A stretch of DNA of 64,000 nucleotides. Source: Octopus sinensis. Taxonomy: Eukaryota. Below, piece after piece: positions 1 to 64,000 of the stretch. Location of the stretch: NCBI RefSeq assembly GCF_006345805.1, contig NC_043001.1, positions 49,042,001 to 49,106,000 on the forward strand, read 5' to 3'. How positions within the stretch are numbered: the first letter of the stretch is position 1; every line of letters begins with the position of its first letter. A program made the position numbers and the translations under genes. Under the pieces are notes generated by a model that saw only the letters and a list, made by a program, of their open reading frames with translations, made no database searches and was not told where the DNA came from.

Positions 1-252
1 CCCACAAAAAACATATTACCTACAGTAGACTCAAAAGTACCACTCGGGGCGAACCATCCCTAGGCACCCCCTCCCCAGCTACGCTGGTGTATTATTGTTG
101 TTTAGCTCTTGGTCAGCCCTGATCAAGAAGACCTATGACCAAATGTGTCCGGTTAATATATTACACAGGTTAACTATATATTAACCAATGCATACGAAAA
201 TGTTAGTCCCACCCCGCTAGAAATAGGAAGAAAGAAGCAAAAATAGACTCAC

Positions 253-356
253 CTTATCGTTCCTAGTATGTAGTACCTGATCCAAAACTTTATAACTTTC
301 GCTACTCTAAATTTACTCATATGATTCGTTATTTAATCTGAGAATGCTGTTTCTTG
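253..356 (-). other. Candidate minus-strand exon containing a possible start codon (ATG at 320; MSKFRVAKVIKFWIRYYILGTI..., continues off the window)
   Basis: Strong acceptor tccccttctttcag| and donor AAG|gtgagt in unique sequence. All three frames have stops, but the frame from ATG 320 is open to the donor. No homology recognised. Confidence 0.4.
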
Positions 357-599
357 CTGAAAGAAGGGGATGATATTAACAAGAAATGCATCAAGTAGGA
401 GTATGCAAAACTTTATAAGCAACACAGAAATTTACTAATAATGAGTGGAGGGCCTCTCTCGGCAAGAACATATTCTTGCTCTTTTTTAATAGTGTTGTAT
501 ATACTTTGAATAGTTCATTGTTTGAGTTAGCTCATATTGTGTAAGATTCAACGTATCAATTAAATTTGTGGTTGGTGCTATTGCACTCCAGGCTGGTCA

Positions 600-1400
600 T
601 TAAAAACCTCTAGGAAGGCATGTGCATAACATACTTTCCTTCATATTCGTCGCCCGTATATACTGACATGGTTCTTTCACATGGGATGCCCCTGGAAAAC
701 TGCAATTTCTGCAGTAGTGGCTCGTACAGATGGGGCGAGAGGAAACATCCTTGACGGAACGAACGCATGACACTGAACAGTTCCAATAGGTGACCTTTAC
801 TCTGACTACCGAGCATACTACTGTACATGACAACGATTCAGCCTCAGAAGACGAGCCCAAATCCAACCGCCTGTAAGGACAGCCTTCAAGTATTGTTCAA
901 CCTAATCGAAAGCTTTCTTTTGATCTAAATTTATATCCATGCCAAGTTCCTAACACAATCCTTTTTGTTGTATCGCGTAGGGTGGCTGTCGGAGTTAGAT
1001 CTCTTTGGTATGGTGCATGTCTGAACATTGCCGACCAGAGTATCGATGAAAAGCGCCAACTTCTAGGCTGACACGTTGTCGTAAAATTTGGGCTTTGCAT
1101 TTAGCAGAGATTATAATAAGAGATATGGGCCTAAAATTATCAAAAATCACTCCTCTTGTTTGGGTCCGTTCTCAGCAGCATTAACACGCCTCTTTTCACA
1201 GGACTGATAATTCTCTCGTTCTGCTGCTTGTTGCAATAAGCATCAGAAGTCTGGCGTATGACGATAAAACTCATTGGACAGACCATCCAGACATTTTCCC
1301 CCGTGCAGCCAGCCATAGCTTCTTATTTTTCAATTATTATTGGCTTTTTACTGAACTCCACATCACTAGTTGAAAAAACCGAGGCCACGACGCTGGGTTT
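600..1400 (-). pseudogene. Degenerate L1/Tx1-type LINE ORF2 reverse transcriptase fragment
   Basis: Frameshifted minus-strand motifs LDGLSNEFY, NFRPISL, LDQKKAFD, RQGCFLSPHLYEPLLQKL. Confidence 0.85.
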
Positions 1401-1743
1401 TCTAATGTCATGTGGAAATCCCTCTCATATTCATGTGCTTCTCGATTGGTAACTTTAAGTCACCACTGACTTTCACTGTACATTTATTGAAAGCCTTCTC
1501 ACTGTCTCTATGTCTTCACTTCGCCGAGTACGATTGTAGGTCTTTATTTTGTGCTGTTTTGTGTTTTGTTCCTTTTTTCTTTTATTTTTCATTTTTGCCC
1601 TTCCCGTCCCCTCACTCCACCACAAAAGGCTGGTTGTATGATCGAAAAACCCCGACTCGGACATGGAAAAGTATATGTTTCCTTCTCTGCGTATGTCTTT
1701 ATACATGTAGGAAGAGAGAGAAATAGAGAAATAGGGGAAAGCA

Positions 1744-1761
1744 GAGATAGATAGATAGATC

Positions 1762-1823
<62 letters not shown>

Positions 1824-1838
1824 GAGAAAGAGAAAGAT

Positions 1839-1890
<52 letters not shown>
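1744..1890. repeat. (GATA)n then (GA)n microsatellite
   Basis: Read directly. Confidence 0.98.
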
Positions 1891-1894
<4 letters not shown>

Positions 1895-1979
1895 GGAGAT
1901 CTGGGTTGAGATATCCCCTGGGTGGAGATTTTGGTGTTGCAATTGTTAATTTCCTCCACCGCAGTTTGTACGCCTAGCG

Positions 1980-2480
1980 GTTATATGTTGATGTTGTTAG
2001 TGCTGCTGTTTTTACTGTTTCTACGGTTGCTGCGGCTATTGCCGATGTTGTTATTGTTGCTTCTGTTTACTCTCTCGCTGCTGCTCTTGCTACAACCTTT
2101 GTTATTGCACGTTGTTGTTGTTGCCGCGATGGTGTCGGCAGCAGTGCGGCCCTTCTCTTCCCTTACGTGTTTTTGGTTGTGCGGCCAAAAGGCTCTAGAT
2201 GGTTGATCGTTCCACGCAAATGGCATTTCAGTCTTCTGGCCTCTACAGTTACTCACAGCACCATCCCATTTGACAGGAAGATGAGCATGAGATCTTTTCT
2301 AGGTGTTCAGATTTTATATGAGGAAGGACCTATAGTTTGATCTTTAACCAATTCTTCCATCTCATTCTCGTAACGTCCAGTACGGTATTACACCCCTTCA
2401 ACACTATGCAGGTCAGGATCCTCTAGAAGTCTATCTCCAGTGGGATTCGCAATACTGTTAGCTTTACCATCCTTCTTTCC
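1980..2480 (-). pseudogene. Probable L1/Tx1 ORF1 remnant (zinc-knuckle-like segment followed by a T/N/S-rich low-complexity tract)
   Basis: Minus strand VTVEG..RLKCHLRGTINHL resembles a decayed CCHC knuckle. It lies upstream of, and co-oriented with, the RT fragment at 600-1400. Confidence 0.5.
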
Positions 2481-2962
2481 ACAGAAGTGGGGAAGAGAGA
2501 GAAATCATTACTCTGGTGGGCGATCATAGAGTGCGAGGGTTTCAGTCATAAATAGGACTTCGACCTCGCCAAATCAACTAGCCCTGGACGTAATAGCAAA
2601 GGGCCTTTCTACTTGTGTGCCACACAATGCCTCTGACACCCGGGCCAATCAAACGGCTTCATGTCTTCGTGTGCGTGCCCTTGCTCTGACAATGCAACTT
2701 TTGTGTTTTATTTGTAATATTAGTCGAAGTCCAATCTCACTGCCTGCATGGTGGTCCCGATACGTTTCCTAAACGCCCTTTCTTAGGTTCTTAATAAGAT
2801 CTTCCTCTAGTTTGTCCACTATTTCGTTACTAAACCTTAATGACTTCATTCTCATCGTCCTTTCATACGGTCCAGTGGTCGTGTTTTCTGGTCTCGCTAT
2901 GATTTTAAACATTAAAATTTACGGTATGGTGAAATCTCTGTTGTAAGTGAAGTGTCTCCCAG

Positions 2963-3195
2963 GGCTAGCGAGCTGGCAGACACGTTAGCGCGCCGGGCGA
3001 AATGCTTAGCGGTATTTCGTCTGTCGTTACGTTCTGAGTTCCAATTCCGCCGAGGTCAACTTTGCCTTTCATCCTTTCGGGGTCGACAAATAAAGTACCA
3101 GTTTCGCACTGGGAGTGATATAATCGACTCAATCCCTTCGTCTGTCCTTGTTTGTCACCTCTATGTTTAGCTCCTACTGGGCAGTAAAGAAATAT
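2963..3195 (+). mobile_element. tRNA-derived SINE, family A (core gccgaggtcgactttgcctttcatcctttcggggtcgataaa); many copies in the window
   Basis: tRNA-like head with B-box-like gttcaaattcc. The core recurs at about 3320-3945(-), 13232-13410, 13960-14800, 24940-25117, 30893-31110, 32950-33160, 34263-34487, 34720-34955, 37975-38540(-), 53053-53255, 57555-57740 and 58128-58192(-). Confidence 0.9.
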
Positions 3196-3259
3196 ATTTA
3201 CTGTCCCCTTCTTCACATTTTACACGGCATGCGAACAACGATTCCGCCAACTTGCCGCT

Positions 3260-3317
<58 letters not shown>

Positions 3318-3318
<1 letters not shown>

Positions 3319-3945
3319 TCTTTCTGCTAAAGGCACAAGGCCTGAAAATGATTTTTGGGGGTGGGGAGGACTAGTCGATTACATTGACCCCAGTGTGTAA
3401 CTGGTACTTAATTTATCGACCCCGAAAGGATGGAAGGCAAAGGTGACCTCGGCGGAATTTGAACTCAGAGCGTAGCGACGGGCGAAATACCGCTAAGCAT
3501 TTCGACCAGCGTGCTACCGACTCTGCCAGCTTGCCGCCTTAATAAAAATAATAAACTTTTCTACGAAGCCTCGAGATTTTGGGAGAGGGGACTAGTCGGT
3601 GACATCGACCCCAGTTTTTCACTGGTACTTAATTTATCGACCCCGAAAAGATGACAGACAAAGTCGACCACAGCGTAATTTGAAATCAGAACGTAGCGGC
3701 AGACGAAATACCTATTTCTTTACTACCCACAAGGGGCTACACACAGTGAGGACAAACAAGGACGGACAAACGGATTAAGTCGATTATATCGACCCCAGTG
3801 CGTAACTGGTACTCATTTAATCGACCCCTAAAGGATGAAGGGCAAAGTCGACCTCGGCGGAATTTGAACTCAGAACGTAGCGGCAGACGAAAATACCGCT
3901 AAGCATTTTGTCCAGCGTTCTAATAATTCTGCCAGCTCGCCGCCT
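3318..3945 (-). mobile_element. Cluster of family A SINE copies with (AAT)n-associated tails
   Basis: Reverse complement of the family A core occurs three times. Confidence 0.9.
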
Positions 3946-3949
3946 TTAT

Positions 3950-4614
<665 letters not shown>

Positions 4615-4669
4615 TGTCAAGTCATAATTATGTAAATCATTTATCACCTTTACCTAGCCCTATTACATC

Positions 4670-4880
4670 ATGACTCCGATAATGCATGTGACAACGGGAT
4701 CCTCACGTTCTCGACCTGATATATGTAAGCGACCGAAGTGTTTTATGAGGACGGTTCCGAAAGAAGAGAACGTTTTTTTTCGAGAGATTTCGAGCTCATC
4801 TCCTCCAAGTTATTTATTTGAAGAAAATAGAAATGCGAATATAAAGTTTTACTTCAACAAAGAACCGTCACTTCCCAATG
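4670..4880 (+). CDS. OGFr-domain (opioid growth factor receptor-like) gene 1, coding exon 1
   Basis: Acceptor cctttacctag| before 4658, ATG 4670, ends NANIKFYFNKEPSLPN-G|gtacgt (phase 1). Matches the OGFr motif NLxFYxNxIxxxPxG. Confidence 0.85.
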
Positions 4881-5232
4881 GTACGTTGACTTGATTTTAA
4901 ACTTTCTGTGTAGTGATGACAGTGTTACTGTTTTCTTTATATTTGTCGAACGATGAGTAAGAATCCCTTAGTTCAACCGTGTGGTGTGAGACTGAAATTC
5001 GTACTCTTTGAAGTTCGTTTTTGAACTTGTGTAGTTCGACGTTTGGAGGGGCAAAAAGTGAACAGTAAAGAATTCCCCTGGAATTCTTGATTTTATTAGC
5101 TTAGCACTTCTCCTTATTTGGATTTAGTCCTAACTGCCACCTAGCGATTGTTTTATTTTCTCGGAAGCAGAGGTAATAAAAAAAAATGAAAAAAATTAAT
5201 CCTGCATTTAATCTGCTCGTATTCCTCATTTT

Positions 5233-5353
<121 letters not shown>

Positions 5354-5414
5354 AAAAACTTACTTGGAGAAAGAAAAGAAACGAAACGACGCGAGGGCGC
5401 TCAGTCATACAAAA

Positions 5415-6140
5415 TTTAATAAATAAAATATATGCATACATACATATATGTACGTACCGACATCTACCTGTATATATACATGCATATATATATGAGTACA
5501 GGACACCACAAATAGACGTAGAACTCAACGAGAAACGGAAACATAAAAACAAACATGGAAACGGACTTTTTTTAACAACGAAAAAACAGAGTACAAGACA
5601 AACAATACAAGGAATATTCCCCTTCATCAGCTGTCCCTGGTTCGACTCCATGCGTGTTTCGAAGGTAAGGACAGAACACGACCCGACGAACCAGTCCTTC
5701 CTGCAAAAGAATTAAATAAAATTCCTTTGCAGAAGGGTAAAAACAAGGAAAGAAAAAAATGTAACAAGAACAGGACGTAAAAGCAATACAAATAAAAATA
5801 CGAATACAAAATAATTTTTATTTTATTTTGTATTCGTATTTTTATTTGTATTGCTTTTACGTCCTGTTCTTGTCACATTTTTTTCTTTCCTTGTTTTTAT
5901 CCCTCTGCAAAGGAATTTTATTTAATTCTTTTGCAGGAAGGACTGGTTCGTCGGGTCGTGTTCTGTCCTTACCTTCGAAACACGCATAGAGTCGAACCAG
6001 GGACAGCTGATGAAGGGGAATATTCCTTGTATTGTTTGTCTTGTACTCTGTTTTTTCGTTGTCAAAAAAAGTCCGTTTCCATGTTTGTTTTTATGATTTC
6101 GTTTCTCGTTGAGTTCTACGTCTATTTGTGGTGTCCTGTA

Positions 6141-6206
<66 letters not shown>

Positions 6207-6272
6207 TGTATATATGCATGTAGATGTCGGTACGTACATATATGTATGTATGCATATATTTTATTTATTAAA
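5415..6272. repeat. About 860-bp fold-back palindrome (centre about 5818) of a PLE-terminal-repeat-like sequence in microsatellite context
   Basis: 5415-5814 is the reverse complement of 5823-6272 apart from a few substitutions and (TA)n length. Confidence 0.95.
5943..6018 (+). ncRNA. Candidate non-circularly permuted hammerhead ribozyme (mirror copy at 5619-5694, -)
   Basis: Strand order CGUGU-U-CUGUCC / CCUUC-GAAA-CACG / GGACAG-CUGAUGA-AGG. Stem I is 6 bp and stem III is 5 bp, both perfect; extra helix CUGGUUCG/CGAACCAG. Confidence 0.75.
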
Positions 6273-6364
6273 AATTATATATATATATATATATATATGC
6301 GCACACACATACACATGAATATGAATATATGTATATATGTACATATGCACACACACACACACAC

Positions 6365-7634
6365 ATTAGCAGAGATACCCGGCGTTGCTCGGGATTAAAA
6401 CGGCAGAGTTTGTTTTTATATATATATATTACATTTGTGGAGTAAATGTTAAAGCTTTGCATCTGTTTCGGAAAGCTATTCTATTGAACCTCTGCGTAAT
6501 CTGGCGTGCTAAACGTTGTTTTAATGATTCAGCATTAAGTGCTGCAGCATGCATTTGCTGATCTTGAGAAAGTCTCATTTCCCTTCTGTCTTGGGACTGT
6601 ATTTTCCTTTGGTGATCTTTGGAAAGTGTCATGTCCCTTCTGTATTGAGACTCCATCTGACTTGCTGCATAATGCCTTTGCTGATGTTGAGAAAGTCTCA
6701 TGTCTCTTATCTCTTGAGACTCTCGCCTTCAGTTTTCTGCACACCTCTTTGCTTTATAGGTGTTTCTGGAGAGATTACGGTTTCACTTTGGTGGCATATT
6801 TTTTTTTTCAATATTTTAAACAAAAAATTAGATACATAGAAAAAAATACATTAATCTCTATTTTTGCAAGCAGTTGTATGTATGTAGTATGTCTATATTT
6901 TTGTATGCAATGTAAAGTTACCAAATATAAACAATATGTAAATACCTTGCAAGCTTGCTATTGCTGCAATAATTATGAATTCTTAATGGAACGGTAGATG
7001 TGTATTTTTTATATATAACTTGGACCTTCCACGTAATTGTTTTTGTCGAGAGTTTGCGTAGATGTATGCGCGTGTGTAATAACGTAGGTAACGAGCGTGA
7101 AAACACACACTCACAGACACATACACATTCGTATACAAAATGTGACGATACGCACACATACACTCTCACATGCAGACACATACATATAGTTAGAGAGACA
7201 CATACAAACATACATTCATGCATGTCAGTCGTCACATGTGTATATGTATGTGTAGATATGTGTGTACGTTTAATAACGTACCTAACGCGGATGCACGCAC
7301 ATAGAAAGACATACACACTCAATACATCCACACACATACACTCAGAGACACATACACACATATATGTGACGTTGTCATCGTAGTAGTTTGAAATGTCCTT
7401 TAGTGTCTCGTACGCATCGAACGCACAAACACACGCACAAAACTAAAAGAATAAAAGTGAAGCAATATTACACAGCGGTTTTCGATAGAGGGAGAAATGT
7501 AAATAGTGTATTTAGATAGACGGGGTACAGAAAATTTGAAATAAGTAAAGTAATATTATAGAGAGAATGTACAAATAGCGTGAAACAAAGATATTTACAC
7601 TCGACAAAATTGAAATACACTGAAGCCAATTTTA

Positions 7635-7669
<35 letters not shown>

Positions 7670-8213
7670 GAGAGAGAGAGAAAGAGGGAGAGAGAGAGAG
7701 AGAGAGTGATTGAAAGAAACAGATATCTGTGCAATCTTTCGTTTGTAGTAGCACGTTTCCGTCGATGATTTCCGTAAAAAACTTTTCCCGCAAACCCATA
7801 TGTAAAAAAATAAAAGTTTTTTACGGAAATCATCGACGGAAACGTGCTACTACAAACGAAAGATCGCCGATATCTGTATATGTGAAAGTGAGAAAAAGGG
7901 AAAGAGATAAATAGAGAGAAATGGGAGAGACTTGTTTGAAAACTGCAGAAGTGAAAGGGAGAGAATCGGTTGGAAACTGCAGTCTTTTGAAGAAGAATCC
8001 ACGTGAAAAACTGTTTTTTTCATGGTCGGTTTGTTGCATTACGCGGGAGCTCTGGGAAAAAACTCATTGTGTTTGACCATCCATGGCCCATGAGTAATGT
8101 GTGTAAAGTTTGGTGAAAATCGGTTGAAAACTGTAGAAATGCATGCGTATTACACACACAGACTCACACACAGACACACACACACAAACATCCTTTGCTT
8201 TATATATATCGAT
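6365..8213 (+). mobile_element. Helentron/DINE-1-like non-autonomous rolling-circle element with a Helitron-like coding remnant
   Basis: 5' ttagcagagatacccggcgttgctcggg hairpin and 3' gtaaagtttggtgaaaatcggtt..(AC)n..gctttatatatatcgat. Minus-strand repeats ESQ..RREMRLSQDQQ.HAAA at 6480-6740 resemble Helitron N-terminal repeats. Confidence 0.6.
7734..7864. repeat. Perfect 53-bp inverted repeat with a 25-nt loop
   Basis: 7734-7786 is the exact reverse complement of 7812-7864. Confidence 0.95.
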
Positions 8214-8221
8214 ATATACAA

Positions 8222-8412
8222 GAATTGGCGCTAGGAAGGGCATCCAGCCGTAGGAGCAATGCCAAAACAAACATCAGAGCCTGTTACAGTCATATAACTT
8301 GCCAGTTCCTGTCAAAGCTACCCATGCCAGCATGGAAAACGTACGTTAAATATAATGATGATGATGATGATGATGATGATGACGATGACGATGATGATGA
8401 GGATGATGATGA
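8222..8412 (+). mobile_element. SINE family C fragment (ggaagggcatccagccgtag) with (GAT)n tail; other copies at 12316-12458(-) and 48250-48440(-)
   Basis: Shared core, gacgttaaa-type end and (GAT)n/(CAT)n tails. Confidence 0.75.
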
Positions 8413-9093
8413 TGGTATATATGCTGTGGTTAGTTTACACTGTACTTAGCGTTGTTACTAGTTCTGACATAAAAAGCATATGTTGTGGAAAATTAAGATA
8501 ACCACAAGCATAGATTAATAGTACCTACGTACGTTTCACCATTGCAGTTATTGCATGTTCCAAGTGCATTTGGATGCCTGACCGCAATGGATCATCAGGG
8601 GAACACTTCACTATATTCATTTATATGTGTATATTTTTTATGTATGTATGTATGTATTTATGTATGTATGTATGAATGTATGTATGTATATATATATATA
8701 TATATGTATGTATGTAATGTATGTGTATATGTGTGTATGTAAGTATGCTTGTATGTATGCATGTATACATATATGTATGTGTGTGTGTGTATATGTATAT
8801 ATATATATGTGTGTTTGTGTGTGTGAATGCATTATATATATATATGTGTGTGTGTGTGTATGTATGTATAATGCATGCAAACACATATTCGTATAAGAAT
8901 AATTGCGTCACGAATGATTATGGCTTAATAGTATTTGAAGGTTTTCCATGTGTCAAATATGTTGTAAATGCGCAGCTATTGCATAACCTCAGCTGTCTAT
9001 CCCTATCCCTTGAAAATATTTTTTCTCAAAGTCAAAAAAATAACGCAGTAAACATTATTCACCGTGACCTACCTTCCAATGTCTTTTTTTAAG

Positions 9094-9172
9094 GTGCCTA
9101 TATAGAAGTAATTTTGGAATCTTGGGCTGAGGATTTTGAAATACTCCAGCACCATAGTGGGTACATACAATG
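9094..9172 (+). CDS. OGFr-like gene 1, coding exon 2
   Basis: ttttttaag|..|gtaagt. Encodes (G)AYIEVILESWAEDFEILQHHSGYIQ(W); phases 1 and 2 fit both neighbours. Confidence 0.93.
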
Positions 9173-9295
9173 GTAAGTGCCTGATTAAATTTTTGCCTTA
9201 TCATTTTTTTATTGCCTGAGAAATATACATGATCTTTGTACTTTGACGGGCTAGATATTGTTTTATGTATTGGTCAGGTAGTCGTCTGTCTAAAT

Positions 9296-9636
9296 CAGTG
9301 GTTCTCAACCGGGGTCCATATGGCCCCTGAAAGTGCCTGTAAGATTTTTGGGGTCCACGCAACAAAATAGTAAATCGGAGATCCCCAATAATATTTTAAG
9401 GGCCCTTAAAATGCTTTAGATGTATGTATTGGTATGTATTGCAAGAAACATCTAGGATTCTTTCTCTAACATTTTACATAGTTTATCCTACACAAGTTAA
9501 TGTTTAAAAACAATATAGGAATTTTGAAAGAAGTTTCTATAAGGCTAATCTTTAAACATTGAACGGCTATGGGGGTCCACCAGAATAAAATAGTAATCAA
9601 AGGGACCCATTGATGAAAAATGGTCCAGAACCCCTG
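9296..9636. mobile_element. hAT (Charlie-like) MITE
   Basis: Ends cagtggttctc / agaacccctg with 8-bp TSD gtctaaat / gtctacat. Related copies at 45011-45290 and about 54411-55343. Confidence 0.85.
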
Positions 9637-10284
9637 GTCTACATGATAACTGGGTAGAGGCAGTGTGTATATGTTGATTGGATTGGTAGATAGATACACA
9701 GAGTGTCGATGTTTACTGAATAGTAAACGTGTGTAGTTATTGACTGGAGGAATATAGTATGTAGGGGTTGATTTGATTGACACAATGAACATATTTTGTG
9801 TAGATATTGGATAGTCACTGTATTAATATAAATACAGGGGACATTCAAATGTACATAGATGTTGATTGGATGGTATACATAAATGTTGATACAATGTGTA
9901 GACGTTGATTATGCAGAGAATATTTGTAAGTTGGTTTGATTCGCACTTTGTGTAGATCTTGACAGCAGAGATAGACATAGAGAAACATAATGTTTAAATG
10001 TGAACAGGTTATATACTGGGTATAGATGAAAACTGGGGAGAACTGTGCATACCTATTAATTGGATTGATATAGGGTACAGATATTGATTGAATTGAATTG
10101 AAAAATATTGCTGAAATCGTCTGGATAGAAACAGTACGTAAGATGTTCACTCGACATACATACCTTGCAAGCTCACTATTTTGCCTCCGGTGTAAATAGT
10201 GACTTGGTGGACAAAGAGTGAAAAAATGTCTACCCAGTAGAAATAATGCATAGATTTTGCTTATGAGTCAATCTATGCAGATTT

Positions 10285-10329
<45 letters not shown>

Positions 10330-10416
10330 TATATATATATTACGGAGATGTACTCGCATAGCAAGTATATATATATATATTACGGACATGTACTCGCATA
10401 GCAAGTATTATATATA

Positions 10417-10474
<58 letters not shown>

Positions 10475-10476
<2 letters not shown>

Positions 10477-12290
10477 TAGTCAATTTAGGGTAGCAAAAAA
10501 TTTAATAGAAATTTATCGCTACCAGCGGCCTGATGGAAAAGAGAAAATAGTCAACGACTAATATATATATATAACAATTTAGGAGTGACCCTCACAGGTC
10601 ATTCGTCCACCAGAAAGAGCAGCCATAACTCACACACCGCCAAGTAGTAGTAATTCAGAAATTAGGTGAAAATTTAAAAACATTTACCCCAATTCTTCTT
10701 TTAGACGTTGCAACGTTTCTGTGTCATTAATGATTAAATTAGCTTAATTAAATTAATTAAGCCAATCTACCATAGGTTACACTTCATCAGTAAAAAACCT
10801 GGGAGAGACAAATATACACGAGGCGTCTGTATCGATGCCTACGGAATATAGTCTTAAAATTTTCAAGACTGACGCATTCGCGCCAAACTTATCAGCAGTA
10901 AATATAAACTGCCGATTCAATCTCAAAATATTCAGAAAATTATCAATTAGTCAATTTAGGGTAGCAAAAAATTTAATAGAAATTTATCGCTACCAGCGGC
11001 CTGATGGAAAAGAGAAAATAGTCAACGACTAAATATATATATATAACAATTTAGGAGTGACCCTCACAGGTCATTCGTCCACCAGAAAGAGCAGCCATAA
11101 CTCACACCGCCAAGTAGTAGTAATTCAGAAATTAGGTGAAAATTTAAAAACATTTACCCCAATTCTTCTTTTAGACGTTGCAACGTTTCTGTGTCATTAA
11201 TGATTAAATTAGCTTAATTAAATTAAATTAAGCCAATCTACCATAGGTTACACTTCATCAGTAAAAAACCTGGGAGAGACAAATATACACGAGGCGTCTG
11301 TATCGATGCCTACGGAATATAGTCTTAAAATTTTCAAGACTGACGCATTCGCGCCAAACTTATCAGCAGTAAATATAAACTGCCGATTCAATCTCAAAAT
11401 TATTCAGAAAATTATCAATTAGTCAATTTAGGGTAGCAAAAAATTTAATAGAAATTTATCGCTACCAGCGGCCTGATGGAAAAGAGAAAATAGTCAACGA
11501 CTAAATATATATATATAACAATTTAGGAGTGACCCTCACAGGTCATTCGTCCACCAGAAAGAGCAGCCATAACTCACACCGCCAAGTAGTAGTAATTCAG
11601 AAATTAGGTGAAAATTTAAAAACATTTACCCCAATTCTTCTTTTAGACGTTGCATTAATCATTAATGACACAGAAACGTTGCAACGTCTAAAAGAAGAAT
11701 TGGGGTAAATGTTTTTAAATTTTCACCTAATTTCTGAATTACTACTACTTGGCGGTGTGAGTTATGGCTGCTCTTTCTGGTGGACGAATGACCTGTGAGG
11801 GTCACTCCTAAATTGTTATATATATATATTTAGTCGTTGACTATTTTCTCTTTTCCATCAGGCCGCTGGTAGCGATAAATTTCTATTAAATTTTTTGCTA
11901 CCCTAAATTGACTAATTGATAATTTTCTAAATAATTTTGAGATTGAATCGGCAGTTTATATTTACTGCTGATAAGTTTGGCGCGAATGCGTCAGTCTTGA
12001 AAATTTTAAGACTATATTCCGTAGGCATCGATACAGACGCCTCGTGTATATTTGTCTCTCCCAGGTTTTTTACTGATGAAGTGTAACCTATGGTAGATTG
12101 GCTTAATTTAATTTAATTAAGCTAATTTAATCATTAATGACACAGAAACGTTGCAACGTCTAAAAGAAGAATTGGGGTAAATGTTTTTAAATTTTCACCT
12201 AATTTCTGAATTACTACTACTTGGCGGTGTGAGTTATGGCTGCTCTTTCTGGTGGACGAATGACCTGTGAGGGTCACTCCTAAATTGTTA
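10475..12290. mobile_element. HHR-bearing tandem and inverted array (family HH-A): 2.5 direct copies of a 471-472-bp unit, then about 1.35 inverted copies, inside (TA)n
   Basis: Units start at 10475, 10946 and 11418; inversion junction at 11654/11655. This architecture is typical of Penelope-like terminal repeats and retrozymes. Confidence 0.92.
12068..12165 (+). ncRNA. Type I hammerhead ribozyme (also 10699-10795 and 11169-11266 on -)
   Basis: UUUUA-CUGAUGA-AGUGU..ACACA-GAAA-CGUUGCAACG-UC-UAAAA. Palindromic stem III, GUC triplet, long stem II insertion. Confidence 0.88.
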
Positions 12291-13126
12291 TATATATATA
12301 TATATATATATATATCATCATCATCGTTTAACGTCCGTTTTCCGCGCTAGCACGGGTTGGACGGTTCGACAGGGGTCTGGGAAGCCAGGGGCTGCTCCAG
12401 GCTTCAGTCTGATCTGGCAGAGTTTCTACGGCTGGATGCCCTTCCTAACGCCAACCACTGTATATGGTTAACTTTGTATAAATAATGACTGAATAAAACT
12501 TAACTAAGCAAGTGATTAAATAGATACACTGTATAGATGACGTGGCAAAGATAACATGTAGATGTTTGCAGTAGATTTTATCAAAGTATTCATGCAGCTA
12601 ACACGACAAACGGGCACTATGCAGATGCTAACGTAATAGACGCAAACTTTATGTTCACTGAATACATACAACACGTCCATGTCCTTCTATGCTGGAAACA
12701 AGCTTTAACAAAGGGATAATGAATAGGTGAACTTGGTGCAGTCTCTGGGGTTTTTCATAGGAAGCTGTGAGGATTGAAAAGCAGGTGGAAAAATTACCAT
12801 GTTTAATGAAGTCAAGATGGCTTTATACTTTTTAAACTTATCAAGCATCATAGCCAAGAAAGAAAAAAAACCTTATATGGATGAAAAATCTTACGTCATC
12901 TCATTAATAAAGTTGAATACTGAGGTCAATGTAACCGACTTGTCTCCTCCCCCGGAATTTACTGCGTGGTCGGGGTTTGTACGAGTGCTGGATTTGGACC
13001 GTTTGAAAACCACTGACATAGTCCACAAAATTTTACACCAGGAAAACGTTGAGGATCCCCACCCCACTTCTTTTTTACTCCCTCGCCAATCAATTATGTT
13101 TCAACCATATTTTGTTTGCACTCAAG

Positions 13127-13196
13127 GTTGTTTCCTCTCCCGAGAAGCAGCAAGACGAATATTTATGCTCAGCCATTAACAGAAAAAGAGAGAGGC
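13127..13196 (+). CDS. OGFr-like gene 1, coding exon 3
   Basis: ctcaag|..|gtaagt. Encodes (W)LFPLPRSSKTNIYAQPLTEKERG, completing the YIQWLFP signature. Confidence 0.93.
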
Positions 13197-14914
13197 GTAA
13201 GTCTGAGTTTTAATAATTTATGTTTGCATTTAAGGTGGCGAGCTGACAGATTGGTTCAAGTTTTGGAACAACATACCTTGCCATATTTTTTTCTGGCTCT
13301 CTACATTCTAAGTTCTGGCCCTGCCAATGTCAGTATTGTCTTTCATTCCTCTAGAGTCAATGGAATAAAGTACTAGTCAAGTACTGGGGTCAATGTAATC
13401 GACTAACCCGTGCTTGTGTTACAAATGATAACACAGTGTAACATGATTTTGGTCCTTGGGTAGCAACTGTTATTTCCTATTTATTTACCTCTAGAAAGCA
13501 TGAAAAATGGCTAATATTTCCTTCAGATTTTACTTTTGTTACATGTATTCAAACCTCAAAAAATTCCAATCAAAACATGGCTATGATGCTCCCTCACTGC
13601 TCCTAGTCATAACCAGGGATGCACATATTGCCAGCCACAAAGGGACATGCTCAAGTAGTTAATGTCAAGCAACTGACAAGCAAATCTGTGGCATTGAGCA
13701 GAATATTTGCTATAACGATATTTCTGTTTCAGCATTCAGCGCTGAATCTGTCTGAAATGTAATGGAAAATAGATCAGTTTCAAAACACTGATGTCCAGGT
13801 CACAAAAGCAAAGTTTGAAAAGAATAATAGTAATTTCCTTTGATATCTAGATAGAAGCAAATAGGAAATAATATTTAAAATTTAAATAAGTATTTAAATA
13901 GATATTTAAATAAATATTAAAAAATTTTGTTACATAGTGTTATTAACGGGTTGTGCGTGAATAAGTGGAATCGTTAGAACATTGAATAAAATACATTGCT
14001 GTATTGCCGTATTCTGCCGATATCAAACTTTGACTTTCATACTCTTAGGGTCGTAGAATAAAGTACTAAGTTTGAATTAGCAAACTAGCCCCTGCTCCCG
14101 AAATTTCCGGTTTCCGGTCTTGTGACTGTTTGATTATTTCATTTTCTGTTCACATCTGCCATAAACAAGCAGCACAATAATCTTTCCGACTGTAGGCAAA
14201 AGGTTTGAAATTGTGGGGGAATGAGGAGGGGGCTAGTTGATTACATCGACCCCCCCAACGTTCAACCGGTATTTATTCATTTTATCGATCACGAAAAGAT
14301 GAAATGCAAAGTCGACCTCGGCGGAATTTGAACTTGTTACCGCACCGAACAAAATGCTAAGCAGCATTTGTTCCGGCGCCTTACGTTGTCAGTTGAAATT
14401 ACGCCGAAGTCGACTTTACTTTTCCGGGGGTCGATAAAATTTGTACCAGTTGGGTACTGACTGGTTCGATGTATTCGACTTTTTCCATCCCTCAAAATTG
14501 CTGACCTAGTGCCAAAATTAGAAAGACCACGGTGGGATTTGAACTTAGAATGCAAAGAGCCGGAACAAATATTGGTTTCGGATTTTAGCACAAGGCCAGC
14601 AATTTTGAGGGGTGGGTGGGTAAGTCGATATTATATCGACGCTAGTGTTTGATTGGTACTTATTTTATCGACCCCAAAAGGATGAAAGGCAAAGTCGACC
14701 TCGGCGGAATTTGAATCCAGGACATAAAGACAAACGAAATATTGCGAAGCATTTTGCCCAGCATGCTAACGATTTTGCCAGCTTGTCGCCTTGACCGGAA
14801 CAAATATTGCGAGGATTTTTTTTTTGTCCGGCGCACAAACGATTCTGCAAACCAGCATCCTTAATATACTGACGCTATATTGTCCTAAACAGTGAATTGC
14901 TTCCATTGTTTCAG

Positions 14915-15057
14915 ATCATCAGCACTGAACCTATTCTCAGAAGAAGAGTTTTGCGGGCTTTTAAAATGATGTTGACATTCTATGGCATACAAATGGTTGG
15001 TCCGCATGCTTTTGGTCATCATCCTAACTTCCGTGAAAGATTCGATAATCTTCAAAG
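14915..15057 (+). CDS. OGFr-like gene 1, coding exon 4
   Basis: tgtttcag|..|gtaatg. Encodes IISTEPILRRRVLRAFKMMLTFYGIQMVGPHAFGHHPNFRERFDNLQ(R), matching the OGFr pattern AYxMMLxFYGI...RFxNL. Confidence 0.95.
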
Positions 15058-15378
15058 GTAATGAACAAATTTAATTTCGAATATAGTAACCTTCCATTAA
15101 CTTCGCCCCTTATTTCCGACTCGAGTTTGTGTCATGCTGTCCGGTTATAGAGGAGTTAGAAAATACTGGTATTTCTGGTGAAAATAAATTGGTATTACAG
15201 AAACAACACGTACACTCACACGCACATACACATACATGCATACATGTCTACTTGCACACATGCATACATGCATACATACATGCATACATGCATACATGCA
15301 TACATACATGCATACATAAATACATACACACTTTCATATATCTCTCTCTCACTCTTTCTCTCTCTCTCTCTCTCTTTC

Positions 15379-15445
<67 letters not shown>

Positions 15446-15551
15446 GTGTGTGCATATGTATTTAATAATGGTTGTATCAGGTGTACGCAACTGAAGCAAT
15501 GTTTAATCAAAATAGTCATCTGGCTATCATACTCAATGTATACAAATAATC

Positions 15552-16005
15552 GATAGGCCAGTTACTGCGGTATTTGTCTCGGAATAACATCTCTTCTGGA
15601 TTTGTTGTGTTTAAAACAATAAATATTAGAGAGAAATGCAGACGTTCGTCCCAGCAGTAGCCAGCGAGGGCGCTAGATACATTTCGGCCTTTTGGGGCCT
15701 TTTAATTTAATCCCTCATCAATTGCATATACTAGATTATTAAATCCGGGAGGCTATTCGCAACATCAGTGAATGATTTATTCACCTATTTCTATATCAGA
15801 GACGACGAATTCTCGTTCAAGCATGTGGCTGGCTGTGAGCACACGCCTTTGAAAAAAGCCCCAAAAGGCCGAAATGTATCTGGCGCTTTCCCAGGCCAAT
15901 GCTGGAATAAATTTTCGTCTCTCACTGATATTTATTGTGGTTTTTAACACAGCAAGTCCATAAGAGATGTTATTTCAGGACAAATACTACAGTAACTGGC
16001 CTATC
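15552..16005. repeat. Aged inverted repeat with degenerate HHR cores (15844-15885 +; about 15672-15724 -)
   Basis: Arms at about 15552-15700 and 15858-16005; each has ggcc-GAAA-ugua-UC. Confidence 0.65.
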
Positions 16006-17009
16006 TCTAAAATGATCTTTGGAAAATTAAATCACCACTACTTGTTGAACAAGACTTTTGGAAAACTTGGCGTCCCAATTCAAAAATAAACGTTTTATAT
16101 ACACATTTATTATGCTGTGATATATTCCGACACATCTTAATTTCCATAGTCACAACCTTCGGTAGTTAAACTCTCCAACATTCTTCAGGTGCCTGTCCTA
16201 TTCGGTAGCAGAGTTAAATTCTTCTCATTCAGTTGTCCATGTTAGAGATATTCTCGGATACTATCCTGTGCAGCAACACTTTATCAACTTTTTCATGTAC
16301 TATCCCACTGTTTAGTAGGACAATTAATTAGAAGAAATTAAGAGCTTTAAACCTAATCTACAACCAAAAACATTTAGGTTTAAACTTCGTAATACATATA
16401 TATAGTCTAATTGTGAGTGTAGCGTTAAGTATTTGGTGGTGTCGTTTCTTCGTTTGGGCGTAAATTCAATCTCTGGACGAGCAAGTGGCATCAAGTAAGA
16501 GGGTCACTCATACTATTCTGGTTGAATCATAAATTACTTAACTGTTGAATGTTCTATTTATGAAAATACTACTGACACAACAAGCAACTTCTTTTAACAT
16601 GTAATATTCCAACCCACTTTCATTTAAATCCTTTTACGATTTTCCTATTTACTACTCTGGTCAAGTGTGACAAAAAAACAAACAAAAAACAAATAAAAAA
16701 GCAAAAACAAAGCAAAGCAAAACAAAGCAAAAACACGCCATTCTGTCAGTCACTCTGTATTTGTCTCTTGCCAGTCTCCGACTTATTCGCCATCTTTTAA
16801 GTGCGACAGTAAACAAAACGTGACCACTTGATATGAGAGCTAACTCACTATTGTTCTCTTCCATGCAACTTAATTTACTATATTTTCGAATTTGACCTTT
16901 TGATCAACCCCAATATCTGCGAAATTTGCTTTTTTTTTTGCCAGCATTGCACTTCTTTCACAGTGCTTACGGCACCTTCTGTGATTTTCACTATCCTCAA
17001 AGAATCATC

Positions 17010-17690
17010 TCTCTTGGACACCGAACGAGCTCTTCTTAATAGGGCTTAAACTTTATCTAAGCGTCTCCAAGAGATGCTTAGAGAATTCGACGTATGCGCT
17101 AATATTGAGAGTTTCCTCTGTCAGCCCGAGCATAAAGCTTTCTTTCATTACAGAACTTTAGTCCTCCGATCAAGAACGATTTCACCAACCCCAAAATGCA
17201 CAACTTCAACTGGATACCAAGTTTGAGCCTACACCACTCGATCGATTTATCTGTGAATAAAAACAGTTTCGATTTGGCCGTCTTCAACTTCAGAAGGCGA
17301 CTAAGAAGATCAAACCTTCTCAATTGGAACGTGACGCCCTCCGGAAACTCTGCAAAGGGCTGCTCCATCGTAATCAGGCGACCCGATCTCTAATCAAGGA
17401 GAACCCTACCAGCTCCACAAAACTTTGTTCTACAGCATACTAAACGATTTCACCAGCCATTACCAGAAACACGTGTCCGCCACAGTGCATGGACTTATCT
17501 TTCCATCACGTTTCCGTACTCTGCCACCAGCCTAACTGTAACTATATCCTGGACCTCCACCATCTACTTCATACCCCAAATTCACAAACCAGACAATTCC
17601 AATTCCTTGTCATCTCTGCCCGTAACTGCCCAACTGAAAATCACGCTGCGTACCTTCATAAAACATTATCATTTCTTCATCGCCATCTTA
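17010..17690 (+). pseudogene. Penelope-like element N-terminal RT remnant
   Basis: Frameshifted motifs ERALLNR-GLNF, SQLERDALRKL..IVIRRPD, VISARNCPTENHAAYL. Confidence 0.7.
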
Positions 17691-17861
17691 TCTTCACACA
17701 ATTGACTATATATCATCTGCAGAAGACAAATACCTAAATTATAGTAAATTACTTGGAACAAACTCTATTTTAAGGAGATAATTGAAGAAAATACATTCCA
17801 CTTCGTTTCTCGTTATTCCTTTTTTATGATTTAGTAAATAATGAATTCTCCTTCTCTTTAA

Positions 17862-18183
17862 CTCGAGCAAATCGACCCCAGGACTTATTCTTTGTAAGCC
17901 TAGTACTTATTCTATCGGTCTCTTTTGCCGAACCGCTAAGTTACGGGGACGTAAACACACCAGCATCGGTTGTCAAGCGATGTTGGGGGGACAAACACAG
18001 ACACACACTCACACACATACGACAGGCTTCTTTCAGTTTCTGTCTACCAAATCCACTCACAAGGCTTTGGTCGGCCCGAGGCTATAGTAGAAGACGCTTG
18101 CCCAAGGTGTCATGCAGTGGGACTGAACCAGGAACCATGTGGTTGGTAAGCAAGCTACTTACCACACAGCCACTCCTACGCCT
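17862..18183 (-). mobile_element. CORE-type tRNA SINE, family B; other copies at 22820-23300, 33360-33815, 39165-39760, 45312-45724(-), 53420-53585 and 60745-61149(-)
   Basis: Head gtggctgtgtggtaag..ggttcagtccc, CORE-like ccttgggcaag, tail cagcatggccgcagtcaaatgactgaaac. Confidence 0.9.
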
Positions 18184-18565
18184 ACAATTATATAATATAT
18201 AAGTAATATATAGTTCATATACTGACAATGAAAACTTATACATTTCTACTTTGTATTCGGCCGTCAGTGTTTTCACGAAATACAAAGACAGTAAAAATAT
18301 CGTTAGAACTAATTGCCTTCTGCGTGTATGTAAAAGGGACGGGTAAAAAGAATAGAAACTCATACCAATTTGATTTATAGATTAAAGAAAATATTCACAG
18401 CATCAACTAACTTGTCTTCGTGAATCGTTCCTGAAAGACCTCATGATATCTTTAAATATCCAGTAAAAGTGTTTTATCTTTCTTGTTCGTATTTCGTACT
18501 ACCGATATACGATAGTTCCTCAATATTGTACAAAATTTCACAATGTTGTTTATTTTCATTTCCAG

Positions 18566-18809
18566 ATACCCAAACAACTTTAAACGGATTACGAGAATGA
18601 TAGAATCTCTCAGATATCTGGATTTCAAAATACAAGCAGTGTTCTTCGTCAAATTTCTCGCAGATATGGTTCGATTTCAATTACTACCAAAGGCCGAAGA
18701 ATCAATAAACGATTATTGGATTCCGCGACTGAGCAGACGTGAGCAATATCAGTTGCAGAATTTACTTGATAACAGCGACAGTATGAAACAGACCTTTGTT
18801 TTTAGCTGA
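18566..18809 (+). CDS. OGFr-like gene 1, terminal coding exon 5 (total CDS 747 nt, 248 aa)
   Basis: tttcatttccag|. Encodes (R)YPNNFKRITRMIESLRYL...SINDYW...FVFS*, matching HNxLRITRILKSL. Candidate AATAAA at 19079-19084. Confidence 0.93.
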
Positions 18810-19510
18810 GTAACGCTTCATCAATATACAGAAATACATAATTCTAGAACATATGTGAAAGAGAGGTCGGTTATGGTTCATAGTAAAAGAAAGGCACTTA
18901 AATAACGAGGATGTATCTTATAATTTAATGACGATCATACTAAACGAACATTCGTACATGTCTTCAAGATCTGCGTATGGTCAAAAGACTTATGCTCATC
19001 AGATGTTTGGAACTTAAGTTGAACAAGATAAAGATGGCTGCTGAGGAAGTATTGCGCACAAAGCTTTTCGGTAAAGCAAATAAAAGATTTTTGTCAAAAA
19101 AGGAAAGCAGAATTGTAATTAAGTGTTTATAGCGTTGGTACTGTAACTCATGGTTGATGATCGAAGAGTTATTTCACTGGCAAGAGGAAAGGCCATGCTG
19201 AAGATTAAGAGCAGAAAAGCAGAAGATGAACAGGAAAACAGACATATGAGTAAAGCGGGTTGGGATGGGGGAGAGAGAATAAGCGAGAGAGAGAGAGAGA
19301 GAGGGAGAGGGGGAGAGAGAAGACTAGAAAGGCGGAGAGAAAATGGGGAGGGAGGACAAGCAAGAACGCGGGGTGGAAGATAGATAAAAATAGAAATAAA
19401 AATAAACGATTCTGGGAGTTTCGAAAGTAGGATATAAGGATTGAAAAATTTGGTAGTTGGCTGGTCAAAACAAACAGGAAATTTGCTACTGGACTTTCAA
19501 AATATATTTG

Positions 19511-19525
19511 GTGACCATGGGAAAC
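19511..19525. promoter_or_regulatory. RFX X-box-like site GTGACC-ATG-GGAAAC
   Basis: Near match to GTNRCC-N(0-3)-RGYAAC in unique sequence. Confidence 0.35.
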
Positions 19526-19946
19526 AGCGATTGTACTTTTAACATAGACTACTCTCTGTCTCTCTGTCTCTCTGTCTCTCACTGTCTCTCTCTGTATATT
19601 TATATAAGTAGGTAGGTAGGTGTACAAATGAAAAAAGAGAACTCAATACATGTTATGAAATTTAAAAGTATTTATTAACACGCTCACTCTGTTCAAGAAC
19701 AGTGTAAGGTGATATGAAAATGGCTTCTGACCGAGAATTATCGGCCTCTATTATTCAGTGCAAGTCACGTGGATTGATTCGCAATATGACGGCACCAAAT
19801 AATTCTGTTTGTGATTCCGCGTTGTGGGGAAACAGTCTTCCGATGCCAGCTTATCTGCAGCTTGTAGTATTTGACATTTTAGCAACGGTTCATGGAAGCG
19901 CGCCAATCTACTTGTTCAGATTACTGAATATATATATATATATATA

Positions 19947-22044
19947 TACCAATTAAGGACTGAACACGAAAAGGTGGACAGTCAACATGCTAGATATAGA
20001 CGTCAAATCGCCATTCTCCACAAGGATTATGTTCTCAAATAAAAATAAAATTCAGCACGACCTAAAGCAATGGATGAGACAAAAGAAAAATACTAAGTGG
20101 AATAATTACCTACGTACTGCAGTTTCAGCTATTAATATCACAAGGATATCTGTAGCTTCATCAGCGTCGTTTGTTATGAGCATAATATGCTGTACTAGAT
20201 GAAAAACGGTACCGGAGTCCCGCATGCAAAAAGTACAACCTATTACGTTCGGATGTATCTTTCGAATGCCTCTACTTTTGGCGCGCTGATAATCGAAAAA
20301 CTAGCCTGCAGCCAATAATTAGCAGCAGTCAATTTATCGGTTTGAGAACATATATTTCATATTTAAAAATTAAGGGTAGAAATTGATATTAGTCAATTAA
20401 AACCAGTGGTCTAGCACATTAAAAAGAATCCGAAGATTAAAATATTTTATATACCAATTAAGGACTGAACACGAAAAGGTGGACAGTCAACATGCTAGAT
20501 ATAGACATCAAATCGCCATTCTCCACAAGGATTATGTTCTCAAATAAAAATAAAATTCAGCACGACCTAAAGCAATGGATGAGACAAAAGAAAAATACTA
20601 AGTGGAATAATTACCTACGTACTGTAGTTTCAGCTATTAATATCACAAGGATATCTGTAGCTTCATCAGCGTAGTTTGTTATGAGCATAATATGCTGTAC
20701 TAGATGAAAAAACGGTACCGGAGTCCCGCATGCAAAAAGTACAACCTATTACGTTCGGATGTATCTTTCGAATGCCTCTACTTTTGGCGCGCTGATAATC
20801 GAAAAACTAGCCTGCAGCCAATAATTAGCAGCAGTCAATTTATCGGTTTGAGAACATATATTTCATATTTAAAAATTAAGGGTAGAAATTGATATTAGTC
20901 AATTAAAACCAGTGGTCTAGCACATTAAAAAGAATCCGAAGATTAAAATATTTTATATACCAATTAAGGACTGAACACGAAAAGGTGGACAGTCAACATG
21001 CTAGATATAGACGTCAAATCGCCATTCTCCACAAGGATTATGTTCTCAAATAAAAATAAAATTCAGCACGACCTAAAGCAATGGATGAGACAAAAGAAAA
21101 ATACTAAGTGGAATAATTACCTACGTACTGCAGTTTCAGCTATTATATCACAAGGATATCTGTAGCTTCATCAGCGTAGTTTGTTATGAGCATAATATGC
21201 TGTACTAGATGAAAAACGGTACCGGAGTCCCGCATGCAAAAAGTACAACCTATTACGTTCGGATGTATCTTTCGAATGCCTCTACTTTTGGCGCGCTGAT
21301 AATCGAAAAACTAGCCTGCAGCCAATAATTAGCAGCAGTCAATTTATCGGTTTGAGAACATATATTTCATATTTAAAAATTAAGGGTAGAAATTGATATT
21401 AGTCAATTAAAACCAGTGGTCTAGCACATTAAAAAGAATCCGAAGATTAAAATATATCTAGCTATATCTAGCATGTTGACTGTCCACCTTTTCGTGTTCA
21501 GTCCTTAATTGGTATATAAAATATTTTAATCTTCGGATTCTTTTTAATGTGCTAGACCACTGGTTTTAATTGACTAATATCAATTTCTACCCTTAATTTT
21601 TAAATATGAAATATATGTTCTCAAACCGATAAATTGACTGCTGCTAATTATTGGCTGCAGGCTAGTTTTTCGATTATCAGCGCGCCAAAAGTAGATGTTG
21701 ACTGTCCACCTTTTCGTGTTCAGTCCTTAATTGGTATATAAAATATTTTAATCTTCGGATTCTTTTTAATGTGCTAGACCACTGGTTTTAATTGACTAAT
21801 ATCAATTTCTACCCTTAATTTTTAAATATGAAATATATGTTCTCAAACCGATAAATTGACTGCTGCTAATTATTGGCTGCAGGCTAGTTTTTCGATTATC
21901 AGCGCGCCAAAAGTAGATGTTGACTGTCCACCTTTTCGTGTTCAGTCCTTAATTGGTATATAAAATATTTTAATCTTCGGATTCTTTTTAATGTGCTAGA
22001 CCACTGGTTTTAATTGACTAATATCAATTTCTACCCTTAATTTT

Positions 22045-22050
<6 letters not shown>
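19947..22050. mobile_element. HHR-bearing tandem and inverted array (family HH-B): 3 direct 505-506-bp units, then about 2.6 inverted 222-bp sub-units, inside (TA)n
   Basis: Units start at 19947, 20452 and 20958. Inverted sub-units start at 21473, 21695 and 21917. Confidence 0.92.
21121..21179 (-). ncRNA. Type I hammerhead ribozyme (also 20110-20169 and 20615-20674 on -)
   Basis: CUACG-CUGAUGA-AGCUA..UAGCU-GAAA-CUGCAG-UA-CGUAG. Palindromic stem III, GUA triplet. Confidence 0.9.
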
Positions 22051-22077
<27 letters not shown>

Positions 22078-22079
<2 letters not shown>

Positions 22080-22272
22080 TCGATGTTACTATCGTCACGG
22101 AACTTTCTACTAACATATCCATGCATAGTCTTCTGCTCACATAGGCTCATCCTTTCATCTGATATGTTGCGGTAGAGTCGTGCGACTTCTTTGGGCATGT
22201 ATTCTAGGTTATCAGACAAAGAGTGTTGCTTAAGGAGCTGCCGTCGAAGTCTTATGATGTTTTCAGCCTCAT
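22078..22272 (-). pseudogene. R4/Dong-like non-LTR retrotransposon fragment
   Basis: HEAENIIRL...EQKTMHGYVSRKFRDDSNID resembles the post-RT KxxHG motif of this group. Confidence 0.5.
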
Positions 22273-22403
22273 GTATGTATGTATGTATGTATGTATGTAT
22301 GTATGTATGTATGCATGCATGCATGCATGCATGCATGCATGCATGTATGTATGTATGTATGTATGTATGTATGTATGTATGCATGTATGTATGCATGTAT
22401 GTA

Positions 22404-22625
22404 TGTCGGGCATGTGGAAGAAAGCGTAATTCGGCAGGAGGTTCATGAAGCCCAGTTACAACTAGAGCCGGCTATTACCAGTAAAGGTTTTAGTTGCCAA
22501 TTTTGTACAAGACATTGTAGAACTTTAGCTGGGCTAAAAAGTCACATTCGATCACAGCACCAGTAACAGTTAAGCTTCGTGCAATGGCCATACTCGATAA
22601 CGAGGGGGCAGCCATAATAATAATG
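22404..22625 (+). mobile_element. RTE-type LINE 3' end with C2H2 zinc fingers, embedded in (ATGT)n
   Basis: CRACGRK..., CQFCTRHCRTLAGLKSHIRSQH*, short 3' UTR. Near-identical to 42945-43155. Confidence 0.8.
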
Positions 22626-22689
22626 TATGTATGTAAACTTATGCTGACACTAACAGGAAAAATAGAACTCAAAATATGAGTATATTTAT

Positions 22690-22819
22690 ATTTTTATTAA
22701 TATTTAGCAGAAGTAAAAGTGATTCAAGGTCCGAGGGTTTCGTGCGTTGATAAGTGCCAACGCACTAAACTCTCGAACCTTGAGTCACTCTGTTGCCTCT
22801 GCTAAATATTAATAAAAAT
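22690..22819. repeat. 130-bp imperfect palindromic (fold-back) element
   Basis: atttttattaatatttagcaga..gtgcgttg / caacgcac..tctgctaaatattaataaaaat. Confidence 0.85.
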
Positions 22820-22993
22820 GTGTGTGTGTGTATGTTTGTCTTTGTGTGTCTTAGCCTCCCATTGCTTGAAAAACGGTATTGATTTATTTACTTTCTTGTG
22901 ACGTAGCGGTTCGGTAAAATAAGTACTGGGATCGATTTGTGGGCTTAACTCTACAAGAAAATAGTCCGATAGGGTTTCAGTTCAATGAGCGAG

Positions 22994-23071
<78 letters not shown>

Positions 23072-23081
23072 ATATATATAT

Positions 23082-23122
<41 letters not shown>

Positions 23123-24169
23123 CTTGTCTCGCTCATTGGGTGTGTGGTAAGTAGCTTGCTTACGAACCACATAGTTCCGGGTTCAGTCCCACTGCGTAGC
23201 ACCTTGGGCAAGTGTCTTTTACTATAGCCTCGGGTCTACCAAAGCCTTGTGAGTGGATTTGGGATTTGGTAGACGGAAACTGAAAAAAATCCCGTCGTAT
23301 ATATGTATATATATAATCCTAAAACAGATTCAAATGCAATAGATCGATACTAGGGTCATAATTATGGGTGGACACTAAAGAGGGAACGGTTTTGTTATCC
23401 AGCTCTGTTTACGAGTGACCCCTCAGTTTATGGTCAAAGGGTATCTTTTTTCTCATAAATAACAGTGACAAATGACACCGCAAATAATTGTTGTTGACAA
23501 AGATTCGGAGAAATTGTATTCAACTCACTGATTGGTTGAAATTGCCGAAATGCAAGAAATTAAACAATTAATAGCTTTCAAACTACAGAATTTTCTCAAG
23601 AAAGCCAAGAGAAAAAGATGTTTTATAAACACATTCTACCAGTATACGAAGTTTAAAAGTGTTTAGTTACAAAGAAATTATTTTAAAAATCTGCCGGTCA
23701 AAGCAAAAAGATCCCAATAATCAATAATAAAAAATAGCAAACTTATCATCTTCATTCTCTTATACAGAAGAGGTTGAACGAGCAAAGAACGTGGTTACTA
23801 AATGAGTTTTAAAAGAAATAATTAAGAAGCAGTAATTTTTATGGGACCCCGCTCCAAAACACTCATAAGAGAAAAACAACAAAAGATGCATGTAGAGAAT
23901 CAACTTAGGTGTGTGTTAATATACTAAATCCTAATGATGTTAAATAAAGAGCAAGTGCAGTGGATCCGTTTGGCGAGTATTCTTTTGAAACTTATTCTAA
24001 GACGCATAGCGTGTTTCGTAAGAGATGACATTAGACATGCTAAACCATCTCCTGAAATATGTCAACAAAGATACTTATTGTCTCATCTGGTGTTTTGAGT
24101 GTTTATACATGAATACGGATTAGAAGCCATCAAATTCTAGATTGAAAAATTCTCTAACAACTATATGAG

Positions 24170-24660
24170 CAGTTAGAAAAAATAATCATAATTGAAGGAA
24201 TAAAATTCATTCAACAAAATAAATAATTCAGTTTCAGTAACAACATTTTCAAATATCCGGGACCTCGATGGGAACAAATCTTTCCCCAACGTAAGATAAT
24301 TTAGTTTAGTCACCACATATTTACATGGTCAAGTATACAGACAATACAGATTAAGGTACAACAGTAAGTTCCATAAGTACATATAATGGTCAACTGGAAA
24401 CGACGCTTGGATGACTTTTTTTATCATGTGCATACACAGTCTCAATAACTTCATAATTCTAATTAATAAAACAATTTTATTCAATTTAAGAAAAAACAAT
24501 TACCTTTTTGTATATTTCATTAAAAGAGACACGGAAATTGAAACCGACATCTGCTTCAAACCACCACATCCAAAGCAATATTTATGTTCTTTTTACTTTA
24601 CACAAAAATATACCGTTTCATTGGCAAACATAATCTGTGTAATTGTTTGTATTTTATAGC
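24170..24660 (+). pseudogene. Penelope-like element RT core and thumb remnant
   Basis: QISGTSMGTNL, NWKRRLDDFF (YxDD equivalent), QLPF, IETDICFKPPHPKQYL, SLANIICVIV. Confidence 0.8.
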
Positions 24661-26289
24661 TTATGAATTAGAAAATATTACTCGAAAGATTGCATCCAGT
24701 AACATAAATTAATAACGGTAGAATAAAAGACAACACAAGAAATACCAAAGAATATGCCATCATTCATCAAAACATACAATTATTAATGAAAGGCCGAGAA
24801 GGAATAGGGCACACGAAACACAAAAAATTAAAGGAAATTTCAATCAAAATTCTTAAATTACAAATAAGCACCAAGTTACCCTCTGAAAATTAGTCAATAT
24901 GTGTTGGTGGCCTAGTTGAAGAACCTATATTAGTATATTAAAGGTGTAATGTGGCTAGCTGGCAGAACCGTTAGCACGCCGGGAAAAATGTGTAGCGGCA
25001 ATTCGTCGACCTTGCCTATCATTCTTCTGGGGTTGATAAAATAAGTACCAGTTGATGTATACGACTCTCCCTCTCCCCCGAAATTGTTGGTTTAGTACCA
25101 AAATTTGAAACCAATATATTGAAGGTGTAACTTTGATTATGAATTTAAATATCTGTATGGATACTTCACATAATCGCTTCACCTGTGCATTAGAAATTTA
25201 ATTTATATTCTTAGATGTGACCGATGTCATGACAATTACACGGGATAAACGGGATTGACTTTAATGGAAAGTTGCTGTTCATTAAAAAATACGAAATTCC
25301 AGAAAAGTACCCGGCAAATATTCATTAGTAAACATTTGGACTAATGTGTAGCTAATAAATTCACAAAATATCAAGGTTTTGTTTTTCGTTAAATTGATGT
25401 ACTACTGAACAGGTATGGTGAATAAAAAGTGTTTTTATGATGAAATACAAGCTGAGTCTAAATAGAATATGATTATTATTTGGTTAGGACAACGTGAGAA
25501 AATGGGAATATATAGGATTGAAAGATTTCACTACATCTTCAAATTTATATTTATTTTTATATATTTACTACTTACGCTATCATAGCAAAGAATGATCATG
25601 CGCCTAAAAAAACCTATCAAAAGAATAGATTCACTAAAAGCTTGTGTATGACGGTTTAAGTGTTGCAAGTTTCCTCTCTGTTCTTTATGTAACCTCATTT
25701 ACTTTGTAAAATACATGCGTATCACAAAGTTGTGAAACCGGCAGGGTAAATAAAATAGATTAAAAGACTTCAAGTGCATTTTCAACTTCAATAAATGTGT
25801 GTGTGCGTGTGTGTGTGTGTAGTTGTACACACATATAATACATCCCAACTCCAAAAAGAGACATGATAACATCGTGTTCTTCAAAAACACAAAAACTAAA
25901 ACTTTTAGGTTATATTTTTATTATTTTTTTACAACATTCAATATGTAATAGTTAAATGTTGGATGTAATTTACATGATTGTGTTGATTCCTTTTTGAAGC
26001 GGCTACATTCATTTCGCTTTCCATTGTATGTTCAATGTTGGTATTCAGTACTGCTCCAAAGATATTTGGGTATATGCTACAAGCTTGTATAAATTCCAGC
26101 TGTATGAGAAACCGTGTTCTTTTCTTGTATAGTAAATTGAAGTTTGAGAGAAACCATCGTTGTCATTTGTAGTTTGCGGTTTTAGTCTTGATGTTTACAC
26201 AAGAAGAAAGGAGAGATGAACGTTTAGTATAGCAGTGAGATATATCGTCAATTTAAATAGAGATACATAAAGTAAAAATTGGAAATTTT

Positions 26290-27660
26290 TGTACATGTAC
26301 CGATGTCCTCACTACAATATCAACATCAGCGGTAAGAACAGCATCATCAACAACCACAGCACCAACTGTAGCAGAACTAAAAGCGGTAACACAAAAAATA
26401 GAAGCAACAACACTAAAAGAAAAATACACTCAACATCCAACGCCACAATCCTGGACAAAAATATTGTTAATACCAACACAATCCAAAGAACCCTCACCCA
26501 TACCAGATAGACTACAAACAGATATATATTCAATTGCGCATACACACTTTTTCCTCTGCCACAGATTTCTCTAAAAAGACTTACAAACAGATATATATTC
26601 GATTGCGCATACGCACTTTTTTCCTCTGCCACAGATTTCTCTAACAACAAAAACTCCTTGCAAGGAAATCAATTTGAATAGATACTTGTGAAGTGGAAGA
26701 GAAAAATGAAAGGAAAATGAAAAACATTGTACCGAACTAAAAACGATCATCTTAAATGAGGAGATACAGAAACTGACAAACAATCACACATTCCTGCTCC
26801 TAATACCAACATAGTCACACAAACAACTCCAACAATAGAAAATTCATCGACATTACAAACAGCACAGCAAACGAAAGCGCAACCCATCCGCATAAACTAT
26901 TTGAACAGTACATCCTAACCGAACAAACATTAAGCATCATCAACTATAGACACAAACAACGAGGACCTAATGAACATATACATCAATACGCAAATATTAC
27001 TCACAATGAGTACATTACATAAAAAAAAAGCAACTGATATAAGAATTAGAAAAACAACGTAAGAAACTTGGAACAAACTGAAAACAAAATATCTAAAGGG
27101 AATGGGAGATTCCCGATGGATATGAAAACACTTTAAAGAAATGCTTGCGGTAACAACTACAAATAATTTTTCTTCTTGTTGAACATAGCCGTACTCAGAA
27201 GAAGCAGCATGAATGCAGGTGGCCTGGGGACGCTTGGAAGAAGGGTCCCCGGCTCAACGACTCCAGGATAATAATATAAAGATGTGGTGATTATAACCAT
27301 GATAAGAATTTCCGAGGCACGAGAATTCATGCCTATCTTCGGCAGTTACGAGTTGTACGCATCTCCAAGCCTGCCAGGAATGAATGGCGGAATAACTATG
27401 TTGCTTTGGAAAGGGCTTAATCCTGGGGAAAGGGCCAGCTTCCTGGACTCAGAAGTTAAGTTCGGGGGTGTTGGAGTGACCTTTAGCAGAGGCTATGCTT
27501 TCAGAGTAGTTGCTGTTTATATCTTGGTAGGGGTAGGAGTGAGGGCAGATTTTTTCCAGCCGCCTGGGGGCCTTCCTAGATATATCGCGGTTTCGTGCTA
27601 GCAGGCGAACAGAACAGCGTTTTGGATGCACACAGGGATCGTGTGGGGCCAGCCAATAAA
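26290..27660 (+). pseudogene. L1/Tx1 remnant: low-complexity ORF1 tail, then APE endonuclease N-terminus (from about 27210)
   Basis: MNAGGLG..DVVIIT..GGITMLL..FLDSE..AFRVVAVY. Internal tandem duplication of about 70 bp at 26509-26644. Confidence 0.7.
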
Positions 27661-28089
27661 CGAGTAGCTGGGGTGGTGTGGTGGATATAATCGTCTAGTC
27701 TCCTTCTAACAAATTTCAGAGCTCCTGTTATATTTATTGTACTTTGTGTGCTAATGATTCGTGATACTTCTTTTTCACTCTCGTGTCCCTATGTTGTTTA
27801 TTTCATAGCGAGAACCCGGCTGAGATTTGAACCATAGTTCTCAAATTTTCCCAGTCTATAATCACGGCTTAATATATTTCCATAAAAGGAAAAGTGTTGC
27901 CATAAATCATATTCGTCTACTCGAATAGGATTTGACAAATTAGTACTACTTAGCTTATGGCTAAAGCCGCAATTTCATAGAAAGCATACAAGTTTTCTCT
28001 GCTGAAAGGATTCTAGAACCTTCTGGGTCAACGGTTATTTAAAAGCGAGTTTATTCAAGTTACTATAGGATTTACTCGAGTTGGTCATT

Positions 28090-28720
28090 TTCTCATCAGA
28101 AAAGTAATCTGAGGGAGCTAGGCCTGGACTATATGCTGGGTGTGGACATCAATTCGATTTCCCCAATTTCGTGCAGTTCATCCTGGGTGGTTCCAGCGGT
28201 ATGAGGTCTTGCGTTGTCTTGCTGCAGAAGAGCTCACTTTCTGTTAAACAATGCCGGGTATTTTTGCCTCACAGTGGTATACAACCTTGAAATCCCGAGC
28301 TCGTCTGATACTATCCGAGTTCTACTCGCCAGGCTTGCCTCTGTGGTTTGAAGCACGGCCTCAGAATCCACGGTTTTAGGCCTACCTGACCTTGTCTGAT
28401 CATCGATGTTCTTGCAACCCGAGCGAAAGTTCTCGAACCATCTGCGATCAACTGCGCCTTCACCCTTTGTGCAACAAACGTTTTTGGTTGCTTCCGTGGT
28501 ATTATGGCAAAGTTCGAATTAGTGAAGCTTAAGTTCCTGTTTTTGACTATGTTGCTTTCAAATGACATACAGAATGAAGCAATGCACATTGTGTCAGCAC
28601 ATTATCTACTACAATACTACCAACCTCAGCGGGTATCTTCCGCGGCTTTAACTGCTTCGGTTCTGTGATATACACGCTGCAAACCTGCATGTATGCAAAT
28701 ATCTATCTATATCTCAAAAA
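28090..28720 (-). mobile_element. Internally deleted mariner, same family as 55997-56890
   Basis: Minus-strand KGEGAVD..WFENFRSGCKNIDDQTRSGRPK, LLQQDNAR, HPAYSPGLAPSDY. Confidence 0.85.
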
Positions 28721-29684
28721 ACCGCTAAACCTTTTAAACTTTCTAAAATTTTGAAACTTTTGAACCTTTGAAGTTTAAAAATTCGCCCCCCAAAAAAACT
28801 TTCTATGTTTTCTCAAACTAGGATTTCCAAAGACCTCCTCACTGTTCAGTGTCCATATAATATATTTATATCAATACCTCAGTTTCTTGTCAACTTTTCA
28901 TCTTAATTTCATTTTCTAATTTTTAAAGTTTTTTTTAAATAATTTTCTCTTTTCGTTTTTAATTCTTCATTTTTCAATTTTTCAATTTGTCAGTTCTCTA
29001 CGGTTTTCTCTTCATTGCTCAGTTCTACAATCTTCCACTCTTAGTCTTTGGTTTCCCCATCGATAAACCCCTAACCCTGTAAGTATCACTCCTCCTTCTC
29101 CCTGTTCATTCTTTCCCCCTAGCCCAGCTTTACTTCTCTTAGCATAGCACCCCCTCTCAACAGCCTACTACGGCGTCACCCTGTTATATCTCTCTGCATC
29201 AGAATATAAAGATTAATAGATTAATATGTCCACTCCACAGACAAATATACGAGTCCCTATTCATCTAACTTACAGATTTGTAGACGACTTACACGTTCTC
29301 AAGTATTACGGAGAGGAACTGTAACTGTTTTCTGTGGCAGTGCGCACTTCAAATTCATTGAAGACTCTCCACAGATACATACTGTACATCTCTTTACCAT
29401 TCTTTACCACTATGGAATTGTATGATCTAGAAAACTCAACAAAACTATCCCAGCCCCATCGGATGAGATCTATACGAGAATGCTGCTAGAGAACATGATT
29501 GACCTATCCTAGGACATAACGTTATGTGAAATTATGCATTATATACAATATATAATCATACTGTGTGCATCTAATTTGTAGTTATATACAGTATTGACAG
29601 CATGTAACTATAAATTCCTTATCAAACTTCAGTTATGTTACTACAATGTAAAAACAAAAACAAAACAAAGCATAAATTACTCAC

Positions 29685-29730
29685 CAGGTCAAAAAGGAAA
29701 TCTGAACAGTTGCGGCGGCTGTGGATAAAG
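29685..29730 (-). CDS. Candidate 46-nt exon; in phase 0 reads LYPQPPQLFRFPF* (second exon of the putative micropeptide)
   Basis: tatttcag| acceptor and CTG|gtgagt donor in unique sequence. Confidence 0.5.
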
Positions 29731-29774
29731 CTGAAATAATATATATCAAACACATTACCATCGTTATCTTTCCA

Positions 29775-30490
29775 TGCCTCCTACTCCCCTATTCCTCCTC
29801 CTCCTCCCTATTCCTCCTCCTCCGCCCTTATTCCTCCTCCTCCTTCCCCTATTCCTCCTCCTCCTTCCCCTCTCCTTTCTATTCTTCCTCCTCCTCCCCT
29901 CCTTCCTCCACTTCCCCCTCTTCCTCCTCCTTCCCCTCTCCCTCCTCCTTCCCCTCTCCCTCCTATTCCTCCTCCTCCTCTTCTTCCTCCTATTCTTCCT
30001 CCTCTTCTTCCTCCTCTTCTTCCTCCTCTCTTCCCCTCTTCCTCCTCCTCCTCTCTTCCTCCTCCTCCTCCTCCTCCTCTCCCTCCTTTTCTTCCTCTCC
30101 TTCCTCCCCTTCCTCCTCCTCCTCCTCTATTCCTCCTCCTCCTCCCTTATTCCTCCTCCTCCCCTATTCCTCCTCCTCCTTCCCCTCTCCCTCCTATTCT
30201 TCCTCCTCCTCCCCCTCTCCCTCCTATTCCCCCTCCTCCTCTTCTTCCTCCTCTTCTTCCCCTCTTCCTCATCACCCCTCCCCCTCACCCCCTCCTCCTC
30301 TATTCCTCCTCCTCCTCTCCTTCCTCCACTTCCCCCTCTTCCTCCTCCTTCCCCTCTCCCTCTATTCCTCTTCCTCCTCTCCTTCCTCCTCTTCCCCCTC
30401 CTCCCCTCCTCCTCCTCCTCTTCCCCCTCCTCCCCTCCTCCTCCTCCTCTCCCTCCTTTTCTTCCTCCACTTCCTCCCTTTCTTCCTCCA
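29775..30490. repeat. About 720-bp polypyrimidine/polypurine (CCT)-rich tract
   Basis: Almost exclusively C and T on +. Confidence 0.97.
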
Positions 30491-31789
30491 ATGGAAGCTC
30501 GCCATTGAAGGTTATCGGAGATTGTGAAGCCTAGCATTAGTCATAATTTTAGTTGTAAGTTGTTCGAGAATAAATAAAGTGTAGACGGTAGTTATGCTTT
30601 TCTTCATAACTGTGTTCTATGTCTTTCCATGATGTTGAAGAAGATAAACTCTTCGTTTATGGCATTGGTGCACGTTCAATGGCGAATTGGCAATAGAGCG
30701 TCGGATAGAAGGCGTTTAAATCTCATATAAGTCGACTTCGCTTTTGTAAAGATATGGTGTGGTTTGACATGAAACTCCCACTATATCGCTTGCTAAAACG
30801 ACATGGTAAAGTAGTTTATAGGTGGAAAAATTTAAACAGATTATCATGTGAGACATAATGAAAGATTTTGCTAATATTAAGAGTAATATCTAAGGTGGTG
30901 AGCTGGGATAATCGTTACTGCGTCGGGCAAAATGCTTAGCAGCATTTCATCCGTCTCTACGTTCTGAGTTCAAATTCCCGCCGAGGTCGACTTTACCTTT
31001 TATTCTTTCAGGGTCGATAAAATAAGTACCAGTTGAACACTGAGGTCGATGTAATCGACTTACCCCTTCCCTCGAAATTGCTGGCCTTGTGCCAAAATTT
31101 GAAGTCAATATTAAGATCAATACTCTCTGTATTGTGATATAGAAATGGCGGTACTTTGCTTATATGGCTTTAAAGAAAATCCATTGATGGCTATTAAGAA
31201 GTGAAAAAGGACGACTGTGATAAATGAGATGGCTATTTATAACTGTCTCCACCATTCAAGTGTCGGAAGTTAGGCAGTCGGTGTGCTTCATTCGAGAGAC
31301 TCCGCTGGTAGTCGGCAGTGACTTCGAGATGAAGAACAACTGTCACATATTTTCATAAATGAGTGTATGATTACAGAGAAAGAGAGAATGGTTGAAAAGC
31401 TTCTTTAGAAGATGGGCTGGTTAGATATGGAGGACGCTGTTTGGGGGAGGAGCCGGTCAGATTTTTACACCGAAGTTTTTGTACTTAACTTGTATGAGCG
31501 TAAGATGGTGGGGTGCGTCGGTTTGAGACAGAGAGATTCGGGAGATTTGTGTTGTGTTCTGTGCAACATAGGACTGAAAGTAAATGTGTGCGTCAACAGA
31601 AGTAACGCCTACAGAGCCATAATTAGTTGAAGAGTGAGATTTATGAATCCATGGATGATATTAGCTGAAGGTTAGATATATTTAAGAAGGGAGAATTCAG
31701 ATTAAAATTACAGAAAAATAAAAGTATTTTCATATAAATAGGCAAATAAAAAAACAACAAAACAAAAACGACGCAGTTTCAATACTCAC

Positions 31790-31858
31790 ATCACAAAAAT
31801 ATATTAAAAATGTAAAGCAGCAGGCTATTGTCATGACCATTAATAATTCGTAAAACAT
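31790..31858 (-). CDS. Candidate first coding exon MFYELLMVMTIACCFTFLIYFCD (hydrophobic signal or TM segment)
   Basis: aaaATG context, in-frame upstream stop, GAT|gtgagt phase-0 donor, possible acceptor ccacag| at 31922. Confidence 0.5.
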
Positions 31859-32406
31859 TTTGATATTTTCCCTCTTTGGTTGTTCTTTATCTTCTTCTAT
31901 ACCAGTATATCAGGAGATATGCCTGTGGATGGTACTCAATCAAGTTGAAAGCTTGTGGTTTAGAATATAAATTAGACTTCCGGTAGAATATTTTAAATAT
32001 ATTGTTCGACTTTTTGTGATAAGCCCAGGATTATTTTCAGAAAGGCACTAAAAATGATATATTTATTCCTATTAAGTTGGCCGAAATTTTAGCTGAAATT
32101 CTAAACACGGTTTCTTAAATCACAGACAATTGAGAAATTGTCAGCATGGAAGTAACATTAGACGAAAATGATTATAATGAACCCTCTATTTTTTTATATG
32201 TCCTGGAGTGTTTCATAACGAAAAGATTATACAATGGATAAAACTGTAGGGCTAAAACAAATCTAGGCTTTCAACTAGCATTTCTAAATAAATTACTTTT
32301 GTCTATTCACCAAACAGTGTGACTTAGACAAGTTTAAGTGAAGGAATGGATTTCAAACAATCATTTCATTCGTTTGAGCATTCCGTTACCGTTGAAATAC
32401 AGCGTT

Positions 32407-32420
32407 GTTGCCATGGTGAC
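32407..32420. promoter_or_regulatory. RFX X-box GTTGCCATGGTGAC
   Basis: The reverse complement GTCACC-AT-GGCAAC fits the consensus exactly. It lies about 550 bp upstream of the minus-strand ATG at 31858. Confidence 0.6.
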
Positions 32421-32570
32421 ACATGTTTTGCGATTTGAAAAAAAAAAAAAAAAAAGAAGGTATTTTCTACAATTAACAAAAGCGATTTTATAAATTTGAA
32501 TTCTTTGAGAATTATATGAGTAAGCATAAGTACAATTTATATCTATCTTATTCATCGATTTAACTCTTCA

Positions 32571-32619
<49 letters not shown>

Positions 32620-32656
32620 ATCTATCTATCTGTCTATCTGTCTGTCTGTCTGTCCA

Positions 32657-32704
<48 letters not shown>

Positions 32705-33848
32705 GCTATCTATCTGTGTGTGTGTGTGTGTGTGTAAGTGAGTAAAATTTCTTAATCCAAGTAAAAACTCCCAAAATTCAGTAACAGAGTAGGAGAGTTC
32801 ACTCGCGAAACAGGAGGATAAGGGACAGTTTTAGTCTGGGGTAGGGAAGACGAGAAAGCCATGTGATGCTTTGACCTATCACATGATTTGGTGTGAAAAA
32901 TTTCGCAAGACAGCAGATTTTCAGTGACAATAATATCGGATTGTAATACAGCGAGCAAGGAGAATCGTTAGCACACCAGGCAAAATGCATAGCGATATTT
33001 CATCCGTCTTTAGGTTCGGAGTTCAAATTCCGCCGAGATCAACTTTATCTTTCATCCTTTCGGGGTCAATAAAATAAGTGCTAATTGAACACTGGGGTCC
33101 ATGTAATCGACTTAGCCCCTCACCGAAACCCGTTGACCTTCTGTCAAAGTTTGAAATCAATAATATCGGATCGTTAGATAAAATCGTTCGATTTTTTTCT
33201 TCTGTTTGGCTCTCCATCGTCATTTGTCTGAAAAAGAGGCAAACTTTATTCAAATTTCAAAAAAAAAAAAAACATAAACAAAAGTTGAAGAGGGAGTATA
33301 GAGCTACAAAAACCATACAAAGCTTTACGATTAAAATATTTTTCGTGTTAATTCAAATATAGGCTCAAGCGTGGTTGTGTGGTAAGAAGCTTGCTTCTCA
33401 AGCGCATAGTTCCAGGTTCAGTCCCACTGCATGGGACTTTGAGCAAATGTCTTCTATTACAGCTTCGGGCCGACTAAAGCCTTGTGTCTTCTATTACAGC
33501 CTCGGACCGACCAGAACCTTTGGTAGACGGAAACTGAAAGAAGCCCGTCGCATATATATATATATGTGTGTGTGTGTGTGTCTGTGTATCTATGCGATTG
33601 TGTCTTTGGGTTTGTCCCCCACCACAACTTGGCAACCGGTGTTGGTGTGTTTATTTTCCCGTAACTTAGCGGTTGGCAAACGAAACTGACAGAATAAGTA
33701 CTAGGCTTAAGAAAAATAACTCCTGAGGTCGATTTGTTCGACTAAAACCCTTCAAGGTGGTGCCCCAGTATGGCCGCAGTCCAATGACTGAAATAAGTAA
33801 AAGATAAAAGATAAATGATAACACTGGAAAGGATTGAAATTAATGGAA

Positions 33849-34217
33849 AACAAGTGCACTCCGAGAGCGCAAACCGCTGCCAAGGCAACACCAACGTCCT
33901 CTCAACGATTAGCAGGAGATGATCTTTAATATAAGTATATCTGAAATAAACTCGACCGTCCTCACAAACGAGAATACTAAAAGTGAACCCCGACCGCTCT
34001 CAAAAATTAAGAAAAAAAACGGAAAATTAATACAGAATCTTTGTCCGAGACCAGATTGATCCTCAAATCTAATCAGTTCGTGCAGTCACAAGGCCAAATA
34101 TCCCTGAACGTTTCATCCGAATCCTTCCAGCGGTTCTTGAGATATCTTGTCCACGGACAAAGAAACAGACAAACAAGACTGAAAGCAATACCTCCGCCTT
34201 AGCTAAGGCGGAGGTAA
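33849..34217 (+). mobile_element. Helentron-associated (HINE/DINE-1-like) non-autonomous element
   Basis: 5' aacaagtgcactccgagagcgc..gccaagg, an (ACAG/ACAA) microsatellite, and 3' hairpin tacctccgccttagctaaggcggaggta. Confidence 0.7.
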
Positions 34218-34514
34218 TAAACAAACGAATTCATCTGACAACCCAATATTATAAAATCCTTGAAGGCGGCGGGCTAGCAGAATCGTTAGCACGCCGGGAA
34301 AATTGCTTAGCGGCATTTCGTCCGTCTTTACGTTCTGAGTTCAAATTCCACTGAGGTAGACTTTGCTTTTCATCCTTTAGGGGTCGATACACTAAGTACA
34401 AGTAGAGCCCTGGAGTCGGTGTAATCGACTTCCTTCCTGCCCAAAAGCTACTGGCTTTGTGCCAAAATTTGAAATTTGAAATCAATATATATATATATAT
34501 ATATAATAACAGTG

Positions 34515-34597
<83 letters not shown>

Positions 34598-35023
34598 ATC
34601 CAAACAAGAAAACACAGAAAAAAAGAGAAAAAAAACAGCAACGCGAGGACGTGGAACAATTAAAGTATTATTGACGCTCAGGAAAAAAAAAATATATATA
34701 CACATATATATAATAACAGAAGGCGGCGAGCTGGCAGAAACGTTAGCACGTCGGGTGAAATGCGTAGCCGTATTTCGTCTGCCGTTAAGTGTTCTGGGTT
34801 CAAATTCCGCCGAGGTCGACTTTGCCTTTCATCCTTTCGGGGTCGATAAATTAAGTACCAGTTACGCACTGGGGTCGATGTAATCGACTTAATCCCTTTG
34901 TCTGTCCTTGTTTGTCCCCTCTATGTTTAGCTCCTTGTGGGTAGTAAAAAAATATATATATAATAACAGTGTAGCACAAAACGGCGGTGCATCAGCATGG
35001 CCGCAGCTCTGAGCTGAAACTAG

Positions 35024-35064
<41 letters not shown>

Positions 35065-35119
35065 ATATATATATATGTATATATATATATGTATATATAT
35101 ATATGTATATATATATATA

Positions 35120-35152
<33 letters not shown>

Positions 35153-35166
35153 ATATATATATATAT

Positions 35167-35233
<67 letters not shown>

Positions 35234-35284
35234 GTATATATATGTGTATATATATATATGTGTATATATATATATGTATATATA

Positions 35285-35335
<51 letters not shown>

Positions 35336-36169
35336 TGTGAGAAAGAGAGAGATATGAAGGGGATAGGTAGCAGATTCGTTGGGACGTAAGAACAAATGTG
35401 GCATTTATTTCACTCCTCTGCGGTCTCAGTTCAAGTCCTGCTGATGTCAACTTTGTCTTTCATCCTTCCGAGTTCGATAATATATACTAGTCTAGTACTG
35501 TGGGTTGGCAGATTGTTAGAGCATTATGGTATTTTCTCCCAGTTCTTTACGTTCTGAGTTCCCTGGCTGATAACTTCACGTAACATTATGTGAAAGCTCT
35601 TTTTCAGGTTATCTTTCGTGCTTTTTAACCTATCTTTCAGCTCAGTGAAAAATGCTATGCTGGCTAGCAGAGACTTACCTTTCCCGATGCCAAACTGCAA
35701 GATCACTGACTTGTTTCGATTATCCCATACTTCAGTTTGTTGCAGAACACTTCGATTTCTGAGTTAGACGACATCATGACGGCGAAGTCGTCTGCGTCTG
35801 TTGACACCGTGTCGCTGTATCTTAGTCTATACAGTATGTCTCGAAGTCAATTTAACTTTCTGTTGAAAAAGCTCGACAATAAAAAATTTGAGCTAAGAAT
35901 GCAAAGAAGTGGAACAAAATACCGCAAGGTATTTTATCTGACGCTTTAATGGTTCAGCCAATCCACAACTGTTATTTGTTTTTAAATGGGATAAAAAAAA
36001 TGAGACACTAGGGTGAGAGTACCAGTTATTATTTCGTCCTAGGACAGTGGGAACTGTAAGAATGTCAGGCTTGATGCCTTGAATTTGTTCCAGCTCTTTG
36101 CTTTTTACGCTCAAATTTCACCACGGTCGACAACGCAGCCTTCGTATTTCGCCTCGAAGAAATGGACAA

Positions 36170-37700
36170 AGGGTCATTCTCACCGCTAGCACGTCGGTCG
36201 CGATGCCTTTACTAATCGCCTCTTCTAGTTTGCTAACTTGTTCTCTCTCTAATCTATTTTTTTCTATAGCTAGCTCTTTGATAAACGCTATCGATTCTAC
36301 TCTAATCTCTCTCTTCAGGGTGACACACTACCGGTTGTTGACAATTGCCCCGTCAACTGCCGCTTAACTTCTTCATTAATCCGATCCCTGTGATCTCTGC
36401 GTAATGACGCGTTCAGCTTCATGTAACCGGGTACCTGCCTACGGGTCCTGGCTAATTTGACTGTGCAGATCATAGACTTATGTTCTGTGTAGCCGATCAA
36501 TTTGAATTGTGGACAACCTACGCTACCCGTATCTACTGACCTAACGAATACTCTATCTAGATACGATCTAAATAACCCGGTGTGGTTGCCCCATGTCCAC
36601 ACTGGCACATCAGGGAAATTGGTTTTGGTGTAGGAGTCATGATCTGCTCATGAGGTTGTTGTAAATGCGGCCGTGGAGTTGTCAATAGGGTTGGTTTCGG
36701 TTTCTTTAATTGAGGATAGAAAGCTTTTTTTCATTGGTTGTGCTTCTGCAAGTGTAACACTTAGCTTTCCTACCCTCCACCACAATTCTTATGGGCTCCA
36801 CACCTTACATATAAATTATGCTAGGAATCCCATGGAAATTTTCTACAGTCACCAACATTTCTACTTCCACCTGGACCACCAACAATTTTTTTTTTCCGGC
36901 TGGATTTCTAAGTTAAAATATCACCATACCCAGCCACAATCATCCTGAAATACTGGATGTCAGATTCCGGAAGCACATTCGTAAAAAGTAAGCTTATTCA
37001 CTCGTCACACCAGATAAGACGAAATGAAAATATTTTCATCTGAGGAGTAAGTGTACAAGGTCATCTTTATCGTTGCCTCTTCGCCAAGGCATATAATAAC
37101 AAAATATTCAAACTTTCTCGCTCTTTTGACGTGCCAAATGGAACCCTAGATATCTTTCAGGCATTTGTCTGCCTGTGCTGGAGTCGGATTTACGATCCGT
37201 CTGGTCTTCTTATTAAGAGAACGATATATCACAGTTCTTTTGGGGACCTGATATTTTTGGTCTTGATGATTAGTTTTTAGTAGGCATTTTCGAAGATTTT
37301 TACCAAAATAACTATCGAAGGAATGCTCCACCTATCTCTGTTCAGTAATATTTGGGAAAGATGTGCTAGATTTCTCATTGTTGTTTTCATTATTGTTGTT
37401 GTAGTTGTTCTTAGTGGATGACTTGGTCTCATTTTCTTATAAATTTTCTCCTTCTGTTTTTCCTGAAATGTGTTGATATTGTTGCTATTGTTGTTGCTGT
37501 TGCTGCTGCTGTTACTGTTGGCTCCCAAATTTTTTCTACTTTATTCTACTTCAAACTGGGTGTTATTGTTGTTACTGCAGTTGTTGATAGAGTTGGTTTT
37601 CAAGAATTTTTTGTTGAAATATCCCAACTTGTGAACAATTTCAACGTCACTCGTGTTAAATACTGGTTTGTCGTCTGTTTTTTTTCTTTTTTTAAGGGGG
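36170..37700 (-). pseudogene. L1/Tx1 remnant (APE endonuclease C-terminus at 36170-36620; ORF1-like low-complexity region upstream)
   Basis: WTWGN..SYLDRVFV..TEHK..GYMKLNASL. Confidence 0.75.
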
Positions 37701-38879
37701 GTGATATAGCACGTCACGCTCACTTCCCTTTCACTACGTTCTGATGACACTCCTCACTCTCTTATTTACGAGCATCATCGAATCGATTGAAATTTTCTTC
37801 ATGGACAATCGAAAAATTTCACTATACAAAATTAAATCGAGATGTCTCCCAACACTGGCAAACAACACACGAAAAGAAACTCGCCTATCAGCAGAAAACA
37901 ACTTGCTTTCCACGCTAGTATTAATTCCAAAACTGGACACAACAGCTATCCGTAGTTTCACTTACAAAATAATAATAAATCTTTCTGCTATTGACACAAG
38001 GCCTGAAATATTTTGGGAAGGGCGCTAGTTGATTACATCCTTTCCAGTGCGCAACTGGTACTTATTTTATCGATCCTGAAAGGTTGAAACTCAAAGTCGA
38101 CTTCGGCGAAATTTGAACTCAGAACGTAAAGAACCGTAAGAAATGCCGCTAAGCATTTTGCTGGCTTCGCTAATTCTTCTGTCAATTCACTGCTTTAAGT
38201 TCTCTTAATAATAATCCTTTTTACTAAAGGCACAAGGCCTGAAACTTTGGAGGAGGGGACTTGTCGATTACATTGACCCCAGTGTTTTACTGGTACTTTA
38301 TTTTTCGACACTCCAAAGGACGAAAGGCAAAGTTGCTAAGCATTTTGCCCAACGTGCTAACGATTTTGCCAGCTCAGAGCCTTACTAATAATAATACTGA
38401 GAATAATTTCTCACATATGTACAAGGCCAGAATTTTCTAGACTGGGGTTACTCGATTATCGACCCTGTTACTTGTGCAGTTCTTTATTTTATCAATTCCG
38501 GAAGTATGAAAGGCAGATTTGACTTCGGCGTGGTTTTAAAATGCAGTAATAAAAACTTTAATGTATTTTGTACAAAGTTTTTGCAGATTTCGATTCCCGA
38601 TTGAAAAAATTTCCCTGCACCTAAGCTTCTAATAAATATATTCAGGATGTTTTATAGACGATACAATTTCTCACTTGAACTTCCAAGTGAAATACAAGTC
38701 CTTATGGTTAAACAAATAAAAATACTTTGCAAGTTTGGAGTTTAAATCATACTTAAGGAGTCGATGTCATATTTTGTGTATTGAATCTATAAAATAAAAA
38801 GCAGTCAGAATCTATCCACCCACCCACCCACCCACCCATCCATCCATCCATCCATCCATCCATCCATCCATCTTTTCCG

Positions 38880-39130
38880 TTCGCTATTCTTAGGAGCATT
38901 GTGGGGGTAAAGTTTTCAGACACCTTCTTCATAGGCTCGTATCAGAAGCAACCGTCGTTACACTTTTCCTGCTGGATTCTCAAACGTGACCTACTGAGAC
39001 TATGGATATTATCCAGCCACCTCGTTCTTGGTCTATCCTAAATCTCCTGTCGGTTGGCTTGACTTGAAAAAGCTGTCTTGTGATTCTTTCATGAGACATC
39101 ATGACATCATTCTAATTACTATTCTCCTAA
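38880..39130 (-). pseudogene. RTE-type LINE 3' fragment
   Basis: RPRTRWLDNI motif. Confidence 0.55.
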
Positions 39131-39441
39131 ATTAGCGTTATGAATCGTCACAAATATCAATGTTTTTATTGGTAAGAAGCTTCTCAACCACGTGGTTCCA
39201 AGTTCAGTCCCAGTGCGCGGCAAGTGTCTTCTACTATAGCCCGGTTCGAAAATATAAGGACCAGCTAAAAACGGTGTTTCTCGGGGCTAAAACAACAGTA
39301 ACATCGTCCCTTGTAGGACAGCCATATTATGTTGGCAATTAAATTTTACTATAAAGAAATGCTACTGTATGTCTCTCTCTGAGAAATTTAGAAATAATAC
39401 TATATATATATATATATGTGTGTGTGTATGTGTGTGTGTGC

Positions 39442-39517
<76 letters not shown>

Positions 39518-39814
39518 TTATATATATATATATGTATATATATTTAGGTATGTGTGTCTTTGAGTCTGTGTTTTCCTCCGCCACCACCGCTTGACAACCG
39601 ATGTTGGCGTGTTTACGTCCCTGTAACTTAGCAGTTCGACAAAAGAGACCGATAGAATAAGTACCAGGCTTACAAACAATATGTTCTGGGGACGATTTCC
39701 TCGACTAAAAGGCAGTGCTCCAGCATGGCCACAGTCAAATGACTGAAACAAGTAAAAGAAAAGAACGAAAGAATAAATAAAAAAAAGAAAGACGAAGTAT
39801 TTACGATACAGATG

Positions 39815-39848
39815 GTGACCATGGCAACGACGCTGTTACGATGGTGAC
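39815..39848. promoter_or_regulatory. Tandem RFX X-boxes GTGACCATGGCAAC and GTTACGATGGTGAC
   Basis: One exact and one near match, 6 bp apart. Confidence 0.55.
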
Positions 39849-40975
39849 ACAACACCATTTTTGAAGGTTCTAGCTTCTTTCATATGCATGTTTCTCTCTC
39901 TTGCATAAACTAATCCAAGTTATTCAGTTTAAGCAATTCTAGAGAAACAACTTAAGCGAAATCCTAAGTTTCGTGTTAATTTCCAATGTCAGAAGATACA
40001 ATATTCTTTTCTCCAGTTATTACTTCCATGCTAGTAATTATTTCAATAGTCAGTGGATTAAACTTTCCTATTTAGAATTGGTACCGAAGCAGTTTCGAAT
40101 TGTCCAGTTAAGGACGTTTTCTGTAAACACTTTATAAATCTGGACTATTGCATTATTTCTAACAACTGACGAAACAGAGAAAATCCTTTTTAACTCTTGT
40201 TTTATTGAAAGACAATCTGTCGACAAAGGAGGGAAGATTTTGACTATGCTGACAAGATCCATTCGGAGATTATTCATCTAAGATTTACAATCTGTATCAG
40301 TCTTATCCAACCTTTATACATTCTGACTATGAAGTCAACACACGCTGGGATCAGCCGTTAAATAATAACACGTTCACTTATCTAGCAAACAGTACTTACC
40401 CAATCCTTTCCTAACTCGGTGACCATCTCGTTAACATTTAAACACTGTGGCCATCTCAACATTTAATCATAGCATGGACACAAATCTATTGCAAGTCGGC
40501 ACTTAAAAATTTCTCTACTCTCAAAAGTTAAGAAAAACACGCCTTAAATTAAAGTTACTCTTTCTTACTTTGACACTAAAATACAACATTTCTATCCCTT
40601 AGAAAGAAGTCAGCCATAGCAAAAGACACACGCTGCAATACAAAAAAGTATTAACGCAAGTAATCTCCCATTCATACACATAAATTTCCAGAATGCAGTT
40701 TTATGTCGGTGAAGTTATTATCTTTATGATTATACTCGTAGTCATTATGTCGGTAAAATATTGGGGCAAGAAGGAATAACGTTGAGTGAGTATTTAACTA
40801 GAAATCTATGTCAGTGACAGAGAAGATTAACTAGGTTGTCTATTGTCTTCTGCTAATAATCAGATCAGTTTGTATCTCTACTCCATCACCTATATATTGT
40901 AAAACTGTAATTTTTATTGTATGTGTTCCACAGAAATGTACATTATAATACCCATACATACGGACATACATGCAT

Positions 40976-41046
40976 GCCGGAGCGATCTCAAGATTAATCA
41001 GCCGAAATTGCGAGGATGATCCGGTTCTTGACTGAAGATTAGAGGC
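40976..41046 (+). ncRNA. Second candidate non-circularly permuted hammerhead ribozyme
   Basis: GCGAU-C-UCAAGA / CAGCC-GAAA-UUGC / UCUUGA-CUGAAGA-UUAG with extra helix GCCGGA/UCCGGU. Stem II is weak in this copy. Confidence 0.65.
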
Positions 41047-41135
41047 TTCGAATGACCCGTCCGTTTTTTGTGTCGTCTATTTGAGTGTTTTGCGTTCTTG
41101 TCCTATTTTGTTTTTTTTATATATTTTTTATACAT

Positions 41136-41204
<69 letters not shown>

Positions 41205-41672
41205 TGTATGTATGTATGTATGTATGTATGTATGTATGTATGTATGTGGGTGGAATTCTGGTTTAAGTACTCCATACAACCCCTCATAAGTTTTTATCTT
41301 CTGGAATTTTCAGAGAATTTTTGCGAATTTGTGTTCTACTCACGGGAATTCATACGGTTATGAAAGAAGAATTTTTTCATTTTTTTTTTAATTAAAAAAA
41401 AAATTCAATTTTTCGAATCTTTAAAAAAATTAGAGTTTAAAATATGGACAGTCCGAATTTTCTTCGGGATTTATTTAAGATTTTTCATTTGGAGAGTTCA
41501 AGCTGGCCGCTAACCGAGGGGCAAGACTCTTTTGTTTCAGTTCAGTCAGGTGTTGGGTGTTTGTGGTTGTCTAAATAGGTTGATGCGTGTATATACGCAT
41601 CATGTTTCTGTTTGGAGATAACTTATATTTGTGTGGTGGATACGCGTTTCACTTTAGTGCTTACCTGATTGC

Positions 41673-41703
<31 letters not shown>

Positions 41704-41945
41704 TGTATGTATGTATGTATGTATGTATGTATGTATGTATGTATGTATGTATGTATGTATGCAAGCATGTATGCATGTATGTATGTATGTATGTATGTAT
41801 GTATGTATGTATGTATGTATGTATGTATGTATGTATGAATGAATGAATGTATGTATGTATCAATGTATGCAAGCATGTATGTATGTATGCACGAAGGCAT
41901 ATACGTATGTATGTATGCAAGTATGTATGTATGTATGTATGTATG

Positions 41946-41975
<30 letters not shown>

Positions 41976-41977
<2 letters not shown>

Positions 41978-42510
41978 AAAATGGTTCCAGAATATATAGA
42001 AACCCTTGCTCTGGATTGAGTTGGATGGCGAACAAAGGTGTGGAGAGGAGTGAAAGCATTTGAAGAGGCCATAATAATGCAAGTAAGACTCAAAAGAGAT
42101 CTAAGGAAGAATGTATTGATCGAGAAGGTTAATGACAATGACCTTTTTGTGTGCACAATCTGTGACAGACCATGCCTGTCTTTTGCTGGCCTCAAATCTC
42201 ATCTGCGAACGCATGGAAAACAAACCTCCACCAACGATTCTGACTATATGTCTGTGCCCACCTTTGAATGTAGTGTATGCCAGAAAGTTTGCAAATCCAA
42301 CGGCGGCCTTAAAAGACATGTTAAGATCCACAAAGAGCAGAACTTATCGTGCAGATCTTGGTGGTCCAAATGAGAGGTGCAATCTATGTGGGTGTCTTTT
42401 CAGAACATTGTCTGGTTAAAAAACCACATCAGACGCTATGATGGTGCTAAGGAGTAGGTACAGGAGGTGATCAAACTCTGTATAGGGAGTAGACAACCAC
42501 CATATGTATG
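41976..42510 (+). mobile_element. RTE-type LINE 3' end encoding three C2H2-like fingers, in (ATGT)n
   Basis: ETLALD..WRTKVWRGVKAFE (RTE C-terminus), then CTICDRPCLSFAGLKSHLRTH, CSVCQKVCKSNGGLKRHVKIH and CNLCG. Confidence 0.85.
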
Positions 42511-42758
42511 TAATTATTCAGTTTATTTCAAGATTTCCTGCCAATAGAGAAAGAACTGGTTTCTAACCTAGATCCAAGGCTCCTTCGTTGGAATTTCAAC
42601 ATTAGCAACAGGGTATTTTTGCTTGTATGTATGTATGTATGTATGTATGTATGTATGTATGTATGTATGTATGTATGTATGTATGTGCAGATTTGTATGT
42701 TTTATGCATATTTTCTCATGCATATCGTTACATATCTAGACATGCTCATATATATTTA

Positions 42759-42789
<31 letters not shown>

Positions 42790-42820
42790 TGTATGTATGT
42801 ATGTATGTATGTATGTATGT

Positions 42821-43155
42821 ATGCCTCAGTAAAGCTGGACTCAAGAGTCATCTTCGTAGTCATAAAGCGAGACAGATGAGTGACAACCTGGCCACTGGTG
42901 GTGGTGTAATACACCATACTAATCATATCTGTCCGGCATGTGGAAGAGAGTGTAATTCGGCAGGAGGACTTAAACGACTTGCAAAGGTACATGAAGGCCA
43001 GTTACAACTACAGCCGGTAAAGGTATTAGTTGCCAGTTCTGTACAAGACATTGTAGATCTTTAGCTGGGCTAAAAAGTCACATTCGATCACAGCACCAGT
43101 AACAGTTAAGCTTCGTGCAATGGCCATACTCGATAACGAGGGGGCAGCCATAATG
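42821..43155 (+). mobile_element. RTE-type LINE 3' end with C2H2 fingers, in (ATGT)n
   Basis: CLSKAGLKSHLRSH, CPACGRECNSAGGLKR, CQFCTRHCRSLAGLKSHIRSQH*. Confidence 0.85.
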
Positions 43156-43244
43156 TATGTACGTATGTATACGTACATATGTATGAATGCATGTATGAAT
43201 GTTTAGGTCTGTGATAATGTGCGTATGTGTGTGTATGTACATAG

Positions 43245-43870
43245 GTGAATATGCAACTTTCCCTCTCTCTCTCATCAGTAGCTTCCTGTCAGGTCGCACT
43301 ATTCCAACGTGCGTTGACGGTGTCCTATCTTCTTTAGAGTGTGCCCCCAAGGTTTGGTTTTGTCTCCCATTTTCTCTCATCTCTATTTCAGTGACCTACT
43401 TGCCATCTCATCTCAAAACACCCAATATTATGTAGATGATACTACCCTTCATCAAACATTCACCATACACTCGTATTCATCTTCATTCACCATACATTCG
43501 TATCCTAGACGCAGCACATTAGACTGGCTACGATTCTAGGAACAACGACTTCAAAAAGGGATCTACCGATGGAGACATGTCAATCTTTTCTTTCAACAGC
43601 AAGAAAACACAGATGCTATTTATATCAATAAGACCCTTATCGCAACATCCACCTTCATAAACATGAGCTACAATCATCTTGATCCCTCACAATCATTCCA
43701 AGTGTTGATCCTCCCTACCACTAAGGATTTCACTAAGGATCACCACTAAATATTTCATCTTTAACATAGCTTGGATCGCATCTCACCCACTGGTCCTTCT
43801 CTTCAGGGCCAGATAATACATCAACACGCAACAATTATTAACATGCTACAAAGCTCAGGTGAGGCAGCAT
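43245..43870 (+). pseudogene. CR1-group LINE reverse transcriptase fragment
   Basis: ISSFLSGR, PQGLVLSP, YVDDTTL, NSKKTQ, YKAQVR. Confidence 0.8.
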
Positions 43871-43986
43871 CGAGTCATTCGCAGACATACTCCAGCCTTT
43901 GACTTACTGTTGAGTTGTCTCAAGCGATTAGGCTCTTTGAACATATTGTTTTACTATACTGAAATTTTCCTAAGAAATGATGTTAG

Positions 43987-44069
<83 letters not shown>

Positions 44070-44125
44070 GTCTATCCATCCATCTGTCTGTCCATCCATC
44101 CATCTGTCTGTCCATCCATCCATCC

Positions 44126-44196
<71 letters not shown>

Positions 44197-44252
44197 GTCC
44201 GTCCGTCCGTCCGTCCGTCCGTCCATCAATCTGTCTGTCCGTCCGTCCGTCC

Positions 44253-44291
<39 letters not shown>

Positions 44292-44349
44292 CGTCCGTCC
44301 GTCCGTCCGTCCGTCCATCTATCTATCAATCTATCTATCTATCTATCTA

Positions 44350-44391
<42 letters not shown>

Positions 44392-44472
44392 CGTCCGTCC
44401 GTCCATCAATCTGTCTGTCTGTCTGTCTGTCTGTCCGTCCGTCCGTCCGTCCGTCCGTCCATCTATCTATCA

Positions 44473-44547
<75 letters not shown>

Positions 44548-44620
44548 CGTCCGTCCGTCCATCAATCTGTCTGTCTGTCTGTCTGTCCGTCCGTCCGTCC
44601 GTCCGTCCGTCCGTCCGTCC

Positions 44621-44675
<55 letters not shown>

Positions 44676-44697
44676 CGTCCGTCCGTCCGTCCGTCTG

Positions 44698-44788
<91 letters not shown>

Positions 44789-44812
44789 GACTGTCTGTCC
44801 ATCTATCTATCT
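43987..44812. repeat. Compound (TCTA)/(TCTG)/(TCCG)/(TCCA) microsatellite with higher-order blocks
   Basis: Read directly; recurrent ccatcaatctgtc and ccatctatctatcaatc junctions. Confidence 0.97.
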
Positions 44813-45010
44813 AATAAGTACCAGTTGAGCACTGGGGTCGATGTAACTGACTTTCCCTCTCCCCTGAAATTGCTGGCCTTGTGCCAAAATTTGAAACCAA
44901 TGTTTTCACTGGGATTGCAATATACTTACATAATTACTATCAGGATCCATTTTCTTAGTTTCATAAACATGCTTCACGATGTTAAACGTTTTTATGATAA
45001 TGGGCTAGAC

Positions 45011-45290
45011 TAGTGGTTCTCAACAGGAGTCCGTATGGCCCCTTGAGGGTCCACATAAGATTTTGATGTCAAAATTTATCGGCAGTAAACCGGTAATATT
45101 TCTACAATACACAAAATACCTTAAAAAATTATTTTATACAATTCTTAATAATATTTAGTTATAAAAATATGATAGGGCTTTTGAAACATTGAATGGTGAG
45201 GATTTTGAAACGTTGAATCACCAGGAGGGTCCATCCGAGTAAAATAGGAATCAAAGAGACCATAGGTAAAAAAATGACTGAGAAACATTG
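45011..45290. mobile_element. hAT MITE, same family as 9296-9636
   Basis: tagtggttctcaac / gagaaacattg ends; flanks ggctagac / agttagac. Confidence 0.75.
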
Positions 45291-45729
45291 AGTTAGACAA
45301 AGGTTTGAGGTTTATCGTTCACTTGCTTCAGTCATTAGACTGCAACCATGCTGGGGCATCATCTTGAAGAATTCAAGTCGAACGAATCGACCCCAGTACT
45401 TATTCATTTTAAGTCTGGTACATGTTCTATCGGTCTCTTTTGCCGAGCCGCTAAGACGCGAGGACGTGAACACACCAACAATGATTATCAAGCAGTGGTG
45501 GCGGTGGTGGTGGGGAGTAAACACAGTCGCAAAGACACACACAAACGCACACACACATGCGATGGATTTCTTTCAGTTTCCGTCTACCAAATCCGCTCAA
45601 AAGGCTTTGGCCGGCCCGAGCCTATTGTAGAAGCCATTTGCGCAAGGCGCCTCGCGGTGGGATTGGACCCGGAACCGTTTCGTTGGAAAGCAACCCTCTT
45701 TCCAAATGGCCACACCTACGCCTAATATT

Positions 45730-45960
45730 GAAAAAGATAAAATACAGATTTTCATTCTGGTTTATCAAACCGCACCAAACTGCTTCTGGCTTTGTTCTTT
45801 TGTATGAACAGTTCTCAAATTCAGCAACTCTTCTTCGTTCGTGTTCTACTCGATTTCTTCTTTGAAGTTCTTGGTATTCTTCATGCTGTGCTTCGTTCAT
45901 GTTATTTTGTCGCACTTTCTCTCGATGTTACCACATAACAAACTCATTGTTCACCGTCCG
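45730..45960 (-). pseudogene. Possible Helitron N-terminal coding remnant
   Basis: Charged helical EAQHEEYQELQRRNRVEHERRR followed by CG. Resemblance only. Confidence 0.35.
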
Positions 45961-47584
45961 TGCTGTCTTTGTATCTTCTAGCTTTTACATTGATACAGCA
46001 GGTACAATAACTTTCACATTCGTGCTGAGTCATAATGGCTCTTCTTAACATTTGGTTTTGTCTTAAACTTTTTCATATTTTTCGTCTTTGTTCTTTCTTC
46101 ATCATTGTCTGTATCCTTTTGTTTTGTCGCTTCAAATTTTCGATTTCGTTTCATAAATGTGAAGTGAGAATAAAATTTACAGTGCAAAAATATTTCAGAA
46201 GTGTGAAAAGATAATAAAAGATATTTAAAAAAAACATGAAACTATAATAGCTTCTTTCTGTCTTACTGTCAGTTTCCTCATGAAAGAAAAAGTGAAGGTG
46301 AAAATGTTTTCTTAGGAACAAAAAAGTGTAAGTATTGTCCTTGAAAAGGGTATGAAGGAACGCTAGAAACTCTGATTAACATTCATGCATACTTCCAAGT
46401 ATACTAAAATTATTCCCACAATTTTTTTATCCCTCTTGAATGGAAGATCGCTTTCATCTTTAGATGCTGAAAATTTATCTAAGGCGTCGAAAAAATGCAT
46501 TGCACTGGGTGTAAAACCGCAAATGCTGAAGCGAGTGGGCGTCAGTGAAATTTGCCATTTTGAAAAATGCAAACAAAATAAAAGTTTCTGCAATGACGAA
46601 CTCATTGTTATTTATAAAAAAGTAACTTGCTCAAAGAGCAAATACTTAGGAAAAGTGTAAGACGTCCATCTATGTGGTTTCATGATAAAATACAATGCAA
46701 CATTTTACTTGTTTCCACTCTGAACATTCCGACAATGGTACACTTCGAACATTGCGATTGGTGGTGCTTTGAAAATAACGACAGCTGCATCTAAGATCTT
46801 TATCTTTGTGTGTTGTTACTATAAATATTGTATGTAATGACGGCAACTGCACTCTCTTTCGCTTTTTTTCTTCTTTCTGATAAAATTTTTTAAGTGATCC
46901 TTTCTACTACACATATAGCGGCTGGGCCTTCTACTCTGCAGCACATTCTGATTGATATCTCATAATTAAATTTGCAAATGAGGGGTCTGTTTTCATCCTC
47001 ATCGCTGTCCCAGATTTTTGTCAATGAAAATTCTTATCAATCATAACATAGTTATTCTCTGAAATTAATTTTTGTCCTTCTATGGTCTTAAAGCTGTTAC
47101 TGTTGTTATTATTAGCCAGCAGCCATCAGAAAATCAGCATCTACTACCGTGTGCATTTCGTAAAAAACACATGAGGTTACAAAACTGATACCATGAATGA
47201 TTTATTAAATTTTCTTCAATTTATTTTTCCTTCTCTTATAGCATGACTAAATTCGATTAAACAATTGAAACCCGTAGCATGTTTTGTTAAAGATGTAAAT
47301 ATTTTCTTACGTTTATTCAGGATAAAGTTCTCAAAACATTTTCTCCTTTTATTTTTTCACACACACGCATATACACTCATAGCATACACACACATATATA
47401 CACAGATACATACACATACATACAGACAGACAGAAGTACATACATACATACATACATACATACATACATACATACATACATACATACATACATACATACA
47501 TACATACATACGTACATGCCTTCGTGCATACGTACATTATATGTGCGACAATAGCAACTCTACAATATTGATTCTATAAATGCT

Positions 47585-47860
47585 GGTTTGTGGTCAAGGG
47601 ATTGCGTGTTCAAATTTCAGACCGGGTGATGCGTGTATTTATGAACGAAACACCTAAGCTCCACGCGGCTCCGGCAGAAGGTAATGGCGAACTTTTGCTG
47701 ACTCTTTCGCCACAACCTTCTCTCACTCATTCCTCCTGCATCTAGCAGCTCACCTGCGACGGACCGGCGTCCCGTCCAGGTGGGAACCTTTACACCAATG
47801 AAACCGGGAAACTGGCCCTTATGAGCCAAGAATGGCTCGAGAAGGAACAAACAACAGCAC
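47585..47860 (+). mobile_element. tRNA-type SINE, family D
   Basis: B-box-like gttcaaatt, cctgcgacggaccggcgtcccgtccagg core and (AAC) tail. Confidence 0.6.
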
Positions 47861-48244
47861 ACATGCAGATTTATAGAAAATATATAATTGTGTGACATTT
47901 ATTCGCTTCTTTATTACATTAGGGATGTAAGCGAAACGAAATAGCTTACTACCGAGGAATCGAAACCAGGTTGTAGAAACTATTAATTTGAAGTTCATCT
48001 TGTTTACTCTACAGTACTTACCACTATGTAACACTATATTTTATATTTTACTTTGCAGTGAATGATGATCTCTCATTTATAAGACGGCAACGACCACATT
48101 TATGATGAGCTCAAGCGAAAGTGTGAAATATAAACCATAAAACTGATTACCTTGTTGTTGTTTTTAGTAGTTAGAACATTTCCATTATATGCTAACATCC
48201 ACTCATTTGTGTTCTAAACGCAATGCTTCTAACATTTTGATTTC

Positions 48245-48280
<36 letters not shown>

Positions 48281-48954
48281 ATTAACGTCCCTTTAGCCAT
48301 GCTGGCATGAGCTGGACTGTTTGGCTAGAAGAGACGAGCCAGGTTCTATGTCTGCTTTGGCATGGTTTCTACTACTGGATGGCCTTCTTAATACCAGCCA
48401 ATGAACAGAGTATACTGTTTTTACATGGCACCAACACTAGTGATGTCGCCATGTACCTGTAAGATAAGAGTGGGATATAGACTGGAGGAATAAGAAAGTA
48501 TGATAGAGAGAGAGAGGAGCAGGTGTCTTGCTGAAAAGGTGAACACATGGCTTACCCACCATATCTGCTATATTTATCTAGAGGTCAAGAGGGCGAACTG
48601 GAAGAGTCATTAGAGTATGAATAAAATGCCTCGTAGTATTAGTTTCCGATTCTCTGCACTCTGGGATCAAACCCTGCTAGAGTCAACTTTGCCTTTCATT
48701 CTTTTGAGATCGATAGAAAAACTAGCAACCCTTGGTTGTAGATTGGCGAACGGGAAATGCCTTGGGCTATCTGTCTTGTCCGACTCTGAGCAAATCCTGC
48801 CATATCACCGAAAGACGATGTAAATCCTGCCATATTACCGAAAGACGATGTAACAGACCGTATCCGTGAGAGATAGCATCAACAATTAAAGAAAACCAAT
48901 GAAAATAGTTTACTTAATTCGATCAGAAGATAGATTTCTACCACTCAACATGTA

Positions 48955-49520
48955 GATTCCCCCCGTACGGCACGAATGTAGCCACTAACATAGCTAGAAA
49001 ATTCCTAAAAATAATAGATAACCACTCCCCACACTCACACAAATACCAAAATATCTTCAATAGAAATACGGTTAGAGTCAGCTATAGTTGTTGCCCCAAT
49101 TATACTCAACCACAATAACAATGCTAGGAATATTTTCAAAAGACAATGTAATTGTATTTTCCCGGACAGTTGTCCCTTGAATAAGATGTGCCAAGAAAAA
49201 GCACATCTATACAAGGCCAATATCACGGATTTTAATGGAGAAACAAATACATATATCCGACCGACATGGAACTCCTTCAAAGAAAGATATACACTGCATT
49301 TGGCGTCATTTAGAGACAAAACTAAAAAGCACACGATATATATATCCAATATGGTATGGATACTGAAAGAAACGGGTGTAGCAACCCCCCTATAACTCGG
49401 ATCATTATCACTAAAGCCAATAAATACAGGGGACAGGGTAAAAGATGTAAGCTTTGCATCACTGAAAAACTAAACATCATCCAATCAAAAGTTAATATTT
49501 TAAATACTAGGGATGTTACC
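48955..49520 (+). pseudogene. Penelope-like element linker plus GIY-YIG endonuclease remnant
   Basis: PPYGTNVATNIARKFL, IFNRNTVRVSYSC, CNCIFPDSCPLNKMC, LYKA..TYI..SFKERYTLHLASF, RCKLCITEKLNII..LNTR. Confidence 0.9.
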
Positions 49521-50245
49521 TTCTTTCCTTCTCTCCTTGCATGCATAAGCAACATATTACACTCTGAAATTTCAAAGAGGACTCTCACTTACTTTGCTAC
49601 TCTTCCAACCTGGATAGGTTTTCTTCTCTGAACATTAACTATATACAGCATATGAACTTTATTAACAGAAGACGCATGCCCTCATGTTGAGCTCCTCCAG
49701 CACACAAATATACGAGTGTTACACATACTCAGGATATTATATGATATACACAAACTTATCATTGAACGATCCCATAATTTTACATTCCAATAAATCAAAC
49801 TTGACGTCAAAATATGTGTAAGATACATGAAGTTACACAATCATTTGTACATACCCAAACACGAACAAAATGCATAATGCAAATGCACAGATGTGTACGC
49901 GTATGTACACATATGTGTATTTTGTTTGTATGTATGTATTTTGTATGTATGTATGTATGTATGTATGTATGTATGTATGTATGTATGTATGTATGCATGC
50001 ATGCATGCATGTATGTATGCATGTAGGTATGCATGCTTGTATGTATATCTCTATATACATATATAAATATATACGTACAACATATATATATGAACATGTA
50101 GGTATGCATCTCCATGTATACATGTATACATACATGTTTACGAAAACAAACAAAGGTTTACGAAAACAAACAAAAAACAAAGGCAGGTGGATTACAAACA
50201 AACAAATGTATTAGTATAGCGCTGAGGAATAGAAATAGAAAAAGC

Positions 50246-50281
50246 CTTTTACGTTTCGAGCCTAAGCTCTTCGACAGAAAG
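50246..50281 (-). ncRNA. Minimal type I hammerhead-like motif with core variant CUGUCGA, within a PLE-terminus-like repeat (about 50135-50345)
   Basis: CUUU-CUGUCGA-AGAGC-UUAG-GCUC-GAAA-CG-UA-AAAG. Confidence 0.6.
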
Positions 50282-51020
50282 ATACACAGAAAAAAAACAA
50301 GGAGAGAAAAAAATGCGTGTAGGAGCTAACGATCTATCATGGCACAATATATTATATATATACATATGTATTACACACACAGGTATGTATGTATGTATGT
50401 ATGTATGTATGTATGTATGTATGTATGTATGTATGTATGTATGTATGTATGTATGTATGTATGTATTTATGTATGTATGTATGTGCAGGTGTGTGTGTGC
50501 ATCTACATGTGTACAGCTACGTTATCTTGGGCTCGTTCCCTTAGCAAACCAATCGGAAATAAAAAAGTTTAAATACAGTATGAATACATGTAACGAAATC
50601 ATTTAGAGAACAGACACCAAAATAAGGATACATTGAAAAAATACAGGCAGACATTAAATGAATTTTAATGCAAAATATTACACTTTGAAAAGCACTGTAA
50701 CATTTCATGGCAGTACACACAGAGTTTCACACAGATGTACAAATGGGATAATAACCTTGTAGGTGTGCAACACATACCAGAGCAGGATACATTGAAAGAT
50801 ACAAGCAGAGATTAAATCAATTTTAATGCGGCAGTACAAGCAGAGAAGTATAGAAAAAAAAACTGGACTAATAGTTGGAAATAGGCAAATGAAAAAGAAG
50901 AAAAAAAGCAGGCAGGTGTAAGAAATAAATAAGCAGAGATACATCAATTCATAGACGAATACATTTAATCAAGATTTGGACCTGGGAGCAGGCTCATAAC
51001 GGCTTACCACTGTGTTAGAT

Positions 51021-51391
51021 GGGGATCTCGGTACTATTTAAATACAGAGGTCCCGACGCATCTACGTAACCCTAACCCCAACCCTAAAAACTAATCCTAA
51101 AACTAACCCTAACCCTAACCCTAACTAACCCTAAAACTAACACTAACCTTAACTTACCCTAACTCTAACCCTATATAATCCTAAAATTAACCCTAACCCT
51201 AACTAACCCTAAAACTAACACTAACCTTAACTAACCCTAAAACTAACACTAACCTTAACTAACCCTATCTCTAACCTTAACTAATCCTAAAACTAACCCT
51301 AACCCTATCTCCCTAATGAGTGCGCACTGTAAAAACATACCGTTACGTAGATGCATCGGGACCTCTGTATTTAAGTAGTGCCGAGGTCTCT
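51021..51391. mobile_element. MITE-like element: about 48-bp inverted repeats enclosing degenerate telomeric (TAACCC)n
   Basis: 51023-51070 versus 51342-51389 with few mismatches; interior about 240 bp of TAACCC variants. Confidence 0.85.
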
Positions 51392-52017
51392 CCTTATCCG
51401 ATGCTCTATAGGGAGCGATCAGAACAATGATTACGATATAGAGTTTTAAAAAATGTATATTTCGAGCCTAAAAACTCATTAGGCCGGACCTGATCTCAGT
51501 TTCCATAGTGTTTAAGTGTCATAGAGTACAAGACTCTCCTTGTATTCTATGGACTCCAGACTGGACTCCAGTCTGGACAGTGGCAGATTGGACTCCAGTC
51601 TGCCACTCCTACCAGTTGTCGCAGGTATTGACTTTCAACTGCATAGATTAAAGTAACGTGAAATGAAGTGCGTTGTTTAAGAACATAACGCAACGGTTCA
51701 TACTCTGTTCAGAGAAATGGACCCACGACCTGCAGAACATAAGGTCAACATTCAAAAATACTTGACCACATACTATTTATAAACGTATGCGCGTGCGCAC
51801 ACGCACAAATACATACACACACACACACATGCACACACTATATCACATACTCACACGCACACACTCGCACACACATCTCTCATATATACAGATAACGAGA
51901 TGTAGAAAATGTTTAGCGTCAACCATGGTTCTGTCTTCGAGCTTTTGGTAATTAAATGTCTTGAGTACGGTTACACTAGTAATAGAATATAATATTGTCA
52001 AACTGGCAAACATGTGA

Positions 52018-52068
52018 ATGATGAAGAAGACAAAAGCTTCCTTTGTAGGAAGAACTGACGTAACTAAG
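52018..52068 (+). CDS. Candidate first coding exon of OGFr-like gene 2 (MMKKTKASFVGRTDVTK)
   Basis: ATG and AAG|gtaaca phase-0 donor, frame-compatible with 55699 and 62340. No homology support. Confidence 0.35.
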
Positions 52069-52688
52069 GTAACAACGCTGTGTTCAAACGATAAATGGAA
52101 AAGGAGTGTTAGAGAAAAGTTAAAATTCTATACTTCGTAGTTCGAAGTTAGAGGAATGGCAACGATTAACTTTCCAAAGCTAGTTTAAAGTCTAGATGTC
52201 ACATTTTTTCCCTAAGCCATTGGACTGATATTTTTCGCTTTCTAAGACTTCACGGCAGAACTAAAAATCAAAGGAGATGCTACCTTCGTTTTCAGCTGCT
52301 ATTGCTGTTGCTGCCAATGCTGACTGATTGGAAATATTATTTACAAATTTTCTTTGCTGCCTCTCAAAACTGCTGCTACCATTTTCGACTGTATAATTGA
52401 GATTTCAACACTACAGTAGGATTCCCATTTCCTAAAGGATTTCCAAGATAAAAGGAAAATCGTGTTTTTGGTTTTACCGCGAATTTATTCCATAGACATT
52501 CAGCACGCAGGCTTTTCTTTCGGACAATATGCAAGCAGCGATTCTTTAAAGTTCTGTCAACGGCATTTCTTAGTTGAACCTCTAAGAGTGATCTTCAATA
52601 CCACAGTGTGTCAGAAGCACATCACACGCATCCTCACACTGATAACATACACGACACACACACACATATACACAACCACAACCACACA

Positions 52689-52750
<62 letters not shown>

Positions 52751-54091
52751 GCTTTACAAGTTCTGATACATGACTTCTGAATTTTCGAAATGATCGCAGT
52801 TTTATTATTCTTGATATTTCTGCTAGTTGGATTAGTATACAAATATTTGTTTAATGTGAGTGTTAAGTTTCTGTTTGTAATATGAAAAATGCCCAGTCAC
52901 AAAAAATTTTAAAATGTTTAATATAACATATAGAAAAATGACAGGTGTAAAGATAATAGAGTGGCAGAAATGATAGAGTGCTGGAAGATAAACATCTTTT
53001 AGCATTCAGTTCCATTTCTGTACACTCATAGTTAATATTTCTCAGGTTTGTAAGACGGCGAGCTAACAGAATCGTTAGCACCCCGGGTCAAATGCTTAGC
53101 GGCATTTCATCCATCTTTACGTTCAGAGTTCAAATACAGCCGAGGTGGACTTTCATCCTTATGGAGTCGATAAAATAAGTACCAGTTGAGCATTGGAGTC
53201 GACTTACCCCCGTGCCCCCAACTTGTTGGCCTTCTGCCGAAATTTGAAACTAATGTTACTCTGGTTTCGACTTTGTCTATAATTTCTCTGAGATCGATAG
53301 GCTTTCTAAAAGTGATTTATTTCATCTTAAATCCCACCAAGATCAACTTTACCTTTCAGCATTCCTCATTCAATGAATAGATTTGCAGTCTAGGGCAATA
53401 TGTGGACCTGCAGAATTGTTCGGTGTTTATGTGTTTACGTCCCCGTAACTTAGTGGTTTCGCAGAGACAGATAGAATAAGTACTAGGCTTAGAAAACAAA
53501 AGGTACTGGGGTCAATTTGTTGGAATAAAATTCTTGAAGGCGGTGCCCCAGCATGGCCGCAGTCTAATGATTGAAACAAGGAAAAAAAGAAGCTATACTC
53601 AATAGTTCCGTCCATCTAGCACCTAGAAATAGGTTCATGAAGGGTTCAATCTATCTGATTTATTTGGCAGCGTATAGTCCACATATCAATACCGAGATAT
53701 GATATTATATCTGTGCATACGTATAATGGATAGATACAAAACGGTACATTTCTGCAGAAAAGTTATGCGGGTTGTTCTCATCTTGCCTTGTCATGGGGCC
53801 TTTAACATCTGGTGGAGTGGTTGGGATGTTGTCATGACACCAGGCTTGTCTTGGCTATTTCTAGATATAGTCACAGTCCATCTCATTTTAGGACTCAGAC
53901 CAGTCAATTTCTTTCACAAAGAGAGATAGAGAACAGACAAGAAACGATACCCACAATAAGACTGGTACCATATTTGGCGGCGTATAAGATGCGCTTGTTA
54001 TGTTATATGGAGAAATTTAATACCATGTGTCATTTATAAAATAGATCTTATAAATTAATGTATGGAATGTGTGTGTGTGTGTGTGGGGGGT

Positions 54092-54132
<41 letters not shown>

Positions 54133-54564
54133 AGTAATGTTTGATATTACGTCGAATTATAGGAAAAGTAATTTTACATAAAAAATTTGCCATGCGTCTA
54201 ATGCGTCGGTATTATGGACGGGATACCAAGTGAATGGTGAAACATATTAAATTTGTTTTTACCACAACATATACTTGTATCGTAGGGGTACGTCTTATGC
54301 GAGATTGCCTCAGCAAATACAGTACATCATTTATCGATCCTGAAAGGATGAAAAGCAAAGTTGCCCTCAGTGGTATTTGAACTCGGAGCGCAAGAACGAA
54401 TACTGCAAGGTGGTAATTCTCAACTGAGGTTCATATGACCACTAAGGGTCCATATAAGATTTTTTATTTTGGTGGTGGTGTTGGTGGGGGCACAGAAGCA
54501 AATTAGTAAGTTGGGGACATACAGTAGTATTTTAAAGGTCCACGAAAATTTTGTTTTAGATGTA

Positions 54565-55137
54565 TTGGGTTGTCCGGAAAGTTCGTGCCGACTTTTAAAG
54601 GAAAGAAAAAGGTCAATAAATATTTGCCATTACCCAAGCTTTACCAGGTGCTCACGAACGACGGATTTTGATAGGTTGAGGCTTTCTGCCAATTCTCAGG
54701 TTGTGCAACGTGGGTTATTCTCAGTTAATGACTTGATTTGGTTATCATCTGTAGTGGATAGTCTGCTTGATCGCTCTTTATCAATAAGGCTACAATCTCC
54801 AGCTCGGAACCTTGCGAACCACTTCCGTACAGTTCTTTCGGATAAAGAAACATCACTGTAAACTGCGCATATTCCTTTGGTTGCTTGTGAGGCATTTTTC
54901 CCTTTACGGAAAAAGAAAAGCATCAAGTGCCGAAAATGAACTTTCTTATCTTCCATTTTAAAGGGTTTCAGAATTAACACAGATTATAGGAACATAAACC
55001 TTCTTCCACGAAAGATAGCTTAAACTGTGCTCTAAATGGAGGTGTAGTCAAATCCTATTTTGTAGACTCAAACATGTTCTAAAATAAGTCGAAAGGTAAG
55101 CTACTATAAATCGGCACGAACTTTCCGGACAACCCAA
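54565..55137 (-). mobile_element. Internally deleted mariner (mellifera-like) nested in a hAT MITE
   Basis: TIR ttgggttgtccggaaagttcgtgccga at both ends with TA TSDs. MEDKKVHFRHLMLFFFRKGKNASQA..WFARFRAGD from 54956. Confidence 0.95.
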
Positions 55138-55698
55138 TATTAATTGGAAGAAACAGCTGGGTTTCTTTCTCTAATGTTTTACATAGTTCAACCTTCACTA
55201 GTTACTGTTTGAAAAACAAGATAGGAATTTTAAAAGAAGTATCTATAAAACTAGTTTTTAAATATCGAGAAGCTATGGGGGTCCACCAGAGTAAAGTAGA
55301 ATTCAAAGGGGCCCAATGATAAAAAAATGGTAAAGAGTCACTGCTCTAAAGCAATGTAACCGACGCACTAGAGCTTCAGTCAATTCGCCGTCCTATTATT
55401 ACACTTCACTGGAAAGTTAACTATATACTCACAATTCATTCATAGCTCAAATATGTCATTATATTTCATTAATAAGTCAACCATGCTATCACAAATGGCA
55501 TCATACTCGATTTATAAATCAATGCTATCATCACACTATATTGGTAAATCAGCTATACTTTCATAGTCCGGGTATGGGCTATATTACAGATAGGCCAACG
55601 ACACTGTCAAACTTCACTGTTAGTTCCGAGATAGCATCACATATATTTCACTGATTCCAAAGCTTTGTTTTTTCATTTGTCTTTATTTTATATTACAG

Positions 55699-55758
55699 GA
55701 TGATATACAAAAAGATATTTTCTCTTGCTGTAAAGGTTGTCGACACGTACATGCCTTG
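55699..55758 (+). CDS. Candidate 60-nt exon of OGFr-like gene 2 (phase 0: DDIQKDIFSCCKGCRHVHAL)
   Basis: Long polypyrimidine tract, attacag| acceptor and TTG|gtaaga donor. Confidence 0.5.
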
Positions 55759-55996
55759 GTAAGACAACTTTCAGTTATAGTCACGTTAACGTATTTGATG
55801 CAAAGGAGGACAGATACAACAGCGATTTTCCAGACACTAATGGTTCTTATATTCCGCACTAATTTACGATCAGGAACTTCAAATTTCTGTGGAAGCCAGA
55901 CTTATTTACTGGTATCTTTCACAGACGTGTTAGTATCTTCTAATAAAATTTGTAGCATTTATACTAGTGTACAAGTGCCTGAATTTTATTTAATTA

Positions 55997-56890
55997 TTGA
56001 GGCGAGTCAAAGGTTTTGCAATATTTGCATACGTTCTAATTTGCGGCGTGTATATCATGTGACCGAAGTAGTTAAAGCCGTGAAAAGTAGCCGCTAAGGT
56101 TGGTAGTATCGTGGTAGTTGGTGCGCTGACACGTGCATTGTTTCACTCTGTATGTGATTTGAAAGACGCCCTGATGAACATGCAACGTAGTCAAATTCGG
56201 AAACTTATGCTTTACGAGTTCAGACTGGGTCATAACGCCGCAGAAGTAACCAAAAGCATTTGTTCAACGAAAGGTGAAGGCGTAGTTGATCACAGTACAA
56301 TAACCATATAATTCAAGAAATTTCGACCGGGTTGCAAAAGCCTCGATGATCAGGCAATATAAGATAGGCCTAAAATCGTAGATTTCGAAGCCGTGCTCCA
56401 AGCCAAAGTGGCAAATCCGATGAGTAGCTCTCGGAGAGTATTAGGTGAGCTTGGCATCTCACAGATGTATGCCATCGTGTGGCAAAAATGCCCAGCATTG
56501 TTTAACAAAAGTTGAACTCTTCTACAGCAAGACAACGTAAGACCTCATACCGCCCGAATGATTCGCAACAAACCCCAGGAACTTGATGGAATCGAACTGA
56601 TGCCACACTCAGCACATAGTCCGGATCTAGTTCCCTTGGATTATTACTCGTTCCAGTCCATGGTCCACTTCTTACACTCGTGACGCTTTATCAACCACGA
56701 GGAAGTGGAAGCTTCTGTGAAAGAGGTCTTCGCCTTTAAGACAGGAACTAGTATCAACATGGGGGCCAAAGAATTGGCGGAAAAATGGCTTCAGACAGTG
56801 CAACACTGAATGCGAGGCTGATTTTGTTGTGAATTGGCGAATAAAGCAAATAAGATACTAAAATATCGCAAAACTTTTGACTCAACACAG
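55997..56890 (+). mobile_element. Internally deleted mariner with decayed transposase
   Basis: Imperfect TIRs gagtcaaa(g/a)gttttgc(a/g)atatt with TA flanks. MLYEFRLGHNAAE, LLQQDNVRPH, HSPDLVPLDY. Confidence 0.9.
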
Positions 56891-57481
56891 TATTTCAGTA
56901 AACTTAGTATTTGCTTAATTTAGAGTGTAACCAGCCTTGGTTCGAAAAGATTAGTAATCTGGAATGCCTTTGGAACCAAAGGTTCCGGGAAATCGATGCT
57001 GTACTTGTACTAGAAATAATTATGCGGTGAGGAAAATACAATATTAGGCAACGCATACACATACATACATACATACATACATACATACATACATACATAC
57101 ATACATACATACACACATACAAACGCACACACACACACGGATATATGTATACGTAAATACATACATATATACATAATGCAGTCAGTTGCGATATTTGTTC
57201 TTGCTCTCCGCACTTCGACTTCAAATCCCACCTCAGTCAACTTGACTTTTCATTCTTTCAGCGTCGATAAAAAGTCCCTGTACCGGAGCTTGGGAAGCTG
57301 CTCATCTTCCAGCTGAATGTTCCACTGGGCCAAACGCATCTGTGTCGTTGTGTGCTTGCAAGTCACGAGTCCCTAAAATAGTTAGCACTAGCATGGCACA
57401 TGCTACCAAGTCAAGTCATTCTATTCCTTTCTTATTCATATACATACATACATACATACAGAGAGAGAGAGAGAGAGAGAA

Positions 57482-57550
<69 letters not shown>

Positions 57551-57733
57551 CGCAGGCATAAAATATTTAGCGGTATTTCGCCTGTCTTTATGTTTTGAGT
57601 TAAAATTCTGCCGAGGTCGACTTTAACTTTCATTCTTTCGGAGTCGATGAAATAAGTACCAGTTGAGTACTGGGTTGATGCAATCGACTAGTCTATCCCC
57701 AAGAATTTCAGGCTTTTGCCTATAGTCGAAAGG

Positions 57734-57782
<49 letters not shown>

Positions 57783-57850
57783 GTAGTAGTAGTAGTATTT
57801 TACATGCTGAGTCTGGAGGAGGTGGCAGTGTCCATGACCTTTCCAGGCCC

Positions 57851-58736
57851 GGATCTTTTCAATTCTGAAGCCAGGACCACAGATCTTTCTACTTAACTAA
57901 ATATTCTGAAACTTCGTATGCTGATAGAGTCTAGCAAAACAAGACACAGGTTGGAACTAGTTTATTTGAGAAAAATCTATTTTATGACTTTAATCGTAGA
58001 TTAAAACTGCGAATTTTAACCAATCAGATTGTTTGTTTTCATGTGTAAAACTTGACTGCATTCTATTAGTGTGACGTAGAAAGCGCTTTTGTGACGTACT
58101 AACGTTCGTTGAAAACTGTAAACAAACAGAACGTAACGGCAGACGAAATACGGCTACGCATTTCGCCCGGCGTGCTAACGTTTCTGCCAGCTCTTTGCTT
58201 TTTAATATTAAATTTCTTGCCTTTTGCACAAATAAATACAATAAGTGAAATGAAACGCATTAGCTTAGAAACGAAATCTTGTTAGAAGCCTCGTCACTGA
58301 GATGCCACTTCTTAATAGCAAACGAAAGCAAGTACTAACAGAATGGAAACATTTTCAATTTAATACATGTGGCTTATTAACTAGTTTTAAATATTGTTAT
58401 TAGAAGGTGGCTGACTATAGGATCCTGGAAACATGAGTACGTTAAATAATTAGAAGGAGATTTCACGGAGACATGCGGCTTGTTTACATTTAAGATGTTT
58501 AATACGTCACCAATTGGTGGTCGAGACGGAGTAAATAAAATAAAGCTGAATGACGGAATATCATTGGTTAAAATTCTAATTATTAAACAACGTTAAACTT
58601 AGAAGTTACAATTCCGTTTTCATTCTGGTTTACAATTAAGTTTACTTTTGACACATTCTACCAGTATACGAAGTTTCAAATTGTTTGGTTCAGTAGGAAA
58701 AATTTGAAAAAACTGGCTTCAGAATTGAAAAGATCC
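57851..58736. mobile_element. Non-autonomous DNA transposon with 24-bp TIR and 8-bp TSD; related 3' part at about 23530-23715
   Basis: ggatcttttcaattctgaagccag / ctggcttcagaattgaaaagatcc, flanked on both sides by ccaggccc. Confidence 0.9.
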
Positions 58737-60338
58737 CCAGGCCCTCCTTGATTGGTGTCATTAATGTTTTTCCTTGAATCTTTGTAAATCAACATATAAA
58801 AGTAGGGGTGGGCTAATTCTAGAGGAAAGGAAAAACTGAGCGTAGTGATTAGTGAGAGGCCTGGGAGGTATTGGATATCTCAAAGGTAATAAGAATAAGA
58901 CAAAGGATTGTGTATATGTGTGGTTGTGTGTCTATATTTGTGTACATAAAGATAAATAGAGTATCGAGTTTTGACACTTTTTGTCAAATGGCTAACTAGC
59001 CGCTCAGTAAAGAGAGATTGATAAAATACATACAAGACTGAAATGAATATTTGGTTACATTCAAGATAGTTCCCACCATGGCCACAGCTCAATGTCTTTG
59101 TTGTTAAAAAGTCTTTGCATTATTTCTCAAATCATTAAAACAAAGAGTTGGGGATTCTTGTATGTGAAAACAGGAAAAAAAATCTGAAATAGTAAAAAGA
59201 ATAGATTCTCGTGCATATGGTAATTTATTATCGGTTGGCAGATATCAGTACGCATCAGCAAATAATTTATTTGCTATAATTATGAGCAAGAGCCACAAAC
59301 TCTTATTAGATTTATAAATCCGTGATAGTTTTGACTGAACAGGCAAAACTATGCCGAAACACCGAGTGTCCCACAACCTCCTTACGCTAATGAATCGAGT
59401 GTGTTACGAACACAGATTCGTCTGAATATGTGTGCAATAACGATTAGCAAATTCACGTTTGAACAACTGGAACGAATTAAGAACGAATATGCGAGTATCG
59501 TCTTCAAAAAATAGACTTAGCACAATTCTGGTACAATTAGCAGAATATTTCTATCAGAACACGTAACGTGAACGTTTGCCTTCTGATATCTACTCCAGTG
59601 ACTGAACCTATTAAAAGAATGAAAGGACCTCTCCCCACCTCCTTCTCTCTCTCTCCCTCTCTCGCTATCCGTAACAACTTTGCCTTGAACAGCAAAAAAT
59701 ATTTTTCAAATATTATGAATAAACTTCATCAACGGTGTTTTGCTCTTTCGTAAGATTGTAAGCCAAAGACACTGGTACAGCCCTGATCTCAAATATATTA
59801 GAATATTATTGGCCGGCCTGCTCTAGTGTACTGGTTCTCACACTAATAAATACCAGAACAACACACACAATAAGAAAATATTCCCGAGAATTTTTCGCCT
59901 CCCGCTTATTAATGAGAAGACAAAATAGAGTTTGCTTCCATATAATTCTTATTTCTTCAAAATTTAGAAGTTTGACATCATCTTAATCTATAATTTTATT
60001 TAACATAGCAGTTTGTTGGTACCCTTTTTCACCATCCACAACCTTCTTTCCTATTAGAAACGTAAGACTAGTAAATATTTTTCTTGATTTTTCTCTTGTA
60101 TATTTTCATCCAGTTCAACTCTGAAAATTTCACTTCTTTCTTGGTAGCTCTCTACTACCGTTTGCGACGACCTGTTACTGTCTCGTCTCATTCAGTTACA
60201 ATCGGGCCGCGAAAATTTTTTCCCAGGAGAGTTCCGGACCCCAGTTATGAACTCATTTGCATACAGCCAATCAGAGCTCAACCATCAAACTAATGTCCAC
60301 CTAATACAGTTCCTTATTTAAGAGATGATGAATTATGT

Positions 60339-60534
60339 ACATTATTTACATTTGACGGATATTTGTCCTCATCTTGTTTGTTGTTAATACAACATCGAAA
60401 AATACCTTAGGAATGGGAATCCAGATTCGAAATTTCCCCAGTACACCTAATGAAGGCTGGAGGGTATATCAGCTGGAACGTTGTGTTAACAACAAACAAG
60501 ATGAGGACAAATATCCGTCAAATGTAAATAATGT
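60339..60534. repeat. Short inverted PLE-terminus-like repeat with a decayed HHR (60443-60486 +)
   Basis: 55-bp arms at 60339-60393 and 60480-60534. ACAC-CUAAUGA-AGGCUG..CAGCU-GGAA-CG-UU-GUGU. Confidence 0.75.
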
Positions 60535-61209
60535 AAATAATGTAGTGTCCACCTAGTTACGAAAATACTCAGGTTGAAAATGGGGAAAATGTGCGTTATA
60601 GCAAAATCTAACTGTTCTAAACGGGTTAATAAGGGTGACAAATGTGAAATTTAGTGTATAAAGTGAATGGAGAGTTGCTCACCGATGATGCCATAAGTGT
60701 TGCCAATTTGCGTAATTTATTAGAAAATGTATATCTCCTTCTCTCTCTTTTACTTGTTTCAGTCATTTGACTGCGGCCATGCTGGAGCACCGCCTTTAAT
60801 CGAGCAATTCGACCCCGGGACTTATTCTTTGTAAGACCAGTACTTATTCTATCGGTCTCTTTTGCCGAACCGCTAAGTGACGGGGACGTAAACACACCAA
60901 CATCGGTTGTCAAGCAATGCAAGGGGGACAAACATAGACACACAAACACACACACATACACACACACATATATATATATATATACGACAGGCTTATTTCA
61001 GTTTCCGTCTACCAAATCCACTCACAAGGCATTGGTCGGCCCGGGGCTATAGCAGAAGACACTTGCCCAAGATGCCACGCAGTGGGACTGAACCCGGAAC
61101 CATGTGGTTGGTTAGCAAGCTACTTACCACACAGCCACTCCTGCGCCTATGAGGATAGTTTCCTAATTTTTTGACTGATTTTATACATTCCTAATTTAAA
61201 ATGTTGATG

Positions 61210-61790
61210 TTGGTCTGGAAGCATCGTAATCAATATGGCGTTGTGTGGTATTGCGCTCTCCTTGCATATATTAATGGGTACATGCAGTATTGCTAATCTC
61301 AGTCTGAGCATAGGCACCTAATGTTAGCTCCATATAGAGATGGTGCTCAATTGATCTACGAGGATTGTGTAGAGGGGAATGTGGTGTTTATGTGAGACTT
61401 GCTATGCTGTACTCACAGAGTAGTGTACACCATTCTATTCCTGACTGGCTGTACTGTAGCAGTATGTGGATTTTCAAGGTAAGCTCTGATTAACTGTATG
61501 CAAATGAGTTCATTACTGCCGTCCAGAACTCTCGTGGCAAAAAAGATTTCGCTATCGGGCCACCCATTTCAGCATTTGATGACATCCTTATAACGGAGTT
61601 TCGCATTCTTTCTTCGATAGCTTCCAAATTCTAGCTGGTTGTATAGTCGTGGAGGTTTTATTGTCTCCCGTAGGTATCACATGTTCCACCCAGTACAACT
61701 GTAATTTCAGTGGGGGAGACTCAACATTCGGCATTGTTTACTTGTTGCAAGACCTCCTGGTTAGAGGTGTAACGTCAAAGGATATTCCTT
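61210..61790 (-). pseudogene. RTE-type LINE C-terminal fragment
   Basis: SNQEVLQ, MPNVES..LKLQLYWVEHVI, KLRYKDVIK. Confidence 0.75.
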
Positions 61791-62339
61791 AACATAAGGG
61801 GCAAAAAAATAATATCGAAGATTAGGCAAAACAAAGGTTTTCTTTCCGTCAGAAAGGAGACCCCCGACGTTCTTGGCTCTCAGACTACATACCTGTATAC
61901 TGTTATCAGGGTAGAGATGACTTTCCTCAAGTCGAGCCCCGTGAGTCAGAGTGGCTGTTCCAGCGCGTCTCCCTCACCATCTTCCGGGACTAAAGCCTTT
62001 TCCATTTTGCCCACTGGGACCATGAGGCGGATTGACAAGTCTTATGTCTCTTAAACATAATGTCTATCAATACAACATTCTATTCTGCAAAAAGATGGAT
62101 CCTGCATTGACCAAATCCTGGAATGAGAGCCTTTTTAATAGGCTGCTTGCCTGCTGAAGGAACCTGTCACTCATCTCTTCAAATAAAAGTTTACTGTCTG
62201 GCAAATATCCATTGCCACATACGTTAACATTCTCTCAAATTGTACTTCTTATTTAAAATCCAAAAAATATTGTTATCAAGCCAGTTATGCTTTATTTATT
62301 TGTGTCACATTTTTCTATCTCTTTCTCTCTGTCTCACAG

Positions 62340-62457
62340 CCTCTGATAATGCATTGCGGGACAAATCTAGAGGACAATAAATTATTATACGCTCTCAACA
62401 AAGTATCACATCCGAATCTGGATTTTTACCAAAATAGAATCAAGTCTGAACCCAACG
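62340..62457 (+). CDS. OGFr-like gene 2, exon equivalent to exon 1 of gene 1 (gene continues beyond the window)
   Basis: Strong acceptor ctctgtctcacag|. Encodes PLIMHCGTNLEDNKLLYALNKVSHPNLDFYQNRIKSEPN-G|gtaaac, with the same phase-1 intron after PN as at 4880. Confidence 0.8.
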
Positions 62458-62862
62458 GTAAACACAGAGTCAGAGGAAACTGGTGGTGGTTTGCACTAAC
62501 AAAAATTATACGGAGTTACTAACCACACTGAATTATTTCTCGTAGCTGATTTTTATTTCTATTATACGAATTACACAAGACCATAAAAAAAAACTGTCTT
62601 TTCCTTTATGGTAGGTCAGTTTCGAAAAATTCTTGATTCCTGGAATTATATCACTTCCTTTTTCGGAGTTAGTTGCAACTATCACAAGGCATTCGTTTTA
62701 TGTTCTGAAGCGAAGATAATTTCAACAAATAAATAACGTATCTTGTAGGGTTCTCAGTCTTTTATCCGTCTTTGTTGTCTAAAGCCATGGCCAAACTGAG
62801 TTATCCAATAATTTCTCTTAGTTCACACACACACACACACACAACACACACACACACACACA

Positions 62863-62893
<31 letters not shown>

Positions 62894-62920
62894 CATCTAT
62901 ATATATATATATATATATAT

Positions 62921-63926
62921 AAGTTCAGCAAAAATTTAGATTCAAATGAATATGGTACTTAATTTAGATGCACCAGAATTCTGTATGGTGTTATCCATAA
63001 AAATCTGTGGGGTGATTATAATCAAAATAAGCAACAAGAATGACTCCGGTAATTTTGTACGGTCGTTTCGTACTACATCATTTTATTAAATGTTGTAAGT
63101 ATTACAACAGTTTTAAAATGCTGAGCACTCATCAGCCAATTATAGAGGTTTTCCATTAATACAAAAATTTTCAAATCAAGTGGCAACATTATAGAGAAGG
63201 TAGATATATAGACAAAGATGTGGATTTAAATTTTGAGAACATTTGAGGTAGTGGAGCCCATCAACTGACTGACTAAGATTCAGTTGTTCCAGACTACTGT
63301 AAGGTTCTGAGAGTGAAGAACAAATGAAAGGAGACAATAAAGATTTTTTAATTATAGAAATGGGGTAAAGGAGATGTCAGAGCTCCATATAAGGAATTTA
63401 TGTAGAAAACAACATTGTCACAACTAAATGCCAATTACTACTATTTGATGAACAGATTCAGCGTTAGGAGAACTAGGTCAATGTCAAGAGGTCTCAATAA
63501 CATTCACAGAGAATGCAGAGACCTTACAAATCCTATGCACATCATCACAACAGTTGTGATGATGTGCATAGGGTTTATCCCATTTCTATAATTAGAAAAT
63601 CTTTATTGTCTCCTTTCATTTGTTCTTCACTCTCAGAACCTTACAGTAGTCTGGAACAACTGAATCTTAGTCAGTCAGTTGATGGGCTCCACTACCTCAA
63701 ATGTTCTCAAAATTTAAATCCACATCTTTGTCTATATATCTACCTTCTCTATAATGTTGCCACTTGATATGAAAATTTTTGTATTAATGGAAAACCTCTA
63801 TAATTGGCTGATGAGTGCTCAACATTTTAAAACTGTTGTAATACTTACAACATTTAATAAAATGATGAAGTACGAAACGATCGTACCAAATTACCGGAGT
63901 CATTCTTGTTGCTTATTTTGATTATA
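62921..63926. mobile_element. HHR-bearing fold-back element (family HH-C) between (TA)n tracts
   Basis: Arms at about 63017-63369 and 63574-63926; perfect central hairpin at 63532-63572. Confidence 0.9.
63804..63889 (+). ncRNA. Type I hammerhead ribozyme (mutated mirror copy at 63054-63139, -)
   Basis: UUGG-CUGAUGA-GUGC..GUAC-GAAA-CGAUCG-UA-CCAA. Palindromic stem III and long stem II extension. Confidence 0.9.
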
Positions 63927-64000
63927 TATATATATATATATATATATTATAAATATGCCCTTAATTATTTTGCTTCAAATAACTCAATAAACAAACTTTC

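Follow-up and report, generated by a model that had tools for sequence, protein, structure and literature searches.

Families A and B, two families of non-coding repeats in the genome of Octopus sinensis, are probably split-core hammerhead ribozymes (HHRs) that take one strand of stem II from upstream, are spread by the enzymes of Penelope-like elements (PLEs) and likely cleave themselves. They account for two of eight HHR sites in the window, that is, the whole stretch of 64,000 nucleotides that was analysed, and every one of the eight is a copy of a repeat family that has many members and HHR features. The other six families (C, D, E, F, G and H) have the ordinary HHRs, type I or minimal, of PLEs and retrozymes, some of them decayed, and are of known kinds. 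The scrambled, split-core form of A, B and a further lineage, N, is in contrast predicted to be new and is likely to cut RNA.

The blocks of families A and B were found in the non-circular order S-G-C. This order had been recognised in the earlier note and stood; the main point, the 5' strand of stem II that lies upstream, had been missed. In the three-dimensional fold that we infer, P4a, the P5 hairpin and the 5' strand of stem II would be followed by P0a, the cleavage block, the 3' strand of stem II with GAAA, P0b, the stem I strand with CUGAnGA and P4b (Table 1). Stem II would draw its 5' strand from upstream and not from behind CUGAnGA, P0 would link stems I and II at their far ends, and P4 and P5 would close a four-way junction at A9/G10.1, holding A9 beside G10.1 with no covalent link between them. 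The topology would be that of an SGC/CSG ribozyme opened inside block C. As the window copy of family B is without P4a, P5 and the upstream strand of stem II, it is likely inactive. Among the best-scoring copies the core (CUGAnGA, GAAA and the U-H site) was intact in 29/31, 12/27 and 13/20 for subfamilies A1–A3, in 28/29, 25/33 and 24/35 for B1–B3 and in 22/31 for N.

Table 1. Hammerhead-related features of the window (positions counted from its first letter).
Feature	Position	Strand	Remarks
Family A split-core SGC hammerhead	5901..6018	+	complete copy
Family A, P4a	5901-5904
Family A, P5 hairpin	5905-5936
Family A, stem II 5' strand	5937-5941
Family A, P0a	5943-5952
Family A, stem III	5957-5961
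Family A, predicted cut	after 5962		GUU
Family A, stem I	5963-5968 / 6001-6006
Family A, stem II 3' strand	5972-5976
Family A, GAAA	5977-5980
Family A, P0b	5991-6000
Family A, CUGAUGA	6007-6013
Family A, P4b	6014-6018
Family A, inverted second copy	5619..5736	-	fold-back arms 5436-5814 / 5823-6201
Family B split-core SGC hammerhead	40977..41110	+	5'-truncated copy
Family B, predicted cut	after 40987		AUC
Family B, stem I	40988-40993 / 41026-41031
Family B, GAAA	41004-41007
Family B, CUGAAGA	41032-41038
Family C old fold-back repeat	15552..16005		decayed minimal type I HHR at about 15844-15890
Family D array	10475..12288		472-bp tandem and inverted, between (TA)n tracts
Family D type I HHR cores	10790, 11261	-
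Family D type I HHR core	12073	+
Family E minimal type I HHR	50180..50340	-	CUGUnGA core at 50277
Family F minimal type I HHR	60323..60525	+	with inverted arm; core 60447
Family G array	19949..22047	-	505-bp tandem and inverted 222-bp, between (TA)n tracts
Family G type I HHR cores	21174, 20669		third copy near 20164 fails the descriptor
Family H fold-back	63021..63922		between (TA)n tracts
Family H long-stem-II type I HHR	63808	+
Family H inverted copy	63135	-	broken stem I
PLE GIY-YIG endonuclease remnant (putative)	49018..49631	+	frameshifted; unlinked to any of the eight ribozymes

Pairing of the upstream strand was evaluated in alignments of the seven subfamilies (A1–A3, B1–B3 and N; 206 rows), where it formed stem II in 87–99% of cells. 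In each subfamily the helix starts with G10.1-C11.1, while five different helix sequences were observed. Stems I, II and III showed covariation in A, B and N, in B for stem II only through the upstream strand, and P0 was 92–98% paired with compensatory changes. In lineage B, 9 of the 31 pairs showed such changes, located in stems I, II and III, P0 and P4, with none in the four P5 pairs counted; in lineage A they occurred at 3/5 stem II pairs and 3/5 P5 pairs. These figures derive from few subfamilies and from alignments built on best-scoring copies, so that the cells are not independent events. P4 was less regular in B1 and B3, where its first two pairs are U-U and 65–71% of it is paired. No fixed difference separated the B subfamilies at the 11 core positions, against 15–20 of 70 elsewhere.

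It is very unlikely, and largely refuted already, that the S-G-C order and the upstream stem II were over-read from chance pairing in AT-rich, related repeat copies. The structure was first drawn from these very sequences and related copies inflate covariation counts; pairing nevertheless fell from 96% to 24–48% in lineage B and from 97.6% to 38–56% in lineage A when partners were slid. The eight-segment layout with its spacers, including zero-nucleotide P4/P5/II junctions, recurs in three lineages that cannot be aligned (A, B and N) and, by eye, the layout does so in Naiads of other phyla. The split descriptor gave 0 matches in 5 shuffles of 800 kb, and in its strict form it passed 0 of the 8 permuted-family copies in an 800 kb genome sample. 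ViennaRNA is unable to form the pseudoknotted fold, and its near-zero stem I probabilities are therefore uninformative.

No published hammerhead broken between A9 and G10.1 was found in a literature search that covered few subscription papers. The phosphate region of A9 binds metal. On both accounts the activity of a split core is not assured. Since a stem II can be paired from the strand after A9 in lineage A, this lineage may be a plain SGC ribozyme, with the upstream strand and P4/P5 as a conserved off-state that would block cutting until remodelled by transcription or a protein. After one bulged A, 98.6% of cells in this lineage allow a 4-bp, G-U-rich stem II (74–79% of five positions), this register is pairable in all three A subfamilies, a bulged base at the same place is common in PLE HHRs (PMC4209133) and P4 is preferred to the canonical strand in equilibrium folding. 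We nonetheless regard such a switch as unlikely. It is impossible in lineage B, which has an invariant core and the clearest junction step (see below); there the strand after CUGAnGA pairs with that before GAAA in 0–24% of cells, against 87–97% for the upstream strand, and the canonical duplex amounts to -2 to -3 kcal/mol in A and about 0 to +1 in B and N, compared with -6 to -12 for the upstream duplex. Two further ways of restoring a continuous core were rejected: a canonical stem II with a 5-nt insertion after A9 fits B1 only and breaks in B2 and B3, and splicing that brought A9 together with the following unit's upstream strand would find an AG acceptor only in A1 and no GT donor after A9.

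The split-core form was compared with known ribozymes. The type-SGC/CSG HHRs of Eckert et al. (2023, PMC10085705) share with A, B and N the block order S-G-C, all core nucleotides, a linker of 1–5 nt from stem I to stem II and an 'I' helix that, like P0, connects stems I and II at their far ends. Block C, which comprises the stem I strand, CUGAnGA and the stem II strand, is taken there to be unbreakable. Here, in contrast, it is split, with a strand of stem II at the 5' end and P4 and P5 filling the gap, and post-A9 pairing is 0–24% in B and 33–64% in N, with a weak alternative in A; A, B and N thus have the block order and far-end helix of type SGC but not its uninterrupted block C, in which a stem II strand lies within 1–2 nt of CUGAnGA. 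The same source places permuted SGC/CSG RNAs in metatranscriptomes and metagenomes and in no known organism's genome except for a weak GCS candidate, whereas A and B have thousands of copies in an animal genome. The pseudoknot (PK) hammerhead (PMC11300833) is likewise a natural HHR, has additional helices and replaces part of its stem II by a pseudoknot. It keeps A9 joined to G10.1 and builds the pseudoknot from loop II, unlike the break at A9/G10.1 and the non-circular order found here.

The same split-core fold was found in the Naiad lineage of this genome, lineage N, about 1.3 kb downstream of Naiad-type reverse-transcriptase (RT) fragments. Its 16-nt motif has 406 exact genomic matches (control, 0) and its surroundings match, by eye, the printed 3'-end consensus of the octopus Naiad (Craig et al. 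2021, PMC8557442). At three loci (L334, L329 and L340) an RT fragment precedes Naiad 3'-UTR sequence on the same strand; the spacing to the ribozyme is that given above in L334 and L340, and L329 had no ribozyme match. The best database match of the RT fragment carries an N-terminal endonuclease tail, CxC and DKA, which is the Naiad layout. From the Naiad ORF of this genome, broken RT fragments with no Pfam match were recovered, and extension of six Naiad loci did not reach the endonuclease or recover a copy bearing it.

Naiads are reported to have no canonical HHR, only marks termed 'HHR_core' and 'HHR_half_core' (PMC8557442). These marks may be read as CSG or split-SGC ribozymes. Among 25 published Naiad 3' ends inspected, 12 contained a non-circular HHR by eye (5 split, 1 partly split and 6 CSG) and 13 did not; the split fold was seen in the consensuses of cnidarians, an acanthocephalan and cephalopods, and type CSG in those of nematodes and spiders. 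On balance, we favour the reading that Naiads across animals carry active non-circular HHRs, CSG in nematodes and spiders and, in the other three groups, the split core as a seventh topology; the split form would have amplified in the present genome to tens of thousands of copies in non-coding, retrozyme-like families whose truncation points record cleavage in vivo. No prior report of the split-core form or of permuted HHRs in Naiads was found, few subscription papers being covered. Like Naiads, families A and B are associated with (TA)n and occur as 5'-truncated copies, partial tandems and inverted copies. Unlike lineage N, families A and B are non-coding; they gave no significant alignment to it and no RT match was found beside their copies. 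Only the shared ribozyme architecture and the TA junctions would tie them to Naiad. A tail motif shared among A, B and E did not prove general.

Cleavage was assessed indirectly from the junctions between truncated copies and microsatellites. In family B, 93 junctions with (TA)n lie at +1/+2 of the predicted cut as opposed to 16 at -2/-3 (p=2e-14 on a 50:50 null), and this upstream control has microhomology at least equal to that at the cut. Of 32 distinct junctions distinguished by eye among the first 100 rows listed, 29 were at +1..+11 and 3 at -10 to -15, and six inspected copies joined at +1 had different flanks and differing element sequences. The step may be taken as indirect evidence of cleavage in family B. 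Family A provides a weaker test; 19–20 of its 24 junctions lie downstream of the cut, mostly at +7..+9 where TTA microhomology favours joining.

Microhomology also shapes the distribution in B, many of whose junctions lie at the AT-rich positions +6..+11. This would suit a conserved fold that is no nuclease and instead serves Naiad RT as an HHR-derived recognition element or terminal structure, the junction bias then reflecting RT stalling together with TA microhomology. Naiads also proliferate without canonical HHRs (PMC8557442), 13 of the 25 Naiad 3' ends inspected lack the motif, and the core is no better kept than its surroundings in A2 (6.4% vs 5.2%) and A3 (4.1% vs 3.8%). We consider this improbable, as all 11 catalytic positions and a U-H site are fixed across the seven subfamilies and the step coincides with the bond predicted by structural analogy, where an RT proceeding 3' to 5' would already have melted P0 and stem III. 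In the self-cleaving reading that we prefer, transcripts of the 0.7–0.95 kb units would be cut at the ribozyme, which would give them a fixed 5' end. A Naiad-type RT/endonuclease would then copy the cut RNA from its 3' end into TA microsatellites, so that copies start at or just after the cut site, and copies with a whole ribozyme would derive from templates that were uncut, in tandem or circularised. Naiad would mobilise A and B in trans.

The six ordinary families resemble metazoan non-LTR retrozymes and minimal PLE HHRs (PMC7229834, PMC4209133, bioRxiv 2026.07.22.740005), with type I or minimal HHRs in non-coding units; retrozymes are defined by type I HHRs and circRNA expression. Families D and G are retrozyme-like in their tandem arrays with one HHR per unit, and type I HHRs in non-coding units (longest ATG ORF 65–84 aa) were found in D, G and H, tandem in the former two and fold-back or solo in H. 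The HHR of family D has a long stem II with one extra A on either side. Families A and B have a retrozyme-like unit size but a non-circular ribozyme, and family E departs from retrozymes by U at core position 6. The frameshifted remnant in Table 1, which we take from its motifs to be a PLE GIY-YIG endonuclease, had no Pfam match, and no convincing link of it or its 30 best relatives to a permuted ribozyme was found.

The HHR sites exceeded chance expectation, as the earlier note had claimed: the six-order descriptor at a score of >=13 gave 6 matches in the window compared with 0.07 per shuffled window (15 shuffles), and a relaxed type I descriptor gave 7 compared with 0 in 12 shuffles. The eight families were indeed mutually non-alignable except for short T-rich stretches, and annotation does overlook them, since an Rfam scan of the window at gathering thresholds found none of the eight sites. 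The sites are not all intact, contrary to what had been supposed. That at 15844 (family C) is decayed, as are its relatives (72–87% identity, intact core in 0/9); that at 50246 (E) has a core variant, CUGUnGA for CUGAnGA, seen in 8/11 copies with none canonical; that at 60443 (F) has two core changes, 10/18 family copies being intact; and that at 40976 (B) is 5'-truncated. First-look candidates genome-wide, which are lower bounds and not copy numbers, were at least 2897 for A (5943), 2296 for B, 280 for C, 1338 for D (12068), 915 for E, 1750 for F, 272 for G (21121) and 2161 for H (63804). Family A was also seen in four contig-form sequencing runs under four organism labels, where both bases of one stem I pair were commonly changed, the changes being unphased; the sequencing-run index listed no RNA run for this family.

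The proposed association with (TA)n held for most families assessed. A tract of (TA)>=5 within 250 nt downstream was found for 24/25 copies of A, 22/26 of B and 7/9 of E, compared with 622/4000 random positions, and the D, G and H arrays are TA-flanked within the window; the claim failed for C and F (0/9 each), the latter being flanked by (AAT)n. Arrays were likewise borne out for D and G (tandem) and H (fold-back), while in the permuted families they are a minority state, with fold-back at 1/28 loci of A and 3/29 of B; among 89 A loci there were 8 same-strand neighbour pairs, and among 109 B loci 13. That the eight sites are mostly arrays was not supported. An apparent rule that family A is nearly always fold-back was an artefact of a fold-back query.

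The density of the window is not typical of the genome, 7 intact type I motifs in 64 kb standing against 15 in 799.6 kb sampled at 80 fixed places. The window is roughly 5–7 times denser (binomial test, p=0.0008 when motifs are counted and 0.05 when insertion events are). Extrapolation from this sample nevertheless supports the large, varied and unannotated ribozyme repertoire in non-coding PLE-type retroelements that had been proposed, with estimates of about 51,000 for intact type I motifs (95% CI 29,000–84,000) and about 27,000 for permuted-family copies whatever their state (12,000–54,000); about 11 families can be told apart by eye among the 14 type I matches listed from the sample. The genome is thus estimated to hold tens of thousands of HHR motifs in mobile repeats, most of known kinds. 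Large HHR repertoires of animal PLEs and retrozymes were published earlier (PMC4209133, PMC7229834, bioRxiv 2026.07.22.740005), and this part of the result is therefore known.

If true, the split core contradicts an assumption stated for the six possible hammerhead permutations, that of an uninterruptible block C. Non-circular permutations, hitherto a matter of anonymous metatranscriptome contigs, would also gain a place in animal genomes and a named host element. A split or scrambled form would explain why Naiads were reported as lacking HHRs, an absence that had been used to argue that HHRs merely ride on PLEs and that now has a testable answer. A CSG form in tandem repeats that acquired an insertion where the core tolerates one would offer a concrete route by which permutations evolve. 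The junction test suggests that ribozyme activity may be read from genome sequence alone, and as current descriptors and Rfam miss the split motif, counts of invertebrate ribozymes are likely too low.

The six-block-order descriptor identified 6 hammerhead ribozyme (HHR) motifs scoring at least 13 in the window (G000:C5:49042001-49106000, genome size 2.72 Gb) versus 0.07 per shuffled window, four in families G and H and two being copies with the block order cleavage site (S), GAAA (G), CUGAnGA (C). A relaxed type I descriptor returned 7 motifs (three in D, two in G, and E and H) versus 0 in 12 shuffles. This partly confirms the HHR motifs reported by the earlier note at eight sites. Each of these sites is multi-copy, first-look candidates numbering from hundreds to thousands per family across the genome, but they are not intact everywhere, as the HHR of family C is decayed, the core of E is non-standard and the window copies of F and B are mutated and truncated, respectively. 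An Rfam scan of the window gave no match. Microsatellites were plentiful in the window and no long coding ORF was found in it, only transposon fragments and repeat-derived frames.

Positions of features in the window and at loci elsewhere in the same genome (L numbers)
Feature	Window	Elsewhere	Remark
Hammerhead sites by family	A 5943, B 40976, C 15844, D 12068, E 50246, F 60443, G 21121, H 63804		
S-G-C copies	6007 (+), 5630 (-)		
Family E copy	50244-50283 (-)		CUGUnGA kept here and in relatives; position 7 varies between copies
Further type I HHR family, long stem II		L353-L377	415 first-look candidates; read by eye, opposite strand
Another short type I HHR family		L006:613, L030:710-775, L041	Adjoins A and B copies as insertions
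Family B copies, sense-strand A-to-G excess		L138:8560-8900; L054:1950-2140 and 2690-2880	
Second N subfamily		L297, L306, L307, L324	P4/P5 sequences changed yet pair by eye
Old Penelope-like element (PLE) clade, C-terminal GIY-YIG remnant	49018-49631	L178-L206	8745 first-look candidates; copies have a 3' region in common, closed by (TA)n and without an intact HHR by descriptor
Mariner/Mos1-type transposase remnants (Pfam HTH_48)	28105-28702, 54696-54983, 56021-56643		
C2H2 zinc-finger-like frame in repeated segment	42020-42419, 22409-22616		Probably 3' end of a LINE
Telomere-like (TAACCC)n array	51067-51307		Degenerate, chromosome-internal

Eighty 10-kb stretches at fixed places (799.6 kb in total) were utilized as a genome sample. 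This contained 15 type I motifs versus 0 in 4 shuffles, and 25 matches, versus 15 in the window, to a library covering the eight families and related split subfamilies; the window is therefore roughly 5–7 times denser in HHRs than the sample and not typical of the genome. The strict six-order descriptor gave 9 sample motifs at 13 or above versus 2.25 in shuffled sequence. Scaled up from the sample, the genome would hold some 51,000 type I motifs with an intact core (29,000–84,000), which bears out the predicted very large repertoire, a claim that is true and mostly known already. Association with (TA)n held for families A, B and E, whose copies are followed by TA tracts far more commonly than random positions, but not for C and F, which showed no such excess. 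Of the tandem or fold-back arrays described earlier, those of D (472 bp unit) and G (505 bp unit) are tandems; both arrangements are a minority among A and B copies.

The hammerheads of families D, G and H are of type I and sit in non-coding units, and those of C, E and F belong to the minimal types; all six families match the PLE hammerheads and non-LTR retrozymes described in the available parts of PMC4209133, PMC7229834 and bioRxiv 2026.07.22.740005. Family E is an abundant core variant (10–11 copies per 800 kb) whose ribozyme may be slow or dead, because changes at core position 6 lower activity according to the portion available of PMC3088659.

Families A and B follow the block order that Eckert et al. 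term type SGC (PMC10085705), which confirms the earlier "non-circularly permuted" form; beyond this, the 5' strand of stem II is predicted to come from upstream. In the available text of that paper, no type SGC RNA was found in any known organism's genome, and CUGAnGA and its stem II strand are taken as inseparable. Diverged sets A2, A3, B2 and B3 and a third lineage, N, were gathered, giving seven subfamilies that were aligned from the best-scoring 20–35 copies each. All seven subfamilies show pairing in stems I and III, with helix P0 closed around the S and G blocks. The partner of the strand that precedes GAAA lies upstream of P0 (87–99% of cells), the strand following A9 pairs with a segment still further upstream (P4), and hairpin P5 fills the remaining gap without spacers. 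Canonical stem II pairing is absent in B (0–24% of cells). Pairing fell to 24–56% in slid-partner controls, and no two of the lineages A, B and N align; chance pairing is regarded as very improbable. Compensatory changes were observed at 9 of 31 pairs in lineage B and, over P4, P5 and stem II, at 6 of 14 in lineage A, where stems I, III and P0 were left out as out of register in the alignment used; with few subfamily splits in either lineage these are not independent events. Fixed differences between B subfamilies fell at 0 of 11 core positions versus 15–20 of 70 elsewhere.

Counting against the split fold, A retains a weak canonical stem II alternative, U-U pairs open P4 in B1 and B3, conservation within subfamily is no better in the cores of A2 and A3 than around them, and the strict split descriptor was passed by 0 of 8 sampled genomic copies. 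A switch model is considered unlikely. In several N copies the truncation falls between P5 and stem II. In the A-to-G-rich B copy at L138 compared with those at L054, picked by eye post hoc, 7–8 A>G, 0–1 G>A and 0 T>C changes were counted, which would fit retrocopies of ADAR-edited RNA; the seven subfamily sets contained no such copy.

Retrocopies, if made from cut RNA, are expected to have their 5' junctions at the predicted cut. Among six B copies from the random sample, one (locus L140) started there. Genome-wide, 93 (TA)n joins to B copies lay at +1/+2 versus 16 at -2/-3, where microhomology is as great or greater. A gapped search gave 32 distinct places among the matches listed (the first 100 of 4002 overlapping), of which 29 were at +1 to +11, 3 beyond -9 and none, one ambiguous place aside, at -1 to -9. 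Six B copies joined at +1 have unrelated flanks. Family A followed the same trend, confounded by TTA microhomology; the public sequencing runs consulted were contigs only. The bias in B is indirect evidence suggestive of cutting, and a non-catalytic element appears improbable. The best explanation, which we consider probable, is that A and B are split-core hammerheads with the predicted P4/P5 four-way junction and are likely self-cleaving.

The fold would correspond to an SGC/CSG ribozyme whose chain is interrupted at A9/G10.1, the other two arms of the junction being P4 and P5. The A9/G10.1 position is a plausible exit point because an extra base there is common in PLE hammerheads (PMC4209133, available part). 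According to the accessible text of PMC11300833, A9 and G10.1 stay connected in the PK hammerhead, which is therefore no precedent for the split form, predicted to be broken there. Same-strand spacings are mostly 710–950 nt, and cleavage would trim tandem-unit transcripts as proposed for other PLE hammerheads.

Naiads, a PLE type, prefer (TA)n and lack a canonical HHR, some having only a "core" or "half core", according to the part available of Craig et al. (PMC8557442). In the last ~600 bases of 25 of 54 Naiad consensuses, read by eye with record names inferred from file order, the full split form was present in five (two octopus, hydrozoan, box jellyfish and acanthocephalan), a split form with weak stem II in one squid record and contiguous CSG in six (five nematode, one spider), while 13 showed no such motif. 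A motif from the published octopus consensus occurs 406 times in the genome, which makes an octopus its likely source, and the octopus form is represented here by lineage N. At loci L334 and L340 a reverse transcriptase (RT) fragment lies ~1.3 kb upstream of the N ribozyme on the same strand; at L329 the RT fragment and 3'-UTR sequence are present, with no ribozyme match. The fragment's best database match (54% identity) has Naiad layout. Since no RT match was found adjoining A or B copies, we infer that Naiad mobilises these on the grounds of their architecture, their TA junctions and 5' truncation of varying extent.

Extra helices in hammerheads may have been reported before, because PMC13725137, in the part available, mentions such variants, citing three papers including Eckert; a term search of the accessible text of the second gave no extra-helix passage. 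In the literature searched, split-core hammerheads were absent, as were permuted ones in Naiads or any animal genome. The new part is a predicted variant within a known kind of ribozyme, the split-core non-circular hammerhead, together with its link to Naiad; both are open to direct test.
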